In this document: piece after piece, positions 1 to 64,000 of the stretch
Layout of the letters: every line of letters begins with the position of its first letter
How positions within the stretch are numbered: position 1 is the first letter of the stretch
Assembly: GCA_965279515.1 (NCBI GenBank)
Contig: CBDIID010000003.1
Span: 3,712,001 to 3,776,000, forward strand
From: Turneriella sp.
Lineage (GTDB): Bacteria > Spirochaetota > Leptospiria > Turneriellales > Turneriellaceae
DNA: 64,000 nucleotides
Direction of reading: 5' to 3'
Notes under the pieces: generated by a model
The model's input: only the letters and a program-made list of their open reading frames with translations
The model's database searches: none
Told to the model about the DNA's origin: nothing
Translations under genes and position numbers: made by a program

Positions 1-2130
1 ACCAGCTATGGTGACCTCTCAAGTTTCGTCCAACAGCAAAGCCGCGCCGGAGGATTTATTCTTTCGATAGACGATGAAGAGTTTTCGTCGGATAATGCTG
101 GCGCCCCATCAGACGTAATAAAGCAGCTTGAAGATTTTGTAGCGGAGATACGTCTCAGAAACGCTGATATTCCTCTCTTTCTTTACGGTGAAACGCGGAC
201 GAGTCGGCATATTACAAATCCGATACTCAAAGAACTCCACGGCTTTATCCACATGTATGAGGATACTCCGGAGTTTGTTGCGCGTTACATCATTCGGGAG
301 ACAAACGCTTATCTCGAGAAACTACCGCCACCTTTCTTCAGAGCCTTAACACACTATGCCCATGATGGTTCGTATTCATGGCATTGCCCAGGGCACTCGG
401 GAGGCGTGGCGTTTCTCAAAAGTCCCGTTGGGCAGATGTTTCACCAGTTCTTCGGTGAAAATATGCTCCGTGCCGATGTTTGCAATGCCGTCGATGAACT
501 TGGTCAGTTACTCGATCATACAGGCCCAGTCGTTGCGAGCGAGGTGAACGCTGCCCGGATATTTCAATGCGATACGCTTTATTTTGTAACGAATGGCACT
601 TCTACTTCAAACAAAATTGTATGGCATTCGACGGTGGCTCCGGGAGACGTTGTCGTCGTTGATCGCAACTGCCATAAATCGGTCTTGCACGCCATAATCA
701 TGACGGGGGCGATCCCTGTTTTTCTAATGCCGACGCGCAACCATTACGGAATCATCGGCCCGATACCCCAATCGGAATTTCTCTGGGAAAATATACAGAA
801 GAAAATTCGCAATCACCCGTTTGCAAGTAGCGCAAAAGGAGCACCGCGCATATTGACGATTACCCAAAGTACCTACGATGGAGTCCTCTACAACGTCGAA
901 GATATTAAAGCGATGTTGGATGGTAAAATCAATACTTTGCATTTCGACGAAGCGTGGTTACCGCATGCGGCATTCCACGATTTTTATCGCGACATGCACG
1001 CTATCAGCAGTAAACGACCTCGCCCACGACAAAGCATGATTTATTCCACGCAATCTACGCATAAGATGCTTGCCGGTCTTTCACAGGCCAGCCAGATTTT
1101 AGTGCAGGATTCCGAAACGCAGAAATTAGACCGCGATCTGTTCAATGAATCTTTTCTGATGCACACCAGCACAAGTCCACAGTACGCTATTATCGCGAGT
1201 TGCGACGTCGCGGCGGCAATGATGGAAGCGCCGGGCGGGCCTGCACTTGTGGAAGAGTCAATAAAAGAAGCGCTGGATTTCCGCCGCGCAATGCGTAAGG
1301 TTGATGCGGATTGGGGCGACGATTGGTGGTTTCAAGTCTGGGGATCGGAAAACCTTGCCGAAGAAGGGCCTATCCGGCGCGAAGATTGGTTGCTTAAGGC
1401 AAACGAAGAGTGGCATGGTTTCGGCGACCTTGGAGCCGGATTCAACATGCTTGATCCGATCAAAGCCACCATCATTACTCCGGGGCTTAAGGTCGATGGC
1501 ACATTCGAGAGTTGGGGTGTGCCCGCGTTTATTCTAACCCGCTATCTCAGCGAACACGGGATCGTCGTTGAAAAAACCGGCCTCTACAGTTTTTTCATCA
1601 TGTTCACCATCGGCATAACCAAAGGACGCTGGAATACGATGGTAACCGAATTACAACAGTTTAAAGACGCTTACGATAATAACCAACCGTTATGGCGAGC
1701 CATGCCGAAATTCGTGAGTCAACATCCCCGTTATGATCGCATCGGTCTCAAAGATCTTTGTGAGCAGATGCACGAAGTGAACCGCGCCAATAACATTGCG
1801 CAGCTCACAACGCAGATGTACACATCGCATATGGAGCCAGTCATGCGCCCTTCAGAGGCATATGCCAAGATGGCTCACCGCGAAATCGAGCGCGTGCCGA
1901 TTGATAACTTGGAGGGCCGTGTGACAACTGCCTTGCTCACACCGTATCCTCCCGGCATTCCGTTACTCATTCCCGGTGAAAGGTTCAACAAAACAATTGT
2001 CGAGTATTTGCAATTCGCGCGTGAATTTAACGCGCGATTTCCGGGATTTCAGACCGATATTCACGGGCTTGTCGAAGAGCCGGATGAAAACGGTAAGATG
2101 GCTTACTTCGTTGACTGTGTGGCAACATGA
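1..2130 (+). CDS. PLP-dependent lysine/arginine/ornithine decarboxylase (Orn/Lys/Arg decarboxylase family), 5'-truncated by window edge
   Basis: Frame is open from base 1 (TSYGDLSSFVQQQSRA...). Motifs WHCPGHSGG, NGTSTSNK, DRNCHKS, HFDEAW, STHK (PLP lysine), PYPPGIP. Confidence 0.95.
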   Translation, partial: TSYGDLSSFVQQQSRAGGFILSIDDEEFSSDNAGAPSDVIKQLEDFVAEIRLRNADIPLFLYGETRTSRHITNPILKELHGFIHMYEDTPEFVARYIIRETNAYLEKLPPPFFRALTHYAHDGSYSWHCPGHSGGVAFLKSPVGQMFHQFFGENMLRADVCNAVDELGQLLDHTGPVVASEVNAARIFQCDTLYFVTNGTSTSNKIVWHSTVAPGDVVVVDRNCHKSVLHAIIMTGAIPVFLMPTRNHYGIIGPIPQSEFLWENIQKKIRNHPFASSAKGAPRILTITQSTYDGVLYNVEDIKAMLDGKINTLHFDEAWLPHAAFHDFYRDMHAISSKRPRPRQSMIYSTQSTHKMLAGLSQASQILVQDSETQKLDRDLFNESFLMHTSTSPQYAIIASCDVAAAMMEAPGGPALVEESIKEALDFRRAMRKVDADWGDDWWFQVWGSENLAEEGPIRREDWLLKANEEWHGFGDLGAGFNMLDPIKATIITPGLKVDGTFESWGVPAFILTRYLSEHGIVVEKTGLYSFFIMFTIGITKGRWNTMVTELQQFKDAYDNNQPLWRAMPKFVSQHPRYDRIGLKDLCEQMHEVNRANNIAQLTTQMYTSHMEPVMRPSEAYAKMAHREIERVPIDNLEGRVTTALLTPYPPGIPLLIPGERFNKTIVEYLQFAREFNARFPGFQTDIHGLVEEPDENGKMAYFVDCVAT

Positions 2131-2434
2131 AGGCAAGAAGAAATAGTGCTGACTTTCGGAGTCTTCAATCTGATTACACCAGCTTGGCTGTGATTTAGTT
2201 TTCTATTTTTTTGACGTCAAAGTCGTAAATAGGCAGTTTTTAAAATTCTCAGTTATCGTTGTTTCTCTTAGAGGAAAACTTTTTCTCGCAACCACCACTT
2301 TGCTCGCTCGCGCATCGCTCTGTCCCCGCCGCCGCACGGCGGGTTTTGCGACGAAAAATTTTTCAACTGCCCATGATCCGATTCTGCGCTTCTCACCGAT
2401 AACCACGCATCCCCCTCGTCTTTGGATTTCTGAT

Positions 2435-3532
2435 TCAGTTAAAAAGCACATTCGCCGGTAATACCGGTTTTTCCGAATCTACCACCAGGTCTTCCACCAG
2501 GTAAATCTTCATCGCCGCGGTTCTGCCACGCACGCGGCTGATCGAAAGTTTGCGACAGCGTACCTGATCGGCAATCAGCCCATGCGTGTTCTCATCGATG
2601 ATCAGGTCAAAACGTGTTTTTTTCGTCAGGCCTTCGAGGCGTGAAGCGATGTTGACGGTGTCGCCAATGACAGTGTAGTCCATGCGGCGGAACGAGCCGA
2701 TCGTGCCGGCAAAGACATTGCCCGTGGCGATGCCCATGCCAATGGCGATGGGTTCGCTCAGGTAATCGGGCAGCGCTTCATTGAAGTTCGCGATGGTTTC
2801 GCGGATTGCCAAAGCGCAGCGTACGGCGTTCAGGGCGTCGTCGCCGTAGGCGACGGGGCAACCGAATGTGGCAAGCAGGGCATCGCCGATGATTTTGTTC
2901 ACCGAGCCGTGGTGACTCAAGATCAGGTCCATGACGTCGGTATAGATGCGGTTCAGCAGTTTGGCAATGATGCGCGGCTCGTGGTTTTCGCTCAGCGTGG
3001 TGAAATTACGGATGTCGAGAAAGAAGATCGTGGCCTGCGTATGCTCCCCATACACTTCCTGATTATTCTGCTCGCTGAGAATTTTGCGCACAACGTCGTC
3101 GGAGAAAAACTGCGAAAGCTTCTGGATATCGCCATTCAGCGATTCGATCAGTTTTTGCGAGTGGCGCAGGGCGAAATGTACGCGCAATTTTTCGCGGATT
3201 TCACGCGTAATAAATGGCGGCCGCAGGAATTCGTTCACACCATCGTCGAGTGCGAGAGCTTTCTGGCTTTCTGAACTGCGTTCAAAGTAGGCGAGCACGG
3301 GCAACTTGCCGAACACACCGTGTTTACGGATTTTTTCGAGCACCTGCGATTCTTCATGGTCATAGGAGTCACTTTGCAGGAAAATGACGCCGGGTACTTC
3401 GGCAACCAGCTCGGGGTCGAAGGTGTCGAAGGTGCAGATTTGCACGCTATACTCTTCACCTATCGCATCGCGAATCGCGACGAGGCGAAATTTATTCTTC
3501 ACGAGGATCAATAACTTGTTTTCTTGCAGCAT
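2435..3532 (-). CDS. Class III adenylate/guanylate cyclase with degenerate N-terminal receiver-like domain
   Basis: FLDIRNFT, KIIGDALL, GIATG and YTVIGDTVNIASRLE cyclase motifs. Confidence 0.9.
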   Translation of the reverse strand: MLQENKLLILVKNKFRLVAIRDAIGEEYSVQICTFDTFDPELVAEVPGVIFLQSDSYDHEESQVLEKIRKHGVFGKLPVLAYFERSSESQKALALDDGVNEFLRPPFITREIREKLRVHFALRHSQKLIESLNGDIQKLSQFFSDDVVRKILSEQNNQEVYGEHTQATIFFLDIRNFTTLSENHEPRIIAKLLNRIYTDVMDLILSHHGSVNKIIGDALLATFGCPVAYGDDALNAVRCALAIRETIANFNEALPDYLSEPIAIGMGIATGNVFAGTIGSFRRMDYTVIGDTVNIASRLEGLTKKTRFDLIIDENTHGLIADQVRCRKLSISRVRGRTAAMKIYLVEDLVVDSEKPVLPANVLFN

Positions 3533-3541
3533 ATTTTCTCC

Positions 3542-4750
3542 TTATAAAACCGGCAAGCGGACACGGATAATCAGTTTTTGCGATTTCTCTTCGTCTGCAT
3601 CCTGACGGCGCACGTCGAGCGTGCCGCCCATCTGGCGTATCCTGAACTCGCTGATCGTGAGGCCAAGCCCCAGGCCATAATTCAGCCGGTAACGGTCATC
3701 GATGGTGTTGCTCAGGCGGATAAACGGTTTTTTAAGGTTTGCGGCGTCCGCTTCGCTGGGGATTTTCGCCATGAGATTTTCCGCGCGCAGCTCAAAATAA
3801 CCTCCCTGGCGTCCGGCGGCAAGGTGGATGGCACTTCCTTCCGGAGAATATTTGAGGGCGTTGAGAATGATCTCCTGCACGACCTGGGAGAAAATCTCTG
3901 CGCTGGCAGAAACATTGTAGTCGCCGCCGTCGAAATCCGCGGCGATAAAATGACTGCGGATCTGCGCTTCGTCCTGCACAGAAACAAGCACCTGCTGTAT
4001 TGCGGCGATCAAGGCTTCGCCGGATTTAACTTCCGCGGAAATTCCATTCGTCAGCGCCTGCAAAGCACGCTCAAGATTTTCGAGCCATTGGCGCGAGGCG
4101 CCGACATTTTGTGCGATGGCGCCGAAGGTATCTTCGGAGATTACAATTTTGCCTTCTTGCCGTTCGGCAGTGGCTTCGAGCAGCTCGAAATAAGTGATGA
4201 GCGAACCAATGCCGAGGCCCTGCGAAGAGGAGTGCAGTACCTGGCGCAAGACTTCGCGCGTCAGCTGCAGCGATTTTTCCGTTTCCGATTCCGAACGGCG
4301 TCCCGAAATCCATTCGAGAATTGGTGTTTCCGATGCATTGGGATGCCGGCCTGGCGTACCGCTATGCGGCGCCGAACTCAGCACACTGCGCAGCCGCCGG
4401 CAGAGCTCAGAGAGCGGCATATCGACGGGTAAAAATTCCACGGGCCGGTACTGCCTGATAAAAAGCGCTCCTTCTTCTTCAGGGGGATTTCCCAAAACCA
4501 GCACGGGTGTATTCGGGTGCTGCAGGCGTATCGCCGCCAGCAGGCGTGGGAGTTTCATGAGGCCGAAACCTTCGACGACAACAATTGCCGCAAAGGAAGT
4601 GCCGATCAGTTGCTCGAGCGCATCGCCGGCGCCGGTGGCAATATAGAGTCCCGCGCCGATGGCGTCTTCAATTCCACGGTAGTCGGCGGAGCTCAGCGAC
4701 CTTCCCGTCAGGAACAGAACGCGGTCGGTTTCAACGGCGGTCATGATCAT
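3542..4750 (-). CDS. Sensor histidine kinase-like protein (receiver-like N-terminus, HATPase C-terminus)
   Basis: N-box EIILNALKYS, F-box KPFIRL, G2 GLGLGL. Confidence 0.75.
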   Translation of the reverse strand: MIMTAVETDRVLFLTGRSLSSADYRGIEDAIGAGLYIATGAGDALEQLIGTSFAAIVVVEGFGLMKLPRLLAAIRLQHPNTPVLVLGNPPEEEGALFIRQYRPVEFLPVDMPLSELCRRLRSVLSSAPHSGTPGRHPNASETPILEWISGRRSESETEKSLQLTREVLRQVLHSSSQGLGIGSLITYFELLEATAERQEGKIVISEDTFGAIAQNVGASRQWLENLERALQALTNGISAEVKSGEALIAAIQQVLVSVQDEAQIRSHFIAADFDGGDYNVSASAEIFSQVVQEIILNALKYSPEGSAIHLAAGRQGGYFELRAENLMAKIPSEADAANLKKPFIRLSNTIDDRYRLNYGLGLGLTISEFRIRQMGGTLDVRRQDADEEKSQKLIIRVRLPVL

Positions 4751-4947
4751 ACAATCTGCCCGACGATGTCGAGCAGCTGCGCCGGGCGGAAGGGTTTGAT
4801 GATCCAGCCGTTGGCGCCCGCGGTCGCTCCCTGAGCGCGGATTTGTTTTTCGTTTTCGGAGGTCAGTGCGAGAATCGGTATGTTTTGATCCTGGCGCACC
4901 AGGTGCTGTATTGTTTCCGAATCGTCGACTGCCAGTATTCTTGCCAT
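4747..4947 (-). pseudogene. CheY-like response regulator with in-frame internal deletion
   Basis: The N-terminus ILAVDDS joins directly to the C-terminal IPILALTS...GANGWIIKPF. The central segment with the phospho-acceptor Asp is missing (66 aa instead of ~120). Confidence 0.7.
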
Positions 4948-5259
4948 TGGAATCCCCCCGAAATGTGATGGTTATGTATAACCCAAACCGGGGTAGATTG
5001 CAATATGTTCTTACCGCAAAATGCTAAGTACTTTTACAGATATCAGGTGAAACGGGAGATGTAAATGCTGCCATTGCTGGCAGCTTCGACGTAATCGGCG
5101 ACCGTGACGAATGTGGCATGGCAATCTTTGCTGCTCAAGGTGCGCAGGATTTCAAAATTATTCCGCGTTGTCGTTTCATAGTCGGGAAACACAATTTCCG
5201 CTTGGTAGTGTTTCAGCTTGTCGAGCGGACCAAAAAATCAGCGACTTGTCATTGATGCA

Positions 5260-5278
5260 AATGAGAATCATTATCAAT
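5260..5278. promoter_or_regulatory. Fur-box-like palindrome
   Basis: AATGAGAA-TCA-TTATCAAT closely resembles the classical Fur box and lies upstream of the small ORF at 5316. Confidence 0.65.
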
Positions 5279-5315
5279 TTGATTGACGGCGCATAGCCCC
5301 TGGTCCCTATGCGCT

Positions 5316-5540
5316 ATGGAAAACCACAGCCAACATCCATCCTGCGGGGAGCTTCTCGCGCACGGCAAAGTCGCGCGCGCCGATGCATTTCCCTGCGGGC
5401 ATGTCGTTCTGACCTTTGAAAATTTTAAGATCGGCTTTGCCGGCGAAGATTTCCGCGATTTTGTACACACCGTCTCCCTCGCCTTCGGCAACCTGAAGAA
5501 CCGCGAAATCGAACGGGCCGAATGGGGCCTGTTTATGTAG
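5316..5540 (+). CDS. Small hypothetical His/Cys-containing protein, probably metal-regulated
   Basis: 74-aa ORF (MENHSQHPSC...CGH) directly after a Fur-like box. Confidence 0.55.
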   Translation: MENHSQHPSCGELLAHGKVARADAFPCGHVVLTFENFKIGFAGEDFRDFVHTVSLAFGNLKNREIERAEWGLFM

Positions 5541-6446
5541 CTAGTCTTCGAAAGCGCGGTCTGTGCGCAGCGCGGCGATATTGGCGTCGGTCAGAATTGT
5601 GCCGGTGCGGCCGGTTTCGATTTTCTGGATGCGCAGTTTCTGGGCAAACGCCGCGAAACGAAAATTACCGGCACTGTGATGGGCTAACAGCGCCGTGCGT
5701 TCATCGGCATAGTCACAGCGGTCGGTGACGAGGCTCTGCACACCTTCGGGCTCGCCAGGCAAAGTGGGATTAAAAACGATAAGGCGGTTTCCATCCGTAT
5801 TGTGTATTTTACGGATATCCCAGACCGGCGAAAATACCGAGCGGTAGGTGGCGTTTTCGTGCGCTGTGAGGTTCTTCAGCACCCAGGTATTGGCAATGAG
5901 CACGCCATTCGTCTTCAGGCGTTGTTTCACCATCTCTAAGAACTCCTGCGTCATGAGCTCTGCGGGAATATAGACCTTATCGAAGGCATCGAGAAAAATG
6001 ATATCGAAGGTACCGCTGTGCTCAGAGATGAAAGATCGGCCGCCGGTGGTATGCACAACGACGCGGTGGTCCAGGTCGAAGTGCTGGCGCGCGAGTTCGA
6101 CGACCTTGTGGTTGGGCTCGACGACTTCAATTGCCAGGCTGGGAAATTGTTTCAGGAGGAATTTGCAGATCACGCCGCCACCGAGGCCGATGATCAGGGC
6201 CTTGCCCTTTTGTTTCGGAATATAACCGCTCCAGGTGAGGCTGGCCACTGCGGCCATCTGCAGGTATGACTGCACCATGAAGTCGGGTTTATCGCGCCGC
6301 CACACGGACTGCTCGCGCCCGCCCTGGATCATTTTCACGACGCCGTTGTCAGATTCTATTTTCAATGGTAAGGTATGGAACGGTATCAGAGCGGGCCGAT
6401 AAAGTAAAATCGGGATTTCCGTATCTAACGAAAATGATATCCCCAA
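5541..6446 (-). CDS. Spermidine-synthase-like class I SAM-dependent methyltransferase
   Basis: LIIGLGGG, VEVVE-like and FDIIFLDAF motifs. Confidence 0.8.
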   Translation of the reverse strand: MGISFSLDTEIPILLYRPALIPFHTLPLKIESDNGVVKMIQGGREQSVWRRDKPDFMVQSYLQMAAVASLTWSGYIPKQKGKALIIGLGGGVICKFLLKQFPSLAIEVVEPNHKVVELARQHFDLDHRVVVHTTGGRSFISEHSGTFDIIFLDAFDKVYIPAELMTQEFLEMVKQRLKTNGVLIANTWVLKNLTAHENATYRSVFSPVWDIRKIHNTDGNRLIVFNPTLPGEPEGVQSLVTDRCDYADERTALLAHHSAGNFRFAAFAQKLRIQKIETGRTGTILTDANIAALRTDRAFED

Positions 6447-7027
6447 CGCAGGGCGAGTGTCGGGTTAGCTTTAATGTTAAGAAAGCTGACTCCTGTGTCG
6501 CCTTTGGCGGATTCAAAATTACTGCTCCGACCGATTCCTGTCGAATAGGCTGCTTCAAAGCCGAATGTAAAACCGTCGTAGGCAACCAGTTCCATTCCCG
6601 CTGCAAAATACCCGGAAATACCGACAACGTTAAAAGATTCGCTGTATTGGTTTGCGCCGTTGTAAAAGCTGACATCACCGCCATAGACCGGAATGCGCAG
6701 CATTGCCGCGACATAGGGAGACCAACGTTGTCGCGGTTGATGTCCCAAAATCGCATAACGGATTCCCGCGTGCGGCATGACGAGATACTTTGAGTTTTCG
6801 AAGACAGCGCCATAGGCAGAACCGCCGCATTCAATATTGAAATTGGGGGTAAGATAATAATCTGCCGCCAGCGTATAAATATGCCCGGGGCCTCCCAGGC
6901 TGCCGCTGATGCCGAATTTGCGTTCCGCCCGGCTTGGGTTATTCGCGACGTCGGCAACGTCATTTTCAGCGTAGGCGGCGAAAGACCAAAGGATCAGCGT
7001 ACATAGATAGGCATTACGATATCGCAT
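6425..7027 (-). CDS. Small outer-membrane beta-barrel protein
   Basis: Signal peptide, alternating beta-strand pattern, C-terminal LRWGYHF. Confidence 0.6.
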   Translation of the reverse strand: MRYRNAYLCTLILWSFAAYAENDVADVANNPSRAERKFGISGSLGGPGHIYTLAADYYLTPNFNIECGGSAYGAVFENSKYLVMPHAGIRYAILGHQPRQRWSPYVAAMLRIPVYGGDVSFYNGANQYSESFNVVGISGYFAAGMELVAYDGFTFGFEAAYSTGIGRSSNFESAKGDTGVSFLNIKANPTLALRWGYHFR

Positions 7028-7143
7028 AGCAAAGTTATAAATGCTATTTCATGCTTTCAAGCGTTTGTCGGCCGTTCCTTCAGCCTGGTTTCGCCCGCAG
7101 AAAAAAATGGCATTTCACGAACTGCGATTTCGTACAGCGAAAC

Positions 7144-7467
7144 ATGCTTCAGGAATTGGAATGGGTTTCCCTTGAAATTGCATATACCCCACAGGGCGTG
7201 GTCGCTAAATTGACCGGCGTGCTATCGCTCACTACTTCCGCTGATTTGAAACATAAGGTTCTGGAGTTGTTAGCAGAGGGAGTAAAATCCGTTTCCCTGG
7301 AAATTTCCGAAATAAGGCATATCGATTCTGTGGGCCTGGCGACCCTCATTGTTCTGGCGCGCAATTGCGCAGAACGCGGGGTCGCGTTCAGCCTGCTTAG
7401 GCCCGCCGAGATACAAGATCGGCTTCTGCGATCCACCGGGCTTGCAAAATATCTAAACGTTCCATAA
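7144..7467 (+). CDS. STAS-domain anti-sigma-factor antagonist
   Basis: IRHIDSVGLATL STAS motif. Confidence 0.85.
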   Translation: MLQELEWVSLEIAYTPQGVVAKLTGVLSLTTSADLKHKVLELLAEGVKSVSLEISEIRHIDSVGLATLIVLARNCAERGVAFSLLRPAEIQDRLLRSTGLAKYLNVP

Positions 7468-7531
7468 GCATAATGCAGCAGCGCCGATGAGCGCCCAGGT
7501 GCAGACCAGTACGGAGAGGGTTTTTTGCTTG

Positions 7532-7553
7532 TAATGATAATGATTTATCATTA
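7532..7553. promoter_or_regulatory. Fur-family (Zur-like) operator
   Basis: Perfect-arm palindrome TAATGATAA-TGAT-TTATCATTA upstream of the COG0523 gene. Confidence 0.75.
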
Positions 7554-7590
7554 TTGATTTACACGGCGACGGCACTCCTGGTGCTGGGCC

Positions 7591-8802
7591 ATGGCAGAAG
7601 GCAAACTCCCCGTTACCGTTATTTCCGGCTTTTTAGGGGCAGGCAAAACCACCCTGCTCAATCACTTATTAGCTAATAAAGACGGCAGGCGGATTGCCGT
7701 CATCGTGAACGATATGTCCGAAGTGAATATCGACGCCGCAATCGTCGAGCAGGGCGGCTTTAAACGCACCGAAGAGAAACTCGTCGAAATGTCGAATGGC
7801 TGCATCTGCTGCACACTGCGCGAAGACCTATTACTCGAAGTCTCGAAGCTCGCGAAAGAGGGCCGCTTTGACAACATTGTCATCGAATCGACAGGCATCT
7901 CTGAACCGCTGCCGGTTGCCGAAACCTTCACTTTCGCTGATGAGAATGGCGTGAGTTTGGGCGACGTCGCTGAGCTCGACACCATGGTCACGGTCGTCGA
8001 CGCCGTAAATTTTCTCGCCGACTGGAACAGTTATGATTCGCTCAAAGACCGCGCCATGGAACTCGGCGAAGAGGATGAGCGTGACATCGTGAACCTTCTG
8101 GTCGAGCAAATCGAGTTCGCGAATGTCATTTTGCTCAATAAGGTGGATTTAGTCAGTGCCGACGATAAGAAAACGATCTACGGTATTTTGCTCCGCCTGA
8201 ACCCCACAGCAGAGATCATCGAAACCGAAAAATCGCGCGCGCCGCTGGCAAAGGTTTTGTCGACGAAAAAATTCTCTTTCGAAGAAGCGGCGCAGAACCC
8301 CGGCTGGCTCAAGGAATTGCGCGGTGAACATACCCCCGAGACTGAAGAGTATGGCATCACGAGCTTTGTCTACCGCGCGCGCATGCCGTTTCACCCGCAG
8401 CGCCTCCATGATTACCTGAGTGACGGCTTTGAGAACGTTGTGCGCTCGAAGGGTTACTTCTTCATCGCAACGCGCCCTGAAGTCGCATGGCTGTGGTCGC
8501 ATGCGGGTAAATTGTCGAATATCGAACGCGCCGGGTATTGGTATCGCGCGCTCGATAAGTCACATTGGCCGACCGACCCGGCAGCGCTCAAGGCGATTGC
8601 AAAGAACTGGCAAGAGCCGTGGGGCGACGCCCGGCAAGAAATCGTCATCATCGGCCGCGGCATGGATCAGGCCGCAATCACGCGCGCGCTCAATGCCTGC
8701 CTGCTCAGCGAAGCAGAGTTTGCAGGGCTCGACGATGCGACGATCAGGGCGATGCCCGATCCTTTTCCGGCCGATGAAGTTAAAGATGAAAATGAAGAAT
8801 AA
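7591..8802 (+). CDS. COG0523 / CobW-family zinc metallochaperone GTPase (ZigA/YciC-like)
   Basis: [31 protein letters not shown] and a CobW_C region (RSKG...WGDARQEIV). Confidence 0.95.
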
Positions 8803-8812
8803 GGAGTTCACG

Positions 8813-9244
8813 ATGAAAATACTGGTATCCCTGTTTTTGGCAATCGCGCTGGCGGCTTGCGGCGAAAAATTCCATGAAAAGCTGAAAGCCGACCACGCGC
8901 GCCTCGAAGCCGAGCACAAACAAATGGAAGAGGCGCACCTCAAGATGGCAGTCGAGCACGACGAACTCGAAAAGGGCCATGCCGCTCATGCAGGCAAAAG
9001 CAAGAAGCACGACAAAGAAGAAACGGAGCATAAAGAGCTCGAAAAAAAACACCAGGCGCTGCTGAAGCGGCACTCAGAGCTTGTTGCGGCGCATACCGAA
9101 CTGGAAAAACGCCATGAAAGCGGTAAAGATCCCGCGCAGGCAGAATTAGAGCACAAGGGCATGATGTCAGAACACGAACAGATGCGCAAGGACCATGAGC
9201 AAATGGTTGCCGACCATAAACGAATCTCAGACCAGCATAAATAA
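8813..9244 (+). CDS. Histidine-rich coiled-coil lipoprotein
   Basis: RBS AAGGAG, lipobox LAAC, His recurring roughly every 7 residues in a helical E/K/H-rich sequence. Confidence 0.8.
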   Translation: MKILVSLFLAIALAACGEKFHEKLKADHARLEAEHKQMEEAHLKMAVEHDELEKGHAAHAGKSKKHDKEETEHKELEKKHQALLKRHSELVAAHTELEKRHESGKDPAQAELEHKGMMSEHEQMRKDHEQMVADHKRISDQHK

Positions 9245-9253
9245 GCAGCTCTG

Positions 9254-9550
9254 ATGCGTATTTGCTCATGGCTGGTGGCCTGTGCGATAATTTTGGCGGC
9301 GTTCCATGCCGGTCAAAGCATCATGGCCTGCGACGGCGAATGGCACCGAAACGGCGAGCTACCCGATTGGCCGAATATTTCTTTTTCCGAAAGCAATTAT
9401 CCCGACATCGAAATACCCGAGCGCAAGCGCCCGCGGCGCCGCAAAAAACAGAAACCTATTAAGGCCAATAAGCGCGAAAAACCTAATCTTGTATTAGAGC
9501 ACGACTATATCGAAGACGAGGGCTTTCTGAAGGGTTCGACGAAGCCTTAG
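9254..9550 (+). CDS. Hypothetical secreted protein
   Basis: 98-aa ORF with signal-like N-terminus, co-directional in the operon. Confidence 0.5.
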   Translation: MRICSWLVACAIILAAFHAGQSIMACDGEWHRNGELPDWPNISFSESNYPDIEIPERKRPRRRKKQKPIKANKREKPNLVLEHDYIEDEGFLKGSTKP

Positions 9551-9647
9551 TTTATTAACTGATACCTGCGCGAAGTATACAGTCACGGCTGGCTTTGCGC
9601 AAAGAAATCTTTGTATGTAAAAAAACAGATTCAGAGGAGAAGAAAAT

Positions 9648-9764
9648 ATGAGTAAATTTTTCGCAATCGCAGCAACGGTGGTTTTTGTGAGCGCCTGCGC
9701 TGGCAAGTTTCATGAAAAGCTGCATGCAGACCACGAAAAGCTTGAAGCCGATCACAAGCAGTAG
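9648..9764 (+). pseudogene. Truncated paralogue or mini-version of the His-rich lipoprotein
   Basis: RBS GAGGAG. MSKFFAIAATVVFVSACAGKFHEKLHADHEKLEADHKQ* matches ACGEKFHEKLKADHARLEAEHKQ of 8813-9244. Confidence 0.65.
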
Positions 9765-9890
9765 GGCATGCGCAGTCCCTGACGCGGTGGAAAAGACTTC
9801 TCGTTAGCATGGGCGTCTCCTCGGGAAATATCAGGATGCGTGCCTATTGGGCGGATGGCAAGCGCGGATTGTAAAAGTTCAGAATGCAGA

Positions 9891-10901
9891 TTAATGACCG
9901 TGTGCGATCAAATCATGCACTATACCACCCCCAGCCATTTGTCCCGATGCTATAGCCTGAGCGACCGATTGCCGCCGCAGATCGATGATGTCGCCCGCGG
10001 CAAAGACGCCCTCGACACTGGTCTTGCCCATCGCGTCGACAACCACGGCACCGACAGGTTGTAAGGTGCAGCCCAGATCGTGTGCGAAAGGTGCTTTGTG
10101 TTCGAGCGGCAACTGCGGTGTGATAAAGAGGCGTTGAAGTGGATATTCCCCGGCGTCGGTGCACCGCACTGCTTTCAGGCGACCGGCGTCCATAACCAGT
10201 TCTGAGATGGCCGTTGTGACAAGAGAAACTCCAAGCCGCGACAGTTTTTCCTGCTGGTTTTGGGTAAATTCGATGCCTTCGTTTGCAAAGAGCGTGACCT
10301 GACCGCTCAGCCGACGCAGCATCCCCAGAACTCCGGTTAAGAGATCGAAAAGTACGGCGTCGCCGCCGACGAGTGCTGCATCGGTATTACAGACGAGACC
10401 CAGTGTTTCGTCCCGATGTTCGAAGCCGTGGCAGAACGGGCAATGGAAAACGCTCGTACCCCACAGTTCAGAAAAGCCGGCCACCTGCGGCAGGCGATCG
10501 ACAATGCCATACGCCAGAACAACTTTTTGAAAAATGCCCTGGCTTCCATCGGAAAATGTCGCAAAAAATGCCGTCTCTTTTTTCATCAGGGACTGCACCT
10601 GTATGTGCATGCGCTTGACTGAGGGGTATCCCATGAGCGTACCTTCTGCCTGCTCGCGCCAAATCGACGGCGGTGTGCCGTCGATGCCTATCAGGTTGTG
10701 GATTTGCTTCGCCGGCCCATTGCGCGGCCGGCGGTCGTCGCACAGCAGGGTGTCTACACCCATACGCGCCAATGCCATAGCGCAGCTTAGACCTGCCGGA
10801 CCACCGCCGACAATCAGAACATCAGCGTTTGTCACGCATTGACCTTTCAAAGCGCGCCCTGACTTCACGGCAGAAGAGGCTTTCTTCAGAAGAGCTGACA
10901 C
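9891..10901 (-). CDS. NAD(P)/FAD-dependent thioredoxin-reductase-like oxidoreductase
   Basis: GGGPAG, HCPFCHG, GVFAAGD. Confidence 0.9.
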   Translation of the reverse strand: MSALLKKASSAVKSGRALKGQCVTNADVLIVGGGPAGLSCAMALARMGVDTLLCDDRRPRNGPAKQIHNLIGIDGTPPSIWREQAEGTLMGYPSVKRMHIQVQSLMKKETAFFATFSDGSQGIFQKVVLAYGIVDRLPQVAGFSELWGTSVFHCPFCHGFEHRDETLGLVCNTDAALVGGDAVLFDLLTGVLGMLRRLSGQVTLFANEGIEFTQNQQEKLSRLGVSLVTTAISELVMDAGRLKAVRCTDAGEYPLQRLFITPQLPLEHKAPFAHDLGCTLQPVGAVVVDAMGKTSVEGVFAAGDIIDLRRQSVAQAIASGQMAGGGIVHDLIAHGH

Positions 10902-11616
10902 GCCATTTTCCGATGCCGGTCTTCTTCGCTGGGAAATTCAGCTTTCGCCAGTGAAGATCATGCCGGTACACAGGCTCGGCATCAAGCGCCAGAAAAATTC
11001 TCGGCGTATCTTCTTTTAGAAAAGGGGGTGAACGATGTACCACGCCGTTGCCTTCGTTTCCGCGGTACATACCTCCTTTCATAATGGCGATGTCGTAGGG
11101 CCGAAGTCTTTGTATCGGGCGGCCGTCGATATAACCCGCGTTCGTGCCAGTACCGAGGCCGCTACGATGGACATCCTCATTTTTGAGCCACTCGGTTCCT
11201 TTACCGGTATACGTCACGACGAGGCGAAGCTGGTTCTTGTCGTCATGAAACAGGCGGCAGTGGTCGCTGGTAATTTGGCCGAAAATCGCGGTCAGTGAAA
11301 GCGAGCCTGTCAGCTCCATAAAATCGTGCACGGTAGTGGTGAGTTCATTCAGAATGATGCGGGCTGTGGTGCGCGATCTACAGAACTCAAGAATGAATGC
11401 CGCAAGCGGGCCCATGGTCTGGGCACGGCTAAGGGTTCCGCGAAATTCACCCTTCAGGCGCTGATTGAGGTCTTCAAATTCAGACTTTATGATGGTAGGA
11501 TAATCGCGTTGGATGAGGGCGATGTTGACCCCCGTATCGAAGATACCTTGAGCGTCCAGAACGCGGGCAGCCTTAGTGATATGGGTTTTTAGAGGATTAA
11601 CTGACCTATTTACCAT
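10822..11616 (-). CDS. DUF1826-family protein
   Basis: CRLFHDD, RLVVTYTGKGTEWL and GVVHRSP motifs. This family is typically found next to COG0523 genes. Confidence 0.8.
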   Translation of the reverse strand: MVNRSVNPLKTHITKAARVLDAQGIFDTGVNIALIQRDYPTIIKSEFEDLNQRLKGEFRGTLSRAQTMGPLAAFILEFCRSRTTARIILNELTTTVHDFMELTGSLSLTAIFGQITSDHCRLFHDDKNQLRLVVTYTGKGTEWLKNEDVHRSGLGTGTNAGYIDGRPIQRLRPYDIAIMKGGMYRGNEGNGVVHRSPPFLKEDTPRIFLALDAEPVYRHDLHWRKLNFPAKKTGIGKWRVSSSEESLFCREVRARFERSMRDKR

Positions 11617-11647
11617 ACACCATCCCGAAAAGTTTTCCAGATTTGTA

Positions 11648-11667
11648 AATGATAATATATTATCATT
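11648..11667. promoter_or_regulatory. Fur-family (Zur-like) operator between divergent genes
   Basis: Perfect palindrome AATGATAA-TATA-TTATCATT. Confidence 0.75.
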
Positions 11668-11710
11668 ATCATTTTGATTGACACCGCCGACACTTCCTTT
11701 AGGGGGATAT

Positions 11711-12139
11711 ATGAAGTACCGCCATTATATGCTCGCCACCCTAGTGGTTGCGATTCTCGGATGGGTTGAGGATTCACACGGTCACATTGATGCGCATGAC
11801 CAGGGTGAGGTTGTGACCCAGGCGATGCCCAACGGCTTTGTCCGTGGCTACAAGCCAGGTAAACTCGAATCGCAACTGCCAGGTTTTGTGAAGGTCAAGA
11901 TGTCATCGGACCACGGCGTTCAGATCGGTCCGCACTGCTTTCGGCCCCTGGAAGGTGATCTGCGGTTTTCCCTGATTCAGGGCATTCCAGAGGCGTTGGC
12001 GAAAAAAAATCCGCACGCCGAAAAGCGCTTCTATTACGAAGTCGTCGAGCGTGATGGTGACACGATACGCGTTTCGCTGGTAGATGCGCTTACCGGGGAG
12101 TTGATCGACCCTGCAACGGGTACCGGGGTATCGCCATAA
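11711..12139 (+). CDS. Hypothetical exported protein with N-terminal His cluster
   Basis: RBS GGGG, signal-like N-terminus followed by SHGHIDAH. Confidence 0.55.
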   Translation: MKYRHYMLATLVVAILGWVEDSHGHIDAHDQGEVVTQAMPNGFVRGYKPGKLESQLPGFVKVKMSSDHGVQIGPHCFRPLEGDLRFSLIQGIPEALAKKNPHAEKRFYYEVVERDGDTIRVSLVDALTGELIDPATGTGVSP

Positions 12140-12224
12140 TTTATGCATACGCGGTCGCAAAAAACAGAAATGCCATGTCTGTCCGGAGAATAGCCATGGC
12201 AGAGTTGGGCGTTTAAGTGAGTTG

Positions 12225-12818
12225 TTATTGGTCTTTGACTTGAATTTTAAAGACGATCGGGCGGCCTGCGCGCTCGATTTCAATTTTGATTTCACGTGCC
12301 TCTTTCAGCGCTACAGGCGATGCCCAGGTCGCAGGGTCGAATGGCTGACCTTGAACTCTCTTGATCTGATCGTCCAGCCGTAAGCCCAGCGGTTGCAAAA
12401 CCGTCGTAAGCCGCTCGTGCGCACTGCCGGGTTCGAACGCGGTGAGCCAACGCGTGCGTTCGATTTCGCGCAGCAGAATACGCACGTTCGGGGAAAATTC
12501 AGGGGGGATTTCTTTTGTTGCTGCAGGTTTTGGGCGGTTGGGGATTGTCCCTGGTGCCGGCAGGCTCTTCCCGGTTTCGATTTTTATCCGCCGCCCCGCT
12601 TCGCTGACCCAGATATGCTCATGCCCGATGCTTATTATGGTCGCACCTTCGATTCGGCAAGCACAGTGATCGCGGCGACACGCGAGGCTGAGCGCGCAAA
12701 AGATTTCTGTGCCCTTATTTTCGGTTTCAATCAGCGCGCGCGATTCTTCTCCCGCTTCGACTGTTCCCAAAAGTTTATGCCGCGCCTCTGGCCAAACTGC
12801 CACCCCGGCAAGTTGCAT
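12225..12818 (-). CDS. Hypothetical protein, weakly GspC/PDZ-like
   Basis: KLLGTV...ALI pattern and C-terminal LGLRLDDQIKRVQG...IEIERAGRP PDZ-like signature. Start uncertain. Confidence 0.4.
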   Translation of the reverse strand: MQLAGVAVWPEARHKLLGTVEAGEESRALIETENKGTEIFCALSLACRRDHCACRIEGATIISIGHEHIWVSEAGRRIKIETGKSLPAPGTIPNRPKPAATKEIPPEFSPNVRILLREIERTRWLTAFEPGSAHERLTTVLQPLGLRLDDQIKRVQGQPFDPATWASPVALKEAREIKIEIERAGRPIVFKIQVKDQ

Positions 12819-12848
12819 CAGGCAGAAAGTAGTCTTAAAAAAGTCGCT

Positions 12849-12868
12849 AATGATAAGCCGTTATCAAA
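12849..12868. promoter_or_regulatory. Fur-family (Zur-like) operator
   Basis: AATGATAA-GCCG-TTATCAAA just upstream of a TTGACG -35 of the 12957 gene. A second TATCATTATC-type box lies near 12898-12913. Confidence 0.6.
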
Positions 12869-12956
12869 AGTGTTGACGCGCCGTCTCTTGCTATTTAGTT
12901 ATCATTATCAATAATGTTCAGCGTCCAACGCTGATGCAAATTTACGGAGGTAAATA

Positions 12957-13697
12957 ATGATTCAAAAAATTACGATATTCGCGCTCGCAGTCATGGGTTC
13001 AACCCTATTGGCGGCACCAAAAAAGGCAGCGCCGAAAATAGCGGAAACGCCTAAAGTTGAAGCCAAAGCGCCTGCGGCCGCGGCAGCCCCTGTCGCCGCG
13101 AAAGCGGACAGTTTGGGTTTTGGCAATGCGAAATTCTCTGCCTCGCTCTGGGGTGGTTTGGGACTCATTGTTTCGAAGAGTACACACACCAAAGAATTCG
13201 AATCGTTCGGCTCCAAAATAGGTATCGAACAGAAGGCGACTACAGGAGCACCAGCCTTCGGTGCGACTGTCTGGTATGGCAACAGTGCCAATGCCGTAGG
13301 CCTTGAAGGTGGCTATTCCCAGGTGTATAAAAATACATCGAATACTTCAGGTGTGAGCTATACTTACGCGCTGAATATCATTAGCGCACAGGCTCTCTAC
13401 CGCTATGAAGTTTTCGACGGGCTCTATGCCGCGGCGGGTGCTGGTGTTGCAGTTGCTTCGATAACAGCTGAAAATACATCGTATGTTCAGGGAAGCCTGA
13501 AATCCAAGATTGCTCCGCTTTTCTCGCTGCGTATCGGCTACGATTATCCGCTGACCCAAGAAATTATCGTGGGCGCATACGTTCAAGGTTCAATGGCTCT
13601 GCTCAATATCGAAGATTCGTTCTCTTCGGGTAAGCAGACATATGCTGCGGGTAATGTCATTGTTGCGCCCATTGTGCAGCTGACTTACAAGTTCTGA
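12957..13697 (+). CDS. Outer-membrane beta-barrel protein (OmpW/OMP_b-brl-like)
   Basis: RBS GGAGG, signal peptide, Ala/Pro/Lys linker, beta-strands, C-terminal LTYKF. Confidence 0.75.
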   Translation: MIQKITIFALAVMGSTLLAAPKKAAPKIAETPKVEAKAPAAAAAPVAAKADSLGFGNAKFSASLWGGLGLIVSKSTHTKEFESFGSKIGIEQKATTGAPAFGATVWYGNSANAVGLEGGYSQVYKNTSNTSGVSYTYALNIISAQALYRYEVFDGLYAAAGAGVAVASITAENTSYVQGSLKSKIAPLFSLRIGYDYPLTQEIIVGAYVQGSMALLNIEDSFSSGKQTYAAGNVIVAPIVQLTYKF

Positions 13698-13716
13698 TCG
13701 ATTAAGGAGGATTAAA

Positions 13717-14391
13717 ATGAAAAAAATAATTTTACTCATAACAAGCCTCGGCTTTGCTGCTGTGGCCCAGAGCTGCAACCAGACTGTAAGCTCTGCTAAA
13801 AGCGGTGATCCGGCAGTTACCGATGGCGTACTACGGGAGATTAGTGCAAGTTCTTATACTGCCACCATAACTGCCGCCAACGATTTTAGTATCCATCTGG
13901 AAGGTGTGAGTGTTGCTTCAGGGCAAAACTTGGAGATTATCGCCAAAGCCTCGGCAGTTTCTGAAGTCGCCGGCTGGAAGTTTGCCTTCACTGGTGGAAC
14001 ATCGGGAAAGGTTCGGGTTTCGCGTCTTGGCTCTTCACAAGCCATGGATTCCGGTACCTATGATACCAGTGACGGTAAGACCTGGTGCATCGACGTGCAC
14101 GCGACGGAGAACCCCAACCACCATATCATCTGGAAGGGTACTTGCTCAAATTCGATAGTCGCCGGTCAGTGGGGCAATGCGCAGTTCAACAGCAATGAGC
14201 AAAACGACAGTGCTGGCAATCACGATGCACGTTCTGCCTCAAACTATGGTACAGGTATGACAGCATGTGGCGGTACAGGTACCTGCTTCACCAACACTGG
14301 CGATCCTACCGGTACAAAAGTCCTCTATAAAGCTGATAAGGGGACCGTATCGGGCGTTGTCGTGAAGGCAGCACGGACAAGCGGTCTTTGA
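13717..14391 (+). CDS. Putative surface lipoprotein
   Basis: RBS AAGGAGG, spirochete-like lipobox AQSC, Ser/Thr/Gly-rich. Confidence 0.7.
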   Translation: MKKIILLITSLGFAAVAQSCNQTVSSAKSGDPAVTDGVLREISASSYTATITAANDFSIHLEGVSVASGQNLEIIAKASAVSEVAGWKFAFTGGTSGKVRVSRLGSSQAMDSGTYDTSDGKTWCIDVHATENPNHHIIWKGTCSNSIVAGQWGNAQFNSNEQNDSAGNHDARSASNYGTGMTACGGTGTCFTNTGDPTGTKVLYKADKGTVSGVVVKAARTSGL

Positions 14392-14420
14392 CGCAGACCA
14401 GATCTTCTGAAATTGACTCT

Positions 14421-14449
14421 AAAGACCCGGCGTTTGCCGGGTTTTTTTT
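14421..14449 (+). terminator. Rho-independent terminator
   Basis: Stem-loop ACCCGGC-GTTT-GCCGGGT followed by a T-run. Confidence 0.8.
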
Positions 14450-14558
14450 CAATCTACGCCGGGCATGAACCGGTATCTTACTTTCCGGCAATATTTGACA
14501 TATTCCCGATCTTGCCTAAGGTGCGTTCTTTTCAGTGGAAGATCTTTTATTGCTCGCA

Positions 14559-14578
14559 AGTGAGAATCTGTTCTCATT
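14559..14578. promoter_or_regulatory. Fur-family (Zur-like) operator
   Basis: AGTGAGAA-TCTG-TTCTCATT upstream of the porin-znuACB-like operon. Confidence 0.6.
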
Positions 14579-14599
14579 AGTGACCAAGGCTGGTTATAC

Positions 14600-15853
14600 A
14601 TGATCTCTGTCTTCTTTAAAAAGAACCTCTACTTAGGCGCCTGTCTGATCTTGCTGTACGGCCTGGTTAATGCAGTGTTGGCCGACAACAAGGCCGAAAC
14701 TGCAGACGACGAGAAAAAAATCGAAGAAGAAATCGAGCGCGCCGAGAAAAATGTGCCGACTGCCGTGCAAATGCCGACGCAGGTGCAGGCAACATCCAAC
14801 ACTAACCAGAACTGGGGTACGCAGGGCGGGGCGATGGCGACAGACAGGGTGAATTTCCCTAACATCGCCGTCGCCATCGACGCTATGGCCGAGCATGACC
14901 TCGGTGATCAGCGCCAGTCGACGAATTCTGCCTTCATTCGCACTGCCGAATTCGGTTTTACCGGAGCCGTCGACTACTGGATGCAAGGTATGGTGCTCTT
15001 TGCGATGCACCGCGAAGCCGGCGAGTACAAGCTCGATCCGCATGAAATTTCTGCCGAGTTCACCAACCTGCCGTGGAACCTGAATCTCAAAGTTGGTCGC
15101 ATGTTTATCGACGGTGGTCGCCTCATGCGCCGCCACCAGCATGATTGGAATTTCACCACCGCACCGCTGATGCACAAGCGCTTGGTGGATCCGGTGATTG
15201 GAGAGGGGTTACTCGATACGGGCGGCGAGCTCTCGTGGCTTGCCCCCTGGAATTTTTTTCAGGAAATTAAGTTTGGCGTTTTTAACGGTCGCACGTTCGG
15301 GCACTCGCATAACGACGGGCCGGATAAGCCGCTGCCCTTGCTCTTGGGCCGCTTCAAGCAATTTTTACCGACAAGCGGTTATGGCGGTATTCTTTTGGGC
15401 CTGACCTATATGCACTATTCGCCGACGCAAGACCGCGGCGACTCTGACCAGACTTTTGGCACCGATATCACCTACCGTTTTCAGAAGAACCGGATCAGCT
15501 CCGTTGAAATTGGTCTCGAAGCGCAATACCGCAAAGAGACGCGCGTCGTGGCTCGCCCCGAAGATAAACTCGGCGCCTATGCATTCATCGCTTATAATTT
15601 TATGAACTTTTGGACGGTGGGCCTCCGCGTCGATCTTTTCACCCGCTATTCGGTCATTTCGAATCGCACGGGCCTGGCTTATGATCCGCAGGATTCCGCT
15701 GGTTCTCTGTGGATCGCTTACCGCCCGTCAGAGTTTTCAACCATTCGTTTGACCGGCGAATACCTGCAAATCGACGGGCAAAACGATCCGTACCTGACAG
15801 CCTACCTGCAAATGGTTTACGTTTTGGGCTTTCATCCGCCGCACACTTTTTAG
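14600..15853 (+). CDS. Outer-membrane porin-like protein associated with Zn ABC uptake
   Basis: Signal peptide, HQHDWNF and GHSH motifs, C-terminal LGFHPPHTF, first gene of the metal ABC operon. Confidence 0.7.
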   Translation: MISVFFKKNLYLGACLILLYGLVNAVLADNKAETADDEKKIEEEIERAEKNVPTAVQMPTQVQATSNTNQNWGTQGGAMATDRVNFPNIAVAIDAMAEHDLGDQRQSTNSAFIRTAEFGFTGAVDYWMQGMVLFAMHREAGEYKLDPHEISAEFTNLPWNLNLKVGRMFIDGGRLMRRHQHDWNFTTAPLMHKRLVDPVIGEGLLDTGGELSWLAPWNFFQEIKFGVFNGRTFGHSHNDGPDKPLPLLLGRFKQFLPTSGYGGILLGLTYMHYSPTQDRGDSDQTFGTDITYRFQKNRISSVEIGLEAQYRKETRVVARPEDKLGAYAFIAYNFMNFWTVGLRVDLFTRYSVISNRTGLAYDPQDSAGSLWIAYRPSEFSTIRLTGEYLQIDGQNDPYLTAYLQMVYVLGFHPPHTF

Positions 15854-15863
15854 ATGGGGGAAT

Positions 15864-16826
15864 ATGTACAGAAGTTGTTTTAAACGCAGTCGCGATCAAA
15901 GCCAGAGAGGGATTCTCCGTGTAACTACACCTTCTCTGCGGTTCGTGTTTCTTTTTGCGCTCTGCTCGTTTTTTTTTCCTGCGAATGCGCTGCGCATTGT
16001 GACAACGACGACCGACCTCGCCAGCATCGCGAAAGAAGTCGGGGGTAGCCGCGTTGAAGCCGAAAGTCTGACCGAAGGCAATATCGACCTGCATTTTGTT
16101 TCGGCGAGGCCCGACTTCATCATGAAAATGAACCGGGCAGATGTTTTCGTGGAAATCGGCCTCGATCTCGAAGCCAGCTGGACGCCGGTGCTACTGAATC
16201 AAGCACGTAACCCAAAGATACAGCGCGGGCAACAGGGCTATTGTTTCGCCTTTAAGGGTATCCGGCTGCTGCAGGTTCCCACGGGCATTGTCGACCGTTC
16301 GATGGGTGACATTCATGTTTTTGGTAATCCGCATTATTGGATAGACCCTTTAAACGGCATACAGATCGCGAAGAACATTCTGAATACACTTACCCTTATC
16401 GACTATGAGCACGAGAAAGAATACCGGGCGAACTATGAAGCGTTCGTCGCGAAGGTCAAAAAACTCACACTCGATCTCATGCGGGTCATGAAACCGCACA
16501 AAGGTAAGAAGCTGGTGGTCTACCACCAGGAGTTCAATTACCTCGCCGATCGGTTTGGTCTCGAAATAGCCGGTTCAGTCGAGCAACGGCTCGGAATTGC
16601 TCCCGGACCCGCGTGGATCAATAAGACTGTTGCTCTGATAAAAGAGCAGAAAATCGGCGTCGTGCTTGTGTCCCCGTGGTCGAATGTCGGTATTGCGCGC
16701 CGTGTCGCCGAGGACAGCGGCGCAAAGCTCCTGATCTTGCCGGTGCAGACGGGGTCGGGAGAAAACACCGAAACCTGGCTCAAAATGATTGAGACGGCGA
16801 CGCGAACTTTGGCAGCGTCGCTTTAA
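15864..16826 (+). CDS. znuA: Zn/Mn ABC transporter substrate-binding protein (ZnuA/TroA family)
   Basis: DLHF, GNPHYWIDP, YHQEFNY. Start uncertain. Confidence 0.85.
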   Translation: MYRSCFKRSRDQSQRGILRVTTPSLRFVFLFALCSFFFPANALRIVTTTTDLASIAKEVGGSRVEAESLTEGNIDLHFVSARPDFIMKMNRADVFVEIGLDLEASWTPVLLNQARNPKIQRGQQGYCFAFKGIRLLQVPTGIVDRSMGDIHVFGNPHYWIDPLNGIQIAKNILNTLTLIDYEHEKEYRANYEAFVAKVKKLTLDLMRVMKPHKGKKLVVYHQEFNYLADRFGLEIAGSVEQRLGIAPGPAWINKTVALIKEQKIGVVLVSPWSNVGIARRVAEDSGAKLLILPVQTGSGENTETWLKMIETATRTLAASL

Positions 16827-17488
16827 TGATTCAATTACGGAACGCGGCCATTGGTTATGGTCGTCGTCCGCTGATTTCCTGTATTGATCTGAAAGTTACG
16901 CCGGGCGATATCATTTTCCTTTCTGGACCGAACGGGTCGGGAAAAAGCACGCTGGCAAAATCTTTTCTGGGCGTTCTGCCCCTGGTTTCGGGTGACCGTA
17001 TCAATACCTTTCATCGCCTGGCTTATGTGCCACAGAGTTCGCACTTTGATGTGCAGTACCCCGTTACCGTCAGTGGTCTTATCCGTCAGGGGCTTAGGGA
17101 CCGCTACCGTGTCGCGGCCTGGCTGCGCACTAACCGCAGGCATGAGGAGGAACAGGTAAGTGAAATTTTATCTGTTGTAAACCTGACCTCGGCGGCCGGT
17201 TCCCTGTTGCGCGAAATTTCCGGAGGTCAATTACAACGCGCCCTGATCGGCCGTGCCCTTGTCGGTAAACCCGATTTTCTGCTGCTCGATGAACCGTTTT
17301 CCAATCTCGACCGTTCAGGCCGCGGTGAAATAGCACTTATCCTGAGAAAATATGCCTCCCCTGCTTGCGCTTTATGTGTGATCGACCATGGCGATGCTAT
17401 CGAGCGCAGTTTTTACACCCGTTTTCTCGAGATTGATGCAGGGCACCTGCAGGAAAGGAACACCGTCTTTTCCGACGGGAATCAATAA
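16826..17488 (+). CDS. znuC: Metal ABC transporter ATP-binding protein
   Basis: GPNGSGKS, ISGGQLQR, LLLDEP. Confidence 0.85.
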   Translation: MIQLRNAAIGYGRRPLISCIDLKVTPGDIIFLSGPNGSGKSTLAKSFLGVLPLVSGDRINTFHRLAYVPQSSHFDVQYPVTVSGLIRQGLRDRYRVAAWLRTNRRHEEEQVSEILSVVNLTSAAGSLLREISGGQLQRALIGRALVGKPDFLLLDEPFSNLDRSGRGEIALILRKYASPACALCVIDHGDAIERSFYTRFLEIDAGHLQERNTVFSDGNQ

Positions 17489-17489
17489 T

Positions 17490-18407
17490 ATGGAAAAGAT
17501 CTTCTCTTACTTTCAGCAGTACCAGACTGCGGTTCTGCTCAGTCTGGCATATTTTATGGCTGCGGGATACATTGGCCTTTCCCTGATATTGCGGCGGGCG
17601 AGTCTATTCGGCTTGGTACTTTCGCAGGTTGCGCAGGTTAGCTTTCTATTGGGACTGGCTCTTGCAGCACAAATCCAGGGACATGAGCACGTTTATGCCA
17701 TGATCAACCGTTCCGGCGCCTCGGGCGGCGACTGGCATTTTCTTGAAATTGATATGTTTGTGGTTCCCATAACGTTATTGCTGCTGGTACCGTTCGTTTA
17801 TTTTGCCATCCGCGGCTCCCGAAACAAGGAAACATTGCTTGTTCTGGGCTTGTTGCTTGCGCTGGCGGCTTACCCCTTGATCAACAAGGTTTTTGGCGGT
17901 ACCGATGTTGTTCTTGCTAAAGCATATTTTACAGAGATATTATACACGCCTTCGGCGATGTTCATACATTATTTACCGGCGATCGCTTTGCTTGTGAGTA
18001 TCCTGGTGTTGTATCAGAGAAAATTCATGCTTTCCGGTTTTGATCCTGTACAGGCAAGACTGAATGGCATTAACACAGCCTTCAGCGATGCACTTTTTTA
18101 TTTCCTGTCCGGCATAATTCTTTCTTTTGTGGTCCGCGTCGTGGGCGCGTATGTGGCAATGGCGGTTTTGATTGTACCCGGGTTTGTTTCACTTTCGGTA
18201 ATGCGCACGATGCGCGGCGTCCTGTTTTTGTCGATTTTACTTGCGTTGCTTTTGCCCGCAATGGGATTCGTGTTTGCATTTCGGTTCGACAGTATTTCCA
18301 CAGAGCCCTTTCTCACAGTTTTTGTAATTTGTGCCGGTGGCGCAATTCTTCTATTGAGGCTTTCGATTCTGACTTTTCGGCCAAGACGAAACGGCATAAA
18401 AACATGA
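17490..18407 (+). CDS. znuB: Metal ABC transporter permease
   Basis: Multi-TM protein with FDPVQARLNGI motif of the ABC-3 family. Confidence 0.8.
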   Translation: MEKIFSYFQQYQTAVLLSLAYFMAAGYIGLSLILRRASLFGLVLSQVAQVSFLLGLALAAQIQGHEHVYAMINRSGASGGDWHFLEIDMFVVPITLLLLVPFVYFAIRGSRNKETLLVLGLLLALAAYPLINKVFGGTDVVLAKAYFTEILYTPSAMFIHYLPAIALLVSILVLYQRKFMLSGFDPVQARLNGINTAFSDALFYFLSGIILSFVVRVVGAYVAMAVLIVPGFVSLSVMRTMRGVLFLSILLALLLPAMGFVFAFRFDSISTEPFLTVFVICAGGAILLLRLSILTFRPRRNGIKT

Positions 18408-18985
18408 ACCCCAAGGTCGATTTTTACTTCCGCAAGGCCAAAAAATGGCAGAAAGAGATAGCGCAGCTACGCACAATCGCTCTCGCCTGTAAGCTCAGCG
18501 AAGAATTAAAATGGGGATGTCCCAGTTACACCTTTGAAGGCAATAACATCGTACTGATCCATGTGTTTAAAGATTACTGCGCATTTTTATTTTTCAAAGG
18601 TGCGCTCTTAAAAGACAGCAAAGGTATCTTGGTTCAGCAAACGAAAAATGTGCAGGCGGCGCGCCAGATCCGCTTTACGAATCTTAAGGAAATAGTTAAG
18701 CTGAAAGCCACTTTGAAAACTTATATTCTCGAAGCGATTCAAGTCGAAAAGGCCGGCCTGAAAGTGAAATTCAAAAAAACTACGGAATTCAAAACCCCCG
18801 AGGAGTTCCAAAAAAAGTTGGATCATCACCCTGCGCTAAAAACTGCTTTTGCCGCCCTGACGCCCGGCCGGCAGCGCGGGTACCTGCTTTATTTTTCCGC
18901 GGCGAAACAATCGGCAACGCGTGAGTCCAGGGTCGAAAAAAATATTGATCGTATTCTCGATGGCCTGGGTTTAGATGATAAATAG
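18404..18985 (+). CDS. YdeI/OmpD-associated (DUF1801) family protein
   Basis: EELKWGCPSY...FFKGALLKD...ALTPGRQRGY. Confidence 0.9.
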   Translation: MNPKVDFYFRKAKKWQKEIAQLRTIALACKLSEELKWGCPSYTFEGNNIVLIHVFKDYCAFLFFKGALLKDSKGILVQQTKNVQAARQIRFTNLKEIVKLKATLKTYILEAIQVEKAGLKVKFKKTTEFKTPEEFQKKLDHHPALKTAFAALTPGRQRGYLLYFSAAKQSATRESRVEKNIDRILDGLGLDDK

Positions 18986-19487
18986 CGGCTACAGCAATTT
19001 GCTGAGAAAAATTCCGGGTATACTAATTTTTCTCGGGGCATTTTTTTGCCTGCACGGCGACAAAGAAAAAACCGAAAAACTCCTGGTCGGCATCTGGCAG
19101 GATTCCCCCGTCATGGCCTCGGGCTGGGGCGAGGCATACCAGTTTTTCCCCGATGGAAAATTTATCCTCAACCACAACCAGATGGATTGCGGGAAGCGCG
19201 AGCTGAGCCTTTTGGGTACGTGGAGCATAGAGAAAGCTTATCTCATACTGAAGGTGAGCAGCCGAAAGGTCGTTAAAGGCGGTAAAAAAGTTAAGTCATC
19301 CGGCTCCTGTGCCTCTGAGTACGATATCGAAGGCGGCCAGACCGTCACAGAAAATCTTCCGGCGCCGAAGAAGATCCGCCTTAAAATCAGCAACACAAAA
19401 GCGGATGCGGAATTTCCATTGCCGGTCATCGGGTTTGACAAACAAAAATACTGGAAACTCCGCGAAGATCCCAAAGATTATCAGTAA
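18975..19487 (+). CDS. Hypothetical exported protein
   Basis: 170-aa ORF with signal-like N-terminus and LVGIW motif. Confidence 0.6.
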   Translation: MINSGYSNLLRKIPGILIFLGAFFCLHGDKEKTEKLLVGIWQDSPVMASGWGEAYQFFPDGKFILNHNQMDCGKRELSLLGTWSIEKAYLILKVSSRKVVKGGKKVKSSGSCASEYDIEGGQTVTENLPAPKKIRLKISNTKADAEFPLPVIGFDKQKYWKLREDPKDYQ

Positions 19488-19502
19488 GGTGTGCGAGGTT
19501 AT

Positions 19503-20123
19503 ATGATCGAGCTATTTGAATCCGCGATTTCCGGAAACAGCCACAAGGTCCGGATGATGCTGTCGTTCCTGAATTTGAAATACGAGAGCCGAATTGTCAA
19601 TATGAAGGAACGGGGGCATAAAACGGAAGAGTTTCTGGAAAAGAATCCGTTTGGTCAGGTACCGGTGCTGAAAGATGGCGACGTGGTTATCCGCGATAGC
19701 CAGGCAATTTTAGTTTATCTTGCGCGCGCCTATGGCGACGACCATTGGTTTCCCATGGATGCAGCAAAGGCAGCCGAGGTGACTGCATGGTTATCGACAG
19801 CCGCCAATGAAGTCGCCCGTGGGCCCAGCGCCCTGAGAGCGCATTTCGTCATCGGCAAGGCGATTAACGTCGAAGAGGCTCAGGCAATTACCGACAATCT
19901 TCTGCCGGTACTCGAAAAACGCCTGCGCGATAACCTGTGGCTTGCAACAGCATCGGTTACAGTGGCGGATATCGCCGTCTATCCCTATATTGCGCTGGCG
20001 CATCAGGGCAAAGTTGATTTAGGCGGATTTCCCCGTGTCAGGGCATGGCTGCACCGGATCGAAAGTTTACCCGGTTACGTTGGCATGGCAGGTATTCCAT
20101 TGCAGGCGCCAGGCAACACCTGA
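19503..20123 (+). CDS. Glutathione S-transferase family protein
   Basis: SGNSHKV, NPFGQVPVL, DSQAILVYLA, TVADIA. Confidence 0.92.
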   Translation: MIELFESAISGNSHKVRMMLSFLNLKYESRIVNMKERGHKTEEFLEKNPFGQVPVLKDGDVVIRDSQAILVYLARAYGDDHWFPMDAAKAAEVTAWLSTAANEVARGPSALRAHFVIGKAINVEEAQAITDNLLPVLEKRLRDNLWLATASVTVADIAVYPYIALAHQGKVDLGGFPRVRAWLHRIESLPGYVGMAGIPLQAPGNT

Positions 20124-20135
20124 GCCGGCCTACGA

Positions 20136-21980
20136 TTATTCTAATTTACTCAGATCCCTGACGGCGCCTTTATCGGCGCTCGTTGCCAAAAGTGCATATG
20201 CTTTGAGCGATGCCGTTACTTTGCGTGGCCGGGCTTCTGCCGGTTTCCATGCCGCTTTGCCCCTGGCGTTTTCTGCAGCGCGCCGTGCATCGAGTTCCGC
20301 ATCCGTGAGCTTTACATTGATGGTGCGGTTGGGAATATCGATATGGATGATATCGCCATTGCGCACAAGGCCAATGGCACCGCCCGCCGCCGCTTCGGGT
20401 GAAACATGGCCGATCGAAAGACCTGAAGTTCCGCCAGAGAAGCGGCCATCAGTTAAGAGTGCGCAGGCTTTGCCTAAGCCCCGTGATTTAAGATAGCTCG
20501 TCGGGTAGAGCATCTCTTGCATACCTGGGCCGCCTTTGGGGCCTTCGTAGCGAATGACGACGACCTCGCCTTCTTTTACCTTGCCTTGCAAAATATGGTG
20601 AACCGCCTGGTCCTGGCTTTCGACCACATGAGCCGGGCCTTCGAATACCCAGCAGCTCTCGTCGACGCCGGATGTTTTTACGACACAGCCGTCGATGGCG
20701 ATGTTGCCCTTGAGTACTGCCAGGCCGCCTTCTTTGCTGTAGGCATGTTCGACGGAACGGATGCAACCTTCAGCGCGGTCTGCATCGAGCGTCGGCCAGC
20801 GGGTTGCCTGGCTGAATGCAACTTGTGTCGGAATTCCCGCCGGGCCCGCTTTATAGAAAGTTGCTACGGCATCTGACGCGGTAACGGTGACGTCCCATTT
20901 ATCGAGTGCCTCTTGAAAAGTTTTGCTGTGAACCGTCGGTAACTGGTTATGGAGCAAACCGCCGCGATTCAGTTCAGCGAGAATTCCCATGACGCCGCCG
21001 GCGCGGTGTACATCTTCCATATGGTATTTCGGTGTGTTCGGCGCCACTTTGCAAAGCTGCGGCACCTTGCGGCTTAAGCGGTCGATATCCTGCATCGTGA
21101 AAGGCACCTCGCCTTCCTGAGCCGCGGCCAGTAAATGCAAAATGGTATTGGTCGAGCCACCCATTGCAATATCCAGCGCCATGGCATTTTCAAAAGCCTG
21201 GAAGGATGCAATCGAGCGCGGTAATACGCTCTCATCATTATTTTCGTAGTAGCGCTTGGTTATTTCTACAATCAGGCGACCTGCTTCGAGAAACAGTTGC
21301 TCGCGGTCGGCGTGGGTTGCCAGTACCGAACCGTTGCCGGGCAAGCTCAACCCCAACGCCTCGGTTAAGCAGTTCATCGAGTTTGCGGTAAACATGCCCG
21401 AGCAAGAGCCGCACGTGGGGCAGGCGGAGCGCTCGTAGGCATCGACTTTTTCATCGCTGGCATTTTGGTCCGTTCCAATCACGATTGCATCCACAAGATC
21501 CAGCTTGTGTTCTGAGAGTTTGGTTTTACCGGCTTCCATCGGCCCGCCGGAAACGAACACGACGGGAATGTTCAAACGCATTGCCGCCATCAGCATTCCG
21601 GGTGTAATCTTATCACAGTTGGATATGCAAACGATTGCATCAGCACAGTGCGCATTGACCATGTATTCGACAGAGTCGGCAATAATGTCACGGCTCGGCA
21701 GGCTATAGAGCATGCCGTCATGCCCCATGGCGATACCGTCATCTACAGCGATGGTATTGAACTCTTTAGCTACTCCGCCGACTTTCTCAATTTCACGCGC
21801 TACCAGTTGGCCAAGATCTTTCAAATGCACATGCCCTGGCACAAACTGGGTAAATGAATTCGCTATGGCAATAATAGGCTTATTGAAGTCATCATCTTTC
21901 ATACCGGTGGCGCGCCAGAGGGCACGGGCACCAGCCATGTTCCTGCCAGAGGTTGTAGTTTTAGAGCGATATACAGGCAT
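20136..21980 (-). CDS. ilvD: Dihydroxy-acid dehydratase
   Basis: [41 protein letters not shown]. Confidence 0.98.
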
Positions 21981-22340
21981 AGATTTTCTCAGAAAAGACA
22001 GACGAAGGAAAAAAATGAGACACCCGGCAAAGCAGAAAGGCCTCGCAGAGCATCTGGATAAGTTAATTCATCCATTTGGCGCGTAGTTTGAGGTCAGAGC
22101 TTCTTTTACAGAAAAATTAACTTTTGTCAGTCTTTGAATCCATAAAAAAAATACCCATTTTGTCCGTCGCGAATAATCAGGGTTTCGCATTTCTCAGCAT
22201 GTCCTGTGGTGCCTGGCTACTCACCAGCGCATCTCTGCGCTGTATTTTAGCAATCTCTATCCATGGCATATCTGAGCTTCGTGCAGTGCCGGAAGCTCAT
22301 TGTTCAGAGAAAGAATCGTTTATTGCAATTTAAGGGAAAA

Positions 22341-22365
22341 GTGTTACTTATGTCGTGATAGTACC
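22341..22365 (-). mobile_element. Isolated terminal remnant of the IS481-family element
   Basis: GTGTTACTTATGTCGTGATAGTACC matches the terminal 25 bp of the three full IS copies with one mismatch. Confidence 0.85.
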
Positions 22366-22778
22366 CATCTTAATGGCGGCCAACGTGGATTTTACGCTGA
22401 CGTTTTTTGACGCTTGTGTCATTTATTCAATCTGTAAAGCCGATTTGCGTCAAAAAATGTGGTCGTAGCGGCTCGCGGCGACGCGCGAAAACACACCTCC
22501 CGGTGTGCGCGTCGTCCGCGATCTTTGCCGCGGAGACCCGAGCACGCGAGGAGCTACTGCACCGCAGCGGCGCAGCGCGTAAAATTTGTTGTCTGAAGTA
22601 ATTGCGCCTGTGAGCCCGGGCAAGGAGGCCCGGGCGAATAAAGGATAAGAGATTTTTCCATAAGAGGCCATCGGTTATCTTAACTTGCTACTTTTTGAAG
22701 TTAAACAGACTTTACACCTCGGATATCGTAGTTTTTGATGATTCTCTCGGTATAATTTCTTAGATAAGAATTGAATCC

Positions 22779-23255
22779 ATGGAAATTCCGGTTTTTCTGC
22801 CACTACCGAAAGGCATCACAGGTTTTTCGAACGCAGGCGAGCCTTTCGTAGGCTCTTTGGATAACAAATTCGTAAAATCCCTTGCCTTCTCCATAGATTA
22901 CTCCCAGCATTATAAGCTCTTTGATTTCAAGATGCCTCAGATCAGTGCTAATTATTTCAGGTTAACAATAGAGGATGGTCGGACAAATGATGTTTTCTCA
23001 ATTCTTATCAATGCTCACTATCCTTTTTATGCAGCTGTTACCAAGGAAAGTCAATGGATGAACTTGGTATTTATTGAAGCGCCAACTGCGATTCAAAATC
23101 TTTTCGCACCTCATTTTCAGTATCTTAGTCCCAAAGATTTGGGTCAAATTGTGCAGCCTGAACAGCTTATTTTATTAGGGGAATCAGAGCTGCAGCAAAT
23201 TACCAGTTGGAAGTCGGAACGCATTGGCGACATTGTTTTTAATGGATATGATTAA
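22779..23255 (+). CDS. Hypothetical cassette protein
   Basis: 158-aa ORF filling a cassette. Confidence 0.7.
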   Translation: MEIPVFLPLPKGITGFSNAGEPFVGSLDNKFVKSLAFSIDYSQHYKLFDFKMPQISANYFRLTIEDGRTNDVFSILINAHYPFYAAVTKESQWMNLVFIEAPTAIQNLFAPHFQYLSPKDLGQIVQPEQLILLGESELQQITSWKSERIGDIVFNGYD

Positions 23256-23530
23256 TCGGCCAATGCCGGTCATAGCGTCGGCATGGATGCCGACGGGATA
23301 CAAAGGCGCAATTATTTCAGACAACGTGGAAAATACCCGAATTGCGCCCCCGCGGGTGTAAAGTGTAAATAATCACGGCTTTATGTGACTTTCGCGGGAG
23401 CGCATTTGCCCGAAGCGCCTCGCGGCAAAGCACAGAACAAGCGTCCCGCTTGTGCTTTGTCCGCGATCTTTGGCGCGCAGGGCCGAGCACGCGAGCCAAC
23501 GAAGTGCTCGCGGCGCAGCGGGTATTTTTT

Positions 23531-23724
23531 GTTAGCCGCCGTTACCGGATTCGCGCGGCTGGCGAGCAACCCGAAGGTCAGCGAGATACTGTAGTTCGAT
23601 ATTATTAGTAACCGAGGAGTTGTCGCCAGGATCAAAGGCGTAAGCAGCGAAATCTGGTTGTACTCTCTGATAACAAATCCTCTTTTTCTCCCCTTCGGGC
23701 GCGAAGGAGGTAATGGTGGCTAAC
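23531..23724. repeat. Gene-less cassette, copy 1
   Basis: GTTAGCCGCCGTTACC...GGTAATGGTGGCTAAC, ~194 bp, seven near-identical copies. Confidence 0.85.
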
Positions 23725-23927
23725 GTGGAAAATACCCGAATTGCGCCCGCGCGGGTGTAAAGTGTAAATAATCACGGTTTTATGCGACTTTCGTGGGAGC
23801 GCATTTGCCCGTAGCGCCTCGCGAGCCCGCCAATGCAGGCCCACTGGCCTGCGGGCGTAGCGATCTTCGGCGCGTAGGGCCGAGCACGCGACCCAGCGTA
23901 GCGGTCGCGGCGCAGCGGGTATTTTTT

Positions 23928-24121
23928 GTTAGCCGCCGTTACCGGATTCGCGCGGCTGGCGAACAACCCGAAGGTCAGCTATATACTGTATTTCGATCTT
24001 ATTAGTCACCGAGGAGTTGTCGCCAGGATCAAAGGCGTAAGCAGCGAAATCTGGCTGTATTTTCTGATAAAAAATCCTCTTTTTCTCCCCTTCGGGCGCG
24101 AAGGAGGTAATGGTGGCTAAC
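23928..24121. repeat. Gene-less cassette, copy 2
   Basis: Near-identical to 23531-23724. Confidence 0.85.
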
Positions 24122-24545
24122 GTGGATTTTACGCTGACGTTTTTTGACGCTTGTGTCTTTTATTCATTCTGTAAAGCCGATTTGCGTCAAAAAATGTGGT
24201 CGTAGCGGCTCGCGGCGGCGCGCGAAAACACACCTCCCGGTGTGCGCGTCGTCCGCGATCTTTGCCGCGCAGACCCGAGCACGCGAGGAGCTACGGCACC
24301 GCAGCGGCGCAGCGCGTAAAATTTGTTGTCTGACGTAGTTGCGCCTGTGAGCCCGGCATGGAGGCCGGGCGACTGCAGAAGAAGGCTGCCCAAAAAAATT
24401 CTGTTTGTCCCATGAAGAACAGGATTCACGCCTGAGACGGACAGTTGCTTCATTAGTTAAACGCGGCGCCAATTTCTTGGATGCTAAATGAACTAGTATC
24501 TCACCGCTTTCGGAAATATGTCATGCCGTTTTTTTGGCATAGGGA

Positions 24546-25085
24546 ATGGCAGTAATTCGTACAGTAAGGGCCATGGAAAGTAGAGTTAGAGTATTCTACA
24601 TCCGAAAAATGGCGATGAGGACATTTTTTATATATAGCCTCATCATTGCCTCGCGGCAAATCAGCGCTACTGGGGAGGGGATCGCTGGTATTACAACCGT
24701 TAATGCCGGTATAGAATTTCACACAGGCAAGTTAGGTCCGGTACCAACGGTCGGTCTGCTGGCGGGTTTCTACTCAATTGTCAGCGCGCACGTACATGCA
24801 AATTTATCCTACCGCCCCGCTGACGAAACTTGGCATACACGAGGTGGGTTTGGATTCGGCATTTTGAATTTCTTACTAAATCTGGACCTGACGTACCAAG
24901 CCGGTAATCAATCCTCCGCCGGATTTCTCTTTGGGGGATCCCTTTTTTGGGGGCTTCAGAGATTACATGATTTGCAAACTTTAGTCGAGGTGTTTTATGG
25001 CTATCAAACTAATTTTGCGGCAAGTACCGAGAATAGCTTGATCGGCGGTTTAAAAATTCATCTGAACCTTGGAAAGAAAATTTGA
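24546..25085 (+). CDS. Hypothetical beta-barrel-like exported protein
   Basis: 179-aa ORF with alternating hydrophobic strands. Start uncertain. Confidence 0.5.
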   Translation: MAVIRTVRAMESRVRVFYIRKMAMRTFFIYSLIIASRQISATGEGIAGITTVNAGIEFHTGKLGPVPTVGLLAGFYSIVSAHVHANLSYRPADETWHTRGGFGFGILNFLLNLDLTYQAGNQSSAGFLFGGSLFWGLQRLHDLQTLVEVFYGYQTNFAASTENSLIGGLKIHLNLGKKI

Positions 25086-25198
25086 TAACCATCCCGTGGG
25101 TTGATAATAGTTTCAACTAAACCGTGGCGAATAGCAATTTCTTAGATGTCAAAATTGATCTTTCGTGCACCTAGCAGCGTCTAATACAAAACAACACT

Positions 25199-25456
25199 AT
25201 GCGAAAATTCATAACGCCGCTATGTCTCATCTGTAGTATCGCCTTACTCGGCGACCTTGCTCACGCAAAACAAAGCAAGGGTGGATTGTGGGCTGGGCCT
25301 GAGACCTTACCGCCGGATCCTAAAAGGAAAAAGCCCGGAGAAGAATGCAAAGCCTCCGATGAATGCCAGCTCCATCATGAATGCAAGCAACAAGGCGATA
25401 AGGGTGTCTGCACCCCACCGCCGCCCTCAAGAATTCCACCCGGTGCCGTAACGTAG
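25199..25456 (+). CDS. Small secreted Cys-rich protein
   Basis: Signal peptide followed by GEECKASDECQLHHEC...GVC disulfide-rich motif. Confidence 0.65.
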   Translation: MRKFITPLCLICSIALLGDLAHAKQSKGGLWAGPETLPPDPKRKKPGEECKASDECQLHHECKQQGDKGVCTPPPPSRIPPGAVT

Positions 25457-26236
25457 CCCGCCGGGCAGCGCGGCCCGGATATTCGCGATAGCATCGCCGG
25501 GATTCTCAAAAAACGTGCGCGTCACGCCATGGATTCGGGTATTGAGGCAAGTAGCGAAGCTATAAAAAACTGCTTCGAAAGCGTTTCTTTGTATGACATG
25601 CTGCCGACCCGGATTTATCACCGGGCCCGCGATGACGCTTGTTTCGGGCTGAAACAGTTTTTTTCTGCGCCGCCTACCGGTTTTGGGCGAAGGTTTCAAA
25701 AGCAGTTCTCTAACTTGCGGTTTCTGCCACCTGATTACGGCGGGTACGCGGGCAGGTTAGCAGACAAGCAGACCTTTCAGGTCTATCTGCGTTCGGTTGG
25801 AATGAATACAGCCCTTTAAAGCCATAAATATCCATAAAGAGTCGTTTTTGCCCATGAAAACAGGATTTACGCCTGAAAAGGTCCGTAGCCTAATCGTCGA
25901 AATGAGTATCAATTTCTTAGATACTTGGTCGCATTTAGTAGCTGGCGCCCGCATGGACGCGGGCGGGAAAAAACAGCGCAACTATGTCAGACAACGTGGA
26001 ATTTACACGAGGTCGATGGTGCGTCGCACAATAAAATTAGGCTTACTTGAAAAGCCGAGTATTAAGCACCATCGATCTGCCGAAGACCGCTCGTTGCGCC
26101 TGACCAAACAAACGTCCCGTTTGTCAGGCGTCAACGATCTTTGCGGTCGAGGCCGAGCACGCGAGGAGCCACGGCACCGCAGCGAGCGCAGCGTGTAAGT
26201 TTTGTTGTGCGACGTTGCCCCGCTGGAAAAAAATGC

Positions 26237-26596
26237 TCAAGCGTTTGCCGGTAGAACGGCTAATGTCGGAGCAGAGTAAATTGAGATAAATATGGCGTCT
26301 TCCGAAAAATCATTTATCGCGCCATGGACTTCGTCTTGTTCAGCAACCGCTATTTGCCCGGCAGAAATTATTGATTTCATTTGATTGCCGCGGAAATAGG
26401 TTAGCTGACCTTTAACCACAAGCCATGTATCTTGGCCGTCGGGATGGGTATGTACGGGAACTTCTTGCCCCGCTTTAACGCCCCAAATCGCCAAACTATT
26501 GGTTTTCGTAGTAGAAATGACGGTTACCGTCGCCTTGTCCTCTGAAAACCGTACCAATGCGGCCGTATTAAACAATCTAATTGCTTCTTTGCTCAT
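26237..26596 (-). CDS. Cupin-domain protein
   Basis: GQEVPVHTHPDGQD...EVHG cupin motifs. Confidence 0.85.
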   Translation of the reverse strand: MSKEAIRLFNTAALVRFSEDKATVTVISTTKTNSLAIWGVKAGQEVPVHTHPDGQDTWLVVKGQLTYFRGNQMKSIISAGQIAVAEQDEVHGAINDFSEDAIFISIYSAPTLAVLPANA

Positions 26597-26938
26597 GTGC
26601 CATTCGTCGCGGATGAAAGCATAATCTTACGGCAAACGCGCACGGAAATATATTCCGGGGCAATGTTCGCACAACGCGGGTTTTACGAGATTTGCGCCTC
26701 GCGGGTGTAAAGTGCTTTCAACGTGGAATTTACCTGAGGTTGAATGACGCTTCGTTCAACTTTGTGTTTTGTAAGGCCATGTTGCGTCACTCAATCTGCC
26801 CGAAGCGCCTCGCGGCAAAGCACAAACCAAGCGTCCCGCTTGTGCTTTGTCCGCGATCTTCTGGCGCGTAGGGCCGAGCACGCGAGGAGCCACGGCACCG
26901 GAGCGGCGCAGCAGGTAAATTTTGTTGTACGACGTTGT

Positions 26939-27610
26939 CTATAGGGCGGCCCATGGTTCCTGAAGCTGATTAACTTTGATAAGCTCGGTAAATGCTTTGG
27001 TATAATCTTTGAAAAGGCCGTTATGAGGAAAATCTTGCAGACTCAGATGGAAGCCAGTACCTGATTTGTACGCCCATTTTCTCAGCTTATAGAATGCTTG
27101 GGCGGCCTTAAAATTATTGAGTATTTTTTGGAAAACAAAGTTCTTCGTTTCTTCCATATCAAACATATCTTCTGCAAATGCGAGTATGACAAAGGCAGAC
27201 AATGGTTGCTTTTCGGTTTTTGATGAAGAACTAGGATTTAGAAAGTTCCAATAGAAAATCGGCGGATTCTCAGTTTCTGAACAGGTTTCCCAATGCGGCG
27301 CCCAAAGTTCCAAATGGCCAAAGCGTGAGTTAGCTGGATTTTCAGGTTTCGCGGGGGTGCCATAGGCCCATTTCAGAATGGATTTCTCGCTCAAATTTAA
27401 ACGACCCAAACCTTTCACTTTGGAATATTGGCCGTTCTTTACATACTCATAGGCCCTGATACCAAATGTCTGCTTCTTCAAAAGTAAAAACTCGTTGATT
27501 GCCGCCGCCACCGGACTTATGGCACGATAGTGCCATGGCATATTGTCGCCAGTTCTAATGAATATCGAATAAGTGTGATAGCTTCGGGTCCAAAAATTAA
27601 TCATAGACAA
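26939..27610 (-). CDS. Hypothetical cassette protein
   Basis: ORF starts within the cassette's GTT arm and stops within the opposite arm, a tight cassette fit. Confidence 0.75.
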   Translation of the reverse strand: MSMINFWTRSYHTYSIFIRTGDNMPWHYRAISPVAAAINEFLLLKKQTFGIRAYEYVKNGQYSKVKGLGRLNLSEKSILKWAYGTPAKPENPANSRFGHLELWAPHWETCSETENPPIFYWNFLNPSSSSKTEKQPLSAFVILAFAEDMFDMEETKNFVFQKILNNFKAAQAFYKLRKWAYKSGTGFHLSLQDFPHNGLFKDYTKAFTELIKVNQLQEPWAAL

Positions 27611-27845
27611 TGTCGTACAACGTGGAATTTACCTGAGGTTGAGTGACGCTTCGTTCAACTTTGTATTCTGTAAAGCCATTTTTGCGTCACTCAATCTGCC
27701 CGAAGCGCCTCGCGGCAAAGCACAAAACAAGCGTCCCGCTTGTGCTTTGTCCGCGATTTTTGGCGCGTAGGGCCGAGCACGCGAGGAGCTACGGCACCGC
27801 AGCGGCGCAGCAGGTAAATTTTGTTGGGCGAAGTAGCCTTTTCGG

Positions 27846-28487
27846 TTAAAGAGCTTTGCCAACAATGTAAGTGTCAATATCTACCTCTAGATTGAGCTTT
27901 GCCATACGATTGATTGTCTGAATATCAAAATGAATACCCGCATTGGCGCTTAGTGCCTGATGTCTGCATATTGAAATTTCTACCTCTGCCATCTTCGTTA
28001 AAGACAGAATATTTTCAGCATCTTTTTCAATCTCGTCTAATACTTTGCTTAATAGCGGCTTTAAGTCATAAGCCTCACTGTCTACAAATTCATAGCTTAC
28101 CAGACTAAATGTACGAGCTTTTCCGGTCCTTGGTTGCAAATCACCCTTTGACCAACCATCATGAGGCTTGAGCTTCGTAAACTTCGCAAGTTCAGCATAA
28201 GTGTGATTTTCTGAGATTACGTTCAAAGAACACTTGTGGCCGTTTTCGATCATGATCCAGGAGATCTCCAAAGATTCTTTTCGAACAAACACGACAAAGA
28301 AGAATCGTTCATCTAAAACACGAAAATAGACCGCCACACGGTCGGCTTCAGTTTCTTCATCAACCCTCTCAACTTCATAACCCAAGTCACCTTCAACCAG
28401 CTCCATAACAGACAAATACTGTTCTGTAAGTGCAAATGTCGGGTTCTTAATTTCTTCTACTGCTTTCTGAATGTATTTTTCTGACAT
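27846..28487 (-). CDS. DUF4279-like protein
   Basis: C-terminal GIHFDIQTINRMAKLNLEVDIDTY typical of this family (recognised from memory). Confidence 0.6.
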   Translation of the reverse strand: MSEKYIQKAVEEIKNPTFALTEQYLSVMELVEGDLGYEVERVDEETEADRVAVYFRVLDERFFFVVFVRKESLEISWIMIENGHKCSLNVISENHTYAELAKFTKLKPHDGWSKGDLQPRTGKARTFSLVSYEFVDSEAYDLKPLLSKVLDEIEKDAENILSLTKMAEVEISICRHQALSANAGIHFDIQTINRMAKLNLEVDIDTYIVGKAL

Positions 28488-28502
28488 AAAAAATATCTTA
28501 AG

Positions 28503-29837
28503 GGTACAATATCAGAACATCGGTAACGAAAAGTCATCACGACATCGGTAACAGTTCTGCCTCAGGCTTTGCCGTGGTTTCCTCCTGATTTGGTGTAAAC
28601 AAATAATTGTTCCGATCGATGTAGCCCAATAGCAGGCTACCGAAGTAGACGTCGATGCGCATGTCGGCGATAAACCGGAGCCCGATCGGGTAGCCGTTAA
28701 AAGAATTGCCGATAAATATCCGGTGCTGCTTGTAGTTGGTGTAACCGCGGTCATTTACGATGCGTACGATGCAATCCTCAGGGTAGGCGGGTAGTACGTC
28801 GCCAGTATACGGAATTTCAGATGGTAGGTAGAACTCTGATGGCGTCCTCATGCCCAGGGCTTCATGCGGTCGCACATTGTTGAAGTCTTCGCGCCACTGA
28901 TCAAACGAAATCTGGTGAAGCTTTAGATCACCGCGAATGCGCCCCTGCAGTTCCGTGCGGATGTCTCTGTGCATACGCTCATGGCCACCATTCTGGGCTG
29001 GCTTTCCCGGATCAATGCGGTCCAGAGAAATTCCCAAGGACAGCCACCAGACTGACAATTTTGTCAGGCCAAAGAGGCCCCACGATGATGCGAAAGGAGT
29101 TCCGTTGTCAGAGCGAATAATTTCCGGCAGACCATAGCGTTTGAAGAGTCTGGCAAAGTGTTGTTTTACATTGGAAATATTGCCCTTTTCCAGTATCTGT
29201 ATCGACAGGATGTACTTACTGTACTCATCGCGAACTGTCAGAGGTTCGCATTTCTCTGCATGTGCAGTATACCACCACCCCTTGAAATCAACCGTCCATA
29301 TGTGATTGGGATGCGTCGCCTTTTCGCGAAGCATCAGCCTCTCTCCGGTTCTGCGGCGCTTCTTTCCTCTTGGCCTTGTCAGACCAGAGCGCGCCAGAAG
29401 GCGATCGACTGTAGGCACTGAAATATCGCCTTTGCGCTCGGGGTAAAGCCTGCAGAAGACCGCATAGATCTTCTTGGCTCCCCAGCGAGGCCTGTTATTC
29501 TTTATGCGAATAATGTCGCAGATTGTTTCTTCGTCAGTGCGGTTCGGATTGCCTCCTGGTTTTCGTGACAACTCCGCCAATCCAGCTAAGCCTTTTTCCA
29601 GAAACCTTGCCTTCCACTTGTACCCTGTCTTGGTGCTGATGCCAAACTCGCGGCACAGCTCTGTGAAACTCTCTACGCCCTCCAGGGCGCGAAAGACAAA
29701 AGATCTTTTCTCTTCCATTTTGGTAACCTCTTTCCACGGCATTTGAGCCCCCTGCCGAAGGCAGGCAAAAGCTCTTTGCGAAGCAAAGTGTTACCGATGT
29801 CTTGATAGAAATGTGTTACCTATGTCGTGATAGTACC
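28503..29837 (-). mobile_element. IS481-family element, copy 1 (1335 bp)
   Basis: Imperfect terminal IRs GGTAC...ACAT(C)GGTAAC, duplicated target TAAG. Confidence 0.92.
28537..29742 (-). CDS. IS481-family DDE transposase
   Basis: MPWKE N-terminus, HTH (ELCREFGISTKTGYKW), WTVDFKG, IRSDNG, QNGGHERMHR, RPHEALG. Confidence 0.93.
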   Translation of the reverse strand: MPWKEVTKMEEKRSFVFRALEGVESFTELCREFGISTKTGYKWKARFLEKGLAGLAELSRKPGGNPNRTDEETICDIIRIKNNRPRWGAKKIYAVFCRLYPERKGDISVPTVDRLLARSGLTRPRGKKRRRTGERLMLREKATHPNHIWTVDFKGWWYTAHAEKCEPLTVRDEYSKYILSIQILEKGNISNVKQHFARLFKRYGLPEIIRSDNGTPFASSWGLFGLTKLSVWWLSLGISLDRIDPGKPAQNGGHERMHRDIRTELQGRIRGDLKLHQISFDQWREDFNNVRPHEALGMRTPSEFYLPSEIPYTGDVLPAYPEDCIVRIVNDRGYTNYKQHRIFIGNSFNGYPIGLRFIADMRIDVYFGSLLLGYIDRNNYLFTPNQEETTAKPEAELLPMS

Positions 29838-30153
29838 TAAGGCTATTTCGCCCAACGTGGATTTTAGGCTGACGTTTTTTGACGCTTGTGTCATTTATTC
29901 AATCTGTAAAGCCGATTTGCGTCAAAAAATGTGGTCGTAGCGGCTCGCGGCGACGCGCGAAAACACACCTCCCGGTGTGCGCGTCGTCCGCGATCTTTGT
30001 CGCGGAGACCCGAGCACGCGAGGAGCTACGGCACCGCAGCGAGCGCAGCGCGTAAAATTTGTTGTCTGAAGTAATTGCGCCTGTGAGCGCGGCTAGGAGG
30101 GCCGCGCGAATTCTGAGTTTAATTGCCTATTACTGGTCATTTCGCGTCGGCAT

Positions 30154-31107
30154 CTACCGGTGTGAGTCTAAGGCGGCGCGGGCTGACTTCTCTTGGTTTG
30201 CGATGTAATCCATAGGATGAAATTCATGGGGCGCCATGGCTTTTTCCTGCATGATCAGCCGATACCCATAGCAGAGCATAGGCGAGTCACCATCGACCAG
30301 ACCGATAGGTCCTTCTGTTTTCAGAGCTTTATTTTCCAGGCTGTAGATAATATCGGTTTCACTGCGTGCTTCGCGTATGATAAGTTTAGCTTCATTGCGC
30401 TTCCAAGTACACGACCTATCAACGCGGTTTCCATTATAGGTCAAGAGGGAAACGAGCCGGCATCTGCCATTTCTTTCTATATTCAGATAACGGTGTTCGG
30501 TTGAATTGCTCTCATCTAAATAAAGGCCAATAAATCCGTCGGTAAACGTCTGAAGGTATCGCGATCTGAGCCTGTCGCCCAGCTCTGCGGATATTGGAAA
30601 ATCTTCAAATGAATCACCTGCCTGTCGGAAGAATTTGATACCCGAGAGAGCCGTATCGGACCATTTCGCGCCTTTATAGACGGAAACGATTCTCAAGCTG
30701 ACCTGTTTACCCTTCAGAGTATCTTTCAAATCTATATTTTGTCTGCCCGCGGTGTCCTTAAGCGTATAGACAGTCTCGCTGCCACCTTCCGCAGAGAATC
30801 CGATTTCTTTAACGCGATTATTGAGCGGGAAAAATTTCGCATCGGAGTAACCATTCCAGACAGCTATCCGATGAATTTTTGCTTTCTTATCAAATAAAAA
30901 GGTGACGGTCTCGCCGATGCCGTCGTCGGCCTTGCCTTCAACCCAACTTGCTTGGGCGCCTTCACGAAGCAGCCACTCTGCACGGTATTTACCTGTCTCA
31001 GGTTCATGCTCGCTTGAGGCTTGTATTCCTGTGACTAAGGGAGGCATCTTTTCACCACAGCTAGGCAAGAAGACGAAAAGCATAAAAAAGGAACCGAATC
31101 GTAGCAT
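30154..31107 (-). CDS. Lipoprotein with discoidin/NADase-type glycan-binding-like domain
   Basis: Lipobox LPSC, SWVEG..DDGIGE, NGY...NNRVK, SVYKG.KWSDTALS. Confidence 0.65.
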   Translation of the reverse strand: MLRFGSFFMLFVFLPSCGEKMPPLVTGIQASSEHEPETGKYRAEWLLREGAQASWVEGKADDGIGETVTFLFDKKAKIHRIAVWNGYSDAKFFPLNNRVKEIGFSAEGGSETVYTLKDTAGRQNIDLKDTLKGKQVSLRIVSVYKGAKWSDTALSGIKFFRQAGDSFEDFPISAELGDRLRSRYLQTFTDGFIGLYLDESNSTEHRYLNIERNGRCRLVSLLTYNGNRVDRSCTWKRNEAKLIIREARSETDIIYSLENKALKTEGPIGLVDGDSPMLCYGYRLIMQEKAMAPHEFHPMDYIANQEKSARAALDSHR

Positions 31108-31677
31108 AGTCACCCTCCAATCCAACGGGTGACCCATTACCCAAGGAGATAATCAGTCAAACATTAAACTGAACCGCCACATTATTAAATATGGCTTTTG
31201 AAGCGGGTAACTACCCTTAAACTGGTCATTGTGTCACGATAGCTTCACCGCGCCGACAGGAGGTCGGCGGATATCAAAGGCGCAATTATTTCAGACAACG
31301 CGGAATTTACCTGAGGTCGATAGTGCGTCGCGTAATAAATGCAGTCTTCACTCGAAAGCTGCGTTTTGATGCACTATCGATCTGCCGCAGGTCGCCTCGT
31401 TGCGCCCGACCAAACAAACGTCCTGTTTGTCGGGCGTCAACGACTCTTAAGCGACCGGAGGCCGAGGACACGAGCCAACGAAGTGCTCGCGCCCGCAGCA
31501 GGTAAATTTTGTTCTCTGACGTAGTTGCACTTATGAGCCCGGGCATGGAGGGCCGGGCGACCATTACTAAAATGCTGTTGTTCAAAAGACTAAAAAAAGC
31601 TTTTTTCAAGATTCTGGGTTAAATTAGCTAAGGATGAAAGTCCTTGACGCATCTAATTATTCATTCCAGAGGTCTAT

Positions 31678-31917
31678 ATGAGTATCAATGAATATGTGGT
31701 TATTGACCCTGATATCTGTAACGGCAAACCGACCGTAGCCGGTACTCGAATAACTGTCCAAACGGTTCTTGAATTCTTGGCCGTAGGGGAATCGATTGAG
31801 ACCATCGTAAAGAATTATCCTAGGCTTACGACCGTTAGTATTCAAGCATGTATCCAATTTGCCGCAGACATGGCGGGACACGAATACAGCATGCATAAAA
31901 TTGCACACGCTGGATGA
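31678..31917 (+). CDS. DUF433 antitoxin
   Basis: IDPDICNGKPTVAGTRI motif. Confidence 0.9.
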   Translation: MSINEYVVIDPDICNGKPTVAGTRITVQTVLEFLAVGESIETIVKNYPRLTTVSIQACIQFAADMAGHEYSMHKIAHAG

Positions 31918-32252
31918 AAATACTTATCGATGAAAATCTACCCGAAGACATTTCTTGCTGGAAGTCTGATGATTTTATCCATGCCAAGGCATTAGGTGCA
32001 AAAGTCAGCGATGGCGAAATTTGGAATTTTGCCCTTCAAAATAACCTGATAATAGTCAGTAAGGATACAGATTTCTCAAACCGAATCTTGGTCTCAAATC
32101 CACCGCCTCGCGTAATTCATATGCGGATTGGCAATATGCGTTTTCAAGTATTGGATGAATTTATTACACAAAATTGGAAAAAAATTCTGCAACTGTCTCA
32201 AAAACATAAACTCGTGAATGTCTACAGAGATTCGATAGAAGGTATCAACTGA
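31914..32252 (+). CDS. DUF5615 PIN-like toxin
   Basis: LIDENLP...SDGEIW...VSKDTDF, overlapping the antitoxin stop. Confidence 0.88.
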   Translation: MKILIDENLPEDISCWKSDDFIHAKALGAKVSDGEIWNFALQNNLIIVSKDTDFSNRILVSNPPPRVIHMRIGNMRFQVLDEFITQNWKKILQLSQKHKLVNVYRDSIEGIN

Positions 32253-32541
32253 CTTATTTGCCTTAGATGCGCCGCCATGGATGGCGGCGGAGCACTTAGT
32301 GCAACTATGTCAGAGAACGTGGATTTTACGCTGACGTTTTTTGACGCTTGTGTCATTTATTCAATCTGTAAAGCCGATTTGCGTCAAAAAATGTGGTCGT
32401 AGCGGCTCGCGGCGACGCGCGAAAACACACCTCCCGGTGTGCGCGTCGTCCGCGATCTTTGCCGCGGAGACCCGAGCACGCGACCCAACGAAGTGGTCGC
32501 GGCGCAGCGCGTAAAATTTGTTGGCTGAAGTGCCAGGTTCG

Positions 32542-33120
32542 TTAAGTGTATGGGAACATGAATGAAAGCTCATTCGATTCAATCAATTCTTTGACAATCT
32601 CTTCAATCTTAGCATTTTCAAGTTCAGAAAGCTCATTTTGAGGATCTGTTCGGTATAGATTCAAAATAAGGTTCCATATTTCATAAGTAAGAGAGACATA
32701 TCTTGCAACTTGGTCATGTGAAATTGCAGCAACTTCCGAATGGGTTTTACCGCCTCTCGTTATGCCGAAATGTCGGCATTGATTATATAGAGCTATCAAT
32801 TTGCCAAATTCATTAATCACCCGTTTTTTCTGATTCTTATCAATCGCAGGTATGCGCTGAAAAATGTCACTTAATAGCACATGTAATTCAGGCAAGCTTG
32901 ACGCTTCTTTAGAGTAATTCTGACCTAAAAGCTGACTTAGGCTTAAGCCCAAACAGGCAATTACGAAGACATAATATTCGAGTAACGCTGCTTTATCTCT
33001 ATGTCCTTTTCGGAATTCGATCTCTGCAGCCCCCCAGTATTTTATGGCTTGAACTAAAGAAAAAAGTTGAAGATTTGTTTTTCCATGACCAGAGGTCTCT
33101 CTGTGATAAAAGAAGCTCAT
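32542..33120 (-). CDS. Hypothetical helical protein, possibly HEPN-like
   Basis: LYNQCRHF resembles a degenerate RxxxxH motif. Confidence 0.55.
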   Translation of the reverse strand: MSFFYHRETSGHGKTNLQLFSLVQAIKYWGAAEIEFRKGHRDKAALLEYYVFVIACLGLSLSQLLGQNYSKEASSLPELHVLLSDIFQRIPAIDKNQKKRVINEFGKLIALYNQCRHFGITRGGKTHSEVAAISHDQVARYVSLTYEIWNLILNLYRTDPQNELSELENAKIEEIVKELIESNELSFMFPYT

Positions 33121-33503
33121 CTCTTTGATATAATCAGAACAACTTAATTCCCTGGCATTTCAGCCAACGTGGAAAATACCCGACGTTGATGGTGCGTCAC
33201 ACGGAAAATGCAGGCCTATTTGAAAAGCCGCATACTAAGCACCATCAATGTGCCCGGAGCGCCTCCCTGAGGAGCACCAAACAAACGTCCCGTTTGTGCG
33301 ACGAAGGGATCTTGGGCGCGCAGGGCCGAGCACGCGACCCAACGAAGTGGTCGCGCGCGGAGCGGGTATTTTTTGTTGTCTGAAGTGCCCAATTGGAATA
33401 TAGCCCGCCGAAGACATGGATGTCGGAGGCGCGGGTACTTAAAGGTGTATTTTGAATAGATACTTGACTAACTGACCGAATGGTACTATTTTGAGGCTAA
33501 CTT

Positions 33504-33731
33504 ATGGAAGTCGGCAGGATTACACTCGACCCCGAAATTTGCCACGGAAAACCCTGTGTAAGGGGTATGCGCTGGCCTGTCGAAGTCATATTAGATATGC
33601 TAAGTTCAGGTATGAGCCCAGAGGATATCGTTAAAGATCATTCAGAACTGGAGAAAGACGATATCATAGCCTGCCTCTCTTATGCAGGTTCAGTGGTAAG
33701 TAATTCACGAATGATCCCCGCGGCGTCGTGA
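33504..33731 (+). CDS. DUF433 antitoxin
   Basis: ITLDPEICHGKPCVRGMR. Confidence 0.9.
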   Translation: MEVGRITLDPEICHGKPCVRGMRWPVEVILDMLSSGMSPEDIVKDHSELEKDDIIACLSYAGSVVSNSRMIPAAS

Positions 33732-34093
33732 TTTTCCTACTCGATGTTCATTTACCCAGGCGCCTCGTCGCCTTCCTCCAAAGCAAAGGACACGAGGCCA
33801 TACATGTGTTAGATGTTTTGAGTGGTGGTCGAACGAAAGATACGGAAATTCGGCAACATGCAGATCATCATCAATATATTGTCATAACCAAAGATAAGGA
33901 TTTCGTAACTAGCCATACATTCCTGAAGTCGCCTAAAAAGCTCATTAAGATAAATCTTGGGAATTTAGGCAATGATGAATTATTAAGTATCTTTGAAAAG
34001 AACTGGAATACCATTTCTGCTCAAGCAAACTCTCCAGAATTCATGATTGAACTTGATAGAGTTGGCGTCGTTTTACACGAGCCGCGAAACTAG
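33728..34093 (+). CDS. DUF5615 PIN-like toxin
   Basis: FLLDVHLP...KDTEI...ITKDKDF. Confidence 0.88.
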   Translation: MIFLLDVHLPRRLVAFLQSKGHEAIHVLDVLSGGRTKDTEIRQHADHHQYIVITKDKDFVTSHTFLKSPKKLIKINLGNLGNDELLSIFEKNWNTISAQANSPEFMIELDRVGVVLHEPRN

Positions 34094-34365
34094 GAAATAC
34101 CCTTCTACCCAGAGCGCTCGCATGGAGGCGAGCGCCAATTTCTCTTGGGCATTTCAGACAACGCGGAAAATACCCGAATTGCGCCCTCGCGGGTGTAAAG
34201 TGTAAATAATCACGGCTTTATGCGACTTTCGCGGGAGCGCATTTGCCCGTAGCGCCTCGCGAGCCCGCCAATGCAGGCCCAGTGGCCTGCGGGCGTAGCG
34301 ATCTTCGGCGCGTAGGGCAGAGCACGCGACCCAACGTAGTGGTCGCGGCGCAGCGGGTATTTTTT

Positions 34366-34559
34366 GTTAGCCGCCGTTACCGGATTCGCGCGGCTGGCGA
34401 GCAACCCGAAGGTCAGCGATATGCTGTAGTTCGATATTATTAGTAACCGAGGAGTTGTCGCCAGGATCAAAGGCGTAAGCAGCGAAATCTGGCTGTACTC
34501 TCTGATAAAAAATCCTCTTTTTCTCCCCTTCGGGCGCGAAGGAGGTAATGGTGGCTAAC
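34366..34559. repeat. Gene-less cassette, copy 3
   Basis: Near-identical to 23531-23724. Confidence 0.85.
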
Positions 34560-34794
34560 GCGGAATTTACCCGACGTTGATGGTGCGCCACACAATAAAA
34601 CCGGGCTTATTTGAAAAGCCGCATACTAAGCACCATCAATGTGGTCGGAGCGGCTCGCGGCGGCGCGCAAAAGCAAGCGTCCCGCTTGCGCGCCGTCCGC
34701 GATCTTTGCCGCGCAGACCCGAGCACGCGAGGAGCTACGGCACCGCAGCGAGCGCAGCGGGTAAATTTTGTTGTCGGCCGTTTGGCATTGGCTG

Positions 34795-36576
34795 TCACCT
34801 TGGGTTAATTAACAGGTGTTGAACCGGCATAAGGCAAAGCCTAAGTGTCAACCACCAAGTAAAGAGACTTGCTGTTGAAAACATCTGCCAATCACTCAGC
34901 AGACCGTGAGCTAACATATTGCGGAGATTACTACCAACCTGCTCGGTGAGGAGACCCTGCATCGTAAATATGATATCTTCATCAAATATGGTGGCTAATT
35001 CAGGTTTATATAGTAATGTGTTGAGGTCATACTCTTTCTGTAGAGAAGTTGATGAAACGGAGGAAGGTATGTTCCCGGCCTGTTCATAAATTTGGCGAAC
35101 GCTATTCTCTAGTTGTGGTATCAGTAAATGTATGCTGGTCATATAATCCCCGTGTAGACCCGCGTTTAGCCCCTTCGCGTAAGCTAAGATTCGCGCCTCG
35201 GGCACAAACGGATTATCGTACAAGAATGGATAAAAATCTCGTTCGGTAAAGCTATGTTCCACATTCGTTTGGTATCTTGCCGGTTCTATGAGTCCCTGCG
35301 TCAGGAGCTGATGCTCCATAATCAAACTCTTAAACATCTCTGCTTTGATCGCTGTTTCCTTTTCTGTGACGTCATCTGTCATGATCGAAGGTTTTTTCGC
35401 GATGACTTTGCCATTTTCATTCAAGACCGCCGAGTTAAATAGGTGAAAGAGAATACTTTGAGACTTTTGGTCTTCAACACGCTTTCTAATGCTACTTACT
35501 TTAGGGATATCGGTTATGAACGCGACGAAAAATAGCACATCCTTTTTCTCTCGCCCACTAATGTGAGAAATTGTTGAGTCTACAAAGCGGGTCAGGTCAA
35601 CGCTAGAGGAGAATTTTCCGAATTCACTCGTCGATCGCTTTTGATACGTAAGGAGCAATGCGTGAACTCTGTCGATATCACTCTTGCGGGCTGGAATTTT
35701 TCTATAAGCGTCTATGGCTCGCAACAGGAAATCAGATGCGGCAAAATAGCTTGGCTTCGCCCGTTTAGTACATTCCTCTGCTTCTAATTCGTACCCCTGA
35801 GCGATGGCCTCGTATGCGTTATTCACCTCTATATCGTTGCCACTTTTCCGAAAGGCTTTAATGGCATGTTCCCAATAAATCCGGGCGGCGTACATATCCT
35901 TGGCGGCTTGGAAGCGTTGAGCGTGCGCCTTTGCCGAATTGGCTAATTGAACCTTGTCAGTTTGGCTCTGGGCGAATAGAATTTCGATAACAGCGGCGGA
36001 TAGAAAAAGCGGATCATTATTCTGATACTTGCTCAGGACGGATTGTGCATATTGAATGATTCTATCGGTGTACGTTAAATCTTTTCCTTTGTATTTTGAC
36101 AATTGCAGGGCACGGCGCAAATTATTGATATACTCCGGCCACTTATTCACATCCTCTATTGATTGGGCCAAGCCAAGATACGCATCTATTGCCTGACCCA
36201 AAAGCTGATGGCGACGACGACCCACCCAAAGCAGATCACACATCCGGGCTACAATAGCCGGGTCCTCGACTTTCTGAGCAATAATCTCAAAATTCGCATA
36301 ATGATTATCATTGAAATCTTCCAAGGCCGCCGTTCTACCATGGACAAACTGAGCAAGCGGAGCAAAGATTTCCGGCTTGTCGCTGTTCATAGAAAGCGAG
36401 CAGGCAGCAGAGAGTAATAACCAAGCCCCTGCCGAAGCGGGATCCTCATTCGATTTATTGCGGAAAAGTGTGCTCAAATCCTGGGCGCTTCTATGGTTTG
36501 TGGTTTTGAGTAGATCATCAATATTTAGTTTTTCAATATCTGCCTCTGAAAATTTCTGTATCTCGCTCAGTTCCAT
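34795..36576 (-). CDS. DUF4209-like protein with C-terminal HEPN motif
   Basis: RBS AGAGGA. C-terminal HLLIPQLENSVR...GSNLRNMLAHGL (R-N-x3-H). Confidence 0.75.
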   Translation of the reverse strand: MELSEIQKFSEADIEKLNIDDLLKTTNHRSAQDLSTLFRNKSNEDPASAGAWLLLSAACSLSMNSDKPEIFAPLAQFVHGRTAALEDFNDNHYANFEIIAQKVEDPAIVARMCDLLWVGRRRHQLLGQAIDAYLGLAQSIEDVNKWPEYINNLRRALQLSKYKGKDLTYTDRIIQYAQSVLSKYQNNDPLFLSAAVIEILFAQSQTDKVQLANSAKAHAQRFQAAKDMYAARIYWEHAIKAFRKSGNDIEVNNAYEAIAQGYELEAEECTKRAKPSYFAASDFLLRAIDAYRKIPARKSDIDRVHALLLTYQKRSTSEFGKFSSSVDLTRFVDSTISHISGREKKDVLFFVAFITDIPKVSSIRKRVEDQKSQSILFHLFNSAVLNENGKVIAKKPSIMTDDVTEKETAIKAEMFKSLIMEHQLLTQGLIEPARYQTNVEHSFTERDFYPFLYDNPFVPEARILAYAKGLNAGLHGDYMTSIHLLIPQLENSVRQIYEQAGNIPSSVSSTSLQKEYDLNTLLYKPELATIFDEDIIFTMQGLLTEQVGSNLRNMLAHGLLSDWQMFSTASLFTWWLTLRLCLMPVQHLLINPR

Positions 36577-36938
36577 AATACCTCTTGCCAAATGGCCGAC
36601 AACGTGGAAAATACCCGAATTGCGCCCTCGCGGGTGTAAAGTGCAAATAAACACGGTTTATGTGACTTTCGCGGGAGCGCATTTGCCCGTAGCGATCTTC
36701 GGCGCGTAGGGCCGAGCACGCGACCCAACGTAGTGGTCGCGGCGCAGCGGGTATTTTTTGTTAGCCGCCGTTGCCGGATTCGCGCGGCTGGCGAGCAACC
36801 CGAAGGTCAGCGATATGCTGTAGTTCGATATTATTAGTAACCGAGGAGTTGTCGCCAGGATCAAAGGCGTAAGCAGCAAGAGCCGGCTGTACTCTCTGAC
36901 AACAAATCCTCTTCTTCTCCCCTTCGGGCGCGAAGGAG

Positions 36939-38273
36939 GGTACAATATCAGAACATCGGTAACGAAAAGTCATCACGACATCGGTAACAGTTCTGCCTCA
37001 GGCTTTGCCGTGGTTTCCTCCTGATTTGGTGTAAACAAATAATTGTTCCGATCGATGTAGCCCAATAGCAGGCTACCGAAGTAGACGTCGATGCGCATGT
37101 CGGCGATAAACCGGAGCCCGATCGGGTAGCCGTTAAAAGAATTGCCGATAAATATCCGGTGCTGCTTGTAGTTGGTGTAACCGCGGTCATTTACGATGCG
37201 TACGATGCAATCCTCAGGGTAGGCGGGTAGTACGTCGCCAGTATACGGAATTTCAGATGGTAGGTAGAACTCTGATGGCGTCCTCATGCCCAGGGCTTCA
37301 TGCGGTCGCACATTGTTGAAGTCTTCGCGCCACTGATCAAACGAAATCTGGTGAAGCTTTAGATCACCGCGAATGCGCCCCTGCAGTTCCGTGCGGATGT
37401 CTCTGTGCATACGCTCATGGCCACCATTCTGGGCTGGCTTTCCCGGATCAATGCGGTCCAGAGAAATTCCCAAGGACAGCCACCAGACTGACAATTTTGT
37501 CAGGCCAAAGAGTCCCCACGATGATGCGAAAGGAGTTCCGTTGTCAGAGCGAATAATTTCCGGCAGACCATAGCGTTTGAAGAGTCTGGCAAAGTGTTGT
37601 TTTACATTGGAAATATTGCCCTTTTCCAGTATCTGTATCGACAGGATGTACTTACTGTACTCATCGCGAACTGTCAGAGGTTCGCATTTCTCTGCATGTG
37701 CAGTATACCACCACCCCTTGAAATCAACCGTCCATATGTGATTGGGATGCGTCGCCTTTTCGCGAAGCATCAGCCTCTCTCCGGTTCTGCGGCGCTTCTT
37801 TCCTCTTGGCCTTGTCAGACCAGAGCGCGCCAGAAGGCGATCGACTGTAGGCACTGAAATATCGCCTTTGCGCTCGGGGTAAAGCCTGCAGAAGACCGCA
37901 TAGATCTTCTTGGCTCCCCAGCGAGGCCTGTTATTCTTTATGCGAATAATGTCGCAGATTGTCTCTTCATCAGTGCGGTTCGGATTGCCTCCTGGTTTTC
38001 GTGACAACTCCGCCAATCCAGCTAAGCCTTTTTCCAGAAACCTTGCCTTCCACTTGTACCCTGTCTTGGTGCTGATGCCAAACTCGCGGCACAGCTCTGT
38101 GAAACTCTCTACGCCCTCCAGGGCGCGAAAGACAAAAGATCTTTTCTCTTCCATTTTGGTAACCTCTTTCCACGGCATTTGAGCCCCCTGCCGAAGGCAG
38201 GCAAAAGCTCTTTGCGAAGCAAAGTGTTACCGATGTCTTGATAGAAATGTGTTACCTATGTCGTGATAGTACC
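36939..38273 (-). mobile_element. IS481-family element, copy 2 (1335 bp)
   Basis: Near-identical to copy 1, duplicated target GAG. Confidence 0.92.
36973..38178 (-). CDS. IS481-family DDE transposase
   Basis: Protein identical to 28537-29742. Confidence 0.93.
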   Translation of the reverse strand: MPWKEVTKMEEKRSFVFRALEGVESFTELCREFGISTKTGYKWKARFLEKGLAGLAELSRKPGGNPNRTDEETICDIIRIKNNRPRWGAKKIYAVFCRLYPERKGDISVPTVDRLLARSGLTRPRGKKRRRTGERLMLREKATHPNHIWTVDFKGWWYTAHAEKCEPLTVRDEYSKYILSIQILEKGNISNVKQHFARLFKRYGLPEIIRSDNGTPFASSWGLFGLTKLSVWWLSLGISLDRIDPGKPAQNGGHERMHRDIRTELQGRIRGDLKLHQISFDQWREDFNNVRPHEALGMRTPSEFYLPSEIPYTGDVLPAYPEDCIVRIVNDRGYTNYKQHRIFIGNSFNGYPIGLRFIADMRIDVYFGSLLLGYIDRNNYLFTPNQEETTAKPEAELLPMS

Positions 38274-38656
38274 GAGGTAATGGTGGCTAACGTGGAATTT
38301 ACAAGACGTTGATGGTGCGCCACACAATAATTGCAGGCTTATTTGGAAAGCCGCGTATCAAGCACCATCAATGTGTCGTAGGCGGCTGCGTTGCGCCTGA
38401 CCAAACAAACGCCCCGTTTGTCAGGCGTCAACGCATTTCAGGCCGCCGGAGACCGAGCACGCGAGGAGCTACGGCACCGCAGCGAGCGCAGCTTGTAAAT
38501 TTTGTTGTCTGAAGTAATTGCGCCTGTGAGCCCGGCTAGGAGGGCCGGGCGAACCCTTAGTGCGACTGCTCATAACTGGTCATTTTGTCACTTCCAGAAA
38601 CAGGTTTTACACCTGAGAGATTCGGGGTATCTTAGGTCTTAATGGGGAGCAAGTTC

Positions 38657-39841
38657 TTATATGCTCAAGCCAATTCTCTTGAATAGACTTTCTAATCTTT
38701 CTTCCGCCCATATTTTTAATTCGGGTTCAGTCTCAAAATATCTCTGATACGAATCATGAAATCCGGGAGCCAAATTTTTAATAAATCTCAGAAAATCTTC
38801 TCGAGTCCATTTTTCATGGGGCTTTCGAACAGCCTTGGATATTCGCACTCCATTTAAATCTGCGATGACTCGGGAAATATGCCGGGTAAGTTTGCCGTTA
38901 ACCATACTAACATTTCCAATAAAATCAATGTTTAATGTCGTCACCACACGCCCCTGAGAAAGGAGATATCCACTCAAATAACCAGCAATAGATCTTCGCC
39001 GGCGCCATTCACGACTTTCAAAATCCTGATACTCATCTTGCGCAGTAAGCCGACTGTTCCTGTTTTTGGCTCGTATTTCAAAAATGCGATTACAGCGATT
39101 CTGCCGCAGCATTTTATGAATTTCCGCAGAAGGGCGCTCGTCAGGAAAACCGGAGGCCATCACTGGCAATGCATAAGATCGAGCAAGGAGGAGATAAGAG
39201 ATGTTATCCGCTTCAAAATCCGAAGAATATGTAGCTTGGCCGGAAAAATCATGGTAATTAGCCGAGGTAATTTTTTGGAACTGGGTATGAACGAAGTTAT
39301 GCCAGAAATTCCTAAGCAAGTAGTTTGTTGTCCAATTTTTAAATGCAGCGCGATTGATTGCTGCAACCCCAAGTTTGGCGACAGGTTCGTCTGGAATCAC
39401 TTGGCCATAATAGAGAAAACGAAAAAAGGTTTCAGAAAGAGAATTTTCGATTCTCCGAATTTTATTCCGCAACGGAAAATCAAAAGATCCATAAAAAAAT
39501 CGATCAGCCATCTCGTTTATCCTTAACGTCGGATCGGACTGGATAAGGTTTACAACACAGTATTTATCCCATACATTATTCTCTTGAAAGAAAAGATCAA
39601 TATCCGCGTCAGATTTTGAGAGTAGATTCCTACCGAAGAATTCTGAAATTGAGTTGTTTTCATTCAGAGTAATACTCATCCTCTGCAAAGCCGATAAATA
39701 TGCGTTAACCAGATCCACTGGCCTTAAAATGATATCTTTGCCCAGGGCATCAACTTTGATTTGCTTAACCGTACTTTTAAAATTTATGTCTTGGGCCCAT
39801 CTCTCTAATGCCGCCCGAACCTCGTTAAATGAGCCGTCCAT
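38657..39841 (-). CDS. Hypothetical cassette protein (394 aa)
   Basis: Long ORF with RBS GGAGG; no family recognised. Confidence 0.75.
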   Translation of the reverse strand: MDGSFNEVRAALERWAQDINFKSTVKQIKVDALGKDIILRPVDLVNAYLSALQRMSITLNENNSISEFFGRNLLSKSDADIDLFFQENNVWDKYCVVNLIQSDPTLRINEMADRFFYGSFDFPLRNKIRRIENSLSETFFRFLYYGQVIPDEPVAKLGVAAINRAAFKNWTTNYLLRNFWHNFVHTQFQKITSANYHDFSGQATYSSDFEADNISYLLLARSYALPVMASGFPDERPSAEIHKMLRQNRCNRIFEIRAKNRNSRLTAQDEYQDFESREWRRRRSIAGYLSGYLLSQGRVVTTLNIDFIGNVSMVNGKLTRHISRVIADLNGVRISKAVRKPHEKWTREDFLRFIKNLAPGFHDSYQRYFETEPELKIWAEERLESLFKRIGLSI

Positions 39842-40334
39842 CGCACCCTCCGTTCACAGACCATTTATTGACAAACTGTATGCATAATTGCAAATCCGCT
39901 GTCCAGAAAAACACAACCGGCAACTCCTCTGCTGATGCTGCGAGGTCTCACCTCCGGCCTCTATAAATGATGAAAATGCACTTAACGCGAGAAAGCTAGA
40001 AAACAGCCTTAACGAGTCAAATATAGCCCTTTAAGCACTAACTACCCATAACTGATTCTTAGGGCGCAACAGATGTGCCGCGCCGACACGAGGTCGGCGA
40101 AGAAGAGAGGCGCAATTATTTCAGACAACGTGGAAAATACCCGAATTGCGCCCCCGCGGGTGTAAAGTGTAAATAATCACGGCTTTATGTGACTTTCGCG
40201 GGAGCGCATTTGCCCGAAGCGCCTCGCGGCAAAGCACAGAACAAGCGTCCCGCTTGTGCTTTGTCCGCGATCTTTGGCGCGCAGGGCCGAGCACGCGAGC
40301 CAACGAAGTGCTCGCGGCGCAGCGGGTATTTTTT

Positions 40335-40529
40335 GTTAGCCGCCGTTACCGGATTCGCGCGGCTGGCGAGCAACCCGAAGGTCAGCGAGATACTGTAGTT
40401 CGATATTATTAGTAACCGAGGAGTTGTCGCCAGGATCAAAGGCGTAAGCAGCGAAATCTGGTTGTACTCTCTGATAACAAATCCTCTTTTTCTCCCCTTC
40501 GGGGCGCGAAGGAGGTAATGGTGGCTAAC
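40335..40529. repeat. Gene-less cassette, copy 5
   Basis: Near-identical to 23531-23724 with a 1-nt insertion. Confidence 0.85.
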
Positions 40530-40769
40530 GTGGATTTTACGCTGACGTTTTTTGACGCTTGTGTCATTTATTCAATTTGTAAAGCCGATTTGCGTCAAAA
40601 AATGTGGTCGTAGCGGCTCGCAGTGGCGCGCAAAAGCAAGCGTCCCGCTTGCGCGACATCTGCGATCTTTGCCGCGGAGACCCGAGCACGCGAGGAGCTA
40701 CGGCACCGCAGCGGCGCAGCGCGTAAAATTTGTTGGGTGCCGTACACGACTCTAAAGCCATCGGCTTCT

Positions 40770-41336
40770 CTAAACGCCCCCCAGATCCATTAGTATAGAG
40801 TCTGTCAAGCAAGTCCAAGTTGCCTGCTTCTTTTGATTACCAGCCTCAGATGAAAGGTTTTCGATAATTTGTGCCTTTTCTTTTGGAGTAAGTTTCTTAT
40901 CTCTCAGAATTAGCTCTATTGCTGCTTCCACTTTTGGAGGTAAACTGGGTTCGTTTCTCGGGGCCCCGTTCTTAGCCTCAGATTTTATTGGCTCCGGGAA
41001 TTTTTTAGAATCTGCTGATCCATTCAGTGAAAACAGAATTTCTAATTCTGTTTTATCAAACCAAACTAAATTACAAGGGCAACAGACGTCTATTTGGAGA
41101 TTTAGGCTGTCATTATAAACCCGGCGTTTGTCCATTGCTGTTTTGCATTTCGGGCATAAAATTGATCTCTCTGGGATAAGAGCCGTGTCAGTTATGGAAA
41201 AGGCTATGGAACCACTTTGGGCTAAAAGTCTTTGCAATGAGCCTATATGGCCAGCACAAGTGAAGCAGGCTAAAGCCGTGCCATAAGGTGTCTTAATGGC
41301 TGCTAATTCGGTATGATCGCATGACGGACAATTCAT
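40770..41336 (-). CDS. Zinc-ribbon (zf-TFIIB-like) protein
   Basis: CPSC, CFTC, CPKC and IDVCCPCNLVWFD..EL motifs. Confidence 0.75.
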   Translation of the reverse strand: MNCPSCDHTELAAIKTPYGTALACFTCAGHIGSLQRLLAQSGSIAFSITDTALIPERSILCPKCKTAMDKRRVYNDSLNLQIDVCCPCNLVWFDKTELEILFSLNGSADSKKFPEPIKSEAKNGAPRNEPSLPPKVEAAIELILRDKKLTPKEKAQIIENLSSEAGNQKKQATWTCLTDSILMDLGGV

Positions 41337-41610
41337 ATTCGTGTATGGCACCCAACGTGGAATTTACCCGAGGTAAAATGACGCTTCGTTCAACTTTGAA
41401 TCTGTAAAGCCATATTGCGTCATTTTATCTGCCGAAGGTCGCCTCGTTGCGTCCGACCAAACAAACGTCCCGTTTGTCGGGCGTCAACGACTCTTGGCGA
41501 CCGAGGCCGAGCACACGACCCAGCGAAGCGGTCGTGCGCGCAGCGGGTAAATTTTGTTGTCTGAAGTTTGCGCTACGAAACCGCCGAGCCAAGGAGGGCG
41601 AGGCGGAGCA

Positions 41611-42075
41611 TCATTTTACATCTTTCAGCTCAGAGATCATATCTCTAACAAGATCAGCGCAAGTTCCCTCAAATTCGAGAATAGGCGTGGGCTGAACCTT
41701 CATCGTTTCATCATAAGCACGAACCCTGTAGGTTGTGCAACTATCGTCGCACTTGAAAGTTGAAAAAATTGGTACGGGGCTAATTGCATAAGTATTAATT
41801 GTGCCATCGGTTAACCGGAAAGATAGTACGTATGTTGGACTCGCCAATTCTGGACCTCTCCGCCAAAAAATGTCCGAAAAACATTTAAGCGTATTTGTGT
41901 AACTTACAACCTTTGTGGATATGTTGATTTTAATGGGATTTGTCTCAGAAACGGATGAAATGGTTACGCTTTCAACTATCTGATTTCGCTTAATGCCAGG
42001 ACCGCGCACGTAAGCTGGAGTGCACGCCGTCATCGTCAATATGATCCCCAATCCAATCACTCTTATGCGAAGCAT
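41611..42075 (-). CDS. Putative lipoprotein
   Basis: Hydrophobic stretch ending MTAC. Start uncertain. Confidence 0.55.
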   Translation of the reverse strand: MLRIRVIGLGIILTMTACTPAYVRGPGIKRNQIVESVTISSVSETNPIKINISTKVVSYTNTLKCFSDIFWRRGPELASPTYVLSFRLTDGTINTYAISPVPIFSTFKCDDSCTTYRVRAYDETMKVQPTPILEFEGTCADLVRDMISELKDVK

Positions 42076-42466
42076 GTAATTTCGTATCCATAACGCTCTC
42101 ATATCTGCTGTCAACTCCGATGTTGCGAGTTCGGGCATGGATGCCCGAAAGTCTGAGCTGACTTGCGCAAATTTCAGACAACGTGGAAAATACCCGAATT
42201 GCGCCCGCGCGGGTGTAAAGTGTAAATAATCACCGCCTTATGCGACTTTCGTGGGAGCGCATTTGCCCGGAGCGCCTCGCGAGCCTGCCAAAACACACCT
42301 CCCGGTGTGGCAGGCGAAGCGATCCTTGGCGCGTAGGGCCGAGGACGCGACCCAACGTAGTGGTCGCGCCCGCAGCGGGTATTTTTTGTTGTGCGATGAA
42401 TCTGCAAGGCATTACAAATGCCCCCGGCCAAGCATGGAGGCTTGGCCGGAGATTACTACAAATATT

Positions 42467-42495
42467 TGACCTTGTGTTTCAATTGATATACATTG
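42467..42495 (+). promoter_or_regulatory. Sigma70-type promoter of the DinJ-YafQ cassette
   Basis: TTGACC-17 bp-TACATT, 5 nt before the ATG (probably a near-leaderless mRNA). Confidence 0.65.
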
Positions 42496-42500
42496 TCTCC

Positions 42501-42761
42501 ATGGCCAAAGACGCAATTATAAATGCCCGGGTTGAAAGCCGACTTAAGACTAAAGTCGATCAGATTTTCAATGTTCTGGGATTGTCTCAAACCGAAGCCA
42601 TAACCCTTTTTTACAAACAAGTTGAGCTTAACCAAGGGTTACCCTTTGACGTCAAAGTACCCAATAAGCTCACTAGGAAAACTCTGAAGGATTCGAGAAT
42701 CGGGAAGAATATCAAGAAGTTTAAGTCAAAAGCCGACCTATACGCTGACCTGGGTATTTAA
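42501..42761 (+). CDS. dinJ: RelB/DinJ-family antitoxin
   Basis: INARVESRLK...LGLSQTEAI.LFYKQV...GLPFDV. Confidence 0.88.
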   Translation: MAKDAIINARVESRLKTKVDQIFNVLGLSQTEAITLFYKQVELNQGLPFDVKVPNKLTRKTLKDSRIGKNIKKFKSKADLYADLGI

Positions 42762-43030
42762 TGCTCGATATCGAGCGTAGCAATCAATTCAAGAAAGATC
42801 TAAAGCGATCTCTCAAGAGAGGCAAGGATCCAGAAAAATTGAAGGTTCTTATTGAACTGTTAGTTCAACAGAAAGCTTTACCTGCTAAGAATAGAGATCA
42901 CAAACTGACGGGTGACTACATCGATTGCAGAGAATGCCATATCGAGCCAGATTGGCTGCTGATCTATACGGCAAATGAGACAGTGCTGCGCCTAGAGCGG
43001 ACAGGCTCACATGCAGATTTATTTGAATAG
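42761..43030 (+). CDS. yafQ: YafQ-family mRNA interferase toxin
   Basis: FKKDLK...DHKLTG...RECHIEPDWLLIY...RTGSHADLF. Confidence 0.92.
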   Translation: MLDIERSNQFKKDLKRSLKRGKDPEKLKVLIELLVQQKALPAKNRDHKLTGDYIDCRECHIEPDWLLIYTANETVLRLERTGSHADLFE

Positions 43031-43412
43031 CGATTTATAGCGCTGACAGGATGTCAGCGAGGCTCAGGTGACTTGCAGATTTTTCGCACAACGTGGAAAA
43101 TACCCGAAGTGCGCCCTCGCGGGTGTAAAGTGTAAATAATCACGGCTTTACCTGACTTCCGTGGGAGCGCATTTGCCCGTAGCGCCTCCCTGAGGAGCAC
43201 CAAACAAACGTCCTGTTTGTGCGACGAAGGGATCTTGGGCGCGTAGGGCCGAGCACGCCCGCTAACGAAGTGCGGGCGAGCGGAGCGGGTATTTTTTGTT
43301 GTCGGCAGTGTTTAGCTTACGTTAGCCGCCGGCGACATGGAGGTCGCCAGCGGACGCTTTGTGGGTAAGTTTCTTTGTCTCTGATTTCAGTTTTTTGTGC
43401 GATTTAACTCAT

Positions 43413-43431
43413 TGTATGTACATTGTACATA
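43413..43431. promoter_or_regulatory. Palindromic operator upstream of BrnTA
   Basis: TATGTACA-T-TGTACATA inverted repeat immediately before the toxin start. Confidence 0.55.
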
Positions 43432-43722
43432 GTGAAACTAACCTTTGTCTGGGATGAGGTTAAGAATCTCGAAAATATTAAGAAACATGGGGTTTCTTTC
43501 ACTGAAGCCAGTACAATTTTCGGGCGAATACCGTATGAGATTTATAATGACCCGGATCACTCGGAAAAGGAACATCGATACTTGGCTATCGGTTTTAGTG
43601 ATAAGGCTCGTGCACTGTTAGTCAGCCACACTGAAAATGCAACCGGTACGGAGATTAGAATTATATCGGCTCGCAAAGCGACGAAGCAAGAGCGGGACGA
43701 TGCGTTCGGAGGAAACTTATGA
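43432..43722 (+). CDS. brnT: BrnT-family toxin
   Basis: FVWDEVKNLENIKKHGVSF...EHRYLAIG...IRIISARKAT. Confidence 0.9.
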   Translation: MKLTFVWDEVKNLENIKKHGVSFTEASTIFGRIPYEIYNDPDHSEKEHRYLAIGFSDKARALLVSHTENATGTEIRIISARKATKQERDDAFGGNL

Positions 43723-43949
43723 GGAAACAATACGATTTGAGTAAATTGACTAAAGCTACACCCAAATACTTGAAACACATTAAGGAACCGGTAACGATTC
43801 GGCTGGAACCACAAATAATTGCATATTTCAAAGGTTTATCTGAAAAAACCGGACTACCGTATCAGTCATTGCTGAATTTTGTCTTAAGAGATTACGCAAA
43901 CGAAAATCGGAAACCAAGTGCTAACTGGGGCAAAGTAGTCTCCAACTGA
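43719..43949 (+). CDS. brnA: BrnA-family antitoxin
   Basis: MRKQYDLS...VTIRL...YFK...GLPYQSLLNFVLRDY (RHH domain). Confidence 0.85.
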   Translation: MRKQYDLSKLTKATPKYLKHIKEPVTIRLEPQIIAYFKGLSEKTGLPYQSLLNFVLRDYANENRKPSANWGKVVSN

Positions 43950-44206
43950 GGCGACCGGCAAGGATGCCGGGCGCTCTTCTCTCTTGCTAAACATTGCCGA
44001 CAACGTGGAAAATACCCGAATTGCGCCCTCGCGGCTGTAAAGTGTAAATAATCACGGCTTTATGCGACTTTCGCGGGAGCGCATTTGCCCGTAGCGCCTC
44101 GCGAGCCCGCCAATGCAGGCCCATGGCCTGCGGGCGTAGCGATCTTCGGCGCGTAGGGCCGAGCACGCGACCCAACGTAGTGGTCGCGGCGCAGCGGGTA
44201 TTTTTT

Positions 44207-44400
44207 GTTAGCCGCCGTTACCGGATTCGCGCGGCTGGCGAACAACCCGAAGGTCAGCGATATGCTGTAGTTCGATCTTATTAGTCACCGAGGAGTTGTC
44301 GCCAGGATCAAAGGCGTAAGCAGCGAAATCTGGCTGTGCTCTCTGATAACAAATCCTCTTTTTCTCCCCTTCGGGCGCGAAGGAGGTAATGGTGGCTAAC
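44207..44400. repeat. Gene-less cassette, copy 6
   Basis: Near-identical to 23531-23724. Confidence 0.85.
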
Positions 44401-44650
44401 GTGGAATTTACCTGACGATTGGTGACACTTGTGTCATTAACTCCATCAGGAAGGCCAAATTGTGTCACCAATTGTGCCCGGAGCGCCTCGCGGCAAAGCA
44501 CAAAACAAGCGTCCCGCTTGTGCTTTGTCCGCGATCTTCTGGCGCGCAGGGCCGAGCACCCGAGGAGCCACGGCACCGCAGGGAGCGCAGCAGGTAAATT
44601 TTGTTGTCGGCAGTAGGCATTGGTTCGCCACGGACTTCAGGTCATTTCCT

Positions 44651-45052
44651 TCATTTATACCCATAGATGATGAAGCTCTGGTCAACTTCTTCGAATGAAA
44701 TATTTCCATCTGTTAAAATTCTCCGAAAATCTTCAGAAATATCTTCAATCTCTGGATCAATTAGGTTGCCTTTATGATGAGCAAGGCGAGGCGCAACTTT
44801 GAGCCATTCAATAAATTTGTATTCTGGCAACTCTCGCCAATTGCATAAGTACGAAGGATTCTTATCGAATTCTTGCGGATAGGCATCTTTTTCCAGTACC
44901 AGTTTCTCTTGGAATGCCGGACTAAAGGGTAAATCGGCTTCAATCTTCTCAATCAGATATTTCCATTTGGTATTATTTAACAGAGAGACAAGACCTCTTT
45001 GTTCAATGGCTTTTAGAAGCGCCAATTCGGTCTTGGTTCTTGCGGAGATCAT
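44651..45052 (-). CDS. Hypothetical protein (DUF6678-like)
   Basis: LNNTKW...YKFIEWL...IIYGY pattern. Confidence 0.6.
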   Translation of the reverse strand: MISARTKTELALLKAIEQRGLVSLLNNTKWKYLIEKIEADLPFSPAFQEKLVLEKDAYPQEFDKNPSYLCNWRELPEYKFIEWLKVAPRLAHHKGNLIDPEIEDISEDFRRILTDGNISFEEVDQSFIIYGYK

Positions 45053-45075
45053 AGTCTATTGGATAGAAGCTCCGA

Positions 45076-45417
45076 TTACCTATACTCTTCTAAGATTTCA
45101 ATAAGTCCAACTATATTATCATTAAGATCTTCCAAATCTTCAGCTGGAATCCACCATTCGGTATGTAGAGCACCACCCACCTTTTCTACCTTGTATTTAT
45201 CCATGAAGTCCTTTTTGACCGCAAATCTCGTGACGCAACCAAAACCACTGTCTTTAATGTTCCATTTAATTGCAATTTCCCGGGCGTATTCTATGTTCGT
45301 TACGGGGTAAAATATAGGTTGGCCAAGTAGCCGAGGTGGCCAGCGTTTATAGCCACTTTCCTTGACCAATGCCAATTCTTCCGGCCCGGTGGGCCGGTAC
45401 AATGTTACTGTTTCCAT
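45076..45417 (-). CDS. Conserved small protein, usually annotated ADP-ribosylation/crystallin J1-related
   Basis: LYRPTGPEEL...WPPRL..QPIFYPV...EWWIPAEDL. Confidence 0.7.
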   Translation of the reverse strand: METVTLYRPTGPEELALVKESGYKRWPPRLLGQPIFYPVTNIEYAREIAIKWNIKDSGFGCVTRFAVKKDFMDKYKVEKVGGALHTEWWIPAEDLEDLNDNIVGLIEILEEYR

Positions 45418-45702
45418 AAAAAAGTTCTTTCAGTACAAAAAATATTTCCAGATGCCTATTGCCGACAACGTGGAATTTACCCGAAGTCGATAGTGCGTCG
45501 CACAATAAATGTGGTCTTCATTCGAAAGCCGCGGCTTGATGCACTATCGATTTGCCGAAGGTCGCCTCGTTGCGCCCGACCAAACAAACGTCCCGTTTGT
45601 CGGGCGTCAACGACTCCTGGCGACCGAGGCCGAGCACGCTCGCCAACGAAGTGCGAGCGCGCGCAGCGGGTAAATTTTGTTGTCTGAAGTCGCGCTTCGG
45701 CT

Positions 45703-46266
45703 TCAAAATTCAGTACCGTCACCTTTGAATCTGTACTTACGACCGTCCCAAGATTCCGCAAATATAACGCCATTCTCAATTTTAAGATTTTCACCGCCAT
45801 TGGGCAGAACAAAAATATCTGAGCCGCTTCTTTGCCAAACGATCTCTCCAGTTTTTCTGATTCGCGTAATTGTGAGCTCACCGTGGATTAAGAAATCGTT
45901 CTCAAAAGGAAAAATGCGGAAACATGTCACATCATCGCACTTTTTCTGCCAGTTAAGCGAAAGTTCTGGAAGTGATAGCGAAACAACGGAGTCACAAATG
46001 CATAATATCAAGCTGCTGTCCATAAGGAGCACTGTGTCCTTATGTATACTTGTGGCACCGCCATAGCCGAAAATTATTGCACTTTTTATGAGTGTATCAC
46101 CAATATAGGAAAAGATACCATATTTGACTGTACTTCGGTATTCCTTGTCCTCGCAAAACACAAGGTCATACCCGTGTATATTATCTGTGGAATTAGTAGA
46201 ATAAGTTGGATCTTCGAAGCAATGAATTGTATTGTCTTCAAATTTCAGTTCGAGTTTTTTGGTCAT
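45703..46266 (-). CDS. Hypothetical beta-rich cassette protein
   Basis: ORF fits the cassette tightly; IHGELTITR...WQRSGSDIF. Confidence 0.7.
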   Translation of the reverse strand: MTKKLELKFEDNTIHCFEDPTYSTNSTDNIHGYDLVFCEDKEYRSTVKYGIFSYIGDTLIKSAIIFGYGGATSIHKDTVLLMDSSLILCICDSVVSLSLPELSLNWQKKCDDVTCFRIFPFENDFLIHGELTITRIRKTGEIVWQRSGSDIFVLPNGGENLKIENGVIFAESWDGRKYRFKGDGTEF

Positions 46267-46713
46267 AAGTCTTCGCGCGATTTCAGACAACGCGGAATTT
46301 ACACGAGGTCGATGGTGCGCCGCGCAATAACGACAGACTTATTTAGAAAGCCACGTATCAAGCACCATCGATCTGCCGTAGACCGCTCGTTGCGCCTGAC
46401 CAAACAAACGTCCCGTTTGTCAGGCGTCAACGATCTTTGCGGTCGGAGGCCGAGCACGCGAGGAGCCACGGCACCGCAGCGAGCGCAGCGTGTAAATTTT
46501 GTTGTCTGAAGTAATTGCGCCTGTGAGCCCTGGCAAGGAGGCCAGGGCGACTAGGATTAAGGTCTCATAATCAGAAAAAATACCGTTTTTCGAGTCAAAA
46601 CTTCGCGTGATGTATCTTTTTGTCATCTAAAAACCCGCTTTACACCTTAGAGATTTGGGATTCTGTAGGTCTTAGTGGGCGAGTGTGCCTGCACATTACT
46701 AAATGTATTAAAA

Positions 46714-47061
46714 ATGATGAACTCTAAAGTTTGGTTTTCAAGTATTATTGAAATAATCGCAGATCTTTCTGATCCGGCATTCCAAAAAAGAGTTTGGGTA
46801 GAAGGTGCGGGGCCAGAGGTGTCATCATGGTCAGAAACATACTGCACACTTTTTGATGATTTTGTTCTTGATAAATTCTTAGACGAGTATTGGCCTCAGC
46901 ATGGGCTTTCTGAAGAATCTCGGAACAACCTGGAAACCATGCGCCAAATGCTTAATGATTATGTGGAAAAGGCAACCGACAAAGAAATTATTTCAGATCC
47001 AGCTTGGCACAAAATCCAGAAGTATTGTGCGTCTATTCTACCCAATTTAAGATGGATTTAG
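46714..47061 (+). CDS. Hypothetical protein, immunity-protein-like
   Basis: LSDPAFQKRVWV...LFDD...DPAW..I pattern resembles orphan toxin-immunity proteins (inference). Confidence 0.55.
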   Translation: MMNSKVWFSSIIEIIADLSDPAFQKRVWVEGAGPEVSSWSETYCTLFDDFVLDKFLDEYWPQHGLSEESRNNLETMRQMLNDYVEKATDKEIISDPAWHKIQKYCASILPNLRWI

Positions 47062-47592
47062 CAAATGCGGCAACCCAAGAACATGGAGCGCCTGATGCGT
47101 AAATTGAATTAGGAAGGCAAGATGCCCACCAATTGTGCCGCGTCGCCACGAGGGCGACGAAGTACAAAGGCGCAATTATTTCAGACAACGTTGGATTTAC
47201 GAGAAGTTGATGACGCGCCGCACAATGAATACAGGCTTATTAGGAAAGCCGCATACCAAGCGTCATCAATTTGCCGAGCCCACAGCGTTGCGCCGCACCA
47301 AATGCACATCCCGTGCGTGCGGCGTCAACGCTTCTTTGTGGGCGAGGCCGAGCACCCGAGGAGCCACGGCACCGCAGGGAGCGCAGCTCGTAAATCTTGT
47401 TCTCTGCCGTTGTCGCTGGGATCGCCGAGCCATGGAGGGCGAGGCAGGTACTCCGTCCAAAATCTCTTAAACTTACCAAATTTAGAGAGGGAGACTCAGT
47501 TTGAGCTTAGCTAATTGTATGCTTTGAGGCTTTGCCAAGTAAATAGCTCTTTACCGGGCACAAATGTGGCAAACGTATGCCTTGGGGAATAA

Positions 47593-47883
47593 GTGTCAAA
47601 GACTAAGAACCGCTTACTTTGTGTTCTCGGAGGGGCGGCTCCCTTTGCAATAATGTCGACTTATTTGTATTTTACAAGGACCAAAGCCGGCTCATTTTCT
47701 ACGAGGTCTGACTATGTGGCTTTTGCAATTTCTCTAATTGTTGGGCTTTTGTTAATTGGCCTCACAAAATTTCAAGCTCGCTGGAAGTTCGTAATTTGTA
47801 TCGTATTTGCTGGATTAATGCCACCGGCCCTCTTCGGTTACACTTTCGCTTTTCTCTGTGCTGCATTCCAAGATTGCCTATAA
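47593..47883 (+). CDS. Small membrane protein (3 TM)
   Basis: Three hydrophobic segments. Confidence 0.65.
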   Translation: MSKTKNRLLCVLGGAAPFAIMSTYLYFTRTKAGSFSTRSDYVAFAISLIVGLLLIGLTKFQARWKFVICIVFAGLMPPALFGYTFAFLCAAFQDCL

Positions 47884-48312
47884 CTCATCTATCTCAGAGT
47901 GAGAAATTAGTCGGTTATTCTGATGTGAATACCCTGCGGGTAGGCACCGGCACGGAGGCCGGTGAGGTAAAAGCCATCATACGACAATGGCAGAGAACGT
48001 GGAAAATACCCGAATTGCGCCCCCGCGGCTGTAAAGTGTAAATAATCGCGGCTTTATGCGACTTTCGCGGGAGCGCATTTGCCCGTAGCGCCTCGCGAGC
48101 CCGCCAATGCAGGCCCACTGGCCTGCGGGCGCAGCGATCTTCGGCGCGTAGGGCCGAGCACGCGACCCAGCGTAGCGGTCGCGGCGCAGCGGGTATTTTT
48201 TGTTGTCGGCAGTTGTTGGTTGATCGCTTGGGCACGGATGCCCAAGCAGATGCTGGCTTCTCTAAGTCTTTCTTATGGATTTACCTGTCGTTCTGAGAAT
48301 TCAGAATAATCA

Positions 48313-48738
48313 ATGATCGGTAGTTGCCTATGCGGCGAAATTGAGTTCAAATTAGAGAATAAGCAGTATAAGCTATACCAGTGCCATTGCTCACTATGCA
48401 GAAAGCAAAGTGGCGGCCCAGCCAATGCAGCAACTTTGGTGCTTGAGAATAAGTTCTCCTGGCAAAAAGGGAAAGAACACATTCGGTCTTATGTCAAAGC
48501 AACAGGCTTTAGATCTGATTTCTGTTCTAAGTGCGGCTCACCAGTTCCAAATAGGATCGGAAATACCGACTATATGTGGATACCTGCTGGGCTGCTGAAA
48601 ACCTCTGATAAATTTGAAATTGTTGCCCATTTATTTATCGGGTCAAAGGCGGCATGGGACTCGGCGCCCACTCATGGAGAAATCTTTGAGACTGGTCCAG
48701 GAGTTGAAGGTCTATTCAGGTTACTCGAAGGAGTGTAA
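48313..48738 (+). CDS. GFA (CENP-V/Mss4-like) family protein
   Basis: GSCLCG, CHCSLCRK, FCSKCGS. Confidence 0.92.
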   Translation: MIGSCLCGEIEFKLENKQYKLYQCHCSLCRKQSGGPANAATLVLENKFSWQKGKEHIRSYVKATGFRSDFCSKCGSPVPNRIGNTDYMWIPAGLLKTSDKFEIVAHLFIGSKAAWDSAPTHGEIFETGPGVEGLFRLLEGV

Positions 48739-49119
48739 TCTGCGATGTATGCACCGCCATGGATGGCGGTGGAGGAACACCTGCTTTCCAACAATTGCCG
48801 ACAACGTGGATTTTACGCTGACGTTTTTTGACGCTTGTGTCATTTAATCAATTTGTAAAGCCGATTTGCGTCAAAAAATGTGGTCGTAGCGGCTCGCGGC
48901 GACGCGCGAAAACACACCTCCCGGTGTGCGCGTCGTCCGCGATCTTTGCCGCGGAGACCCGAGCACGCGACCCAACGAAGTGGTCGCGGCGCAGCGCGTA
49001 AAATTTGTTCTCTGACGTAGTTGTGCCTGTGAGCCCGGGCATGGATGGCCGGGCGAATATGTATCAGACTCCTATAAATTCTTGACAGGCTCAAACAATT
49101 CATCAGTCTCTTGTCCGAT

Positions 49120-49380
49120 ATGAATGCAGAAACGATTCCGGCACATGCATATATTTCAAGTTCCCCAGAGATTTGTGGGGGAGAGCCAGTAATTTCTGGG
49201 ACACGAATGACAGTAAGAGCAGTGGTTCAGTATGTTTTGATTCAAGGTCTTACCCCCGAGGAGCTAGAACGGGAGTTTAAACAACTAAGTCTTTCACAAA
49301 TTTATGATGCTCTGTCTTATTACTATGACCACAAAAGCATAATCGACAAGTTTATAGCCGAGAACTCGGCCAAGAATTGA
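49120..49380 (+). CDS. DUF433 antitoxin
   Basis: PEICGGEPVISGTR...IYDALSYYYDH. Confidence 0.9.
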   Translation: MNAETIPAHAYISSSPEICGGEPVISGTRMTVRAVVQYVLIQGLTPEELEREFKQLSLSQIYDALSYYYDHKSIIDKFIAENSAKN

Positions 49381-49718
49381 CCCCAATTAAGCTATATCTA
49401 GATGAAGACGTAAGACCTCTTCTGGCAGAAATTCTTACTGAGCGCGGTTTTGAAGCCACCCACACGCTGTTTCATGGGAATTCTGGGAAAACGGATTTGC
49501 AACAGCTGGAATTCGCTGCTCAAAATCAGCTTACTCTACTTACGCACAATATTCGCGACTTTGCCAATCTACATACTGTCTTTCTTAACGGAGACAAAAA
49601 ACACTTCGGAATTATTTGCGCACCGCAATTGAAATTGCCATTACTAGTCTCGCGCACGTTAGTCTTGCTTTCATCAGTCAATAAAGATTCTGCACGTAAT
49701 AATCTCCTCTGGATTTAG
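49377..49718 (+). CDS. DUF5615 PIN-like toxin
   Basis: LYLDEDV...TDLQQL...LLTHNIRDF...HFGII. Confidence 0.88.
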   Translation: MTPIKLYLDEDVRPLLAEILTERGFEATHTLFHGNSGKTDLQQLEFAAQNQLTLLTHNIRDFANLHTVFLNGDKKHFGIICAPQLKLPLLVSRTLVLLSSVNKDSARNNLLWI

Positions 49719-50024
49719 GGAGCATCCTGCGAGTTGCGCCGCCATGGAGGGCGGCGGAGTAAAGGGCACAACTATGTCAGAGAACGTTGGATTTTACGCT
49801 GACGTTTTTTGACGCCTGTGTCATTTATTCAATTTGTAAAGCCGATTTGCGTCAAAAAATGTGGTCGTAGCGGCTCGCGGCGACGCGCGAAAACACACCT
49901 CCCGGTGTGCGCGTCGTCCGCGATCTTTGCCGCGAAGACCCGAGCACGCGAGGAGCTACGGCACCGCAGCGGCGCAGCGCGTAAAATTTGTTGTCGGCAG
50001 TAAATCGCTGGATACAATTCTGCT

Positions 50025-50053
50025 TGACGCTGTACTATTATTTTAGTACGGTC
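50025..50053 (+). promoter_or_regulatory. Promoter with overlapping palindromic operator for the RelE/HTH TA pair
   Basis: TTGACG-17 bp-TACGGT containing the inverted repeat GTACTA...TAGTAC. Confidence 0.6.
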
Positions 50054-50057
50054 AGCC

Positions 50058-50453
50058 GTGGAGTATATTGCCTATAAAGGCACTGCATTTACGATAGAAT
50101 GGTACTTTGATGAAGGATTGGAAAGCCAAGCCCTGACATATTTTGAGAATTTATCTCCCCAGCAGCAAGATAAATTGCTGTATTTATTCAAGAGAATGGG
50201 AGATTTTGGAAAAATCTCGGACATCACCAAGTTTAGATTTGAGGAAGATAAAATCTATGCTTTTAAACCTCAACCAGATCGATTTCTTTGCTTTTTCTAT
50301 GCTGGTAAGAAGATTATTGTTACAAATGCCTTTTATAAGAAAACTGATAAACTACCGAAGAGCGAGAAATTGGCTGCTCTAAAGCATAAAGATGATTATG
50401 AGTTACGGGTAAAAAAGGGAGAATACTATGAAGAATACTATGAAGAAGACTAG
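50058..50453 (+). CDS. RelE/ParE (Gp49/HigB-like) toxin
   Basis: IYAFKPQPDRFLCFF...IIVTNAFYKKTDKLP..E. Confidence 0.85.
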   Translation: MEYIAYKGTAFTIEWYFDEGLESQALTYFENLSPQQQDKLLYLFKRMGDFGKISDITKFRFEEDKIYAFKPQPDRFLCFFYAGKKIIVTNAFYKKTDKLPKSEKLAALKHKDDYELRVKKGEYYEEYYEED

Positions 50454-50724
50454 TACTTTTGATCGAATTATGTCGAATAAAGATCGGAAAAAGCAATTTG
50501 ACAGTGGCTATACTGACTTTTTGCTTTCTGAATTTCTGCATGAGGCTATGGCCGAAAGACATCTGTCAGTGAGGAAGCTTTCGGAAAAAGCTCATGTGTC
50601 ACCAGCCATGATTCAGAATCTGAGATCTGGTAAAACGCAGAATATTAGCCTTAAGAAATTGAGTGCTATTTCCAATGTCTTAGGTTATGAAATAAGGCTT
50701 CAGAAGCTCGCAACGCGAGCATAA
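50428..50724 (+). CDS. XRE-family HTH antitoxin (HigA-like)
   Basis: LSVRKLSEKAHVSPAMIQNLRSG HTH, downstream of the toxin. Confidence 0.85.
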   Translation: MKNTMKKTSTFDRIMSNKDRKKQFDSGYTDFLLSEFLHEAMAERHLSVRKLSEKAHVSPAMIQNLRSGKTQNISLKKLSAISNVLGYEIRLQKLATRA

Positions 50725-51174
50725 TCATATCGATTTATTGCCGACAACGCGGGTTTTACCTTGACGTTTTTGCTTGTGGCGTCTTCGTCACAAGCAAAAA
50801 TGTGCCCGGAGCGCCTGCCCGAGCCCGCCAATGCAGGCCCACTGGCCGGCGGGCGCAGGGCATCTTTGGCGCGGAGTGGCCGAGCACGCGACCCAACGGA
50901 GTGGTCGCGCGCGCAGCAGGTAAAACTTGTTGTCTGAAGTAATTGCGCCTGTGAGCGCGGCCAGGAGGGCCGCGCGAAATCCAATCTCAGCTACCCATAA
51001 TTTGTCATTTTGTTGCCTCAAGAACAGGCTTTACGCCTGAGAAATCCGGGGCTCCGGAGGTCTTTGTCGGGAATAGATTCTTATGTAGTAAAGGACGCGG
51101 CAGCAGCACAGTTAAGATCGACGAACCTGCCACAATTATGAAAGTATCCACAGATTTCTCACTGGAGGCAATTA

Positions 51175-51597
51175 ATGCAAAAAATATTTCTGATAGGTTT
51201 ATTACAATTGAGCTTTGGAGCCGGATGCGTTCTATTTGCCGTTGAGAAAAAAATAAAAGTGCAGAACGGGGAAATCGAAATTCTTGGAGAAAAAATTCCG
51301 GTATATGGCAAGGCCGAAGAAGTTACAGTGACCTATAACGACGGTGACGGGGCCCGATCTCTACAAGTTGAGTATTACTTTCCAGGAAAGTCGACAGAAA
51401 AGGTTCTCAAGGACGTGGCTGCCTTCTACACCGGCAAAAGTATTTTTGGCACGAAAGTTGGAAAATTCAAGAAGAACAAATCGAACGGCGGGGCATATAA
51501 TTTTGAAAATTGCTCAAATAAGCCTGAGCTGTTGATCGTGATCTACGCCAATGAAACCCCTGGCCATGTGTACATTGGCGACATGTGTTTGCCTTGA
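51175..51597 (+). CDS. Putative lipoprotein
   Basis: RBS GGAGG, lipobox-like GAGC. Confidence 0.65.
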   Translation: MQKIFLIGLLQLSFGAGCVLFAVEKKIKVQNGEIEILGEKIPVYGKAEEVTVTYNDGDGARSLQVEYYFPGKSTEKVLKDVAAFYTGKSIFGTKVGKFKKNKSNGGAYNFENCSNKPELLIVIYANETPGHVYIGDMCLP

Positions 51598-52398
51598 GGT
51601 CAACATAGGTCTGGCACAGCTGATTGTTGCCGGGCGCGGGGGACTATTCTGCGCATCCGTAAGCACCATTCGTACATTCTGGCTTCGCCAGCGCCCTCAG
51701 GTATGATATTGCAAATTCTCAATCCGTTTGAGAGTTGAAATCGTAGCCCTGCGATCTTGCCCCCCGGACCAAATGATACAAAGATACTTTGCACGTTCGA
51801 TGCACCTGTCATTTCGCAGGCCTTTCCCAAGACAATATAGCCCTTTAATGGGTTAACTGCCCATAAGGCGTCATTGTGTCTCCTGATAACAGGCTCTACA
51901 CCTGAGAGATTATGGGGCCTGTAGGTCCCAGGATAAGTAATTTCTTATTCACTTAACTTCAAGCTCGTTGCCGCGCCGACACGAAGTCGGCGCGTAACAA
52001 AGGCGCAATTATTTCAGACAACGTGGATTTTACGCTGACGTTTTTTGACGCTTGTGTCATTTATTCAATCTGTAAAGCCGAATTGCGTCAAAAAATGTGG
52101 TCGTAGCGGCTCGCGGCGACGCGCGAAAACACACCTCCCGGTGTGCGCGTCGTCCGCGATCTTTGCCGCGAAGACCCGAGCACGCGAGGAGCTACGGCAC
52201 CGCAGCGGCGCAGCGCGTAAAATTTGTTGTCTGAGGTAATTGCGCCTGCGAGCACGGGCAAGGAGGCCCGTGCGACAAGAATCAGATGCTCATAAGTGTA
52301 TTGCCTGCTGGCGAATAAGATTCGCCAAAAAAAATGAAGAAAGTTATTACTCTGGACAGCCTCTCGCCAGAATAAAACTTTAAGGTCGCCAATTTCAG

Positions 52399-52833
52399 AT
52401 GCGCATCGCTTTAAATTTACAGTTAAATAAATATGCTCAAGGGCTTATTGATATATCTGCATTTCTATCAAAGATTAGCGGCTATGGTCCCGCTGAAAAG
52501 AGGGCTTTTATTAACGACTTAGTTGATTTAATAATTCAATCGAAACCCGAAGGTACTAACTTGCGAGAAATTCAAGAGATATTAGCTTTGAAAAAAACTC
52601 CAGCCATGGTCATTCTGCTTCAGGGTATTACGAAAGCAAATCTACAGAAGATTCTTGAATTTAATGATCAGGAGATGCAGGCTTCAATCAATACCTTGTT
52701 GGTTGTTTATAAAGATAGCTATATGCGCCGCTATTTAGCAGAGAAAAATTCCCCCGATAAGTGGTGGTATTGGGATTTAAGGGATGAGAAAAGGGAGGCT
52801 AGTATAAAGCGTCAGTTTTCTGATTATTTATGA
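52399..52833 (+). CDS. Hypothetical protein (DUF5958-like)
   Basis: LNKYAQGL...QSKP...KWWYWDL pattern. Confidence 0.55.
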   Translation: MRIALNLQLNKYAQGLIDISAFLSKISGYGPAEKRAFINDLVDLIIQSKPEGTNLREIQEILALKKTPAMVILLQGITKANLQKILEFNDQEMQASINTLLVVYKDSYMRRYLAEKNSPDKWWYWDLRDEKREASIKRQFSDYL

Positions 52834-52958
52834 TGAAGACTTGTATTTAAGGAATCAAATTTTGATTTCAGCCAGCCACAGGCGAGACAGAGATGACGGT
52901 TTGTCTTAAATCTTTATGCAATGCGTCGGCATGGATGCCGACGAAGCACAAAGGCGCA

Positions 52959-54293
52959 GGTTCAATATCAGAACATCGGTAACGAAAAGTCATCACGACA
53001 TCGGTAACAGTTCTGCCTCAGGCTTTGCCGTGGTTTCCTCCTGATTTGGTGTAAACAAATAATTGTTCCGATCGATGTAGCCCAATAGCAGGCTACCGAA
53101 GTAGACGTCGATGCGCATGTCGGCGATAAACCGGAGCCCGATCGGGTAGCCGTTAAAAGAATTGCCGATAAATATCCGGTGCTGCTTGTAGTTGGTGTAA
53201 CCGCGGTCATTTACGATGCGTACGATGCAATCCTCAGGGTAGGCGGGTAGTACGTCGCCAGTATACGGAATTTCAGATGGTAGGTAGAACTCTGATGGCG
53301 TCCTCATGCCCAGGGCTTCATGCGGTCGCACATTGTTGAAGTCTTCGCGCCACTGATCAAACGAAATCTGGTGAAGCTTTAGATCACCGCGAATGCGCCC
53401 CTGCAGTTCCGTGCGGATGTCTCTGTGCATACGCTCATGGCCACCATTCTGGGCTGGCTTTCCCGGATCAATGCGGTCCAGAGAAATTCCCAAGGACAGC
53501 CACCAGACTGACAATTTTGTCAGGCCAAAGAGTCCCCACGATGATGCGAAAGGAGTTCCGTTGTCAGAGCGAATAATTTCCGGCAGACCATAGCGTTTGA
53601 AGAGTCTGGCAAAGTGTTGTTTTACATTGGAAATATTGCCCTTTTCCAGTATCTGTATCGACAGGATGTACTTACTGTACTCATCGCGAACTGTCAGAGG
53701 TTCGCATTTCTCTGCATGTGCAGTATACCACCACCCCTTGAAATCAACCGTCCATATGTGATTGGGATGCGTCGCCTTTTCGCGAAGCATCAGCCTCTCT
53801 CCGGTTCTGCGGCGCTTCTTTCCTCTTGGCCTTGTCAGACCAGAGCGCGCCAGAAGGCGATCGACTGTAGGCACTGAAATATCGCCTTTGCGCTCGGGGT
53901 AAAGCCTGCAGAAGACCGCATAGATCTTCTTGGCTCCCCAGCGAGGCCTGTTATTCTTTATGCGAATAATGTCGCAGATTGTTTCTTCGTCAGTGCGGTT
54001 CGGATTGCCTCCTGGTTTTCGTGACAACTCCGCCAATCCAGCTAAGCCTTTTTCCAGAAACCTTGCCTTCCACTTGTACCCTGTCTTGGTGCTGATACCA
54101 AACTCGCGGCACAGCTCTGTGAAACTCTCTACGCCCTCCAGGGCGCGAAAGACAAAAGATCTTTTCTCTTCCATTTTGGTAACCTCTTTCCACGGCATTT
54201 GAGCCCCCTGCCGAAGGCAGGCAAAAGCTCTTTGCGAAGCAAAGTGTTACCGATGTCTTGATAGAAATGTGTTACCTATGTCGTGATAGTACC
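52959..54293 (-). mobile_element. IS481-family element, copy 3 (1335 bp)
   Basis: Near-identical to the other copies; one end reads GGTTC; duplicated target CGCA. Confidence 0.92.
52993..54198 (-). CDS. IS481-family DDE transposase
   Basis: Protein identical to the other two copies. Confidence 0.93.
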   Translation of the reverse strand: MPWKEVTKMEEKRSFVFRALEGVESFTELCREFGISTKTGYKWKARFLEKGLAGLAELSRKPGGNPNRTDEETICDIIRIKNNRPRWGAKKIYAVFCRLYPERKGDISVPTVDRLLARSGLTRPRGKKRRRTGERLMLREKATHPNHIWTVDFKGWWYTAHAEKCEPLTVRDEYSKYILSIQILEKGNISNVKQHFARLFKRYGLPEIIRSDNGTPFASSWGLFGLTKLSVWWLSLGISLDRIDPGKPAQNGGHERMHRDIRTELQGRIRGDLKLHQISFDQWREDFNNVRPHEALGMRTPSEFYLPSEIPYTGDVLPAYPEDCIVRIVNDRGYTNYKQHRIFIGNSFNGYPIGLRFIADMRIDVYFGSLLLGYIDRNNYLFTPNQEETTAKPEAELLPMS

Positions 54294-54637
54294 CGCAATT
54301 ATCTCAGACAACGCGGAATTTACCTGACGTTTGGTGACACATGTGTCATTATTTTAATCAGGAAAGCCGTCTTGTGTCACCAAATGTGCCCGGAGCGCCT
54401 CGCGGCAAAGCACAAAACAAGCGTCCCGCTTGTGCTTTGTCCGCGATCTCCGGCGCGTAGGGCCGAGCACGCGAGGAGCCACGGCACCGCAGCGAGCGCA
54501 GCAGGTAAATTTTGTTGTCTGAAGTAATTGCGCCTGAGAGCACGGGCATGGAGGCCCGTGCGACAAAGATTAAATTGTCATAACAGCGGAATCTCTACTT
54601 TTCGCGGACAAAGATTTTGCAGGAAATTAGAGGTATT

Positions 54638-57600
54638 CTACGCTTTGGGACTATCTAACGTTACCTTGCAGAGAACAGCAAGCTGAGATACTAATTCAAC
54701 GTTTTCTTCATTTCCTTGCACTTTTGTCAGGAGTGACTGTAGGGGCTTCCTGATTACATCAGGAAAATGCTCCTGAGGCTTGAAAGCGTTATTCGCATCA
54801 GGTGAGAGTAAAAAAATCATCCATTTAATGTGTTCGAAGTCTTCCTTTTTAATGAAATCTTCGATGGCTTCCTGTATGGTTTTTACTTCTTTGAAAAGCT
54901 CCTCTTTGACAAAATAATTCTTATTGATATCAAGAAATGCCGCTGGAACTCTAAATGCGTTATCGCGCAATATATTTGTCATACTGGATGCGTAATGTTT
55001 CTGGAAACTGGAGCCCATGGCGTCTATAATTCCTGTCCAATTACTTTCCGTCCATTTGCCCCACTTGGGAGCTTTGAATACTCCCTGCATGTATTTCGTA
55101 ATTGCATCAAGATAGTTATTTTCAAGGCAAAAATCTGGTTTTTTCTTTTTTACGAGCGTAGGAATGGCGCGCAGATATGACTCTTCCTCAAAAGTCTTAA
55201 GCCATTCGGCTTGAGTAATATTACTCAAATCTCTGGCTATCTTTGCTAGTAGTGTTGGGTTGTTTGTTTGATGTGCTACGTAGTAGAATACCCCAGGAAA
55301 GGCTGAACATGTTCGCGTTTCTATTAGAGCTTGATTTTCTAAGTCACCAAACTCTATGAGTAATGATGCAACTTTCTCGCGCAGATTTTGTGTTGTGACG
55401 GAAAGATAAGACTGGTAACGATCAAATGCATTGTCGATCCGGAAGATTTCTGCTGTTTCCAATTCATTTAGCACCGCTTCGATAATTACGCCAGCCTTTT
55501 TACAAGCCGTTTCGCTTGCTATGTCCCATGGGAGGGACCAGAGTTGGTATCTCTTAATTTCCAAGAGGAGTTTAGTCGTTTCTGTATCATCTTGACTCGA
55601 CCAAATCCCCTTAATATCAGATAATCCCTGGGAACTGAGAGGGAAGTTGCCGGCAGGGTCAGAAATTTGAGTCGTTTGAATTTTCGACTTGAAAACGAAA
55701 GCATAGAAAATCGCGCCATGAACGAGGTCCGCTGCCTTCCGTTGAGTCAGAAGATTATAATAGGCCGGATTTTTCGCAATGGCAATTGCGTCCTCTGAAG
55801 GGCCTTCAGGCCGAATGCACAGCTGATTAATAACCTGAAATACTTGATTCTGCTGTGCTGGATTGCTGGAATTTTGCCAAACAATATAGGACTGGCAGGC
55901 CTTCAAGATTGGTGACCAATCGGCCGCGATGCCAGATTTTTGTACATAAAAGATCACATCCAATACCGGCGGGAATGGCTGACCTTGTTTTATGGCTGCC
56001 GCAAGTTCGGTAAAAAGGGTATTTGATGGCTGGATGAGTTTCGGAAAAACAATCTCCTCTGGAGTAATATGTCTTGTCCATAACAAAAGACCAGCGAGAT
56101 TTAATTCCTGAATTCTTTGCGACTTTGGAACTTTGGATTTCGCCTGTAGTAATTGCAAGTTTTCCTGAAGGCAATCGGCCATGAACGTCAGATTGCCGCC
56201 TTGTTGCGGGTCTAAATTAAAGCGCAAAGTCCTGATCAAGTGCTCATACATTTCGACTAAGAATTTTTCCTCCTGTCCGCAGATACGCAACAGAGCCAAA
56301 TAGGACTCCCTGTTTTCACTTGATAAGGGAGTCAGAGTGACCCGATCCAGAATTAGAGAGCTCACGTTTTTGATAAAAATATTCAATGTAAATTGCTTCT
56401 GTGCTGCAAAAAGCTCTAATGGTTTCGCGGCTGCCAAGGCGTATTCTAGAGATATTTCCGTGTGCTCAAAATGATAGTTCAAGATACCATGGAATGTCGA
56501 ACCGTGAATATTGGACAGTTCTAGGAGTCTTTCTTGGTTGCTATTGTTTAAGGCATCCGAAATCTCGGGTTGAAGAAGCAATTGCTCACCTTTTGCCGGA
56601 GAAACGCCGAAAACCAAGCCGGCAAGATCCTTGAAGTAACCTTCTGACAATGCTAATTGGTGCTTGGGATTTACCAAGCGCCTTTCAACGAGGCTGGCAC
56701 GGATTTTTTGGGTATCCCAAAAATCCAATTCCCGCCAGCAGGCGTAATAAATAATACTGGAAATATGCACCTGATCGCCCCATAGAGATGCTAGAAAACC
56801 AATTTGGTTAATGACGTTTTTAATTTCTCTAGGGGTCGGCATGTCCCCAATGCTATTCCGGGTTGTTCGGATGATCTTTGTTACCAGCTCAATTTCCTCA
56901 TCACTCCAGTTAATCAGGCTGTCTTTTGCAAGTTCTTTGGTGAATTTCTCCCAACCAGAGAAAATTGGTTTTGGCACATCGAGGCGCAGTTGAAAACACT
57001 TATCGAAGAATGACTTTGAAATTTCCTGCTGAACCCTTGATTTCGATCGCTCGTTCCACTGTTTTTCTAAGCCATTTTTGTCGTAGGGAACAATGATCCA
57101 AATCTTATCAAAGAGATCTTTTCTGCGAACGGCATCGCCTCGGACTTGCAGAAATGTTTGGAGGGTGGACCAAACTTTGATAAAGTCTTCCTTATCGATT
57201 CTATCCAGATTATCTACGACAAGAACCATTTTCTTTAGTTCAGGGTTGCTCAGCACGATACTTAAAATTTGCTCGAAATATACTTCAAATTCAACCGATG
57301 ATCTCTCATCGCTCTCAGAAACCTCCTGTGAAACTTTCTGTACAGAGTCATTCTGGAGAAAGCGCCAGTTTCTCTTGTGGAATATTTTTCGTGCTTTTTT
57401 GCCAAGCACGACCTTTCCAAATACCTTAAAAATACCGCGTTGGATAACATGGAACAAGAATTTCAAGGCCAAGATAATGACTGGTCCCGATATTGTGAGC
57501 CAACCCAGAATCGTTAAAATCAGTATATTTCGATCAGAAACGTATTCGTGTTTTGAAAGATATACCATACAAGCAGTCCCGATGGGTATAAAAAACGCGG

Positions 57601-58045
57601 CTGTCGCTACAGCCTTGCCCAACATTGTTGTTCCTTGGAATGTCTTAATGCGAGCGCTTTTCTTCCGATTCCCGACTATTCGGTCCAGACGTTTTAACTG
57701 GAGGGTCTCCTTATCGGATACGTAAGGTTTTACGCTGGCGATAATCGTTTCCAAGAATATCCGTCTTAGGGGATCTCCCTCGTGAGCCCAAGCATCGAAT
57801 TGTATGACAGGGATCTTTAGATTTGCATCCTTGATTTTTTTTGATAGAATAGAAATAACTGTTGATTTTCCAGAGCCCCATGAGCCTTCTAGGCCAATAG
57901 AGATACTTGGCGATTCCGATGTAACCAGCGTAAAAAGCGCAGCGGCCAATTTTTCATGTGTTTTGTCTTCAAAGGCATCGCTTTCTACAGTCCGTTCAGG
58001 CAGAATCTTGAATCGATATTTCGAAGTGGCTGTGAGGCTTTCCAT
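54638..58045 (-). CDS. KAP-family P-loop NTPase with long helical C-terminal extension
   Basis: IGLEGSWGSGKS Walker A, FDAWAH, two TM helices inserted, VVDNLDRI Walker B, FFDKCFQ, TPREIK. Confidence 0.88.
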   Translation of the reverse strand: MESLTATSKYRFKILPERTVESDAFEDKTHEKLAAALFTLVTSESPSISIGLEGSWGSGKSTVISILSKKIKDANLKIPVIQFDAWAHEGDPLRRIFLETIIASVKPYVSDKETLQLKRLDRIVGNRKKSARIKTFQGTTMLGKAVATAAFFIPIGTACMVYLSKHEYVSDRNILILTILGWLTISGPVIILALKFLFHVIQRGIFKVFGKVVLGKKARKIFHKRNWRFLQNDSVQKVSQEVSESDERSSVEFEVYFEQILSIVLSNPELKKMVLVVDNLDRIDKEDFIKVWSTLQTFLQVRGDAVRRKDLFDKIWIIVPYDKNGLEKQWNERSKSRVQQEISKSFFDKCFQLRLDVPKPIFSGWEKFTKELAKDSLINWSDEEIELVTKIIRTTRNSIGDMPTPREIKNVINQIGFLASLWGDQVHISSIIYYACWRELDFWDTQKIRASLVERRLVNPKHQLALSEGYFKDLAGLVFGVSPAKGEQLLLQPEISDALNNSNQERLLELSNIHGSTFHGILNYHFEHTEISLEYALAAAKPLELFAAQKQFTLNIFIKNVSSLILDRVTLTPLSSENRESYLALLRICGQEEKFLVEMYEHLIRTLRFNLDPQQGGNLTFMADCLQENLQLLQAKSKVPKSQRIQELNLAGLLLWTRHITPEEIVFPKLIQPSNTLFTELAAAIKQGQPFPPVLDVIFYVQKSGIAADWSPILKACQSYIVWQNSSNPAQQNQVFQVINQLCIRPEGPSEDAIAIAKNPAYYNLLTQRKAADLVHGAIFYAFVFKSKIQTTQISDPAGNFPLSSQGLSDIKGIWSSQDDTETTKLLLEIKRYQLWSLPWDIASETACKKAGVIIEAVLNELETAEIFRIDNAFDRYQSYLSVTTQNLREKVASLLIEFGDLENQALIETRTCSAFPGVFYYVAHQTNNPTLLAKIARDLSNITQAEWLKTFEEESYLRAIPTLVKKKKPDFCLENNYLDAITKYMQGVFKAPKWGKWTESNWTGIIDAMGSSFQKHYASSMTNILRDNAFRVPAAFLDINKNYFVKEELFKEVKTIQEAIEDFIKKEDFEHIKWMIFLLSPDANNAFKPQEHFPDVIRKPLQSLLTKVQGNEENVELVSQLAVLCKVTLDSPKA

Positions 58046-58840
58046 AATGTGCTGATCTATTTCACGTTATGCTGACATTCCGTAGTTATTTTTTTTTAAT
58101 TTGGAAAGCATATAGCTTGCCCTACGCCATGTCAAATAATAGACTTATGCATAAATAAAAGCTATTGGCAAATTCGGGGACTCGCGCTTGCTTGAAGTTT
58201 GCTGATTGCGCCATTGCAGATTGGTTATTACGCGTATAAGACGCCTGGCTGTAAAGCCAGCTTAGCGCACGTTGAAGCTATTAGGACTGGTTTTTTACGC
58301 TCGTGATTTCTTAGGGCTGGCCATTTTATTAGCCTGAGAATTACATTCTGTAGACGTGCGATTAGGGACCAAGCACGCATTTTTCAGGAGCATTATCCTG
58401 CATATCCGGAGTCTCAACTTGGTCAATGCGCCGACACGAGGTCGGCGAATAACAGAGGCGCAATTATTTCAGACAACGTGGATTTTACGCTGACGTTTTT
58501 TGACGCTTGTGTCATTTATTCAATCTGTAAAGCCGATTTGCGTCAAAAAATGTGGTCGTAGCGGCTCGCGGCGACGCGCGAAAACACACCTCCCGGTGTG
58601 CGCGTCGTCCGCGATCTTTGCCGCGGAGACCCGAGCACGCGAGGAGCTACGGCACCGCAGCGGCGCAGCGCGTAAAATTTGTTCTCTGCCGTAACCGCTT
58701 CGGATAGCCCGGTCATGGATGGCCGGGCGTAAACAGGTCGATTGAGGATCGATCAATTCCATAACGCTTTAAATTAAGGTTAAAAGGATGTTTACGCTAT
58801 TTCGGTAAAGAATCCTTAGGTTACGCGGAGTTAAATTTTC

Positions 58841-59374
58841 ATGGTAAAAATTTGCATTTATTTATTTCCATTTTTGCTGCTCAACTGTACGAGTGCATAC
58901 AAACACGTAAAATCCGCCGATTCGGCAATGGTCCGGTTTATTATACCTGAAACTGAAAAGGATGTTACATCAGTCGGTGTTTATATTAACAGTGACTCAA
59001 GCTGTAGCGGCGCTACCAAGGTTCGACAGCTTGGGGGAGTTCAACTTGGGGGCATGGCTTCAAGTGATGCGGAGATTGGTATGCCAAAAGACCCGAAGCA
59101 AAAGTATTCAGGTAACAGTTATGCCGAAATTTCTGTAGTGCCTGCCCAACCACTCTATTTTACTCTGGCGGGAATGTATTTTGGAAAAAAATGCAAACTC
59201 ACAATGTTTTTTGTCCCCAAATCCAATACTAATTATGAAGTTCGCTACACAACTGAAGGGAGAAGGTGTAACATACTCATCGATGAGATTGAGCTAAAGA
59301 ACGCGCAGCTTATTTATCGAGAAGAGGTTTCTGCGAAGCGCAATCCAAAAACCTGTAGTTTCTATTGGAACTAA
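58841..59374 (+). CDS. Putative lipoprotein
   Basis: Spirochete-type lipobox LLLNC. Confidence 0.7.
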   Translation: MVKICIYLFPFLLLNCTSAYKHVKSADSAMVRFIIPETEKDVTSVGVYINSDSSCSGATKVRQLGGVQLGGMASSDAEIGMPKDPKQKYSGNSYAEISVVPAQPLYFTLAGMYFGKKCKLTMFFVPKSNTNYEVRYTTEGRRCNILIDEIELKNAQLIYREEVSAKRNPKTCSFYWN

Positions 59375-59838
59375 TTTGGGTTTTCTTGGCATAAAGTGCA
59401 ATTAAATGTCTGCGCCCACACGATGTGGGCGAGACCGAATGAGAACTATTGCGGTTATGGCAGAGAACGCGGAATTTACCTGACGTTTGGTGACACTTGT
59501 GTCATTAATTCAATCAGAAAAGCCGCCTTGTGTCACCAAATGTGCCCGGAGCGCCTCGCGGCAAAGCACAAAACAAGCGTCCCGCTTGTGCTTTGTCCGC
59601 GATCTTCTGGCGCGTAGGGCCGAGCACGCGAGGAGCCACGGCACCGCAGCGAGCGCAGCAGGTAAATTTTGTTGTCTGAAGTGATTGCGCCTGTGAGCCC
59701 GGGCAAGGAAGCCCGGGCGACAAGTTTAGGAACTGTGACGTCAGAAATTAGTTGGCTTAGCGACCTATTATTTAACTTTATGATTGCCAATTTATAATTG
59801 CTTTAATACTCTAGTCAAATCGGTATCACAGGTAGGAA

Positions 59839-60558
59839 ATGAAAATTGATAATGCTGGTTTTGTGAATCGGGGACTCGTGACTTTGCGTGGCTTTCTCGA
59901 CCAAAAGAAAGTCGCGGCTGCCCGCGAATCGATTTTCGCAGAGCTGGAAAGATTGAAAATTAAAGTTAATGGAAAAATTGTGTCTTCTAAAGTACAGAAT
60001 TTACCTATCTTCCAACAAACGGTTCGGCTCGGTCAGCTGATAAGGGTTGGCGATCAGATTGGCCGTCTGTTTTCGGAGGATTTATTAAGTGTAGCAGATT
60101 CTTTGGCTGGATCAACATTGCGGGCCGCAACTGCTGAGCCACAGGTTTTGCTTTCGTTGCCTCATAAAGCAGATTGGTCACTGGCCAATTTGAACTGGCA
60201 TTTGGATTTGGCACCATTAAAAATTGATCAAATTCTAGGCATCCAGGCCTTTATCTTGATTAACGACGTGCACCCCCACGGGGGCGCGACCCTCGCTTTA
60301 GCAGGATCTCACAAGCTACATTATATATATTTCAACCACAATGCTCATGCGATTCTCAGAGAACATTCCGACTTCTATGTCAAACCGGAAAAATTTTCGC
60401 AGGCCCAAGTTGTGTGCGGAACCCATGTGCAAATCGTAGAAATGTGCGGACGAGCAGGTGACGTGTTTCTTATGGATCTACGTGTTCTACATTCACCTTC
60501 GATAAACTCGAATCGCGAAATTAGAATGATGGCGACTAATCGTTTTCTAAAATCGTAA
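59839..60558 (+). CDS. Phytanoyl-CoA dioxygenase (PhyH)-family Fe/2OG oxygenase
   Basis: WHLD, GGATLALAGSH, AGDVFLMDLRVLHS, R. Confidence 0.85.
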   Translation: MKIDNAGFVNRGLVTLRGFLDQKKVAAARESIFAELERLKIKVNGKIVSSKVQNLPIFQQTVRLGQLIRVGDQIGRLFSEDLLSVADSLAGSTLRAATAEPQVLLSLPHKADWSLANLNWHLDLAPLKIDQILGIQAFILINDVHPHGGATLALAGSHKLHYIYFNHNAHAILREHSDFYVKPEKFSQAQVVCGTHVQIVEMCGRAGDVFLMDLRVLHSPSINSNREIRMMATNRFLKS

Positions 60559-60911
60559 TGTAGAACTCTGCGGCAGGAAAATGGACTTGCGAAGGAAAAG
60601 AAGCCGCCTCTACTTCTAATACTGAGTGAACAAAGCATTAATATCAAGATATGGAATAGCGCCGACACGGAAGTCGGCGGATGACAAAGGCGCAATCATT
60701 TCAGACAACGTGGAAAATACCCGAATTGCGCCCCCGCGGGTGTAAAGTGCAAATAAACACGGTTTATGCGACTTTCGTGGGAGCGCATTTGCCCGTAGCG
60801 CCTCGCGAGCCCGCCAATGCAGGCCCATTGGCCGGCGGGCGCAGCGATCTTCGGCGCGTAGGGCCGAGCACGCGAGCCAACGAAGTGCTCGCGGCGCAGC
60901 GGGTATTTTTT

Positions 60912-61105
60912 GTTAGCCGCCGTTACCGGATTCGCGCGGCTGGCGAACAACCCGAAGGTCAGCTATATACTGTAGTTCGATCTTATTAGTCACCGAGGAG
61001 TTGTCGCCAGGATCAAAGGCGTAAGCAGCGAAATCTGGCTGTACTCTCTGATAACAAATCCTCTTTTTCTCCCCTTCGGGCGCGAAGGAGGTAATGGTGG
61101 CTAAC
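60912..61105. repeat. Gene-less cassette, copy 7
   Basis: Near-identical to 23531-23724. Confidence 0.85.
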
Positions 61106-61322
61106 GTGGATTTTACGCTGACGTTTTTTGACGCCTGTGTCATTTATTCAATTTGTAAAGCCGATTTGCGTCAAAAAATGTGGTCGTAGCGGCTCGCGGC
61201 GACGCGCGAAAACACACCTCCCGGTGTGCGCGTCGTCCGCGATCTTTGCCGCGAAGACCCGAGCACGCGAGGAGCTACGGCACCGCAGCGGCGCAGCGCG
61301 TAAAATTTGTTGTGTGCCGTAA

Positions 61323-62132
61323 TTATGAGCAGGGCCCGGTACCAAAATCATCCGAAGTAGATAATTCTTTTCCGTTAAGGATGAACCGCTCTGGTTCTTT
61401 GGACTCAGGCAAATCTTTACCTTCTAGATTGGACAGCATAATCTTTTGTTTCGGGTTCTTCATATCGCAACCTTGAAAAGAGTATGATTTATCCTTGTGC
61501 CGTGTAATTATACCGTATAATAACTTAATCTTGCCATCTTTTAGCCCGTCAGCCGTCACGGCATGAGTCTGATTTGATAAGTTTATGACAATCGTCTTGA
61601 GTTCGTTTGTTAGAAATGTAACTTTGCCAACCTCGATATCAATTCTTTGCTGCAAAAGCCAACTCATGTGGCTTACGGAATATCTGCCGAATTTAACATC
61701 AAAAATTCGGGATATTGGTATTACCGGAGTTTTTAGTTTGCCGTCTTCATAATAGAGAAGGGCGGCTGCATTCCAAGAGTCACCAATTATTTCTGGCCAG
61801 TCATTAATAAAGAGCACCTTATTTCCTGATTCGTTAATATACCCTTTCATTGTCTGTGTGTAAGGTTGGTGCATATTCTGCAACAATTCAGAGGCAGTGA
61901 CTTTAAGTTCTTTAATTAGGGCCTTAGTATACTGTTCCCCCTCCGAATCATGGAGGTCATAGAGCTTCTTGCCAGTTTTCTGCTCAATTAATCTCCATAG
62001 ATGCTGATTCTTATTATCTCTCACTAAGCAATGAAGCTTCGTGGTATTACAGAAATTAAATGTGTGCCGCGGTTGATCTGAAAATATCTTCCAAAACGGA
62101 ATAAGGCAGATTAGGAATAAAATAAGTCTCAT
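61323..62132 (-). CDS. Hypothetical exported protein
   Basis: Signal-like N-terminus. Start and stop lie at the cassette arms. Confidence 0.7.
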   Translation of the reverse strand: MRLILFLICLIPFWKIFSDQPRHTFNFCNTTKLHCLVRDNKNQHLWRLIEQKTGKKLYDLHDSEGEQYTKALIKELKVTASELLQNMHQPYTQTMKGYINESGNKVLFINDWPEIIGDSWNAAALLYYEDGKLKTPVIPISRIFDVKFGRYSVSHMSWLLQQRIDIEVGKVTFLTNELKTIVINLSNQTHAVTADGLKDGKIKLLYGIITRHKDKSYSFQGCDMKNPKQKIMLSNLEGKDLPESKEPERFILNGKELSTSDDFGTGPCS

Positions 62133-62376
62133 AATTATGGCACACAACGTTGGATTTTACGCTGACGTTTTTTGACGCTTGTGTCATTTAATCAATCTGT
62201 AAAGCCGATTTGCGTCAAAAAATGTGGTCGTAGCGGCTCGCGGCGACGCGCAAAAACACACCTCCCGGTGTGCGCGTCGTCCGCGATCTTTGCCGCGAAG
62301 ACCCGAGCACGCGAGGAGCTACGGCACCGCAGCGGCGCAGCGCGTAAAATTTGTTGGCTGAAGTTGCCAACTCGGC

Positions 62377-62928
62377 TCAGTTAGCTCCGTGCAATGCTCT
62401 TTGAGCAATCTGGTAGGCTTTTGAACGGCTTATGCCGTTTGCGAAATCTTGATACAGTTCATGATCGACTTCTTTCAATTCTATTCTCGGCCGCTGGCCA
62501 GGAACTTGAAAATGAGCCACCGTTTGAAGATTTATTGTATCTGGGTAATACGGTAATGTATTGCAAAACCAACCAAAACTCTGATAACCTGAATTATCTG
62601 CATTGAAATTATCTACATACCATTCAAAGTTGGTTTTACTTTGCGAAACCCAAACACCCCAAGTAAAAGGTATTGGATAGTCAATAATCGGGATTTCTAA
62701 AATTACACGAATAAAATAATCATCTGGTGAAATTGTGCATAAATCACTATTTAATTGTCCAAGCGAATTCTGGTCCTCTTCGGACAAAGCCGAATAGTAA
62801 GCTGGGGCAGCGTAGCTGAAACTCGGATCACCTTTGTGCTCTTTTCCGCATTCTATGCATTTGAACGTAAATGCATCGAGGCCTTTATTCTCTTCAGAGG
62901 TTTGATGCCTTTTTGAGTCTTCTTTCAT
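62377..62928 (-). CDS. DUF2199-family protein
   Basis: CIECGKEH...SDLC...FIRVILEIPI...WGVWVS.S...RP. Confidence 0.8.
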   Translation of the reverse strand: MKEDSKRHQTSEENKGLDAFTFKCIECGKEHKGDPSFSYAAPAYYSALSEEDQNSLGQLNSDLCTISPDDYFIRVILEIPIIDYPIPFTWGVWVSQSKTNFEWYVDNFNADNSGYQSFGWFCNTLPYYPDTINLQTVAHFQVPGQRPRIELKEVDHELYQDFANGISRSKAYQIAQRALHGAN

Positions 62929-63184
62929 GTTTTTGGCAATTTCAGCCAACGTGGAATTTACACGAGGTCGATGGTGCGATGCACAATAAAGGCGGGCTTA
63001 TGTAGAAAGCCGCGTATTAAGCACCATCGATCTGCCGCAGACCGCTCGTTGCGCCTGACCAAACAAACGTCCCGTTTGTCAGGCGTCAACGATCTTTGCG
63101 GTCGGAGGCCGAGCACGCGAGGAGCCACGGCACCGCAGCGAGCGCAGCGTGTAAATTTTGTTGGCTGAAGTGACGGGTCGTGGC

Positions 63185-63802
63185 CTATTTGTGAACTTTC
63201 TTCTTAACAACAAACCCTCTGTCATCAAGAAATAGGGTGGCCATTTTGTCTTTGTAGGCAAAAAGAATGGCATTAGTTGAACGGTTGATGGTCGCCATTT
63301 TGTTCACTTCATCGCTCAGGATATGTGTCGGAAATATGACATTACCGCTCGGTTCACCGAGGCTTTTTTTAATTTGATTCAGGTGCGTCTTGCCTTCAAT
63401 GATTTTATCTGTTTCTGAAATGTCAAAATCTGTGGTTGAATCTGAAAAACTTGAAAAGAACAGAAAGCCGGTGACAAAGTTACCCACAAACTCAACCCGA
63501 AGTGACTTGAAGCCGCTGCCTGGCTTTTCATTGTCTTTGTAGAGCCATTCAAAAACATCATGCCTTATGCCATTGTAAGTACCCTGAACCTTCAACGTCG
63601 GTTCACCAAACCTGGAAATGGTTTCATTTAGTGTCGTTACGCCAATCTTGAGTTCGCGCCAATTGTCATGTTTAAAATTACGTGCGGTAGTCGCGCATGA
63701 GAAAATAGACAATGCTGAGATGGTAAGAATGATTGCCATCAAAGGAGAGCTAAAATGATTCAATTTGTGTCGCATAATCATTACAAATGCCTTTCCCGTC
63801 AT
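63185..63802 (-). CDS. SmpA/OmlA(BamE)-like repeat lipoprotein
   Basis: Lipobox IFSC and two G.T....I...GEP repeats. Confidence 0.65.
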   Translation of the reverse strand: MTGKAFVMIMRHKLNHFSSPLMAIILTISALSIFSCATTARNFKHDNWRELKIGVTTLNETISRFGEPTLKVQGTYNGIRHDVFEWLYKDNEKPGSGFKSLRVEFVGNFVTGFLFFSSFSDSTTDFDISETDKIIEGKTHLNQIKKSLGEPSGNVIFPTHILSDEVNKMATINRSTNAILFAYKDKMATLFLDDRGFVVKKKVHK

Positions 63803-64000
63803 TTCAGCCAACGTGGAATTTACCTGAGGTCGATAGTGCATCGCACAATAAATACAGTCTTCATTCGGAAGCCGCGGCTTGATGCACTATCGATCTGCCG
63901 TAGGTCGCCTCGTTGCGCCCGACCAAACAAACGTCCCGTTTGTCGGGCGTCAACGACTCTTAGGCGACCGGAGGCCGAGGACGCGAGCCAACGAAGTGCT

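Follow-up and report, generated by a model that had tools for sequence, protein, structure and literature searches.

An IS481-like insertion sequence placed at a fixed distance from attC-like sites in the cassette arrays of a Turneriella genome

An insertion sequence (IS) of 1335 bp, with a single gene for a 401-aa DDE transposase, is situated at a fixed position and in one orientation beside attC-like sites in this genome, and diverged relatives occupy the same position in Leptospira species and other Spirochaetota. The data probably reflect, though with appreciable room for doubt, an active IS of an IS481-like clade that is targeted by a fixed distance from the attC-like crossover core and that would achieve this by direct read-out of the core sequence. 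The window referred to below is the whole stretch of 64,000 nucleotides that was analysed; its relevant features are as follows.

20136-21980, minus strand: ilvD, the chromosomal gene flanking the distal end of the array
22336-22365, minus strand: remnant of the element's right (transposase-proximal) end, located where the array ends distally and stopping 16 nt before AAC
22378-64000, minus strand (cassette polarity): the window's part of array B, with 36 attC-like cores, continuing to 3,803 kb of contig C3
22378-22594, unstranded: attC-like site beside the remnant, cores GGCCAAC (22378-22384) and GTTGTCT (22588-22594)
28503-29837, minus strand: element copy 1, 1335 bp, target-site duplication (TSD) TAAG at 28499-28502 and 29838-29841
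28537-29742, minus strand: transposase gene of copy 1 (401 aa; two HTH domains, RNase H-type DDE core, C-terminal beta-barrel)
29850-30067, unstranded: attC-like site 16 nt past copy 1, AAC 29854-29856, GTT 30061-30063
36939-38273, minus strand: element copy 2, TSD GAG at 36936-38 and 38274-76
36973-38178, minus strand: transposase gene of copy 2
38285-38510, unstranded: attC-like site 15 nt past copy 2, AAC 38289-38291, GTT 38504-38506
52959-54293, minus strand: element copy 3, TSD CGCA at 52955-58 and 54294-97
52993-54198, minus strand: transposase gene of copy 3
54306-54520, unstranded: attC-like site 16 nt past copy 3, AAC 54310-54312, GTT 54514-54516

The three window copies share 99.8–100% pairwise identity, and the copies across the genome are separated by 0 to 12 substitutions, which points to recent activity. 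The transposase gene is on the window minus strand, and no accessory gene is carried. Each end comprises a terminal GGTAC and two subterminal repeats, ACAT(A/C)GGTAAC, so that imperfect inverted repeats are formed, the terminal feature of the IS481 family. A preliminary description of this DNA had reported three 1335-bp copies beginning at 28503, 36939 and 52959 in one orientation, and both the coordinates and the shared strand were recovered; the terminal remnant that it placed at 22341–22365 is likewise present, but begins at 22336. Copy 2 lies in a multi-copy, ORF-less cassette for which empty sites are known. Promoter and terminator predictions in copy 1 were no more numerous than in shuffled sequences, and an Rfam search of positions 20000–64000 gave no family matches.

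The transposase was compared with the NCBIfam models, among which IS481 (NF033577) was the best by a wide margin at 209.8 bits, with IS3 at 123. Because the former score falls just under the curated cut-off of 224 bits, the element is designated IS481-like; the earlier assignment to the IS481 family thus holds for the nearest family but not for formal membership by that threshold. Relatives with 40% identity are annotated as 'IS481 family transposase'. As in IS481, IS1002 and other members of that family, a single uninterrupted ORF is found, lacking the frameshift of IS3-type elements; it encodes an rve-type DDE core and an N-terminal HTH/leucine zipper region. Pfam matches were to rve, rve_3, HTH_32, HTH_28 and LZ_Tnp_IS481, and residues D152, D212 and E255 are retained across 22 sequences. 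In the AF2 model the protein is predicted to have the order HTH-HTH-RNase H-beta-barrel, with TnsB, IstA and MuA as the closest folds. The beta-barrel is C-terminal and extends approximately 100 aa past the IS481 model, which distinguishes the element from that family, as does its TSD of 3–4 bp; classic IS481 members use an NCTAGN target and generate a 6-bp TSD. All of the Pfam and NCBIfam matches are of the rve/DDE type, and none is to the DEDD (IS110-type) transposases of the IS1111-attC group. The score against ISNCY_2 (33 bits, cut-off 250) and the GGTAC ends place the element outside the IS1202 family, to which the likeness is confined to fold and domain order.

The genome contains two integrase-less arrays of attC-like sites, with 67 and 49 sites of approximately 210 nt. 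These sites are long inverted repeats, AAC...GTT, spanning 207–218 nt, in which the AAC and GTT of the RYYYAAC/GTTRRRY cores are invariant (for example GGCTAAC/GTTAGCC and AGACAAC/GTTGTCT) and L boxes form stems of 6–10 bp. Their layout agrees with that of the aadA1 attC of R100, which served as a control. An attC is usually approximately 57–141 nt long, and its extrahelical bases lie on the arm farther from the crossover. In the present sites a TG bulge lies beside the crossover core, and extrahelical bases are not assignable within the L stem; the crossover-side spacer is likewise the longer one in the R100 aadA1 attC (6 versus 5 nt). As no IntI was found, the sites are described here as attC-like rather than as established integron attC.

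The polarity of the arrays was established from duplicated cassettes. A 915-nt unit, duplicated with 100% identity, begins precisely at one core, and the homology extends to the next core; a cassette family of at least ten copies has identical breakpoints at the AAC core. The duplicated units are therefore bounded exactly by AAC, the complement of G|TT, as expected of an attC crossover, and these two cases place the top strand of the array on the window minus strand. An assignment to the plus strand, based on arm lengths and on the replication-orientation rule of Vibrio arrays, was overturned by these duplications, which put the crossover at the left-hand core; the arm-length argument was in any case non-discriminating in the R100 control. 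The element accordingly lies at the 5' end of a cassette and is co-directional with the array, as had been proposed.

A BLAST search of the whole genome with the element gave eight matches, all of them within the two arrays and on one strand. There are ten element-derived right ends in the genome (seven intact copies, one truncated copy and two remnants), none outside the arrays and all in one orientation. It is apparent that nine of the ten end 15–16 nt before an AAC core, while the remaining one adjoins the interior of a site. In the window, the distances from element end to AAC are 16, 15, 16 and 16 nt for copies 1 to 3 and the remnant, respectively. The transposase-proximal end always faces the site, with the gene directed as the cassettes are. 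Expressed relative to the G|TT crossover, the stagger is of 3–4 bp and lies 13–16 bp downstream (nucleotides −16 to −13 before AAC in window terms). An alignment of 107 unoccupied sites reveals a conserved block from −9 to +3, so that the cuts fall just beyond it, in variable sequence of the following cassette's non-coding 5' leader.

Five distinct TSDs of 3–4 bp were verified on empty-site paralogues, and one cassette family has been invaded twice, with TSDs GGAG and GAG; two of the seven intact copies have no TSD. Since the TSDs differ and were checked on empty sites, the insertions represent independent transpositions. The distances and the duplicated targets (TAAG, GAG and CGCA) given in the preliminary description were reproduced, and the alternative of a single insertion spread by duplication is contradicted by the different TSDs and flanks and by the empty-site paralogues. 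With approximately 116 cores in the 4.84-Mb contig, some 232 of approximately 9.7 million position-orientations are permitted, which gives a chance of about 2e–5 per random insertion for the observed offset; at least five insertions are independent. Chance placement is excluded.

Relatives in other genomes were placed in a transposase tree and scored by a proxy for adjacency, namely AACG 25–32 nt past the last subterminal repeat. By this proxy 51 of 160 loci were unclassifiable, and 22 rows were corrected by eye (3 to positive, 2 to ambiguous and 17 to negative). One clade, which includes Leptospira species as well as other Spirochaetota, has 38 rows, of which 24 stand at the same distance from an attC-like site, 2 do not and 12 are unclassifiable (24 of 26 classifiable rows). 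This is in clear contrast to its sister clade of 82 rows, with none adjacent, 66 not adjacent and 16 unclassifiable (0 of 66). The split between them is supported at 99 by FastTree and at 99 by SH-aLRT (IQ-TREE). Further copies in 13 genomes adjoin an attC-like site in 19 of 20 cases, and for relatives with 67% nucleotide identity (G003 and G002) and for relatives in two other families (G029 and G024) all four loci with the end present lie 15–16 nt from AAC. The complete genomes G337 and G349 each contain four copies within approximately 80–90 kb on one strand. Exceptions are L130, which is basal, L114, which has a broken end, L247, which is degenerate and lies within a site, and L135 and L143, which lack AACG and were excluded from the tree. 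Of the 30 loci flagged by the proxy, only 11 proved to have a GTT partner paired through a stem of at least 8 bp. Only one residue cleanly divides the two clades (K176 versus R), and thus no protein determinant of specificity was found. The central proposal of the preliminary description, targeting of a fixed position next to attC, is borne out by the nine right ends in this genome, by the diverged relatives, including those in Leptospira, and by their confinement to one clade of the tree.

Literature searches turned up no account of an attC hunter of the IS481 type or of attC-directed targeting in the IS481 family, and no paper on the long attC-like arrays of Leptospira and relatives. IS1111-attC elements are not known to produce a TSD, as opposed to the 3–4 bp observed here. 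Their DEDD transposase is guided by a seekRNA and inserts inside attC, whereas the present element has an rve-type DDE enzyme and lies 13–16 bp outside the crossover core. The two are alike in occupying a specific place and orientation relative to cassette attC, as the available portion of PMC11187229 (citing Tetu & Holmes 2008 and Post & Hall 2009) relates for this group of the IS110/IS1111 family (ISPst6, ISKpn4 and others). Group IIC-attC introns, a monophyletic sub-lineage homing to attC according to an excerpt of PMC3001079, offer a second instance of one sub-lineage of a mobile-element class with this habit; they are, however, retroelements that insert in the attC bottom strand, opposite to cassette transcription, whereas the element described here is co-directional and outside the site. 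A close parallel is offered by IS1202-family elements of the ISAjo2 type, which hunt dif/pdif sites and lie 5 bp away from dif, on its XerC side. In the part of PMC10132070 consulted for this family, they are DDE elements with the HTH-HTH-RNase H-beta-barrel order, extra transposase sites near the ends and no Tn7-like helper genes, and they generate a 3–5 bp TSD in one orientation at a fixed distance of a few bp from a tyrosine-recombinase site. They constitute a separate family, with ends TGT...ACA rather than GGTAC, transposases of 441–457 aa rather than 401 aa, and dif rather than an attC-like core as the target.

A canonical IntI was not found: a TIGR02249 search of this genome gave nothing over the cut-off (best whole protein, 161 bits), a search of 41 genomes (40 relatives and this one) gave none at E ≤ 1e–40, and in nine genomes hosting relatives of the element nothing exceeded the cut-off. 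The array ends in this genome contain no recombinase, only unrelated ORFs. The arrays are therefore of the CALIN type, as a complete integron has an adjacent IntI with its specific extra domain. XerA-like recombinases head arrays in G041 and G347; an IS91-type element around the one in G041 was considered and rejected, since the ORFs beside it do not encode IS91 transposases. A 366-aa homologue (39% identical) is encoded elsewhere in this genome.

These recombinases bear on how the core is recognized. A rather unlikely explanation, though one deserving attention, is that the transposase docks on a tyrosine recombinase bound at the crossover core, as proposed for the IS1202 family. The analogy with that family, as far as the available text of PMC10132070 describes it, is close (a DDE IS, a 3–5 bp TSD, extra end sites, a single orientation and a constant spacing to the recombinase site), and the XerA-like proteins at array heads, the homologue in this genome and the lack of a clade-specific change in DNA binding by the transposase are all compatible with docking. 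That homologue, the sole candidate, is nevertheless encoded in a housekeeping region, separated from the array by approximately 800 kb, its binding to the sites is putative, and the near-identity of the copies in a genome devoid of canonical IntI favours recognition independent of IntI. It is improbable that what is recognized is not sequence but a folded hairpin or cruciform, such as might form on the lagging-strand template. The sites do fold strongly (z = −8.3 against shuffles, on either strand), the stem in this genome runs approximately 21 bp past the core and so takes in the insertion point, and GC skew identifies the strand carrying the crossover AAC as the lagging-strand template in both arrays. 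In Leptospira-type sites, on the other hand, the paired stem extends only approximately 9 bp past the core, leaving the insertion point outside it; the −9 to +3 block is common to very different site bodies; and a 3–4 bp TSD with fixed orientation is what ordinary double-strand DDE integration would produce.

Two further explanations dispense with targeting by the transposase. Random insertion with survival only in neutral arrays, followed by spread through cassette duplication, draws on the tolerance of such arrays (IS occur in 23% of complete integrons according to the available part of Cury et al., PMC4889954) and on the multi-copy state of some cassettes, yet it is very improbable: selection cannot yield an offset precise to 1 nt and a single orientation in nine of ten ends, the TSDs and flanks differ, empty sites exist, and the identical offset recurs in other genera. 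It is scarcely credible that the element moves instead by attC × attC exchange under a recombinase, in the manner of an integron cassette. Lying inside cassette boundaries, it should indeed travel with its cassette, but the 3–4 bp TSDs, the differing 12-nt spacers and the differing downstream contents are contrary to this, and in G349 the similarity among the four copies stops at the distal end of the element rather than at a cassette boundary, so that hitch-hiking is also unsupported. Mimicry of the target by the element's own ends was set aside as well; TAAC is common to both, but the registers, compared by eye, are 4–6 nt apart, and this end motif is also present in the sister clade.

In the preferred explanation, direct read-out, the transposase or the assembled complex would read the double-stranded core (AT-KK-C-R-S-M-C-AAC-G) and cut at a set distance from it. 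The insertion spot may act as a safe harbour, sparing the cassette ORFs, and would place the element within the boundaries of a cassette. A broader possibility, rather less likely than not, is that the arrays constitute a non-classical Spirochaetota cassette system, with attC-like sites of approximately 90–220 nt served by XerA-like recombinases lacking the IntI-specific domain, and that the IS481-like clade is a dedicated parasite recognizing the recombinase's binding core. If so, the clade would be a second DDE-class 'recombination-site hunter' of independent origin, and it would offer a way to approach a cassette recombinase that has yet to be described.

Two mechanisms have so far been linked to attC homing, group II introns and DEDD enzymes guided by RNA, and a plain DDE element with a measurable offset, orientation and TSD would represent a third route; the parallel with IS1202 and dif would suggest that DDE transposons have repeatedly taken to hunting recombination sites. 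The system is tractable, in that the copies look active and their target is a short, conserved sequence; since the sister clade lacks the habit, the specificity determinant should be mappable by swaps. The proposed targeting would explain how large cassette arrays are invaded without loss of genes, and it draws attention to the long attC-like arrays of Leptospira and relatives. It would also explain the later break-up of arrays. The copies may serve as homology for rearrangement, as is suggested because both arrays terminate distally in truncated copies, two of the seven intact copies have exchanged flanks and the integrase is gone. In G002 the same ilvD border of the array is occupied by a relative of the element that has degenerated.

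The window features bearing on the element are the following:

Window 28503, 36939 and 52959: three copies of the IS481-like element, 1335 bp each, located with a repeat search and a script
Window 22336-22365: right-end remnant of 30 nt, 16 nt from the AAC
Window 20136-21980, minus strand: ilvD

The right (transposase-proximal) end of each full copy reads ...GTGTTACCTATGTCGTGATAGTACC. The spacers from that end to the AAC (the core) of a long inverted-repeat site are 16, 15 and 16 nt, respectively, and the copies are bordered by direct duplications of TAAG, GAG and CGCA. The remnant marks the array edge adjoining ilvD. The preliminary description had reported three copies and a terminal remnant with these distances and target duplications (TSDs), and the same was found on re-examination.

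The sole long ORF of the element, on the minus strand, encodes 401 aa. Its Pfam matches are rve, rve_3, several HTH models and LZ_Tnp_IS481. Among NCBIfam families IS481 ranks first with 209.8 bits (cut-off 224; IS3 reaches 123), and plasmid-borne relatives of approximately 40 % identity are annotated as 'IS481 family transposase'. The element is therefore termed IS481-like; the IS481 family has an NCTAGN target and a 6-bp TSD. An AlphaFold2 model (mean pLDDT 78, alignment of 22 sequences) contains a pair of HTH domains, an RNase H core and, at the C terminus, a well-predicted beta-barrel, and the closest PDB folds are TnsB of ShCAST, IstA, MuA and retroviral integrases. GGTAC is common to both element ends, each of which carries two copies of ACAT(A/C)GGTAAC.

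A BLAST search of the source genome revealed eight copies, all within two arrays on contig CBDIID010000003.1 (C3), with the element sequence always on the plus strand. Two remnants were added by end-sequence searches: that in the window and another right end, of 17 nt, near C3:159.29 kb (~159,283-159,299), inside array A and 16 nt before an AAC core. With all copies mapped, the proposed fixed position next to attC held: nine of the ten right ends lie 15-16 nt before a core. The tenth, which abuts a site interior, is that of a truncated copy (first 77 bp missing) at the left edge of array A. About 9 of 116 cores are occupied. The arrays are as follows:

C3:93.0-170.3 kb: array A, 67 cores
C3:3734.4-3803.2 kb: array B, 49 cores, of which window 22378-64000 is part

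Intact copies in this genome diverge by 0-12 substitutions. Empty paralogous sites were found for four copies, and comparison with empty sites defined duplications of TGCG at C3:156640, GGAG at 143089 and GAG at 3748939 (window copy 36939). Since the last two copies both sit in one multi-copy, ORF-less cassette family, that family was struck twice independently. This cassette has approximately 170 nt of content, ends in ...GAAGGAGGTAATGGTGGCTAAC and occurs at least 12 times:

Window 24072-24120: ORF-less cassette
Window 36880-36938: ORF-less cassette
Window 61056-61103: ORF-less cassette
At least nine further places on C3: ORF-less cassette

No duplication was present at copies 97813 and 136711, and the right flank of the latter is unlike that of its paralogue; the missing duplication is read here as the product of exchange among copies. 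Where a duplication exists, it covers nt -16 (or -15) to -13 relative to the AAC. The conserved block at the 107 unoccupied cores spans -9 to +3 (AT at -9/-8 in 95 of them), with variable sequence farther out, so the cuts fall just outside the conserved block.

The sites are unusually long, with an AAC-to-GTT span of 207-218 nt and a folding z of -8.3 on either strand. They carry inverse-core and core heptamers (e.g. GGCTAAC/GTTAGCC) and L stems, a layout matched by the aadA1 attC of plasmid R100, examined as a control. Median core spacing is ~930-980 bp. No IntI match above the TIGR02249 cut-off was obtained in the source genome, nor any at E ≤ 1e-40 in 41 genomes (40 relatives and the source), and no recombinase is encoded at the array ends, where the ORFs are of unrelated kinds. 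The nearest protein to IntI is a 366-aa XerA-like recombinase encoded among housekeeping genes at C3:2926 kb, whose alignment to VchIntIA (2a3v) is broken into two stretches. For these reasons the arrays, both very large and integrase-less, are classed as the CALIN type, and the sites are termed 'attC-like'. Cassette cargo genes in the window include those at 54638-58045, 30154-31137 and 34795-36654, all on the minus strand; among the cargo are a 1135-aa KAP-family P-loop NTPase, an NAD-glycohydrolase translocation domain protein and a DUF7380/DUF4209 protein. Numerous pairs of small, overlapping ORFs resemble toxin-antitoxin modules.

Array polarity was read from duplicated cassettes. A 915-nt segment lying left of copy 156640 has a 100 % identical counterpart that ends at 108799; the segment starts exactly at a core, and the homology crosses the insertion point and stops after the next AAC-G. 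Ten aligned copies of one cassette family are divergent up to the AAC and again past GGCTAAC, and 92-100 % conserved across the site body, GTTAGCC and ~170 nt of content to GGCTAAC. The mobile unit on the plus strand is thus [C-site body-GTTRRRY-content-RYYYAA], which on the minus strand is the classical cassette [TTRRRY-content-attC-G]. These boundaries give the array a minus-strand reading direction and make the AAC next to the element the complementary strand of the G|TT crossover; the element itself then occupies the 5′ leader of the following cassette and shares its direction. The earlier placement at the cassette 5′ end, co-directional with the array, is borne out by these breaks at the AAC core. 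With an origin at about 2.78 Mb and a terminus at about 0.30 Mb, as judged from GC skew, the two arrays share a replichore, and their crossover AAC is on the lagging-strand template.

Element DNA matched 7 of the 41 genomes, the source included. In all four relatives with the end present (G002, G003 and, from two other families, G024 and G029), the right end precedes the AAC of a long attC-like site by 15-16 nt. A degenerate relative in G002 (L014/L017, C1:1.32 Mb; 67-70 % nt identity, broken ORF) is situated between ilvD and the last attC-like site, the place of the 30-nt window remnant. G002 is another species of the genus, and the shared place makes the insertion beside ilvD old or recurrent.

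A protein search returned over 7000 homologues, of which 22 were aligned; with this alignment 160 loci were retrieved, half of them on genome contigs and half on metagenome contigs. Adjacency was scored as AACG 25-32 nt past the last subterminal repeat (chance, ~3 % of sites), by which 30 loci were flagged, 79 rejected and 51 unclassifiable. On inspection, three loci were rescored as positive and two as ambiguous, and 17 additional copies belonging to two MAGs became negative. Removal of 14 rows whose ORFs were broken or short left 120 distinct proteins. It is apparent from the FastTree analysis that all 24 positives fall in one clade of 38 rows, together with 12 unknowns and two negatives (L130, basal; L114, with a broken tip). 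The other 82 rows comprise 66 negatives, 16 unknowns and no positives. The split has a support of 99 and requires a minimum of three changes; IQ-TREE with 69 rows gave an identical split (SH-aLRT 99). The positives derive from Leptospira species, other Spirochaetota MAGs and metagenome contigs; L135 and L143, which have no AACG, are both outside the tree. In a sample of the phylum, 37 of 401 genomes matched at E ≤ 1e-80, 30 of them among the 75 of one family. Nineteen of 20 further copies from 13 genomes (three being repeats of earlier loci) had AACG at 28-30 nt and an attC-like partner; the exception is degenerate. Taken together, these data show that homing of the IS481-like DDE element to the cassette 5′ side, beside attC-like sites, is real, extends across the clade and is specific for both site and orientation.

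Two complete genomes, G337 and G349, each hold four copies within ~80-90 kb on one strand. Three Leptospira-type copies in G349 (L261-L263, C1:2.375-2.405 Mb) share an identical 16-nt spacer and adjacent attC-like half-site, with differing downstream contents; the shared stretch may stem from gene conversion or from cassette leaders that are very uniform. In the sister, non-attC clade, elements often adjoin short tandem repeats such as GGGAAC, TGGACC and GACTGAC. Repeats of 6-8 nt lie just upstream of the transposase end in L060, L075, L085, L095, L104, L169 and L184, that in L075 resembling the element's own tip.

The offset and orientation are fixed relative to the conserved core, the TSD is 3-4 bp and the behaviour is clade-specific; the element has no accessory gene, and near-identical copies are present in a genome without a canonical IntI. 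The transposase itself would read the double-stranded core directly. Against direct read-out, however, only one residue (K176 versus R) separates the attC clade from its sister; the determinant may therefore lie in the element's variable 12-14-nt tips or in a partner protein. Alternatively, the transposase might recognize the folded site, or be tethered to a site-bound recombinase. With respect to the latter, co-directional XerA-like recombinases of 351-374 aa were found at array heads in two further genomes:

L196:1207-2262 (G041:C6): XerA-like recombinase
L191:1162-2223 (G041:C2): XerA-like recombinase
L254 (G347): XerA-like recombinase

These proteins score 238 bits with NF040815 and 212 bits with TIGR02249, under its cut-off of 265, and are ~42 aa shorter at the IntI-specific insert of VchIntIA. 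They may act as cassette recombinases of a non-classical type; the homologue in the source genome is 39 % identical.

No description of an IS481-type element targeting attC was found in the literature searched on IS481, attC, integrons and Leptospira, coverage of which was partial, so that a prior description is possible. Passages of PMC10232235, PMC9952335 and PMC3971601 treat IS481 only in other contexts, and those of PMC11089894 name no attC-targeting group other than IS1111. PMC3607928 reports integrons among spirochaetes in the Treponema clade alone and notes uncharacterized ~404-aa transposases in the T. succinifaciens array, a possible lead. Homing to attC is in itself a known behaviour; as far as searched, what is new here is the class of enzyme, an offset lying outside the site, and the range of hosts.

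A check in G349 gave no support for movement of the element together with its cassette. An origin of CALINs via IS-promoted rearrangement has been proposed by Cury et al. (PMC4889954). Truncated element copies at the distal end of both arrays of the source genome, two intact copies with exchanged flanks and the absence of any remaining integrase agree with such rearrangement.

Follow-up and report, generated by a model that had tools for sequence, protein, structure and literature searches.

In the superintegron of Vibrio cholerae, many promoterless cassettes with one gene or two are lined up at one locus. Each closes with a folded site (VCR), homogeneous within the species, that has AAC/GTT triplets and pairing R and L boxes. 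Recombination crosses over at the triplet, and of the two strands the bottom one gives the better fold; next to attI, in divergent orientation, is the gene of a tyrosine recombinase, itself preceded by a LexA-type box, and the 100-200 cassettes per array hold many unknown genes and reversed toxin-antitoxin pairs. The Turneriella arrays described here share all of these traits. Published attC sites measure 57-141 bp, most of those in chromosomal integrons 120-129 bp (excerpt of PMC5371416), and the I2 segment is called necessary for integron function in excerpts of PMC4792948 and PMC8138268. Clusters of attC sites without an integron integrase are termed CALINs (Cury et al. 2016, PMC4889954).

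In a window of 64,000 nucleotides from Turneriella sp. (the whole stretch analysed, contig CBDIID010000003.1), a two-box search for AAC, spacer and L box followed by the complementary L box, spacer and GTT found 37 complete attC-like sites between 22382 and 63162. They are 162-218 bp long, 35 of the 37 exceeding 200 bp, which confirms the large array of GC-rich AAC...GTT repeats reported in an initial annotation from the letters alone. Mean GC is 56.9% in the sites (over 38, including one that crosses the window end), against 45.2% in the inter-site segments (n = 37), AT-richer as had been described, and 52.0% in the left flank. A direct-repeat search returned 29 families in 20000-64000; Rfam, which holds no model for the site repeats, gave 0 matches. 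In the source genome (G000), 124 of 137 matches to the site end motif fall inside two array loci, and a reversed control pattern had no match in five relatives, where the real one had 8-220. The array (minus strand, 22382..64000; G000:C3:3734382 to about 3805400) does leave the window, as claimed: a 38th site beginning at 63810 is cut, and the array continues for 29.4 kb up to an attI-like junction, on the side where an attI had been expected. About 60% of it is inside the window. It is not the only array of the genome: there are two, of about 71 and 80 kb, with 123 sites between them.

All sites lie on the minus strand, the plus strand of the window being the better-folding (bottom) one. They occupy 22382..22590 (209 bp), 23323..23533 (211 bp), 23722..23930 (209 bp), 24119..24327 (209 bp), 25993..26206 (214 bp), 26720..26926 (207 bp), 27619..27825 (207 bp), 29854..30063 (210 bp), 31297..31513 (217 bp), 32316..32522 (207 bp), 33166..33377 (212 bp), 34160..34368 (209 bp) and 34557..34772 (216 bp), followed by a short variant at 36601..36762 (162 bp). 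Then come 38289..38506 (218 bp), 40127..40337 (211 bp), 40527..40734 (208 bp), 41354..41558 (205 bp), 42180..42390 (211 bp), 43090..43300 (211 bp), 44002..44209 (208 bp), 44398..44605 (208 bp), 45467..45681 (215 bp), 46289..46503 (215 bp), 47187..47401 (215 bp), 47996..48204 (209 bp), 48803..49009 (207 bp), 49783..49992 (210 bp) and a variant with a short first arm at 50746..50931 (186 bp). The remainder are 52020..52228 (209 bp), 54310..54516 (207 bp), 58475..58683 (209 bp), 59466..59673 (208 bp), 60707..60914 (208 bp), 61103..61311 (209 bp), 62146..62355 (210 bp), 62948..63162 (215 bp) and the cut site at 63810..64000 (whole: G000:C3:3775810-3776026, 217 bp).

On the plus strand, the sites fold into an AAC/GTT core, a bulge of 3-4 nt opposite 1 nt and an 11-bp L stem, beyond which the interior forms three covarying arms with a near-invariant block, CCGAGCACGCGA/GCGCAGC. 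This interior sets them apart from chromosomal integrons, as do the bulge, in place of a central spacer and extrahelical bases, and the usual size of 205-218 bp, versus 57-141 bp in the excerpt of PMC5371416. Thirty-four consensus pairs were predicted, 25 of them with compensatory changes among 78 sites from three genomes. Paired cells reach 97.8%, against 76.8% after shuffling, a level that none of 500 shuffles attains; with partners slid as a control, pairing falls to 32-47% and the covariation score from 0.509 to 0.03-0.09. Of the 123 sites, 114 fold more stably on the plus strand. The self-complementary, covarying outer arms of the initial annotation are thus present, but they reach about 17 nt farther outside AAC/GTT and join the two ends of a cassette. 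The cores GTTGTCT, GTTGGCT, GTTCTCT and GTTAGCC were found as listed there, along with others; they had been considered odd, yet the oddity is not in the GTTNNNN cores but in how long the sites are, in their branched interior and long outer stem, and in the enzyme.

A cassette on the plus strand consists of one ~208-nt site and then a body of one or two genes; since the site precedes the body, the minus strand is the one on which a cassette is read, with its site last, opposite to the direction implied at first. Duplicates show this polarity: in 53 of 61 pairs of duplicated bodies it is the preceding site that is more alike, in 8 the following one. In three clean non-IS duplicates, identity is 1.00, 0.98 and 1.00 for the preceding site versus 0.69, 0.69 and 0.92 for the following one, and in cassettes shared between species 1.00, 0.95 and 0.96 versus 0.72, 0.73 and 0.70. 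In duplicated cassettes identity runs exactly from the left AAC to the next left AAC, and shared cassettes likewise begin and end there, placing the junctions at the core as anticipated. The orientation bias of genes is moderate, the longest ORF per segment lying on the minus strand in 70 cases and on the plus strand in 40, with none in 11. In 108 of 121 segments, the 4 nt that follow GTT are complementary to those just ahead of the next AAC, compared with 17 of 123 within the same site and 278 of 1974 random pairs; we attribute the 13 failures to IS insertions and missed sites. The median length of this pairing between cassette ends is 17 nt, and 106 of 108 cassettes have a G.T at position 8; such an outer stem of ~17 bp past the triplet, with its fixed wobble, is a further difference from chromosomal integrons. 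In their cores, covarying boxes and interior, end pairing and AAC-bounded duplicates, the sites behave like integron attC sites.

The content, with many unknown genes and reversed toxin-antitoxin pairs, is typical of chromosomal integrons. Two toxin-antitoxin cassettes lie on the plus strand, reversed relative to the array: RelB/YafQ at 42396..43027 (Pfam RelB 4.1e-11, YafQ_toxin 1.1e-34) and BrnT/BrnA at 43423..43946 (Pfam BrnT_toxin 2.4e-24, BrnA_antitoxin 3.9e-07). A DUF433/DUF5615 (PIN-like) pair (33504..34090, plus) is probably a toxin-antitoxin too; a second pair like it is found at 49111-49715, a lone DUF5615 gene at 31914-32249, and a Gp49-like/HTH pair that looks like a HigB-type toxin-antitoxin at 50058..50721 (plus). 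The large cassette gene at 54641..58045 (minus) encodes a 1135-aa KAP-family P-loop NTPase (Pfam KAP_NTPase 6.9e-27). An ORF-less body of 188 bp (23534..23721, unstranded) recurs at 23931-24118, 34369-34556, 40338-40526, 44210-44397 and 60915-61102; it folds well, and each copy is preceded by a site of the AAAATACCC type. Three intact IS481-family elements lie on the minus strand: 28503..29837 (1335 bp, 401-aa transposase with Pfam domains rve, rve_3 and LZ_Tnp_IS481), whose right end stops 16 nt short of the following site's AAC; 36939..38273, within a short ORF-less cassette, 15 nt short of it; and 52959..54293, again 16 nt short of it. Their terminal motif recurs in a right-end remnant (22341..22365, plus) that ends 16 nt before the first site and marks the truncated distal end of the array. 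Both G000 arrays have IS elements at their distal ends.

Because cassettes read on the minus strand, the integrase side is to the right of the window, as had been supposed, and in relatives attI and a recombinase do lie at that end. In profile searches no canonical IntI reached the TIGR02249 cut-off in G000 or 40 relatives; elsewhere in the phylum, 29 of 301 genomes have it. The PF00589 proteins of G000 number exactly four. A 366-aa tyrosine recombinase scores 161 bits on TIGR02249 (cut-off 265) and 196 bits on NF040815 ('site-specific tyrosine recombinase/integron integrase'), under the 220-bit cut-off. The initial annotation had called for a tyrosine recombinase with the IntI-specific insertion: the enzyme exists, but about 41 residues are missing there, IntI4 residues 181-246 facing only 24, modelled as a beta-hairpin with no helix in the predicted structure. 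By the excerpts of PMC4792948 and PMC8138268, its lack of the I2 segment is a point against integron function. This lack and an extra N-terminal domain, a ~95-aa extension, distinguish it from the integrases of chromosomal integrons. All of 11 orthologues retain the catalytic residues (R, K, HxxR, H, Y). The nearest solved fold to the model is that of a canonical integrase, VchIntI4 (PDB 2a3v, E 3.6e-16); query residues 101-271 and 295-366, in the core-binding and catalytic domains, align with it, both proteins have an SPL tail at the C-terminus, and orthologues share with IntI a PF13495-type N-terminal SAM-like domain. In a tree with six canonical IntI sequences, five of them near-identical, IntI forms its own 100/100 clade with the 366-aa family outside, and the relation between the two is left unresolved. 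Archaeal and CPR XerA-like proteins (NF040815; 4a8e, 5hxy) likewise lack the insertion, and one of them, 4a8e, matches the sequence better than any other solved structure (117.8 bits, contiguous alignment). XerA works on dif-like duplex sites in chromosome resolution, whereas the Turneriella enzyme is associated with arrays of hairpin cassettes and has the extra domain. The box GTTCTATTTTTGTTCTA, with up to 3 substitutions allowed, has 4 matches in G000, preceding lexA, a radical-SAM gene, the 366-aa recombinase and, more weakly, a TetR-like gene.

In G002, G011, G005, G007, G013, G012 and G003, an orthologue of this recombinase is found where the array has its attI, with AAC|GTYTATTCC-type junctions 180-230 bp upstream of the gene in a divergent layout. 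Adjacency is inherited in the genus, so these seven genus-mates, which keep both distance and layout, are not seven independent observations. In two genomes from a second family of the order, the orthologue adjoins homologous ~230-bp sites too diverged for BLAST detection. The 366-aa family occurs in 13 of 13 genus genomes, array-adjacent wherever contiguity allows; Leptospira-like homologues (34-40% identity) had no arrays nearby at the 3 loci examined. Both G000 arrays end in the same type of junction, but no recombinase was found within 4 kb of either: the gene supposed to lie past the right edge is instead about 878 kb from the array in the window, with no attI adjoining, and in the closest relative, G001, it is likewise away from the array and any attI. 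At that distance, current activity in G000 is something we only infer.

In one genus-mate the sites number at least 200 and span 210 kb. The cassette-order polymorphism sought among related genomes proved complete in content and order: among bodies compared in three species (120, 197 and 48), only 15 between-genome pairs are homologous and none keeps a neighbour. G002 and G011, with nearly identical recombinases, share 7 bodies, 0 of them syntenic. In line with the concern that standard attC models could miss such an array, the named Turneriella genome has zero elements in two published tables of IntegronFinder results.

Cassette modularity, the attI-like junction, the divergent recombinase and turnover support the divergent superintegron or integron-like tyrosine-recombinase system first proposed. 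The system is real and integron-like, and we regard it as quite probable that these are sedentary integron-type cassette arrays worked on folded sites by the LexA-controlled, insertion-less 366-aa recombinase. We infer that this enzyme is the catalyst, that sites fold as single strands in vivo and that cassettes pass through a circular form, though excised circles and junctions were not seen. Kin to IntI and XerA, the enzyme would cut the folded bottom strand at its AAC and join it there; cassettes would leave as circles, in which the two ends add the ~17-bp outer stem with its wobble at position 8, and re-enter at attI or other sites. In G000 a rearrangement, most simply one ~878-kb inversion, may have parted the gene from the array, and IS insertions may have cut back the distal ends.

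The arrays might instead be fossils of the CALIN kind, IntI having been lost in the group ancestor and the 366-aa enzyme being an unrelated Xer-like paralogue, neighbour by chance; as part of that reading, they would change only through homologous recombination, IS activity and deletion. Canonical IntI elsewhere in the phylum but not above cut-off here, the 4 kb free of recombinase genes around both G000 arrays, a likeness to CALINs, and the IS elements at both distal ends all agree with it. Typical CALINs are far smaller, however, relatives of G000 show the full layout with a non-canonical integrase, and the arrays of the named genus member escaped IntegronFinder. Content almost entirely different and unordered between species is not expected of a frozen relic, and shared and duplicated cassettes stop exactly at the AAC core. 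The layout conserved in genus-mates, the orthologues beside the BLAST-invisible sites of the second family, a box common with lexA, as fits an SOS-induced integrase, and covariation kept across all arms make a relic improbable.

It is distinctly improbable that another enzyme acts, either the housekeeping XerC/XerD-like pair (312 and 305 aa) or a 301-aa tyrosine recombinase. XerCD acts on folded phage DNA, and G000 has four PF00589 proteins in all; the 301-aa protein has a short insertion where IntI has its own and scores 149 bits on TIGR02249, and the gene of its G025 homologue (36% identity) stands between the array and the 366-aa-type gene, pointing the same way as the cassettes. As neither G000 array has a local recombinase, whichever enzyme acts does so in trans. 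But only 7 of the 13 genus genomes yielded a member of the 301-aa family; G005 and G013, which do have arrays, gave none, and in G000, G002 and G011 a long distance separates its gene from the arrays. The 366-aa family is in all 13. Structured intergenic repeats (REP/BIME-like, terminators or small-RNA genes) spread by other means would account for GC-rich, strongly folding sites, the much-repeated 188-bp unit and the empty Rfam search. That no recombination system exists is nevertheless highly improbable: such repeats would not give segments with complementary ends in 108 of 121 cases, bound duplicates exactly at a conserved triplet, end in an attI-like junction by a divergent tyrosine recombinase or concentrate 124 of 137 end-motif matches in two loci.

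Beyond the IS remnant, the distal chromosomal flank carries ilvD (dihydroxy-acid dehydratase; 20136..21980, minus). The ilvD genes of G000 and of the genus-mate G002, where it also flanks an array, score 1183.9 bits on NF009103 (cut-off 710). Chromosomal integrons of Xanthomonas reportedly adjoin ilvD as well, an observation attributed to Gillings and co-workers in 2005. In Turneriella, ilvD is at the distal rather than the integrase end with the remnant in between, and the likeness may be a coincidence.

A repeat search returned 29 direct-repeat families in window positions 20000-64000, and individual sites were located with a two-box pattern: AAC, a short spacer and an A/T-rich box, with the complementary box, a second spacer and GTT no more than 300 nt further on. 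The window contains 37 complete sites between 22382 and 63162, 162-218 bp in length, 35 of which are longer than 200 bp; a 38th starts at 63810 and is cut by the window end. The series of 37 complete GC-rich AAC...GTT repeats, most exceeding 200 bp, that the initial annotation had described is thereby borne out, and the cores it had listed (GTTGTCT, GTTGGCT, GTTCTCT and GTTAGCC) are present in the window sites. The mean G+C content is 56.9% in sites (n = 38, including the one running past the window end), against 45.2% in the segments between them (n = 37) and 52.0% in the left flank. Searched at the gathering threshold, the whole window has no Rfam match.

In the source genome (G000), where the window corresponds to C3:3712001-3776000, the conserved end motif of the sites has 134 matches on the + strand of contig C3 (73 in 90840-169916, 51 in 3734590-3804588 and 10 elsewhere), and a genome-wide search gave 3 matches on the minus strand. 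The genome thus carries two arrays of identical orientation, array 1 of ~80 kb and array 2, that of the window, of ~71 kb. Together they contain 123 sites by the two-box search, or 124 by the end motif, and take up ~150 kb of a 4.9-Mb genome. The genus name is a putative one, taken from the names given to close homologues (Turneriella sp., 54-61% identity).

As single-stranded DNA, single sites fold far better than their shuffled versions (z from -4.5 to -6.0), with an AAC/GTT core, an asymmetric internal loop, an 11-bp stem and a three-armed interior. The alignment comprised 78 sites, of which 36 are in the window, 10 in the part of its array outside the window, 13 in the genus-mate G002 and 19 in the genus-mate G011, the 162-bp variant being excluded. 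RNAalifold predicted 34 pairs from this alignment, 25 of them with compensatory changes. Paired cells amount to 97.8%, compared with 76.8% in shuffled alignments (none of 500 shuffles reaches the observed value) and 32-47% with partners slid by 1-3 columns. Sliding the partners also lowers the covariation score, from 0.509 to 0.03-0.09. A measure of further pair types gave no excess over shuffles in the same alignment (304/500). The AAC and GTT triplets are invariant in 78/78 sites, and in the L stem (11 pairs, 6 with compensatory changes) 99.3% of cells are paired.

The sites therefore have the imperfect hairpin of integron attC sites, with paired R''/R' and L''/L' boxes and AAC/GTT triplets. 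They do not have the published attC size, nor its unpaired features: a central spacer, extrahelical bases and a simple or modestly branched terminus. The published figures are 57-141 bp for attC sites and 120-129 bp for most sites of chromosomal integrons (PMC5371416), and 20-100 nt for the variable terminal structure (PMC4889954). Here, a bulge of 3-4 nt stands opposite 1 nt, and a single extra base in the L stem is restricted to some site types. Of the 123 sites, 114 are more stable in the + strand, which is the bottom strand, and 7 in the minus strand, the means being -58.95 and -55.77 kcal/mol, respectively; the advantage of the + strand arises partly because G.T pairs (8/229 and 18/220 in the alignment) become C.A mismatches on the other strand.

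One block inside the site, CCGAGCACGCGA...GCGCAGC, is invariant or nearly so in the alignment. Its two elements adjoin the L' box throughout the alignment (78 of 78 sites, from three species; columns ~178-190 and 213-219; for example, window 22538-22575), and its other-strand form, GCTGCGC...GCTCGG, is recognisable in ~230-bp sites of another family of the order. As sequence is kept here inside a site that is otherwise conserved in structure only, the block suggests a protein-binding element.

The segments between sites behave as discrete units. The 4 nt after a GTT complement the 4 nt before the next AAC in 108 of 121 inter-site segments; the corresponding figures are 17/123 for the AAC flank of the same site and 278/1974 for random pairs. 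This pairing of cassette ends extends over a median length of 17 nt when one mismatch is tolerated and G.T counts as a pair, and position 8 of the resulting stem is a G.T pair in 106 of the 108 cassettes. Several of the 13 segments that fail to pair hold IS copies or sit where a site was probably missed. In integrons, crossover takes place within the conserved triplet, and the bases just outside a triplet belong to the neighbouring cassette.

Duplicated bodies give the orientation of the unit. Of 61 homologous pairs within the source genome, 53 are more alike in the preceding site and 8 in the following one; for the three clean duplicates free of IS, the preceding sites are identical at 1.00, 0.98 and 1.00, and the following ones at 0.69, 0.69 and 0.92. 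At base level, the identical stretch runs from the preceding site's left AAC to the left AAC of the next site. Because duplicates keep their preceding site, the unit is a site plus the body following it on the + strand, that is, a gene body and then its attC on the minus strand. Cassettes accordingly read on the minus strand, opposite to the direction implied initially. The crossover lies at the AAC of the + (bottom) strand, in agreement with the canonical integron rule, at a resolution limited by the invariant TTGTT/AAC stretch. The arrays thus consist of discrete cassettes joined between G and TT (bottom-strand AAC), as those of integrons do. An integrase on the left side, towards ilvD, had also been considered, in line with an AAC...GTT reading of the + strand; just ilvD and an IS remnant were found there, and the idea was dropped after the duplicates gave the opposite orientation.

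Arrays of the relatives are of the same kind and differ in content. G011 has 217 pattern matches on one strand and 0 in the reversed control, with 200 two-box sites over 3457630-3667997 (~210 kb); G002 has 49 sites over 49 kb. An array of at least 200 sites or 210 kb is in the range of the largest integrons. Cassette bodies number 120 in the source genome, 197 in G011 and 48 in G002, and only 15 between-genome pairs are homologous over at least 70% of their length. A homologous neighbour on either side accompanies none of these 15 pairs, and no shared order holds despite the almost identical recombinases of G002 and G011. Three shared cassettes are the most similar (97-99.5% and 89%); in these, the preceding sites are identical at 1.00, 0.96 and 0.95 and the following ones at 0.72, 0.70 and 0.73; over all 15 pairs, the preceding site is more alike in 11 and the following in 4.

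In contigs from three metagenome runs, one each from groundwater, wastewater and sludge, the site positions of window 40000-49999 are covered with a likeness of at least 90%, so that relatives bearing this site family are present in those three samples. The same contigs cover two cassette bodies, at 42313-43098 and 41801-42031. Four sequencing runs were used, in the form of contigs, whose joints are short-sided within repeated sites and uninformative on excision; cassette bodies left uncovered constitute no evidence.

In the two arrays of the source genome, the longest ORF per segment lies on the minus strand in 70 cases and on the plus strand in 40, and 11 segments have none. Many cassette products match no family; others are cupin, GFA and PhyH proteins, several DUFs and a 1135-aa KAP NTPase. 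Among the larger genes of the window, three on the minus strand have defence-like or toxin-delivery-like domains: NADase_transloc F5/8-type (30157-31137), DUF7380 with DUF4209 (34798-36591) and KAP P-loop NTPase (54641-58045). The toxin-antitoxin pairs RelB/YafQ and BrnT/BrnA and the putative ones DUF433/DUF5615 and Gp49/HTH are on the + strand, reversed relative to the array, and reversed toxin-antitoxin cassettes are typical of large chromosomal integrons. The cassette content fits a chromosomal integron.

The commonest cassette is a 188-bp body without an ORF of at least 50 aa, at 23534-23721 and in copies from 23931, 34369, 40338, 44210 and 60915. It has 11 intact copies genome-wide, the site type being always the same, and its RNA folds with z of -3.8 on the + strand and -2.4 on the minus strand. 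A consensus scan of window 23300-24400 gave 0 sigma-70-like promoters. Possible roles of this cassette are those of a small RNA, a promoter or a regulatory cassette. In G011, four identical short cassettes, 459 bp apart, adjoin attI.

We then consider the enzyme. The canonical integron integrase IntI (TIGR02249, cut-off of 265 bits) has no match above cut-off in the source genome, where the best piece scores 93 bits, and none in 40 relatives. The search works, because 29 of the 301 genomes searched in the phylum have a full-length IntI above cut-off (0 of 45 in the Leptospira-like family). Four PF00589 genes are present in the source genome: two Xer-like ones (312 and 305 aa) and two others, of 366 and 301 aa.

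It is the 366-aa protein that accompanies the arrays. Relatives were searched by BLAST and by sequence pattern; BLAST with one site found the repeat family in 11 of 13 other genus genomes and in one other genus of the family, and in none of the remaining 18 genera sampled. In G002 the 366-aa orthologue is at 1372447-1373511 (+), the last site ending at ~1371720; in G011 it is at 3455169-3456248 (-), with sites from 3456712 upward. Orthologues stand at the array end also in G005, G007, G013, G012 and G003. In six genomes (G002, G011, G004, G007, G006 and G013) the recombinase gene runs divergently from the cassettes, with an attI-like junction ~180-230 bp upstream of it. There, the ...AAC that closes the last cassette gives way to conserved non-site sequence, GTTTATTCCCTGAATGGCGGG in G002 and G011 and GTCTATTCC... 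in G004, G007 and G006. These relatives have the attI beside a divergent integrase gene that characterizes integrons; in the source genome the junctions are present and the gene is displaced. In several fragmented assemblies the contig ends 0.3-2 kb from the recombinase gene, towards the array, as expected if the repeats break assembly.

The association extends beyond the family. In G029 and G025, from another family of the same order, the 366-aa orthologue adjoins ~230-bp sites of equal architecture; these lie in AT-rich DNA, contain the GCTGCGC...GCTCGG block and were missed by BLAST. Three loci with Leptospira-like homologues are without site-like repeat arrays, one of them having short repeats within a coding region. 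A recombinase-locus search of genome contigs returned 79 loci of distant relatives from many phyla, at 28-47% identity, and none from the genus.

The 301-aa recombinase (C3:2781225-2782130) was rejected as the integrase: it is found in just 7 of 13 genus genomes, far from the arrays, and was not found in two array-bearing genomes. Proteins of this type, of about 290-300 aa, carry ~13 extra residues where IntI has its insertion. On contig C14 of G025 (locus L038, 2749-3614) a gene of this type separates the array from the 366-aa-type gene and has the orientation of the cassettes; in the Turneriella-like genus, genes of the type map elsewhere.

In the source genome, the right end of array 1 is an attI-like junction at C3:~170675, CAGACAAC followed by GTCTATTAGCTGAATTGCG..., and that of array 2 another at C3:~3805400, GCACAAC followed by GTCTATTATCTGCATTGCG.... 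No recombinase gene was found after either junction. The gene (C3:2926096-2927193, minus strand) immediately follows a hydrolase gene and keeps just 68 bp of its upstream region, a GTTC-N7-GTTC box included. One inversion, from ~2927262 to 3805530, would return it beside array 2; alignment supports this at the attI core and the box and is weak in between, and flanking synteny with G002 gives no confirmation. Taken literally, both arrays are CALINs (at least two attC sites, no integrase nearby); judging by the relatives, their integrase-less state is secondary.

At the distal ends, array 1 begins inside a site cut by an IS481-family copy, and array 2 begins 16 nt after a 25-nt IS-end remnant (22341-22365), next to ilvD. 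The gene ilvD adjoins the array both in the source genome (window 20136-21980) and in G002 (locus L023, 13178-15022), where a degraded IS copy lies between the two; the membrane-protein gene beside ilvD in G002 is found a few genes from array 1 in the source genome. From these flanks, the two arrays may therefore be halves of one. The landmark gene of Xanthomonas chromosomal integrons is likewise ilvD, whereas here it marks the distal end of the array.

Upstream of the recombinase gene start is GTTCTATTTTTGTTCTA, with near-identical boxes in G001 (the closest relative), G006, G002 and G011. With GTTC-N7-GTTC kept and up to 3 substitutions allowed, this 17-nt box has four matches in the chromosome of the source genome. 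Three of them, outside the window, precede lexA (C3:4316039), a radical-SAM gene (4249240) and the recombinase (2927216); the fourth is a weaker match 221 nt before a TetR-like gene. The lexA product is a 211-aa protein with Pfam matches to Peptidase_S24 (2.5e-20) and LexA_DNA_bind (2.8e-08). GTTC-N7-GTTC is the alpha-proteobacterial type of LexA box, for which a spirochaete from the class of Leptospira here provides a candidate. Since the box is shared with lexA, it suggests SOS control of the recombinase. Such control is described for integron integrases in the available text of PMC4792948, citing Guerin 2009.

By family models, the 366-aa protein falls below every cut-off: 196 bits against 220 for NF040815 (XerA-like), 170 against 335 for XerC (TIGR02224), 158.5 against 329.6 for TIGR02225, and 161, in two pieces, against 265 for IntI (TIGR02249). 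It aligns unbroken to Pyrococcus XerA (4a8e, 117.8 bits). With VchIntI4 (2a3v) it aligns in two pieces, residues 101-271 with IntI4 12-181 and residues 295-366 with IntI4 246-317, so that ~41 IntI4 residues, the region of the IntI-specific insertion (I2), are without counterpart. In the AlphaFold model (mean pLDDT of 87.8, from 34 sequences) residues 272-292 are predicted as a beta-hairpin without a helix, and the N-terminus as a confident three-helix domain (1-62) with a proline-rich linker. Foldseek ranks IntI4 first (E of 3.6e-16) and XerA next. All 11 orthologues keep the catalytic R, K, HxxR, H and Y; sequence conservation of the N-terminal extension is poor. The tyrosine recombinase with an IntI-specific insertion that the initial annotation had expected is therefore not what we find: the array-linked enzyme is without the ~41 residues at IntI4 181-246, has no helix there in the model and is not an IntI-family integrase with I2. 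According to Escudero et al. (PMC4792948), I2 is the 20-residue domain accommodating the extrahelical bases; there and in PMC8138268, it is described as the innovation letting an Xer-like enzyme handle folded single-stranded cassette sites, and as essential for integron function.

A tree of 34 rows and 272 columns, with the two Xer genes of the source genome as outgroup, has IntI as a 100/100 clade and the array-linked family as a 94/95 group. Together with CPR XerA-like and Leptospira homologues they form a 92/93 clade, the order among them being unresolved. As the IntI sample is small, six sequences of one phylum with five near-identical, the tree excludes nesting within the sampled IntI and little more.

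Judged on sequence, the system is integron-like in every respect that sequence can show, and departs from integrons in the integrase feature and the site dimensions; the original interpretation, a divergent integron-like system, was right in substance. In our view, the 366-aa recombinase is likely to be the cognate enzyme, and the cassettes are likely to move by site-specific recombination at the AAC core. For the wider proposal we see the balance as even: the arrays may or may not represent a separate, undescribed integron lineage, with an I2-less LexA-controlled recombinase, three-armed hairpins, strand choice by bulge and wobble, and an order-wide distribution.

In such a lineage, a LexA-controlled recombinase of the XerA/IntI-like group would never have had I2, or would do without it, and would carry a three-helix N-terminal domain. 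Its substrate would be the 208-nt three-armed hairpins, with the strand chosen through the bulge and the fixed G.T wobble in the ~20-bp outer stem, not through extrahelical bases; the invariant CCGAGCACGCGA block may act as an accessory binding site. The system would have spread across the order, building arrays of at least 200 cassettes (210 kb in G011), and the lineage may be one branch of a wider I2-less integron class invisible to current tools.

If true, a cassette system that works without I2 would point to a second way of handling such sites or to an earlier step, and would open the origin of integrons to testing. The hidden cassette store is large, with ~150 kb in the source genome and, in G011, 210 kb holding no fewer than 200 sites. 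Integron censuses and cassette-discovery screens may overlook whole clades, two IntegronFinder surveys giving zero for the named genome of the genus; the default upper attC size of that program is presumably 200 bp. The supplementary table of IntegronFinder 2016, in its available part, lists Turneriella parva DSM 21527 as NA for CALIN, In0, complete and N_attC, and table S1 of IntegronFinder 2022 lists it as 0, 0, 0. Treponema is called the only spirochaete clade with integrons in a 2013 abstract (PMC3607928), and we found no such system described in the literature on Turneriella integrons, spirochaete attC, branched attC and integron-like or attC-like elements. Structure-specific recombination with long, information-rich sites could also serve as a tool.

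A 1335-bp IS481-family element is inserted in the window at 28503-29837, 36939-38273 and 52959-54293, in addition to the remnant at 22341-22365. In 4 of 4 window cases its right end is 15-16 nt before the AAC of a site, inside the outer stem, with ~4-bp target duplications, and all 7 chromosomal copies found by a 60-mer lie inside the two arrays. The element appears to target the sites. In this it resembles the IS1111-attC elements of classical integrons, but the IS family differs.

Finally, a second AAC and L-box half-site (GCACAACGCGGGTTTTAC) is found at 26669, 51 nt ahead of the complete site at 26720. This half-site is complementary to the beginning of that cassette (GTTGTGC), and the site at 26669/26720 seems to be composite or rearranged.

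Follow-up and report, generated by a model that had tools for sequence, protein, structure and literature searches.

Do gene cassettes that share one sequence frame around unrelated cargo record how cassettes are born? This question is raised by a stretch of 64,000 nucleotides of the spirochaete Turneriella sp. (GCA_965279515.1, CBDIID010000003.1:3712001-3776000; hereafter, the window), where an earlier note had listed eight cassettes beginning and ending with the same arm and hairpin. We consider it likely, from sequence comparison, that the window contains the start of a sedentary integron-like array, where cassettes are separated by structured repeats (Rep) and a Xer-like recombinase acts on a folded site by exchange at AAC↓G (the arrow marks the exchange point). 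In the same reading the shared frame, called here the chassis, represents the start (S) and end (E) halves of that site in one class of cassettes. The system is integron-like but built of different parts, and we found no published description of it.

A structured repeat separates the cassettes

We observed that the 200-bp spacers between the listed cassettes, which the earlier note had passed over, are a conserved structured repeat of ~210 nt that tiles an integron-like array up to the end of the window (Table 1). The window contains 36 full copies, an internally deleted one (36601-36762) and one truncated by the window end (63810-64000). The whole genome has 126 full copies, split over two arrays; every copy lies on the plus strand, and 125/126 of the full ones have AAC as their first and GTT as their last bases. 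Together, the two arrays comprise more than 120 cassettes (~125 counted) in about 151 kb, which is 3% of the genome. In the genome of a relative, 219 sites were counted. The cargo includes toxin-antitoxin-type cassettes, as seen from a RelB domain (Pfam). One 194-bp cassette recurs in the window, and the same Rep subtype precedes each of its copies.

Rep is a putative attC-like site, in which an R pair, a bulge of 2–3 nt and an L stem whose pairs show compensatory changes enclose an interior that varies between copies, but this interior is branched and the length is 205–218 nt. The consensus structure of 66 copies has 38 pairs, with compensatory changes in 24 of them, and its G.T pairs on the plus strand are invariant (66/66 copies). 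The fold energy of the example Rep in Table 1 is −103.6 kcal/mol (z −9.95) for the plus strand versus −98.8 kcal/mol for the minus strand.

A repeat of this kind might instead be an RNA gene, structured or guide-like, on the plus strand, so that the array acts via RNA and not via folded DNA. The strong covariation of Rep speaks for this, and so do its wobble pairs, all of which are G.U-compatible on the plus strand only and would equally suit RNA. However, Rfam 15 gave no match at the gathering threshold over the window and for 50850-52450 none at E ≤ 1, and promoter signals did not exceed the chance level. Moreover, homology between cassettes breaks at the Rep border, the repeats are in synteny with an attI-like site and the gene of a tyrosine recombinase (see below), and the wobble-bearing strand is the one that folds in integrons. 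An RNA function is thus very unlikely, and we regard Rep as a putative folded DNA site.

The two ends of nearly every cassette are complementary

The inverted arms are not confined to the eight listed cassettes. In nearly every cassette of the arrays, the S and E arms make up the cassette's own inverted repeat of 18–22 bp, which begins exactly at the Rep border. A strict inverted-repeat test was passed by 99/125 cassettes, with a G.T pair at position 11 (plus strand) in 99/99, whereas only 7/124 passed in the control where E was paired with the S of the following cassette. The median contiguous pairing was 18 bp within the cassette as compared with 4 bp in the array context. The same arm rule is obeyed by 46/47 cassettes of the relative G002. 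Most cassettes outside the chassis class have a private stem of their own (70 different 18-mers in 90), which covaries with the cargo across species.

Duplicated cassettes define what moves. Their left Reps are 0.95–1.0 identical, whereas identity of the right Reps is 0.66–0.93. In the seven duplicated pairs that we inspected, homology is bounded by AAC↓G(T) and takes in the left Rep, which moves along with the cargo. At the level of sequence, these pairs show a probable mobile unit consisting of Rep, S, cargo and E, with a predicted exchange point, AAC↓G, at the left Rep edge.

We propose that the plus strand, which judging by the orientation of the recombinase gene would correspond to the canonical bottom strand of integrons, folds and that the recombinase would exchange strands at AAC↓G. 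In an excised circle, E, Rep and S would adjoin and zip into one long stem. Viewed in this way, the two halves of the frame are not separate ends but make up, in the circle, one continuous site, E arm-Rep-S arm.

One class of cassettes carries a fixed frame

Next, we analyzed the frame itself. The start arm, GTTGTCTGAAGTAATTGCGCC, has 16 matches in the window when up to 3 mismatches are allowed (0.00 expected from 100 shuffles), and its partner, AGGCGCAATTATTTCAGACAAC, has 17. In the eight listed cassettes the matches pair exactly as claimed, with none expected by chance, and the three variants, beginning at 24325, 31511 and 49007, are also where they had been placed. The frame has a fixed 22-bp stem, 3–4 extra pairs and, on each side, a GC-rich hairpin with a GGA loop. 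These inner hairpins were likewise confirmed, and they covary: across the 28 frames of this type in the genome, the start-side stem takes 10 different forms and the end-side stem 18, and pairing is always kept. GC hairpins with GGA loops on the plus strand lie inside arrays in 57/63 cases, as compared with 0/5 for the minus strand. The chassis is probably the outer part, with the S and E halves, of an unusually large recombination site that folds; it is found in one class of cassettes, which comprises 16 strict and 28 loose members of ~125. About half of the members also have, farther in, a separate 126-nt repeat (Y), whose copies are 70–85% alike and for which no folding was found.

Table 1. 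Positions of the array, its cassettes and neighbouring features in the window
Feature	Position	Strand	Remarks
ilvD, dihydroxy-acid dehydratase	20136-21980	−	chromosomal flank, at the array end far from the attI-like site
Integron-like cassette array	22382-64000	+	first 41 kb; continues to C3:3805401, ~41 kb past the window
Chassis cassette 1	22588-23325		S arm, TGTGA and hairpin ~22588-22638; hairpin, 8 nt and E arm ~23274-23325; ORF 22779-23255 (+), no Pfam family
194-bp cassette	23531-23724		no obvious gene; copies at 23928-24121, 34366-34559, 40335-40529, 44207-44400, 60912-61105
Variant-frame cassette	24325-25995		GTTGTCTGACGTAGTTGCGCC with TGTGA and hairpin
IS481-family IS	28503-29837	−	401-aa transposase; in E arm, 19-20 nt from AAC; copies at 36939-38273, 52959-54293
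Chassis cassette 2	30061-31299		ORF 30154-31137 (−), NADase_transloc F5/8-type C domain
Variant-frame cassette	31511-32318		GTTCTCTGACGTAGTTGCAC
Chassis cassette 3	38504-40129		ORF 38657-39841 (−), no Pfam family; Y 38565-38669, partial Y 40018-40054
Chassis cassette 4	46501-47189		ORF 46675-47061 (+), weak DUF7945 match; partial Y 46615-46686
Variant-frame cassette	49007-49785		GTTCTCTGACGTAGTTGTGCC; identical copy with identical left Rep at C3:3780674
Chassis cassette 5	50929-52022		ORF 51175-51597 (+); direct Y copies on both sides, 50991-51084 and 51834-51950
Example Rep, attC-like	52020-52228	+	AAC/GTT closing pair, 2-3-nt bulge, L-box-like stem GGAWWWTAC / GTAWWWTT, branched interior
Chassis cassette 6	52226-54312		ORF 52399-52833 (+), DUF5958; E arm split by IS 52959-54293; end hairpin ~52926-52945
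Chassis cassette 7	54514-58477		ORF 54638-58045 (−), 1135 aa, KAP-family P-loop NTPase
Chassis cassette 8	59671-60709		one compensated stem change, GTGATTG / CAATCAT; ORF 59839-60558 (+), PhyH

The claim of a cassette array with a fixed frame around unrelated cargo in either orientation is supported. All-against-all blastn joins the chassis cassettes only via their first ≤170 nt, their last ≤140 nt and an insertion sequence, and their cargo belongs to different Pfam families or to none, with ORFs on both strands. Sharing of ends alone gives no new clue to cassette genesis, because unrelated cassettes with one site family are ordinary in sedentary integrons. As most stems here are private and covary with the cargo, what stands out is a class in which the stem is fixed and the cargo unrelated.

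The strict stem is also present in other species, in 12 cassettes of G011 and 3 of G002. An exact stem kept across species together with diverged hairpins and Y points to selection rather than recent copying. It might be argued that the shared ends arose by concerted evolution, where gene conversion or selection homogenises a favoured stem-hairpin design among existing cassettes, which would leave the origin of these cassettes out of account. This would explain why the 22-mers are identical while the hairpins and Y have drifted, and is consistent with the 21-mer in other species and with the distribution of the strict members, as one array contains 13 of the 16 and several are neighbours. However, conversion tracts that halt precisely at the base of either hairpin, and do so in many cassettes, would be unexpected, and in most other cassettes the stem has stayed private, with compensatory changes, across long divergence. 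We consider homogenisation an unlikely explanation and retain that of a folded site whose halves are fixed in one class.

An insertion sequence lies in the site arms

The arrays contain no transposase other than that of an IS481-type insertion sequence, which is 1335 bp long and encodes rve and LZ_Tnp_IS481 domains (DDE type). The element has its own ends, occurs only in arrays and sits in the site arm with constant spacing and orientation. The cassette at 52226-54312 is framed as the earlier note stated, but its end arm is not intact: the element splits it into the hairpin with the first arm bases (52924-52958) and the remainder (54294-54312).

Could the chassis cassettes themselves be transposons that landed in a repeat array, either MITE-like with 22-bp terminal inverted repeats or hairpin-ended single-strand elements moved by a HUH Y1 transposase? 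They have perfect terminal inverted repeats, their hairpins share a polarity on one strand in the manner of IS200/IS605 ends, and the genome has one Y1 transposase gene. However, the palindromes beside this single gene have a different sequence, TnpB was not found in the search, and the sole array transposase is that of the IS481-type element. In addition, the inverted repeat at the Rep border is a property of nearly every cassette and not of this class alone, the left Rep moves with the copies and is included in the unit, and the flanks are always Rep borders with no target duplications. A transposon origin is therefore extremely improbable.

Cargo borders and the question of cassette genesis

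The earlier note took the cassettes as a record of cassette birth, in which new DNA is swapped in between the inner hairpins of a pre-existing, empty frame. In favor of this, the similarity of the 16 strict members ends at the inner base of each of the two hairpins, with unrelated cargo in both orientations between them. The two largest chassis cassettes contain multi-gene segments of chromosomal type with gene fragments at the frame junctions, one of a glutathione peroxidase gene (gpx) and one of MarR, and in one cassette a 96%-identical direct repeat of Y flanks 5.2 kb of cargo. Matches in arrays of four other species were obtained for 0/29 chassis-type as against 11/82 other cargoes (Fisher p = 0.064), and in the window's array the chassis-type cassettes are longer (median 1131 versus 651 nt).

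Against it, we found no empty frame among the chassis-type cassettes of five genomes, the smallest being 591 nt. The hairpins and Y have diverged while the 21-mer was kept across species, so the frames are old. The note had also suggested mapping where cargo homology stops. The sole boundary mapped at the nucleotide level, that of the gpx fragment against the chromosomal gene, marks the place where gene homology gives way to the frame; it lies at Y, ~135 nt inside the end hairpin, and not at the hairpin, and the missing part of gpx is absent from the whole genome. The gene-fragment junctions are only two, and the enrichment of chassis cassettes at the attI-like end was not significant (p = 0.06, 0.26, 0.25 and 0.62).

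Because the frames are diverged and none is empty, the genesis reading is only partly supported: the ends of similarity and the fragments at the junctions speak for a swap, and we rate the birth of cassettes in an empty frame as possible, though somewhat improbable. With less certainty than for the site itself, chassis cargo may be exchanged or newly loaded inside a kept frame, at hairpin or Y borders; the unrelated cargo, the two junction fragments and the lack of cross-species cargo matches are compatible with such a turnover. The contrast between a fixed frame and private stems gives a concrete and testable place to seek cargo loading in cassette genesis.

A Xer-like recombinase is linked to the arrays of relatives

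We searched for the integrase of canonical integrons. The best six-frame match of the genome to the IntI family (NCBIfam TIGR02249, cut-off 265 bits) was 93 bits, and a set of 21 genomes, of which 12 were additional members of the genus, gave no match of at least 265 bits. The array-linked enzyme is a Xer-like tyrosine recombinase, which as a protein scores 161 bits against the same family. Its gene is intact, with an open frame of 366 aa and no stops, and the catalytic domain is present (PF00589, 126 bits, match contiguous over 162 residues; the catalytic residues were judged by eye from the alignment). The IntI-specific insert is lacking: the alignment to VchIntIA (2a3v) is in two pieces, and residues 182-245 face only 23 residues of the query. 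Distant relatives of the recombinase, at 40–45% identity, are CPR proteins, for which one source uses the name 'site-specific tyrosine recombinase/integron integrase'.

The recombinase gene adjoins arrays in seven relatives. In related genomes, arrays end at an attI-like site near its 5′ end, the gene pointing away from the array. The attI-like sequence AAC↓GTYTATTCCCTG is kept in G002, G011, G005 and G007. It lies 150–250 bp upstream of the gene in G002 and G011 and farther in G005 and G007, and the end in G013 is a diverged form. In the genome of the window both arrays end with AAC↓GTCTATT..., no integrase flanks either of them, and the recombinase gene is 0.8 Mb from the nearest array, unlinked from both.

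A more speculative extension, which we hold to be doubtful, is that Turneriella and its kin possess an active gene-capture system parallel to integrons. It would use an insert-less Xer-type enzyme, single-strand sites of 210 nt with a three-way junction, and private 18-bp 'barcode' stems with an obligatory G.T pair, and the chassis would be the entry vehicle by which arbitrary chromosomal DNA, gene fragments among it, becomes new cassettes. If this were true, cassette genesis could be watched here as it happens.

Comparison with known systems

The Vibrio superintegron with its VCR sites is an example of a sedentary chromosomal integron. The present arrays resemble such integrons in being long and one-directional, with mostly single-gene cassettes, some of toxin-antitoxin type, and with a species-wide family of folded sites located at the recombinase-distal end of the cassette. 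Also shared are a conserved ...AAC↓G / C↓GTT... point, here the predicted point of exchange, a cassette start that can pair with the distal side of the cassette's own site, one strand that folds better, and an attI-like site by a recombinase gene oriented away from the array. The parts differ. Typical attC sites are 57–141 nt long, whereas the branched sites found here have about twice that length; the complementarity carried by the cassette is 18–22 bp and not ~7 bp, with the obligatory G.T pair at position 11. The recombinase stays far below the IntI cut-off and, in the genome of the window, is unlinked from both arrays. Integron biology attributes the ability of the enzyme to read folded attC sites to the IntI-specific insert. 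In the present genome, a Xer-like enzyme that lacks this insert apparently serves more than 120 cassettes.

Insertion sequences that target attC sites form the IS1111-attC group. The element described here is similar in targeting a site arm, but has an IS481-type DDE transposase, and would be a second example of an insertion sequence specialised on recombination-site arms.

Clusters of at least two attC sites, recognised by the attC model, without an integron integrase nearby are termed CALIN (Cury et al. 2016, PMC4889954). Both arrays of the genome likewise have no adjacent integrase, and they have IS elements inside; unlike CALIN, they have sites that are not canonical attC, and the system includes a dedicated recombinase that is not IntI. 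For the type strain of Turneriella parva, the supplementary table of PMC4889954 has NA for CALIN, In0 and complete integron. Standard detection gave nothing for a named species of the genus, and such cassette pools are probably undercounted.

Finally, the Xer/dif modules of Acinetobacter plasmids (PMC7399989) likewise have genes bracketed by inverted recombination half-sites and depend on a Xer-family enzyme. We saw no 28-bp two-arm duplex site of the dif type in the present arrays; instead, their sites are folded, with one per cassette, in arrays of more than 100 units.

Shared frames around unrelated cargo

From the window sequence, we observed that the two terminal motifs described in the earlier note match at 16 and 17 places, respectively, with up to three mismatches, while shuffled sequences predict none. 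These matches pair into precisely the eight cassettes that it had listed, the three frames of a variant type are present as claimed, and the cargo is indeed unrelated and carried on either strand. Each frame starts with a 21–22-nt arm, then TGTGA and a GC-rich hairpin; at its other end, a hairpin is separated by 8 nt from the complementary arm. For the unit 52226–54312 the frame itself was correctly recognized; its end arm is not intact, being interrupted by a 1335-bp insertion sequence (IS), and its end hairpin has to be relocated (see table). The observation is thus confirmed, and the interpretation built on it is partly supported.

The cassettes of this chassis class, in which one fixed stem and inner hairpins surround the cargo, are recognized by their strict arm in 16 cases (13 in the array of the window and 3 in the other array of the genome), while a looser design, TGTGAG plus a hairpin, occurs in 28 cassettes. 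In two related genomes, the strict arm is found in 12 cassettes (G011) and 3 cassettes (G002). All strict members have in common a start made of the arm, TGTGA, the hairpin and GCGA and an end made of the hairpin, 8 nt and the arm, and conservation falls off at the inner hairpin bases. Covariation is seen in the frame hairpins, with 10 stem variants at the start and 18 at the end, and their loops contain GGA. Genome-wide, the + strand has 63 such hairpins, 57 of them within arrays, and the − strand five, none of which is in an array.

A 126-nt repeat, Y, is located just inside the start hairpin in about half of the chassis members, some of which carry a second copy in direct orientation just inside the end hairpin. 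Y forms a distinct repeat family that also has copies outside the arrays. At a separate G011 locus, it is both tandem and dispersed, with the structured repeats described below on the opposite strand. Y might serve as a homology patch or instead as a promoter or leader; folding rules it out as a structured site (z of −0.4 to −0.8). Between 46300 and 54700, promoter-like sites number 11 (10.1 expected) and terminator-like sites likewise 11 (10.2 expected), i.e. no excess. An HUH transposase was also considered as the source of the frame hairpins, but the palindromes of the lone Y1 gene are unrelated to them. This sole Y1 (HUH) transposase gene (C3:2616152–2616472) has its own flanking palindromes of 36–38 nt, like a REP-associated transposase.

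Positions of the repeats, cassettes and genes discussed in the text (C3, contig CBDIID010000003.1; positions without prefix are those of the window; L169, sequence record of a relative)
Feature	Position	Strand	Remark
Rep array 1	C3:90771-170676	+	full-length copies, profile search
Rep array 2	C3:3734382-3805401	+	full-length copies, profile search; partly in window (C3:3712001-3776000)
Solo Reps or mini-arrays	C3:1909101-1909306, 2805276-2807814, 2882644-2882877, 3059316-3060369	-	1-3 Reps each
Solo Reps or mini-arrays	C3:3496552-3497420, 3631484-3634195, 4811501-4812535		1-3 Reps each
End hairpin of unit 52226-54312	~52926-52945		corrected position
Y copies in window	38565-38669, 46615-46686, 50991-51084, 51834-51950		inner borders of chassis cassettes
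Y outside arrays	C3:3244005-3244107	-	upstream of lipoprotein-like ORF
Y tandem triplicate	L169:1652-2031		in a relative
IS481-family element, 1335 bp	28503-29837, 36939-38273, 52959-54293		full copies in window
IS481-family element, 1335 bp	C3:97813, 136711, 143089, 156640		other copies
IS481-family element	C3:89513		partial copy
194-bp cassette	23531-23724, 23928-24121, 34366-34559, 40335-40529, 44207-44400, 60912-61105		no obvious gene
Array-type tyrosine recombinase	C3:2926096-2927193		366 aa; the genome has four tyrosine recombinases

A structured repeat between the cassettes

The units are separated by spacers of about 200 bp, which are copies of a single structured repeat, termed Rep. 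Its 12-nt core occurs 35 times in the window, on the + strand only, from 22538 to the window end, against 0.55 expected. A profile search of the genome gave 147 matches, 126 of them full-length + strand copies in two arrays; AAC at the start and GTT at the end are present in 125 of these 126. A few further loci have one to three copies each. Two of them were inspected as possible frame insertions, and both look like small or decayed arrays. The solo Rep locus at 2882.6 kb retains a Y module, an end hairpin and a chassis-type end arm. At 36601–36762 of the window, a Rep that has lost its central hairpin region by internal deletion adjoins an IS-interrupted cassette.

Of 13 further genomes of the genus, 12 contain Rep, as does one sister genus; it was not found in the family's other four genera or in 21 searched genomes of other families. 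Several copies per contig were seen in named public records, which are assemblies of Turneriella, Leptospiraceae and Spirochaetes and one labelled Flavobacteriales. The latter has several Rep end motifs on two contigs, which could reflect mis-binning or transfer.

Rep with its flanks folds at −103.6 kcal/mol on the + strand (z −9.95 relative to shuffles) and at −98.8 on the − strand. A consensus built from 66 copies in two species contains 38 pairs, with compensatory changes in 24. It consists of an AAC/GTT closing pair, a 2–3-nt bulge confined to the 5′ side, an inner stem GGAWWWTAC/GTAWWWTT that alternates AU, UA or GC pairs, and a branched interior. On the + strand, all 66 copies have G.T at two of the pairs, which become C.A mismatches on the opposite strand. 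Rfam gave no match over the window at the gathering threshold, and none at E ≤ 1 over 50850–52450.

Cassette ends and the mobile unit

We observed that the ∼18 nt at either end of a cassette form an inverted repeat. Of 125 cassettes, 99 satisfy a strict test for this, and in all 99 the G at start position 11 stands opposite a T of the end. When the same test was applied to neighbouring cassettes, with the end of one matched to the start of the next across the intervening Rep, 7 of 124 passed. The median contiguous pairing is 18 within cassettes (n = 126) versus 4 in the array context (n = 124). Stem positions 1–3, 8, 11 and 12 are fixed or almost so and the others variable, giving 70 distinct 18-mers among 90 cassettes. 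The rule extends to 46 of 47 G002 cassettes and to 97 of 158 G011 intervals, many of which span diverged repeats. Orthologous cassettes of different species retain their own stem through compensatory changes in both arms.

Cassettes found twice in the genome share the left Rep (identity 0.95–1.0) and much less so the right one (0.66–0.93), and their homology starts and stops between AAC and G(T), at the left edge of Rep. These breakpoints and the sharing of the left Rep indicate that the unit is Rep, start arm, cargo and end arm. In an excised circle, Rep would come to lie directly between the end arm and the start arm, and the three would zip into one long stem. The available read data are assembled contigs with many joints at Rep and frame borders, which are uninformative on excision because the assembly graph collapses repeats there. 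Wastewater metagenome contigs cover 46289–47752 and 50681–52144 almost letter for letter (for example, a 1107-nt contig on 50931–52007 with 3 differences), and the neighbouring cassettes and the IS are without such cover. This patchiness is a weak hint, from contigs only, that array content differs between populations.

The array-linked recombinase and the attI-like end

No IntI-family protein (TIGR02249) scored above cut-off in 21 genomes, those of the window and of 20 relatives; the six-frame maximum in the present genome was 93 bits. No recombinase borders its arrays. However, orthologues of its 366-aa tyrosine recombinase adjoin arrays in seven related genomes (G002, G003, G005, G007, G011, G012 and G013), every time at the same array end and pointing away from the array. 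The best family model of the 366-aa protein is XerA-type, at 196 bits (cut-off 220, not reached), and the protein reaches 161 bits on the IntI model against a cut-off of 265. Its alignment to the solved integron integrase falls into two pieces that skip chain residues 182–245, while the catalytic-domain match is contiguous; the N-terminal extension of 95–140 aa belongs to no Pfam family. Close relatives come from Turneriella, Leptospiraceae and Spirochaetes assemblies only, and distant ones are CPR proteins. A second atypical tyrosine recombinase (C3:2781195–2782130, 311 aa) is distinct from both the array-linked gene and the two Xer-like genes.

In four genomes, a conserved sequence between the last cassette and the recombinase gene starts at the exchange point, as AAC followed by GTYTATTCCCTG... 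Both arrays of the present genome end in a similar attI-like sequence, with the recombinase gene located elsewhere. The opposite end of the window's array adjoins ilvD (window 20136–22381), with just a 24-nt remnant of the IS end in between. Xanthomonas integrons likewise lie beside ilvD, but there the integrase is the neighbour.

Possible loading of cargo into a pre-existing frame

The earlier note proposed that cassettes arise by the loading of new cargo between the inner hairpins of a pre-existing frame. The fixed chassis frame, as opposed to the private stems of other cassettes, and the mutually unrelated cargos fit this proposal; however, shared site families around unrelated genes are the normal state of sedentary integrons. 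Cargo matches in the arrays of four other species point the same way as the proposal (0/29 for chassis-type versus 11/82 for other cargos, p = 0.064). Against it, the frames have diverged and their arm is conserved across species. Nor was any empty frame seen among the chassis-type cassettes of five genomes, and these cassettes are not significantly clustered at the attI-like end.

Three large cassettes bear on where cargo homology stops, which the earlier note expected at the hairpins or frame. The 5.5-kb cassette at C3:3794248, whose two Y copies are 96% identical, has at its end part of a glutathione peroxidase gene (profile positions 1–88 of 108 in Pfam) with 83% nucleotide homology to the chromosomal gene. 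This homology ends where Y starts. A gene fragment at such a junction fits the proposal, whereas the placement of this sole mapped boundary at Y, not at the hairpin, speaks against it. The missing half of the truncated gene was not found in the genome or in the arrays of four relatives. Similarly, a MarR fragment at the inner border of Y forms the start of the 9-kb cassette at C3:3785083, whereas the third has its borders just past the stop codons of complete genes. Weighing these points, we regard the frame as the portion of an extended recombination site that is borne by the cassette; turnover of cargo within it is plausible, though not proven.

An array-specific insertion sequence and a small cassette

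The IS interrupting unit 52226–54312 belongs to the IS481 family and has seven full copies and one partial copy in the genome, only in or at arrays and in one orientation. The distance from its right end, which sits at the end arm's outer edge, to the exchange point at AAC is 19–20 nt; one copy has a short duplication. The element looks specialized on the site arm.

A 194-bp cassette occurs in the genome in 12 full-length copies, two IS-interrupted ones and one with a different end, always with the same Rep subtype in front. An 84-aa ORF on the − strand (e.g. 23381–23635) extends from it into the preceding Rep. The cassette may represent a gene or an RNA, or it may be empty.

Comparison with integrons

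Our literature search found no account of such arrays in Turneriella or Leptospiraceae. A term search of the T. parva genome paper met neither such repeats nor cassettes, and a published genome-wide integron scan gives the T. parva type strain as without integron, In0 or CALIN (PMC4889954). The array in the window is apparently a large variant of the integron design that is so far undescribed. Once the recombinase is set on the left, the topology is that of an integron, each cassette having its site at the end away from the recombinase; the + strand of the window corresponds to the bottom strand, i.e. the one that folds in integrons. In layout Rep resembles an attC site, with an outer pair, unpaired bases, an inner pair and a variable interior, but it is about twice as long and branched.

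Follow-up and report, generated by a model that had tools for sequence, protein, structure and literature searches.

The repeats of two large gene arrays in the genome of Turneriella sp. are probably the attC equivalents of an integron-like gene-cassette system, one that would combine an Xer-like recombinase, a cut at AA|C, an outer stem formed in the excised circle and a G.T pair that marks the strand. Such a system bears on two open questions, the origin of integrons from ordinary Xer recombinases and the way in which cassettes are produced, and it offers a large natural data set, with 126 sites in this genome and 152 in one relative. In the literature searched, we found no description of such arrays in Turneriella, nor of any cognate stem that exceeds the R box in length.

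Arrays and repeats

The whole genome contains two cassette arrays with 126 paired sites and 124 cassettes, in which attC-like repeats of ~205 nt alternate with cassette bodies; the interior from AAC to GTT mostly measures 200-212 nt. The window analysed here, a stretch of 64,000 nt, covers part of array B, and the L'/R' motif is matched 43 times in it against 5.04 matches expected. The chromosomal gene ilvD lies at the distal end of this array, ~400 nt from the first repeat and outside the cassette system.

20136..21980, - strand: ilvD, dihydroxy-acid dehydratase (NCBIfam NF009103, 1183.9 bits)
22381..64000, + strand: window part of array B (genome C3:3,734,381-3,805,4xx), from the L'/R' motif, repeat families and paired sites

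Cognate arms and the G.T pair

As the earlier note had proposed, the sequence that starts at each GTT (the start arm) complements the end of the same cassette (the end arm) and not the other side of the same repeat, and the four arm pairs that it gave as examples all lie where it placed them.

40529..41355, + strand: complete mobile unit, with putative boundaries placed by the rule from duplicated cassettes
40530-40731, + strand: own repeat of this unit, preceded by the C of the left AAC
40732..40749, + strand: start arm of this unit (GTT and 15 nt), with G11 at 40742 and G8 at 40739
40770-41336, - strand: ORF in this unit with a Zn-ribbon domain (ORF list and domain search)
41339..41356, + strand: end arm of this unit (15 nt and AAC), with the T facing G11 at 41346
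49990..50007, + strand: start arm of a second cassette, matching its end arm at 17 of 18 positions, the exception being position 11
50731..50748, + strand: end arm of the second cassette (arm match)
58681..58698, + strand: start arm of a third cassette (arm match)
59451..59468, + strand: end arm of the third cassette (arm match)
61309..61329, + strand: start arm of a fourth cassette, with a 21-nt run
62128..62148, + strand: end arm of the fourth cassette (arm match)

Between positions 24325 and 63812 we delimited 34 cassettes, and in 32 of them the start arm equals the reverse complement of the end arm at 14 or more of the first 18 positions. In all 32, position 11 of the start arm is G where the reverse-complemented end arm has A, that is, G opposite T on the + strand. 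Of the two exceptions, the cassette at 26204 in fact ends at a preceding AAC, where its arms pair with one bulged base, and the one at 36760 is a small cassette with an IS insertion, matched at 13 of 18 positions. The two sides of one repeat, as they stand in the array, give a run of six or fewer in 109 of the 126 sites; positions 4-18 are paired at 13.85 of 15 for cognate arms versus 7.63 of 15 in the array, where the R-box stems are non-cognate and weak.

Across the genome, with runs counted from GTT and position 11 left free, 91 of the 124 cassettes have a perfect run of at least 14. Among the shorter runs, those of 13 cassettes end at 7, where a second G.T occupies position 8, those of nine end at 9, ahead of a T.T at position 10, and those of 11 reach 6 at most. 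Clear arms are missing in about one cassette in ten, and some of these cassettes are disrupted by IS elements or are artefacts of motif-based site calling. Among the 76 unique cassettes with a run of at least 15, position 8 is G in every one (the earlier note had it as almost always G), position 11 sets G against A in 76/76, position 12 is T in 74, and the arms match fully at all other positions up to 16. The match then falls to 96%, 87%, 50% and 43% at positions 17, 18, 19 and 20; the stem length is sharply set near 18. The classical IntI array of the same phylum that served as control has cognate runs of 5-9 nt (mode 8, n=14).

Nor do the arms pair equally well with those of other cassettes: a run of 14 is reached by 270 of 15,252 non-cognate pairings, mostly inside one arm-sharing family, and arm pairs have a calculated hairpin energy of -21.1 kcal/mol when cognate, compared with -6.3 +/- 3.3 when they are not. 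The near-invariance of G.T at position 11, also claimed earlier, extends to relatives, with 175 of 176 unique cognate cassettes in this genome and genome G007 together, 66/66 in G007 alone and 53/53 in further relatives. C.A never occurs at this position on the + strand among the unique cassettes of the two genomes, and among arm mismatches overall, 182 are G.T on the + strand.

We found 92 distinct 18-nt start arms among the 124 cassettes. Because up to 13 cassettes share one arm, the arms are no unique address of a cassette; the claim that each cassette has its own arms therefore stands as to their being cognate and not as to their being private. The arm common to 13 cassettes with unrelated interiors is part of identical 22-nt arms accompanied by ~50 nt of hairpin-bearing sequence at both ends, which hints that cargo may be replaceable within an existing frame; another start arm is common to 12 cassettes. 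The arms might then be a by-product of cassette origin or repair with no role in recognition, arising from a swap of cargo within a frame of arm and repeat or from hairpin-templated correction, and both this 13-member group and the sharply set stem length would fit. We nevertheless consider such an origin unlikely, as 83 of the 92 arm types occur once and templated correction would erase the mismatch that is kept at position 11 in nearly all cassettes. Furthermore, homologous cassettes differ mostly at the same position in both arms, and these paired changes, with the conserved G8 and T12, suggest that selection acts on a stem that is both paired and read by its sequence. The wobble is best read as having a role in recognition or in marking the strand.

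The mobile unit and its cargo

Copies of one cassette at different places have the left repeat in common (identity 0.86-1.00), whereas identity of the right repeat is mostly 0.66-0.81, with 0.87-0.98 in some pairs. Comparison of seven duplicated pairs shows that the segment shared by the copies takes in the upstream repeat and is bounded on both sides by ...AAC on the + strand. Because duplicated cassettes share the upstream and not the downstream repeat, the left-hand repeat belongs to the cassette, and the mobile unit is composed of C, repeat, GTT-arm, body and arm-AA. The cut is at AA|C on the + strand, resolved to the conserved AAC triplet and not to the exact bond; the earlier placing of the crossover at G/TT of that strand does not hold. 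Since the duplicated cassettes fix the unit boundaries, the + strand is to be equated with the bottom strand of integrons. For the unit 40529..41355 the crossover would thus fall between 41355 and 41356. Cassettes that are 100% identical, together with their own repeat, are found in both arrays beside different neighbours, which points to recent movement.

23531..23724, + strand: small cassette, one of 12 in the genome with the same start arm
28537..29742, - strand: IS481-family transposase of 401 aa inside a cassette (Pfam rve/rve_3/LZ_Tnp_IS481)
42396..43030, + strand: RelB/YafQ toxin-antitoxin pair (Pfam PF04221, PF15738)

Ten of the 12 cassettes in the group of 23531..23724 measure 194-195 nt, one 188 nt and one, which carries an IS, 1533 nt; other copies in the window start at 23928, 34366, 40335, 44207 and 60912. 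The arms of 23531..23724 have G.T at positions 8 and 11, and no ATG-started ORF of 60 aa was found in it. The cargo of the arrays is mixed, with toxin-antitoxin pairs and proteins of unknown function. As in classical integrons such as the Vibrio superintegron, cassettes are mostly single-gene and co-oriented while toxin-antitoxin cassettes are inverted: the RelB/YafQ cassette, which has T.T at position 10, is oriented against most other cassette genes. Identical copies of the IS481 element are found at 36973-38178 and 52993-54198 (300-nt repeats 100% identical).

Predicted folding and strand bias

Sites of the circular junction were folded in silico on both strands, and the energies that follow are thermodynamic predictions. 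The consensus fold of 76 sites comprises an outer stem, AAC/GTT, an unpaired spacer of 2-4 nt, an inner stem AWWWTAC/GTAWWWT and a tip of three hairpins. In the predicted folds a bulge of 2 nt separates the R stem from the L stem and, as far as folding goes, no bulged (extrahelical) bases occur within the L or inner stem. In agreement with the suggestion that pairing becomes continuous with the repeat only in the circular cassette, the circular junction is predicted to be 15.4 kcal/mol more stable than the array context. When the cassettes are circularized, the fold is predicted to be better on the + strand by 5.15 +/- 1.68 kcal/mol in 76/76 cassettes; G.T pairs in this fold number 4.32 on the + strand versus 1.20, and the + strand is the richer in 75 of 76. 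The wobble at position 11 is strand-specific, as had been noted, with G.T on the + strand and C.A on the - strand.

Alternatively, the arms could act in the array by pairing with each other over the gene, either as RNA or as single-stranded DNA, looping out the gene for RNA processing or insulation or joining neighbouring sites. ORFs start and stop within tens of bases of the arms, which thus closely flank each ORF, and pairing in cis would rebuild an R box and an L box from the halves of two neighbouring repeats. However, 63 of 94 single-ORF cassettes are coded on the - strand, so their mRNA would have A.C at position 11 and not G.U, and every wobble mark favours the + strand, which is the non-coding one. 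Against the local fold of the repeat, a loop of 500-2000 nt would also compete poorly, and no Rfam family was matched in the window. We regard an action within the array as quite improbable.

The array-linked recombinase

Classical integron integrases score above the curated cut-off in 29 of 301 genomes of the phylum; none was found at E<=1e-30 in the 20 genomes of the family, and IntI was not found in this genome. Instead, seven relatives (G007, G013, G011, G016, G015, G010 and G020) encode an Xer-like tyrosine recombinase directly beyond the last cassette and an attI-like AAC|GTnTATTCCCTG junction, which links a non-IntI recombinase to the cassette arrays. Its gene is in divergent orientation and carries the same 15-mer that precedes recA and lexA, probably a LexA box. 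In this genome both arrays end in attI-like sequence (C3:170,673 and C3:3,805,399) and no recombinase gene was found at the flanks of either; the homologue, intact and with its catalytic residues present, is encoded far from both (C3:2,926,096-2,927,205). Because the gene is distant and the attI-like ends lack one, we assume that the recombinase acts on both arrays in trans. Two further tyrosine recombinases encoded in the genome, with 312 and 305 aa, are similar in size to Xer proteins.

Against the integron integrase model TIGR02249 the recombinase scores 161-178 bits, in two stretches, versus a cut-off of 265. Aligned with VchIntIA (2a3v), residues 110-278 correspond to 5-172 and residues 309-382 to 244-317; the IntI-specific insertion near patch III is absent, with 30 residues in place of 71. 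The scores for XerC (170-190 versus 335) and XerD (158-180 versus 330) are also below the cut-offs, as is that of the best NCBIfam model, XerA_Arch (196-210 bits versus 220). Archaeal XerA (4a8e, 5hxy) is among the best matches in both sequence and fold, level with VchIntIA, and there is an extra N-terminal domain of three helices.

The absence of both IntI from the genome and a recombinase gene beside either array would also be expected if the arrays were fossil CALINs left by a lost classical integron, with arms that are functionless relics. This is very unlikely: near-perfect pairing at the sequence-free positions 13-16 of the 76 unique cassettes is unexpected in decaying DNA, identical cassettes occupy new contexts in both arrays, the recombinase homologue is intact, both attI-like ends are kept and the complete layout persists in relatives. 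That the units are small MITE- or IS-like transposons inserting at AAC/GTT is hardly credible, for although each body has terminal inverted repeats of IS-typical length, the ends of transposon copies are conserved whereas here positions 13-18 differ between cassettes (92 arm types among 124), the moving unit includes one 205-nt repeat and is bounded at AA|C rather than at the arm tips, no target duplications were found at cassette units, and the only transposases present are those of IS481-type insertions within cassettes.

Proposed mechanism

The reading we prefer, that of an integron-like system, builds on what the sequences show: the anatomy of the sites, the cognate rule, the cut within the AAC triplet, the link to the recombinase and the strand bias of the wobbles. 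In the array, the two arms of a cassette lie on either side of its gene. In the excised circle they would flank the cassette's own repeat and, with AAC/GTT, form an 18-bp outer stem, which in the predicted fold encloses a short mismatched spacer, an inner (L-box-like) stem of ~10 bp and the three-hairpin tip. The assembled contigs gave no usable sign of such circles or of recombination. Conserved bases of the outer stem are found only in positions 1-12 (GTTnnnnGnnGT paired with ATnnCnnnnAAC), which match an Xer-type binding arm in length. From conservation and length, we suggest that positions 1-12 are the binding arm of the recombinase, which may read positions 8, 11 and 12, and that positions 13-18 form a sequence-free duplex holding the arm closed. 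The G.T at position 11 preserves the helix on the bottom strand, gives a C.A mismatch on the top strand and is absent from double-stranded DNA; it could thus mark the right strand in the folded form and decide which strand is used, doing the job of the extrahelical bases and IntI-specific domain of classical integrons.

More tentatively, and as a possibility that may well prove wrong, long cassette-specific outer stems with a fixed G.T may be the way in which integron-like systems of plain Xer-type recombinases, which lack the additional domain of IntI, choose the folded bottom strand, in replacement of extrahelical bases. Because the stem is complete only after excision, the competent substrate would be the circle rather than the array, and the system would be SOS-controlled like classical integrons; it could represent the ancestral state of integrons or an independent invention. 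If so, competence of the circle only would tip the balance from loss towards capture and account for arrays of 126-152 sites, a possible reason for the large size of such arrays. An 18-bp cassette-specific stem with one invariant wobble pair also provides a testable rule for strand choice.

Comparison with known systems

The defining feature of integrons is an integrase whose special domain recognizes bulged bases in a folded DNA site. The Turneriella sites resemble those of classical integrons in their AAC...GTT boundaries, inner stem and variable tip, and in the predicted folds they also have paired R and L boxes and an unpaired spacer. The first bases of a cassette pair with its own site, the cut is consistent with AA|C on the bottom strand, relatives have an attI-like site with a divergent recombinase gene, and the recombinase gene has a probable LexA box. 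In contrast, the cognate stem is 18 bp long rather than the 5-9 of the classical array, and G.T is fixed while no extrahelical inner-stem bases are predicted. Integron integrases are described as carrying, close to patch III, an additional domain that is specific to IntI (Messier & Roy 2001, cited in PMC9668308 and PMC4889954), and classical attC sites as measuring 57-141 bp (PMC5027507). The Turneriella sites, with ~205 nt between AAC and GTT, exceed that range, and the recombinase lacks the insertion and falls short of the TIGR02249 cut-off, which places it outside classical IntI and departs from the integron setting assumed earlier. Standard integron finders may miss such sites because they require IntI and short attC sites.

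CALINs are described as groups of two or more attC sites with no integron integrase in their vicinity (Cury et al. 2016, PMC4889954). In this genome, too, neither array has an adjacent recombinase gene, but they keep attI-like ends, and relatives show a complete platform with its own non-IntI recombinase.

The recombinase resembles the Xer/dif system in its best matches, archaeal XerA among them, and the conserved stretch of the outer stem has roughly the length of an Xer binding arm. In contrast to XerC, XerD and XerA dimer resolvases, among which it cannot be counted, the recombinase scores below the equivalog cut-offs, has the extra N-terminal domain and is linked to arrays of up to 152 sites rather than to one dif site.

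Archaeal integrons likewise occur in hosts other than the classical ones, and their attC sites fold in single-stranded form; their IntIs are described as retaining the additional domain specific to IntI (Ghaly et al. 2022, PMC9668308), which the Turneriella protein lacks.

The nearest published hint that we found is rAID-1 of Bacteroidales, in which gene arrays are linked to an XerD-family tyrosine recombinase and have intergenic repeats 'reminiscent of integrons' (Ross et al., bioRxiv 10.1101/471110). No cognate stems or wobble marks were found in the available part of that description, which places the recombinase 5' of the genes and co-directional with them, gives low-GC immunity genes as cargo and defines membership by a recombinase at least 44% identical to a B. 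fragilis protein. Both systems link an Xer-type tyrosine recombinase to gene arrays with repeats; on that partial description, the Turneriella arrays are set apart from rAID-1 by layout, with a divergent recombinase gene, a mixed cargo and hosts of another phylum.

Cassette arrays and their distribution

From position 22,381 to its end, the window is a regular alternation of cassette bodies of 190 to ~4000 nt and G+C-rich repeats of ~205 nt with the pattern ...NNNNAAC-GTGG-AWWWTAC...GTAWWWYTT-GTTNNNN.... Within the window, the L'/R' motif was counted 43 times, where 5.04 are expected and 100 shuffles gave at most 11. These cassettes belong to one of two arrays of the 4.9-Mb genome (G+C content 53%), which comprise a total of 126 paired sites and 124 delimited cassettes; sites were called by motifs with at most one mismatch, and missed sites fuse cassettes, as in one 'cassette' of 8963 nt.

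Cassette arrays of the studied Turneriella genome (contig C3)
~93,003-170,673, same strand as array B: array A
3,734,381-3,805,399, same strand as array A: array B, which runs through the window

The ilvD gene (window 20136-21980) lies ~400 nt from the first repeat of array B (22381). Xanthomonas integrons reportedly sit beside ilvD, but here the gene abuts the distal end of the array rather than the integrase end, so this adjacency was rejected as a meaningful integron-type location and is probably a coincidence.

The whole window matched no Rfam family at the gathering threshold. The repeat was found in metagenome-assembled genomes of Turneriella and Leptospiraceae, and also in a small number of contigs from bins of other phyla, an assignment that we consider to be mis-binning. 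In the assembled contigs of four sequencing runs, the repeats recur in sludge, wastewater and groundwater metagenomes and the cassette bodies mostly do not, which suggests that sites of this type, carrying different cargo, are common in these habitats. Repeats at window 40507-40713, 44440-44646 and 46303-46500, among others, had high summed depth in metagenome contigs, with most bodies uncovered. In an isolate-like sequencing run, contigs break at the repeats.

Cognate arms and a fixed wobble pair

In most cassettes, the first and last ~18 nt of the body (the start and end arms, with positions numbered from the GTT of the start arm) are complementary to one another, with G opposite T at position 11. 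The four arm pairs put forward as examples in the earlier note are correct, and 32 of the 34 cassettes between 24325 and 63812 match in at least 14 of 18 positions, and at position 11 every one of these 32 has G where the reverse complement of the end arm has A. Of the other two cassettes, one is at a site whose left end is duplicated, its true arm pairing with a single bulged base, and one is small, carries an insertion sequence (IS) and matches at 13 of 18. Across the genome, when position 11 is disregarded, perfect pairing extends from GTT over at least 14 positions in 91 of 124 cassettes; in 13 a second G.T (position 8) limits the run to 7, in nine a T.T (position 10) limits it to 9, and 11 have a run of 6 or less.

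Conservation was assessed in the 76 unique cassettes with a run of at least 15. G at position 8, described previously as almost invariable, was present in all 76, as was G versus A at position 11, and T at position 12 was present in 74. Agreement of the two arms is 100% at the remaining positions up to 16 and falls to 96%, 87%, 50% and 43% at positions 17 to 20, so the stem ends sharply near 18. The arms do not pair equally well with those of other cassettes: a run of 14 is attained in just 270 of the 15,252 combinations of non-cognate arms. When the left and right sides of a repeat are compared in their array setting, the run is 6 or less at 109 of 126 sites. Of the 15 positions from 4 to 18, 13.85 are paired between cognate arms, compared with 7.63 between array neighbours. 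A start-codon role for the A in position 11 of the arm on the gene side was rejected, as position 13 is G in just 18 of 76 cassettes.

The same features were found in related genomes. The complete genome G007, of the same genus, has 152 paired sites in a single 145-kb array; 122 of its 151 cassettes have a run of at least 14, and all 66 unique good cassettes have G at position 8 and G versus A at position 11. Loci from further genomes contain 81 unique cassettes, 53 of which pair over at least 15 positions; all 53 again have both features. When the studied genome and G007 are pooled, 176 of 194 unique cassettes are cognate, with G.T at position 11 in 175 and C.T in one, although kin genomes are non-independent samples.

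When the arms of homologous cassettes differ, both arms have usually changed together at one position, and changes confined to one arm are far fewer. The raw pair counts (170 vs 19) are inflated by copies and include IS-matched and non-cognate pairs, so families were counted instead; the clear paired changes come from two of these, at positions 7 and 9 in one and 4 and 7 in the other. Changes in one arm include the appearance of a + strand G.T at position 14 and of T.T at position 10 and, in one cassette, differences at positions 4-5.

A second class of arms (CGATGN versus CGAAAN, window 42388-43092) has T.T at position 10 beside the G.T at 11 and a variable position 12, and is represented by nine cassettes in the studied genome and 16 in G007. 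In a third, rarer class (window 26204; genome 110,296 and 132,343) there is a one-base bulge at this place.

Cut site and orientation

In multi-copy cassettes, the left repeat (in terms of the + strand) is common to the copies, with an identity of 0.86-1.00, whereas the right repeat is usually unlike (0.66-0.81, some pairs 0.87-0.98). In seven duplicated pairs, identity starts just after the ...AAC to the left of the repeat and stops at the ...AAC that closes the body, and the mobile unit therefore consists of C, the repeat, the GTT arm, the body and the end arm up to AA. The crossover is in the AAC of the + strand, with the conserved triplet as the limit of resolution. The earlier note had placed it at G/TT of the same strand, which is the wrong side, given the shared left repeat and the boundaries at AAC. 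Its view that the pairing of the arms re-forms in the circle is unaffected: in the array the arms flank the gene, and they come to flank the repeat of their own cassette only after circularisation. The results on the arms are independent of whether the upstream or downstream repeat is assigned.

In classical attC sites, as described in the cited part of PMC5027507, the bottom strand recombines between A and C of its R-box AAC; the + strand cut in Turneriella looks the same. In agreement with the + strand being the bottom strand, of 94 cassettes with a single ORF, 63 have it on the - strand, with the ORF filling the cassette tightly. Cassettes of the window that are coded on the + strand mostly hold toxin-antitoxin pairs (RelB/YafQ, DUF433/DUF5615, BrnA-type and Gp49/HTH).

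Predicted fold of the circular junction

Circular junctions were built from each cassette's own end arm, upstream repeat and start arm, and both strands were folded. The predicted fold consists of an 18-bp outer stem that includes AAC/GTT, a short spacer, an inner stem of ~10 bp (AWWWTAC/GTAWWWT) with no bulged bases, and three hairpins at the tip. A consensus of 76 sites gives the same picture. The earlier note had anticipated an extended stem with a strand-specific wobble. For the circular junction, mean predicted energies are -77.4 kcal/mol (+) and -72.3 (-), with the + strand the more stable in 76 of 76 cases; in the array context they are -62.0 (+) and -58.2 (-). The predicted folds contain 4.32 G.T pairs on the + strand versus 1.20 on the -, the + value being higher in 75 of 76, and mismatches in cognate arms on the + strand comprise 182 G.T, 29 T.T, 20 G.A, 8 C.A and a few others. 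The wobbles thus consistently favour the strand with AA/C at its 5' side. The spacer, GTGG opposite TTTT on the + strand and CCAC opposite AAAA on the - strand, has the same strand preference in the predicted folds.

The associated recombinase and a putative attI

The flanks of both arrays of the studied genome lack a tyrosine recombinase and contain only IS481-type transposases, Mla/ABC genes, a P450 and unassigned ORFs; none of the four tyrosine recombinases of this genome is near an array. The integron-integrase model at E<=1e-30 had no match in any of 20 family genomes. That this search works is shown by the wider phylum, where it put 29 of 301 genomes over the curated cut-off.

One of these four recombinases, of 366 aa (C3:2,926,096-2,927,205) and of the array-linked type, has homologues in 13 of the 20 family genomes. 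In seven relatives (G007, G013, G011, G016, G015, G010 and G020), the homologue lies directly past the last cassette on the same strand as the repeat pattern or, in integron terms, in an upstream position with divergent orientation relative to the cassettes; in G020 it seems to be a broken copy. In G007, G016, G013, G015 and G020, the last cassette and the recombinase gene are separated by a conserved junction AAC/GTnTATTCCCTG, which we read as a putative attI. In G013 (locus L075), two small ORFs between this junction and the recombinase gene resemble, by eye, an AbrB/MazE-MazF-like toxin-antitoxin pair. Both arrays of the studied genome end in a similar AAC/GTCTATTAnCTGnATTGCG, with the recombinase gene absent there.

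AttI-like array ends in the studied genome
C3:170,673
C3:3,805,399, ~29 kb past the end of the window

The recombinase gene of this genome is 0.9 Mb away, and no array adjoins it. A rearrangement seems to have both split the platform and duplicated it.

The best model for the recombinase is XerA_Arch (196-210 bits, cut-off 220), and TIGR02249 scores 161-178 bits in two stretches (cut-off 265). Residues 110-278 and 309-382 correspond to 5-172 and 244-317 of VchIntIA (2a3v), leaving 30 residues where the integron integrase has 71; the insertion by which IntI is defined, according to the cited parts of PMC9668308 and PMC4889954, is therefore missing. Members of the family do not vary in the columns of the catalytic Arg, Lys, His-x-x-Arg, His and Tyr. 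The structure model (mean pLDDT 87) has a confident three-helix domain (residues 1-60), a poor linker and then the usual two domains; its best fold matches are VchIntIA and archaeal XerA, with similar scores, and a Foldseek search with the whole model gave no separate match for the N-terminal domain. The nearest relatives beyond spirochaetes are candidate-phyla proteins of ~270 aa, 40-45% identical, named 'site-specific tyrosine recombinase/integron integrase' by NCBI.

Candidate SOS control

The sequence TGTTCTAnnnnnTGTTCTAT precedes the recombinase start in six genomes, so that relatives have a box of the GTTC-N7-GTTC type ahead of the gene as well. The exact 15-mer GTTCTATTTTTGTTC (GTTC-N7-GTTC) has only four occurrences in 4.84 Mb of the studied genome, each before a gene and outside the window.

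Occurrences of GTTCTATTTTTGTTC in the studied genome
2,927,215: before the recombinase gene
2,600,652: before recA
4,316,038: before a lexA-like gene
4,249,241: before a further gene

GTTC-N7-GTTC is the LexA box type of alpha-proteobacteria. Judging from these positions, GTTCTATTTTTGTTC is probably the LexA box of Turneriella and the recombinase a member of the SOS regulon. If LexA binds this candidate box, the system would be damage-induced, like the integrases of classical integrons, which are under SOS control.

Comparison with integrons and a proposed mechanism

A classical integron from the same phylum (G305; IntI at 508 bits, attC sites of 52-56 nt from AAC to GTT) served as a control. 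Its cognate runs, between a cassette start and the left end of the next site, are 5-9 with a mode of 8 (n=14), whereas of 211 non-cognate runs 166 are at 5-6, 25 at 7, 19 at 8 and one at 9. The own-cassette rule is therefore ordinary integron behaviour, from which the Turneriella-type system differs by its 18-bp run and fixed wobble. In its working the system resembles a sedentary chromosomal integron, but its recombinase lacks what defines an integron integrase, and the lengths of its sites do not fall in the classical range. Among published XerD-like recombinases accompanied by integron-like repeats, the closest case that we found is rAID-1 of Bacteroidales, whose layout differs and for which the consulted portion of the report (bioRxiv 10.1101/471110) describes no cognate stems. 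A literature search of main texts, covering few subscription journals, returned no description of Turneriella arrays or Turneriella integrons, no cognate stems beyond the R box, and nothing relevant on integron-like tyrosine recombinases or Patescibacteria integrons; the words integron, cassette and recombinase are absent from the T. parva genome paper.

The anatomy of the sites, the position of the cut and the link to the recombinase are shown by the comparisons described here, all made on assembled contigs; the circles, recombination and the remainder of the mechanism are inferred. The only conserved arm bases (G8, G.T at 11 and T12) all fall within positions 1-12, and a Xer binding arm is about as long as this segment; on both grounds, positions 1-12 may represent the R arm of the recombinase. 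Positions 13-18, which carry no sequence information and pair near-perfectly, could be a clamp that holds this arm in duplex form at the point where the strand runs on, unpaired, into the gene. Position 11 is G.T only in the folded bottom strand, C.A in the top strand, and G-C or T-A in duplex DNA, which makes it a good candidate for a mark telling the enzyme that it has the right strand in the folded form. In classical integrons, the same task is performed by extrahelical bases read by the IntI insertion. The circular site is predicted to be ~15 kcal/mol more stable than the array context, with the full stem only in the circle, so the circle should be the better substrate; this may bias the system to capture and help to explain arrays of 126 and 152 sites.

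Shared arms, small cassettes and insertion sequences

The claim that each cassette has its own arm was overstated, as there are 92 distinct 18-nt start arms among 124 cassettes. The arm GTTGTCTGAAGTAATTGC is common to 13 cassettes with unrelated interiors, which have identical 22-nt arms and, ~25 nt inside each arm, a G+C-rich hairpin whose stem covaries and whose loop is purine-rich (..GGAGG..) on the + strand. This family looks like a reusable cassette frame.

Examples of the GTTGTCTGAAGTAATTGC family (window)
22588-22640, 23262-23325: hairpin regions
30061, 38504, 46501, 50929, 54514: cassette starts

Another start arm, with G.T at 8 and 11, is common to 12 cassettes across both arrays, which are small (188-195 nt) apart from one that carries an IS and measures 1533 nt. 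The copies are 89-100% identical, each moving with its own repeat. With no ORF of 60 aa from ATG, they may be empty or regulatory.

Small cassettes (window)
23531-23724
23928-24121
34366-34559
40335-40529
44207-44400
60912-61105

Three identical copies of an IS481-family element, encoding a 401-aa transposase, are located inside cassettes near the end arm.

IS481-family copies (window)
28503-29742
36939-38178
52959-54198

Further copies of this element are found within array A and just upstream of it.
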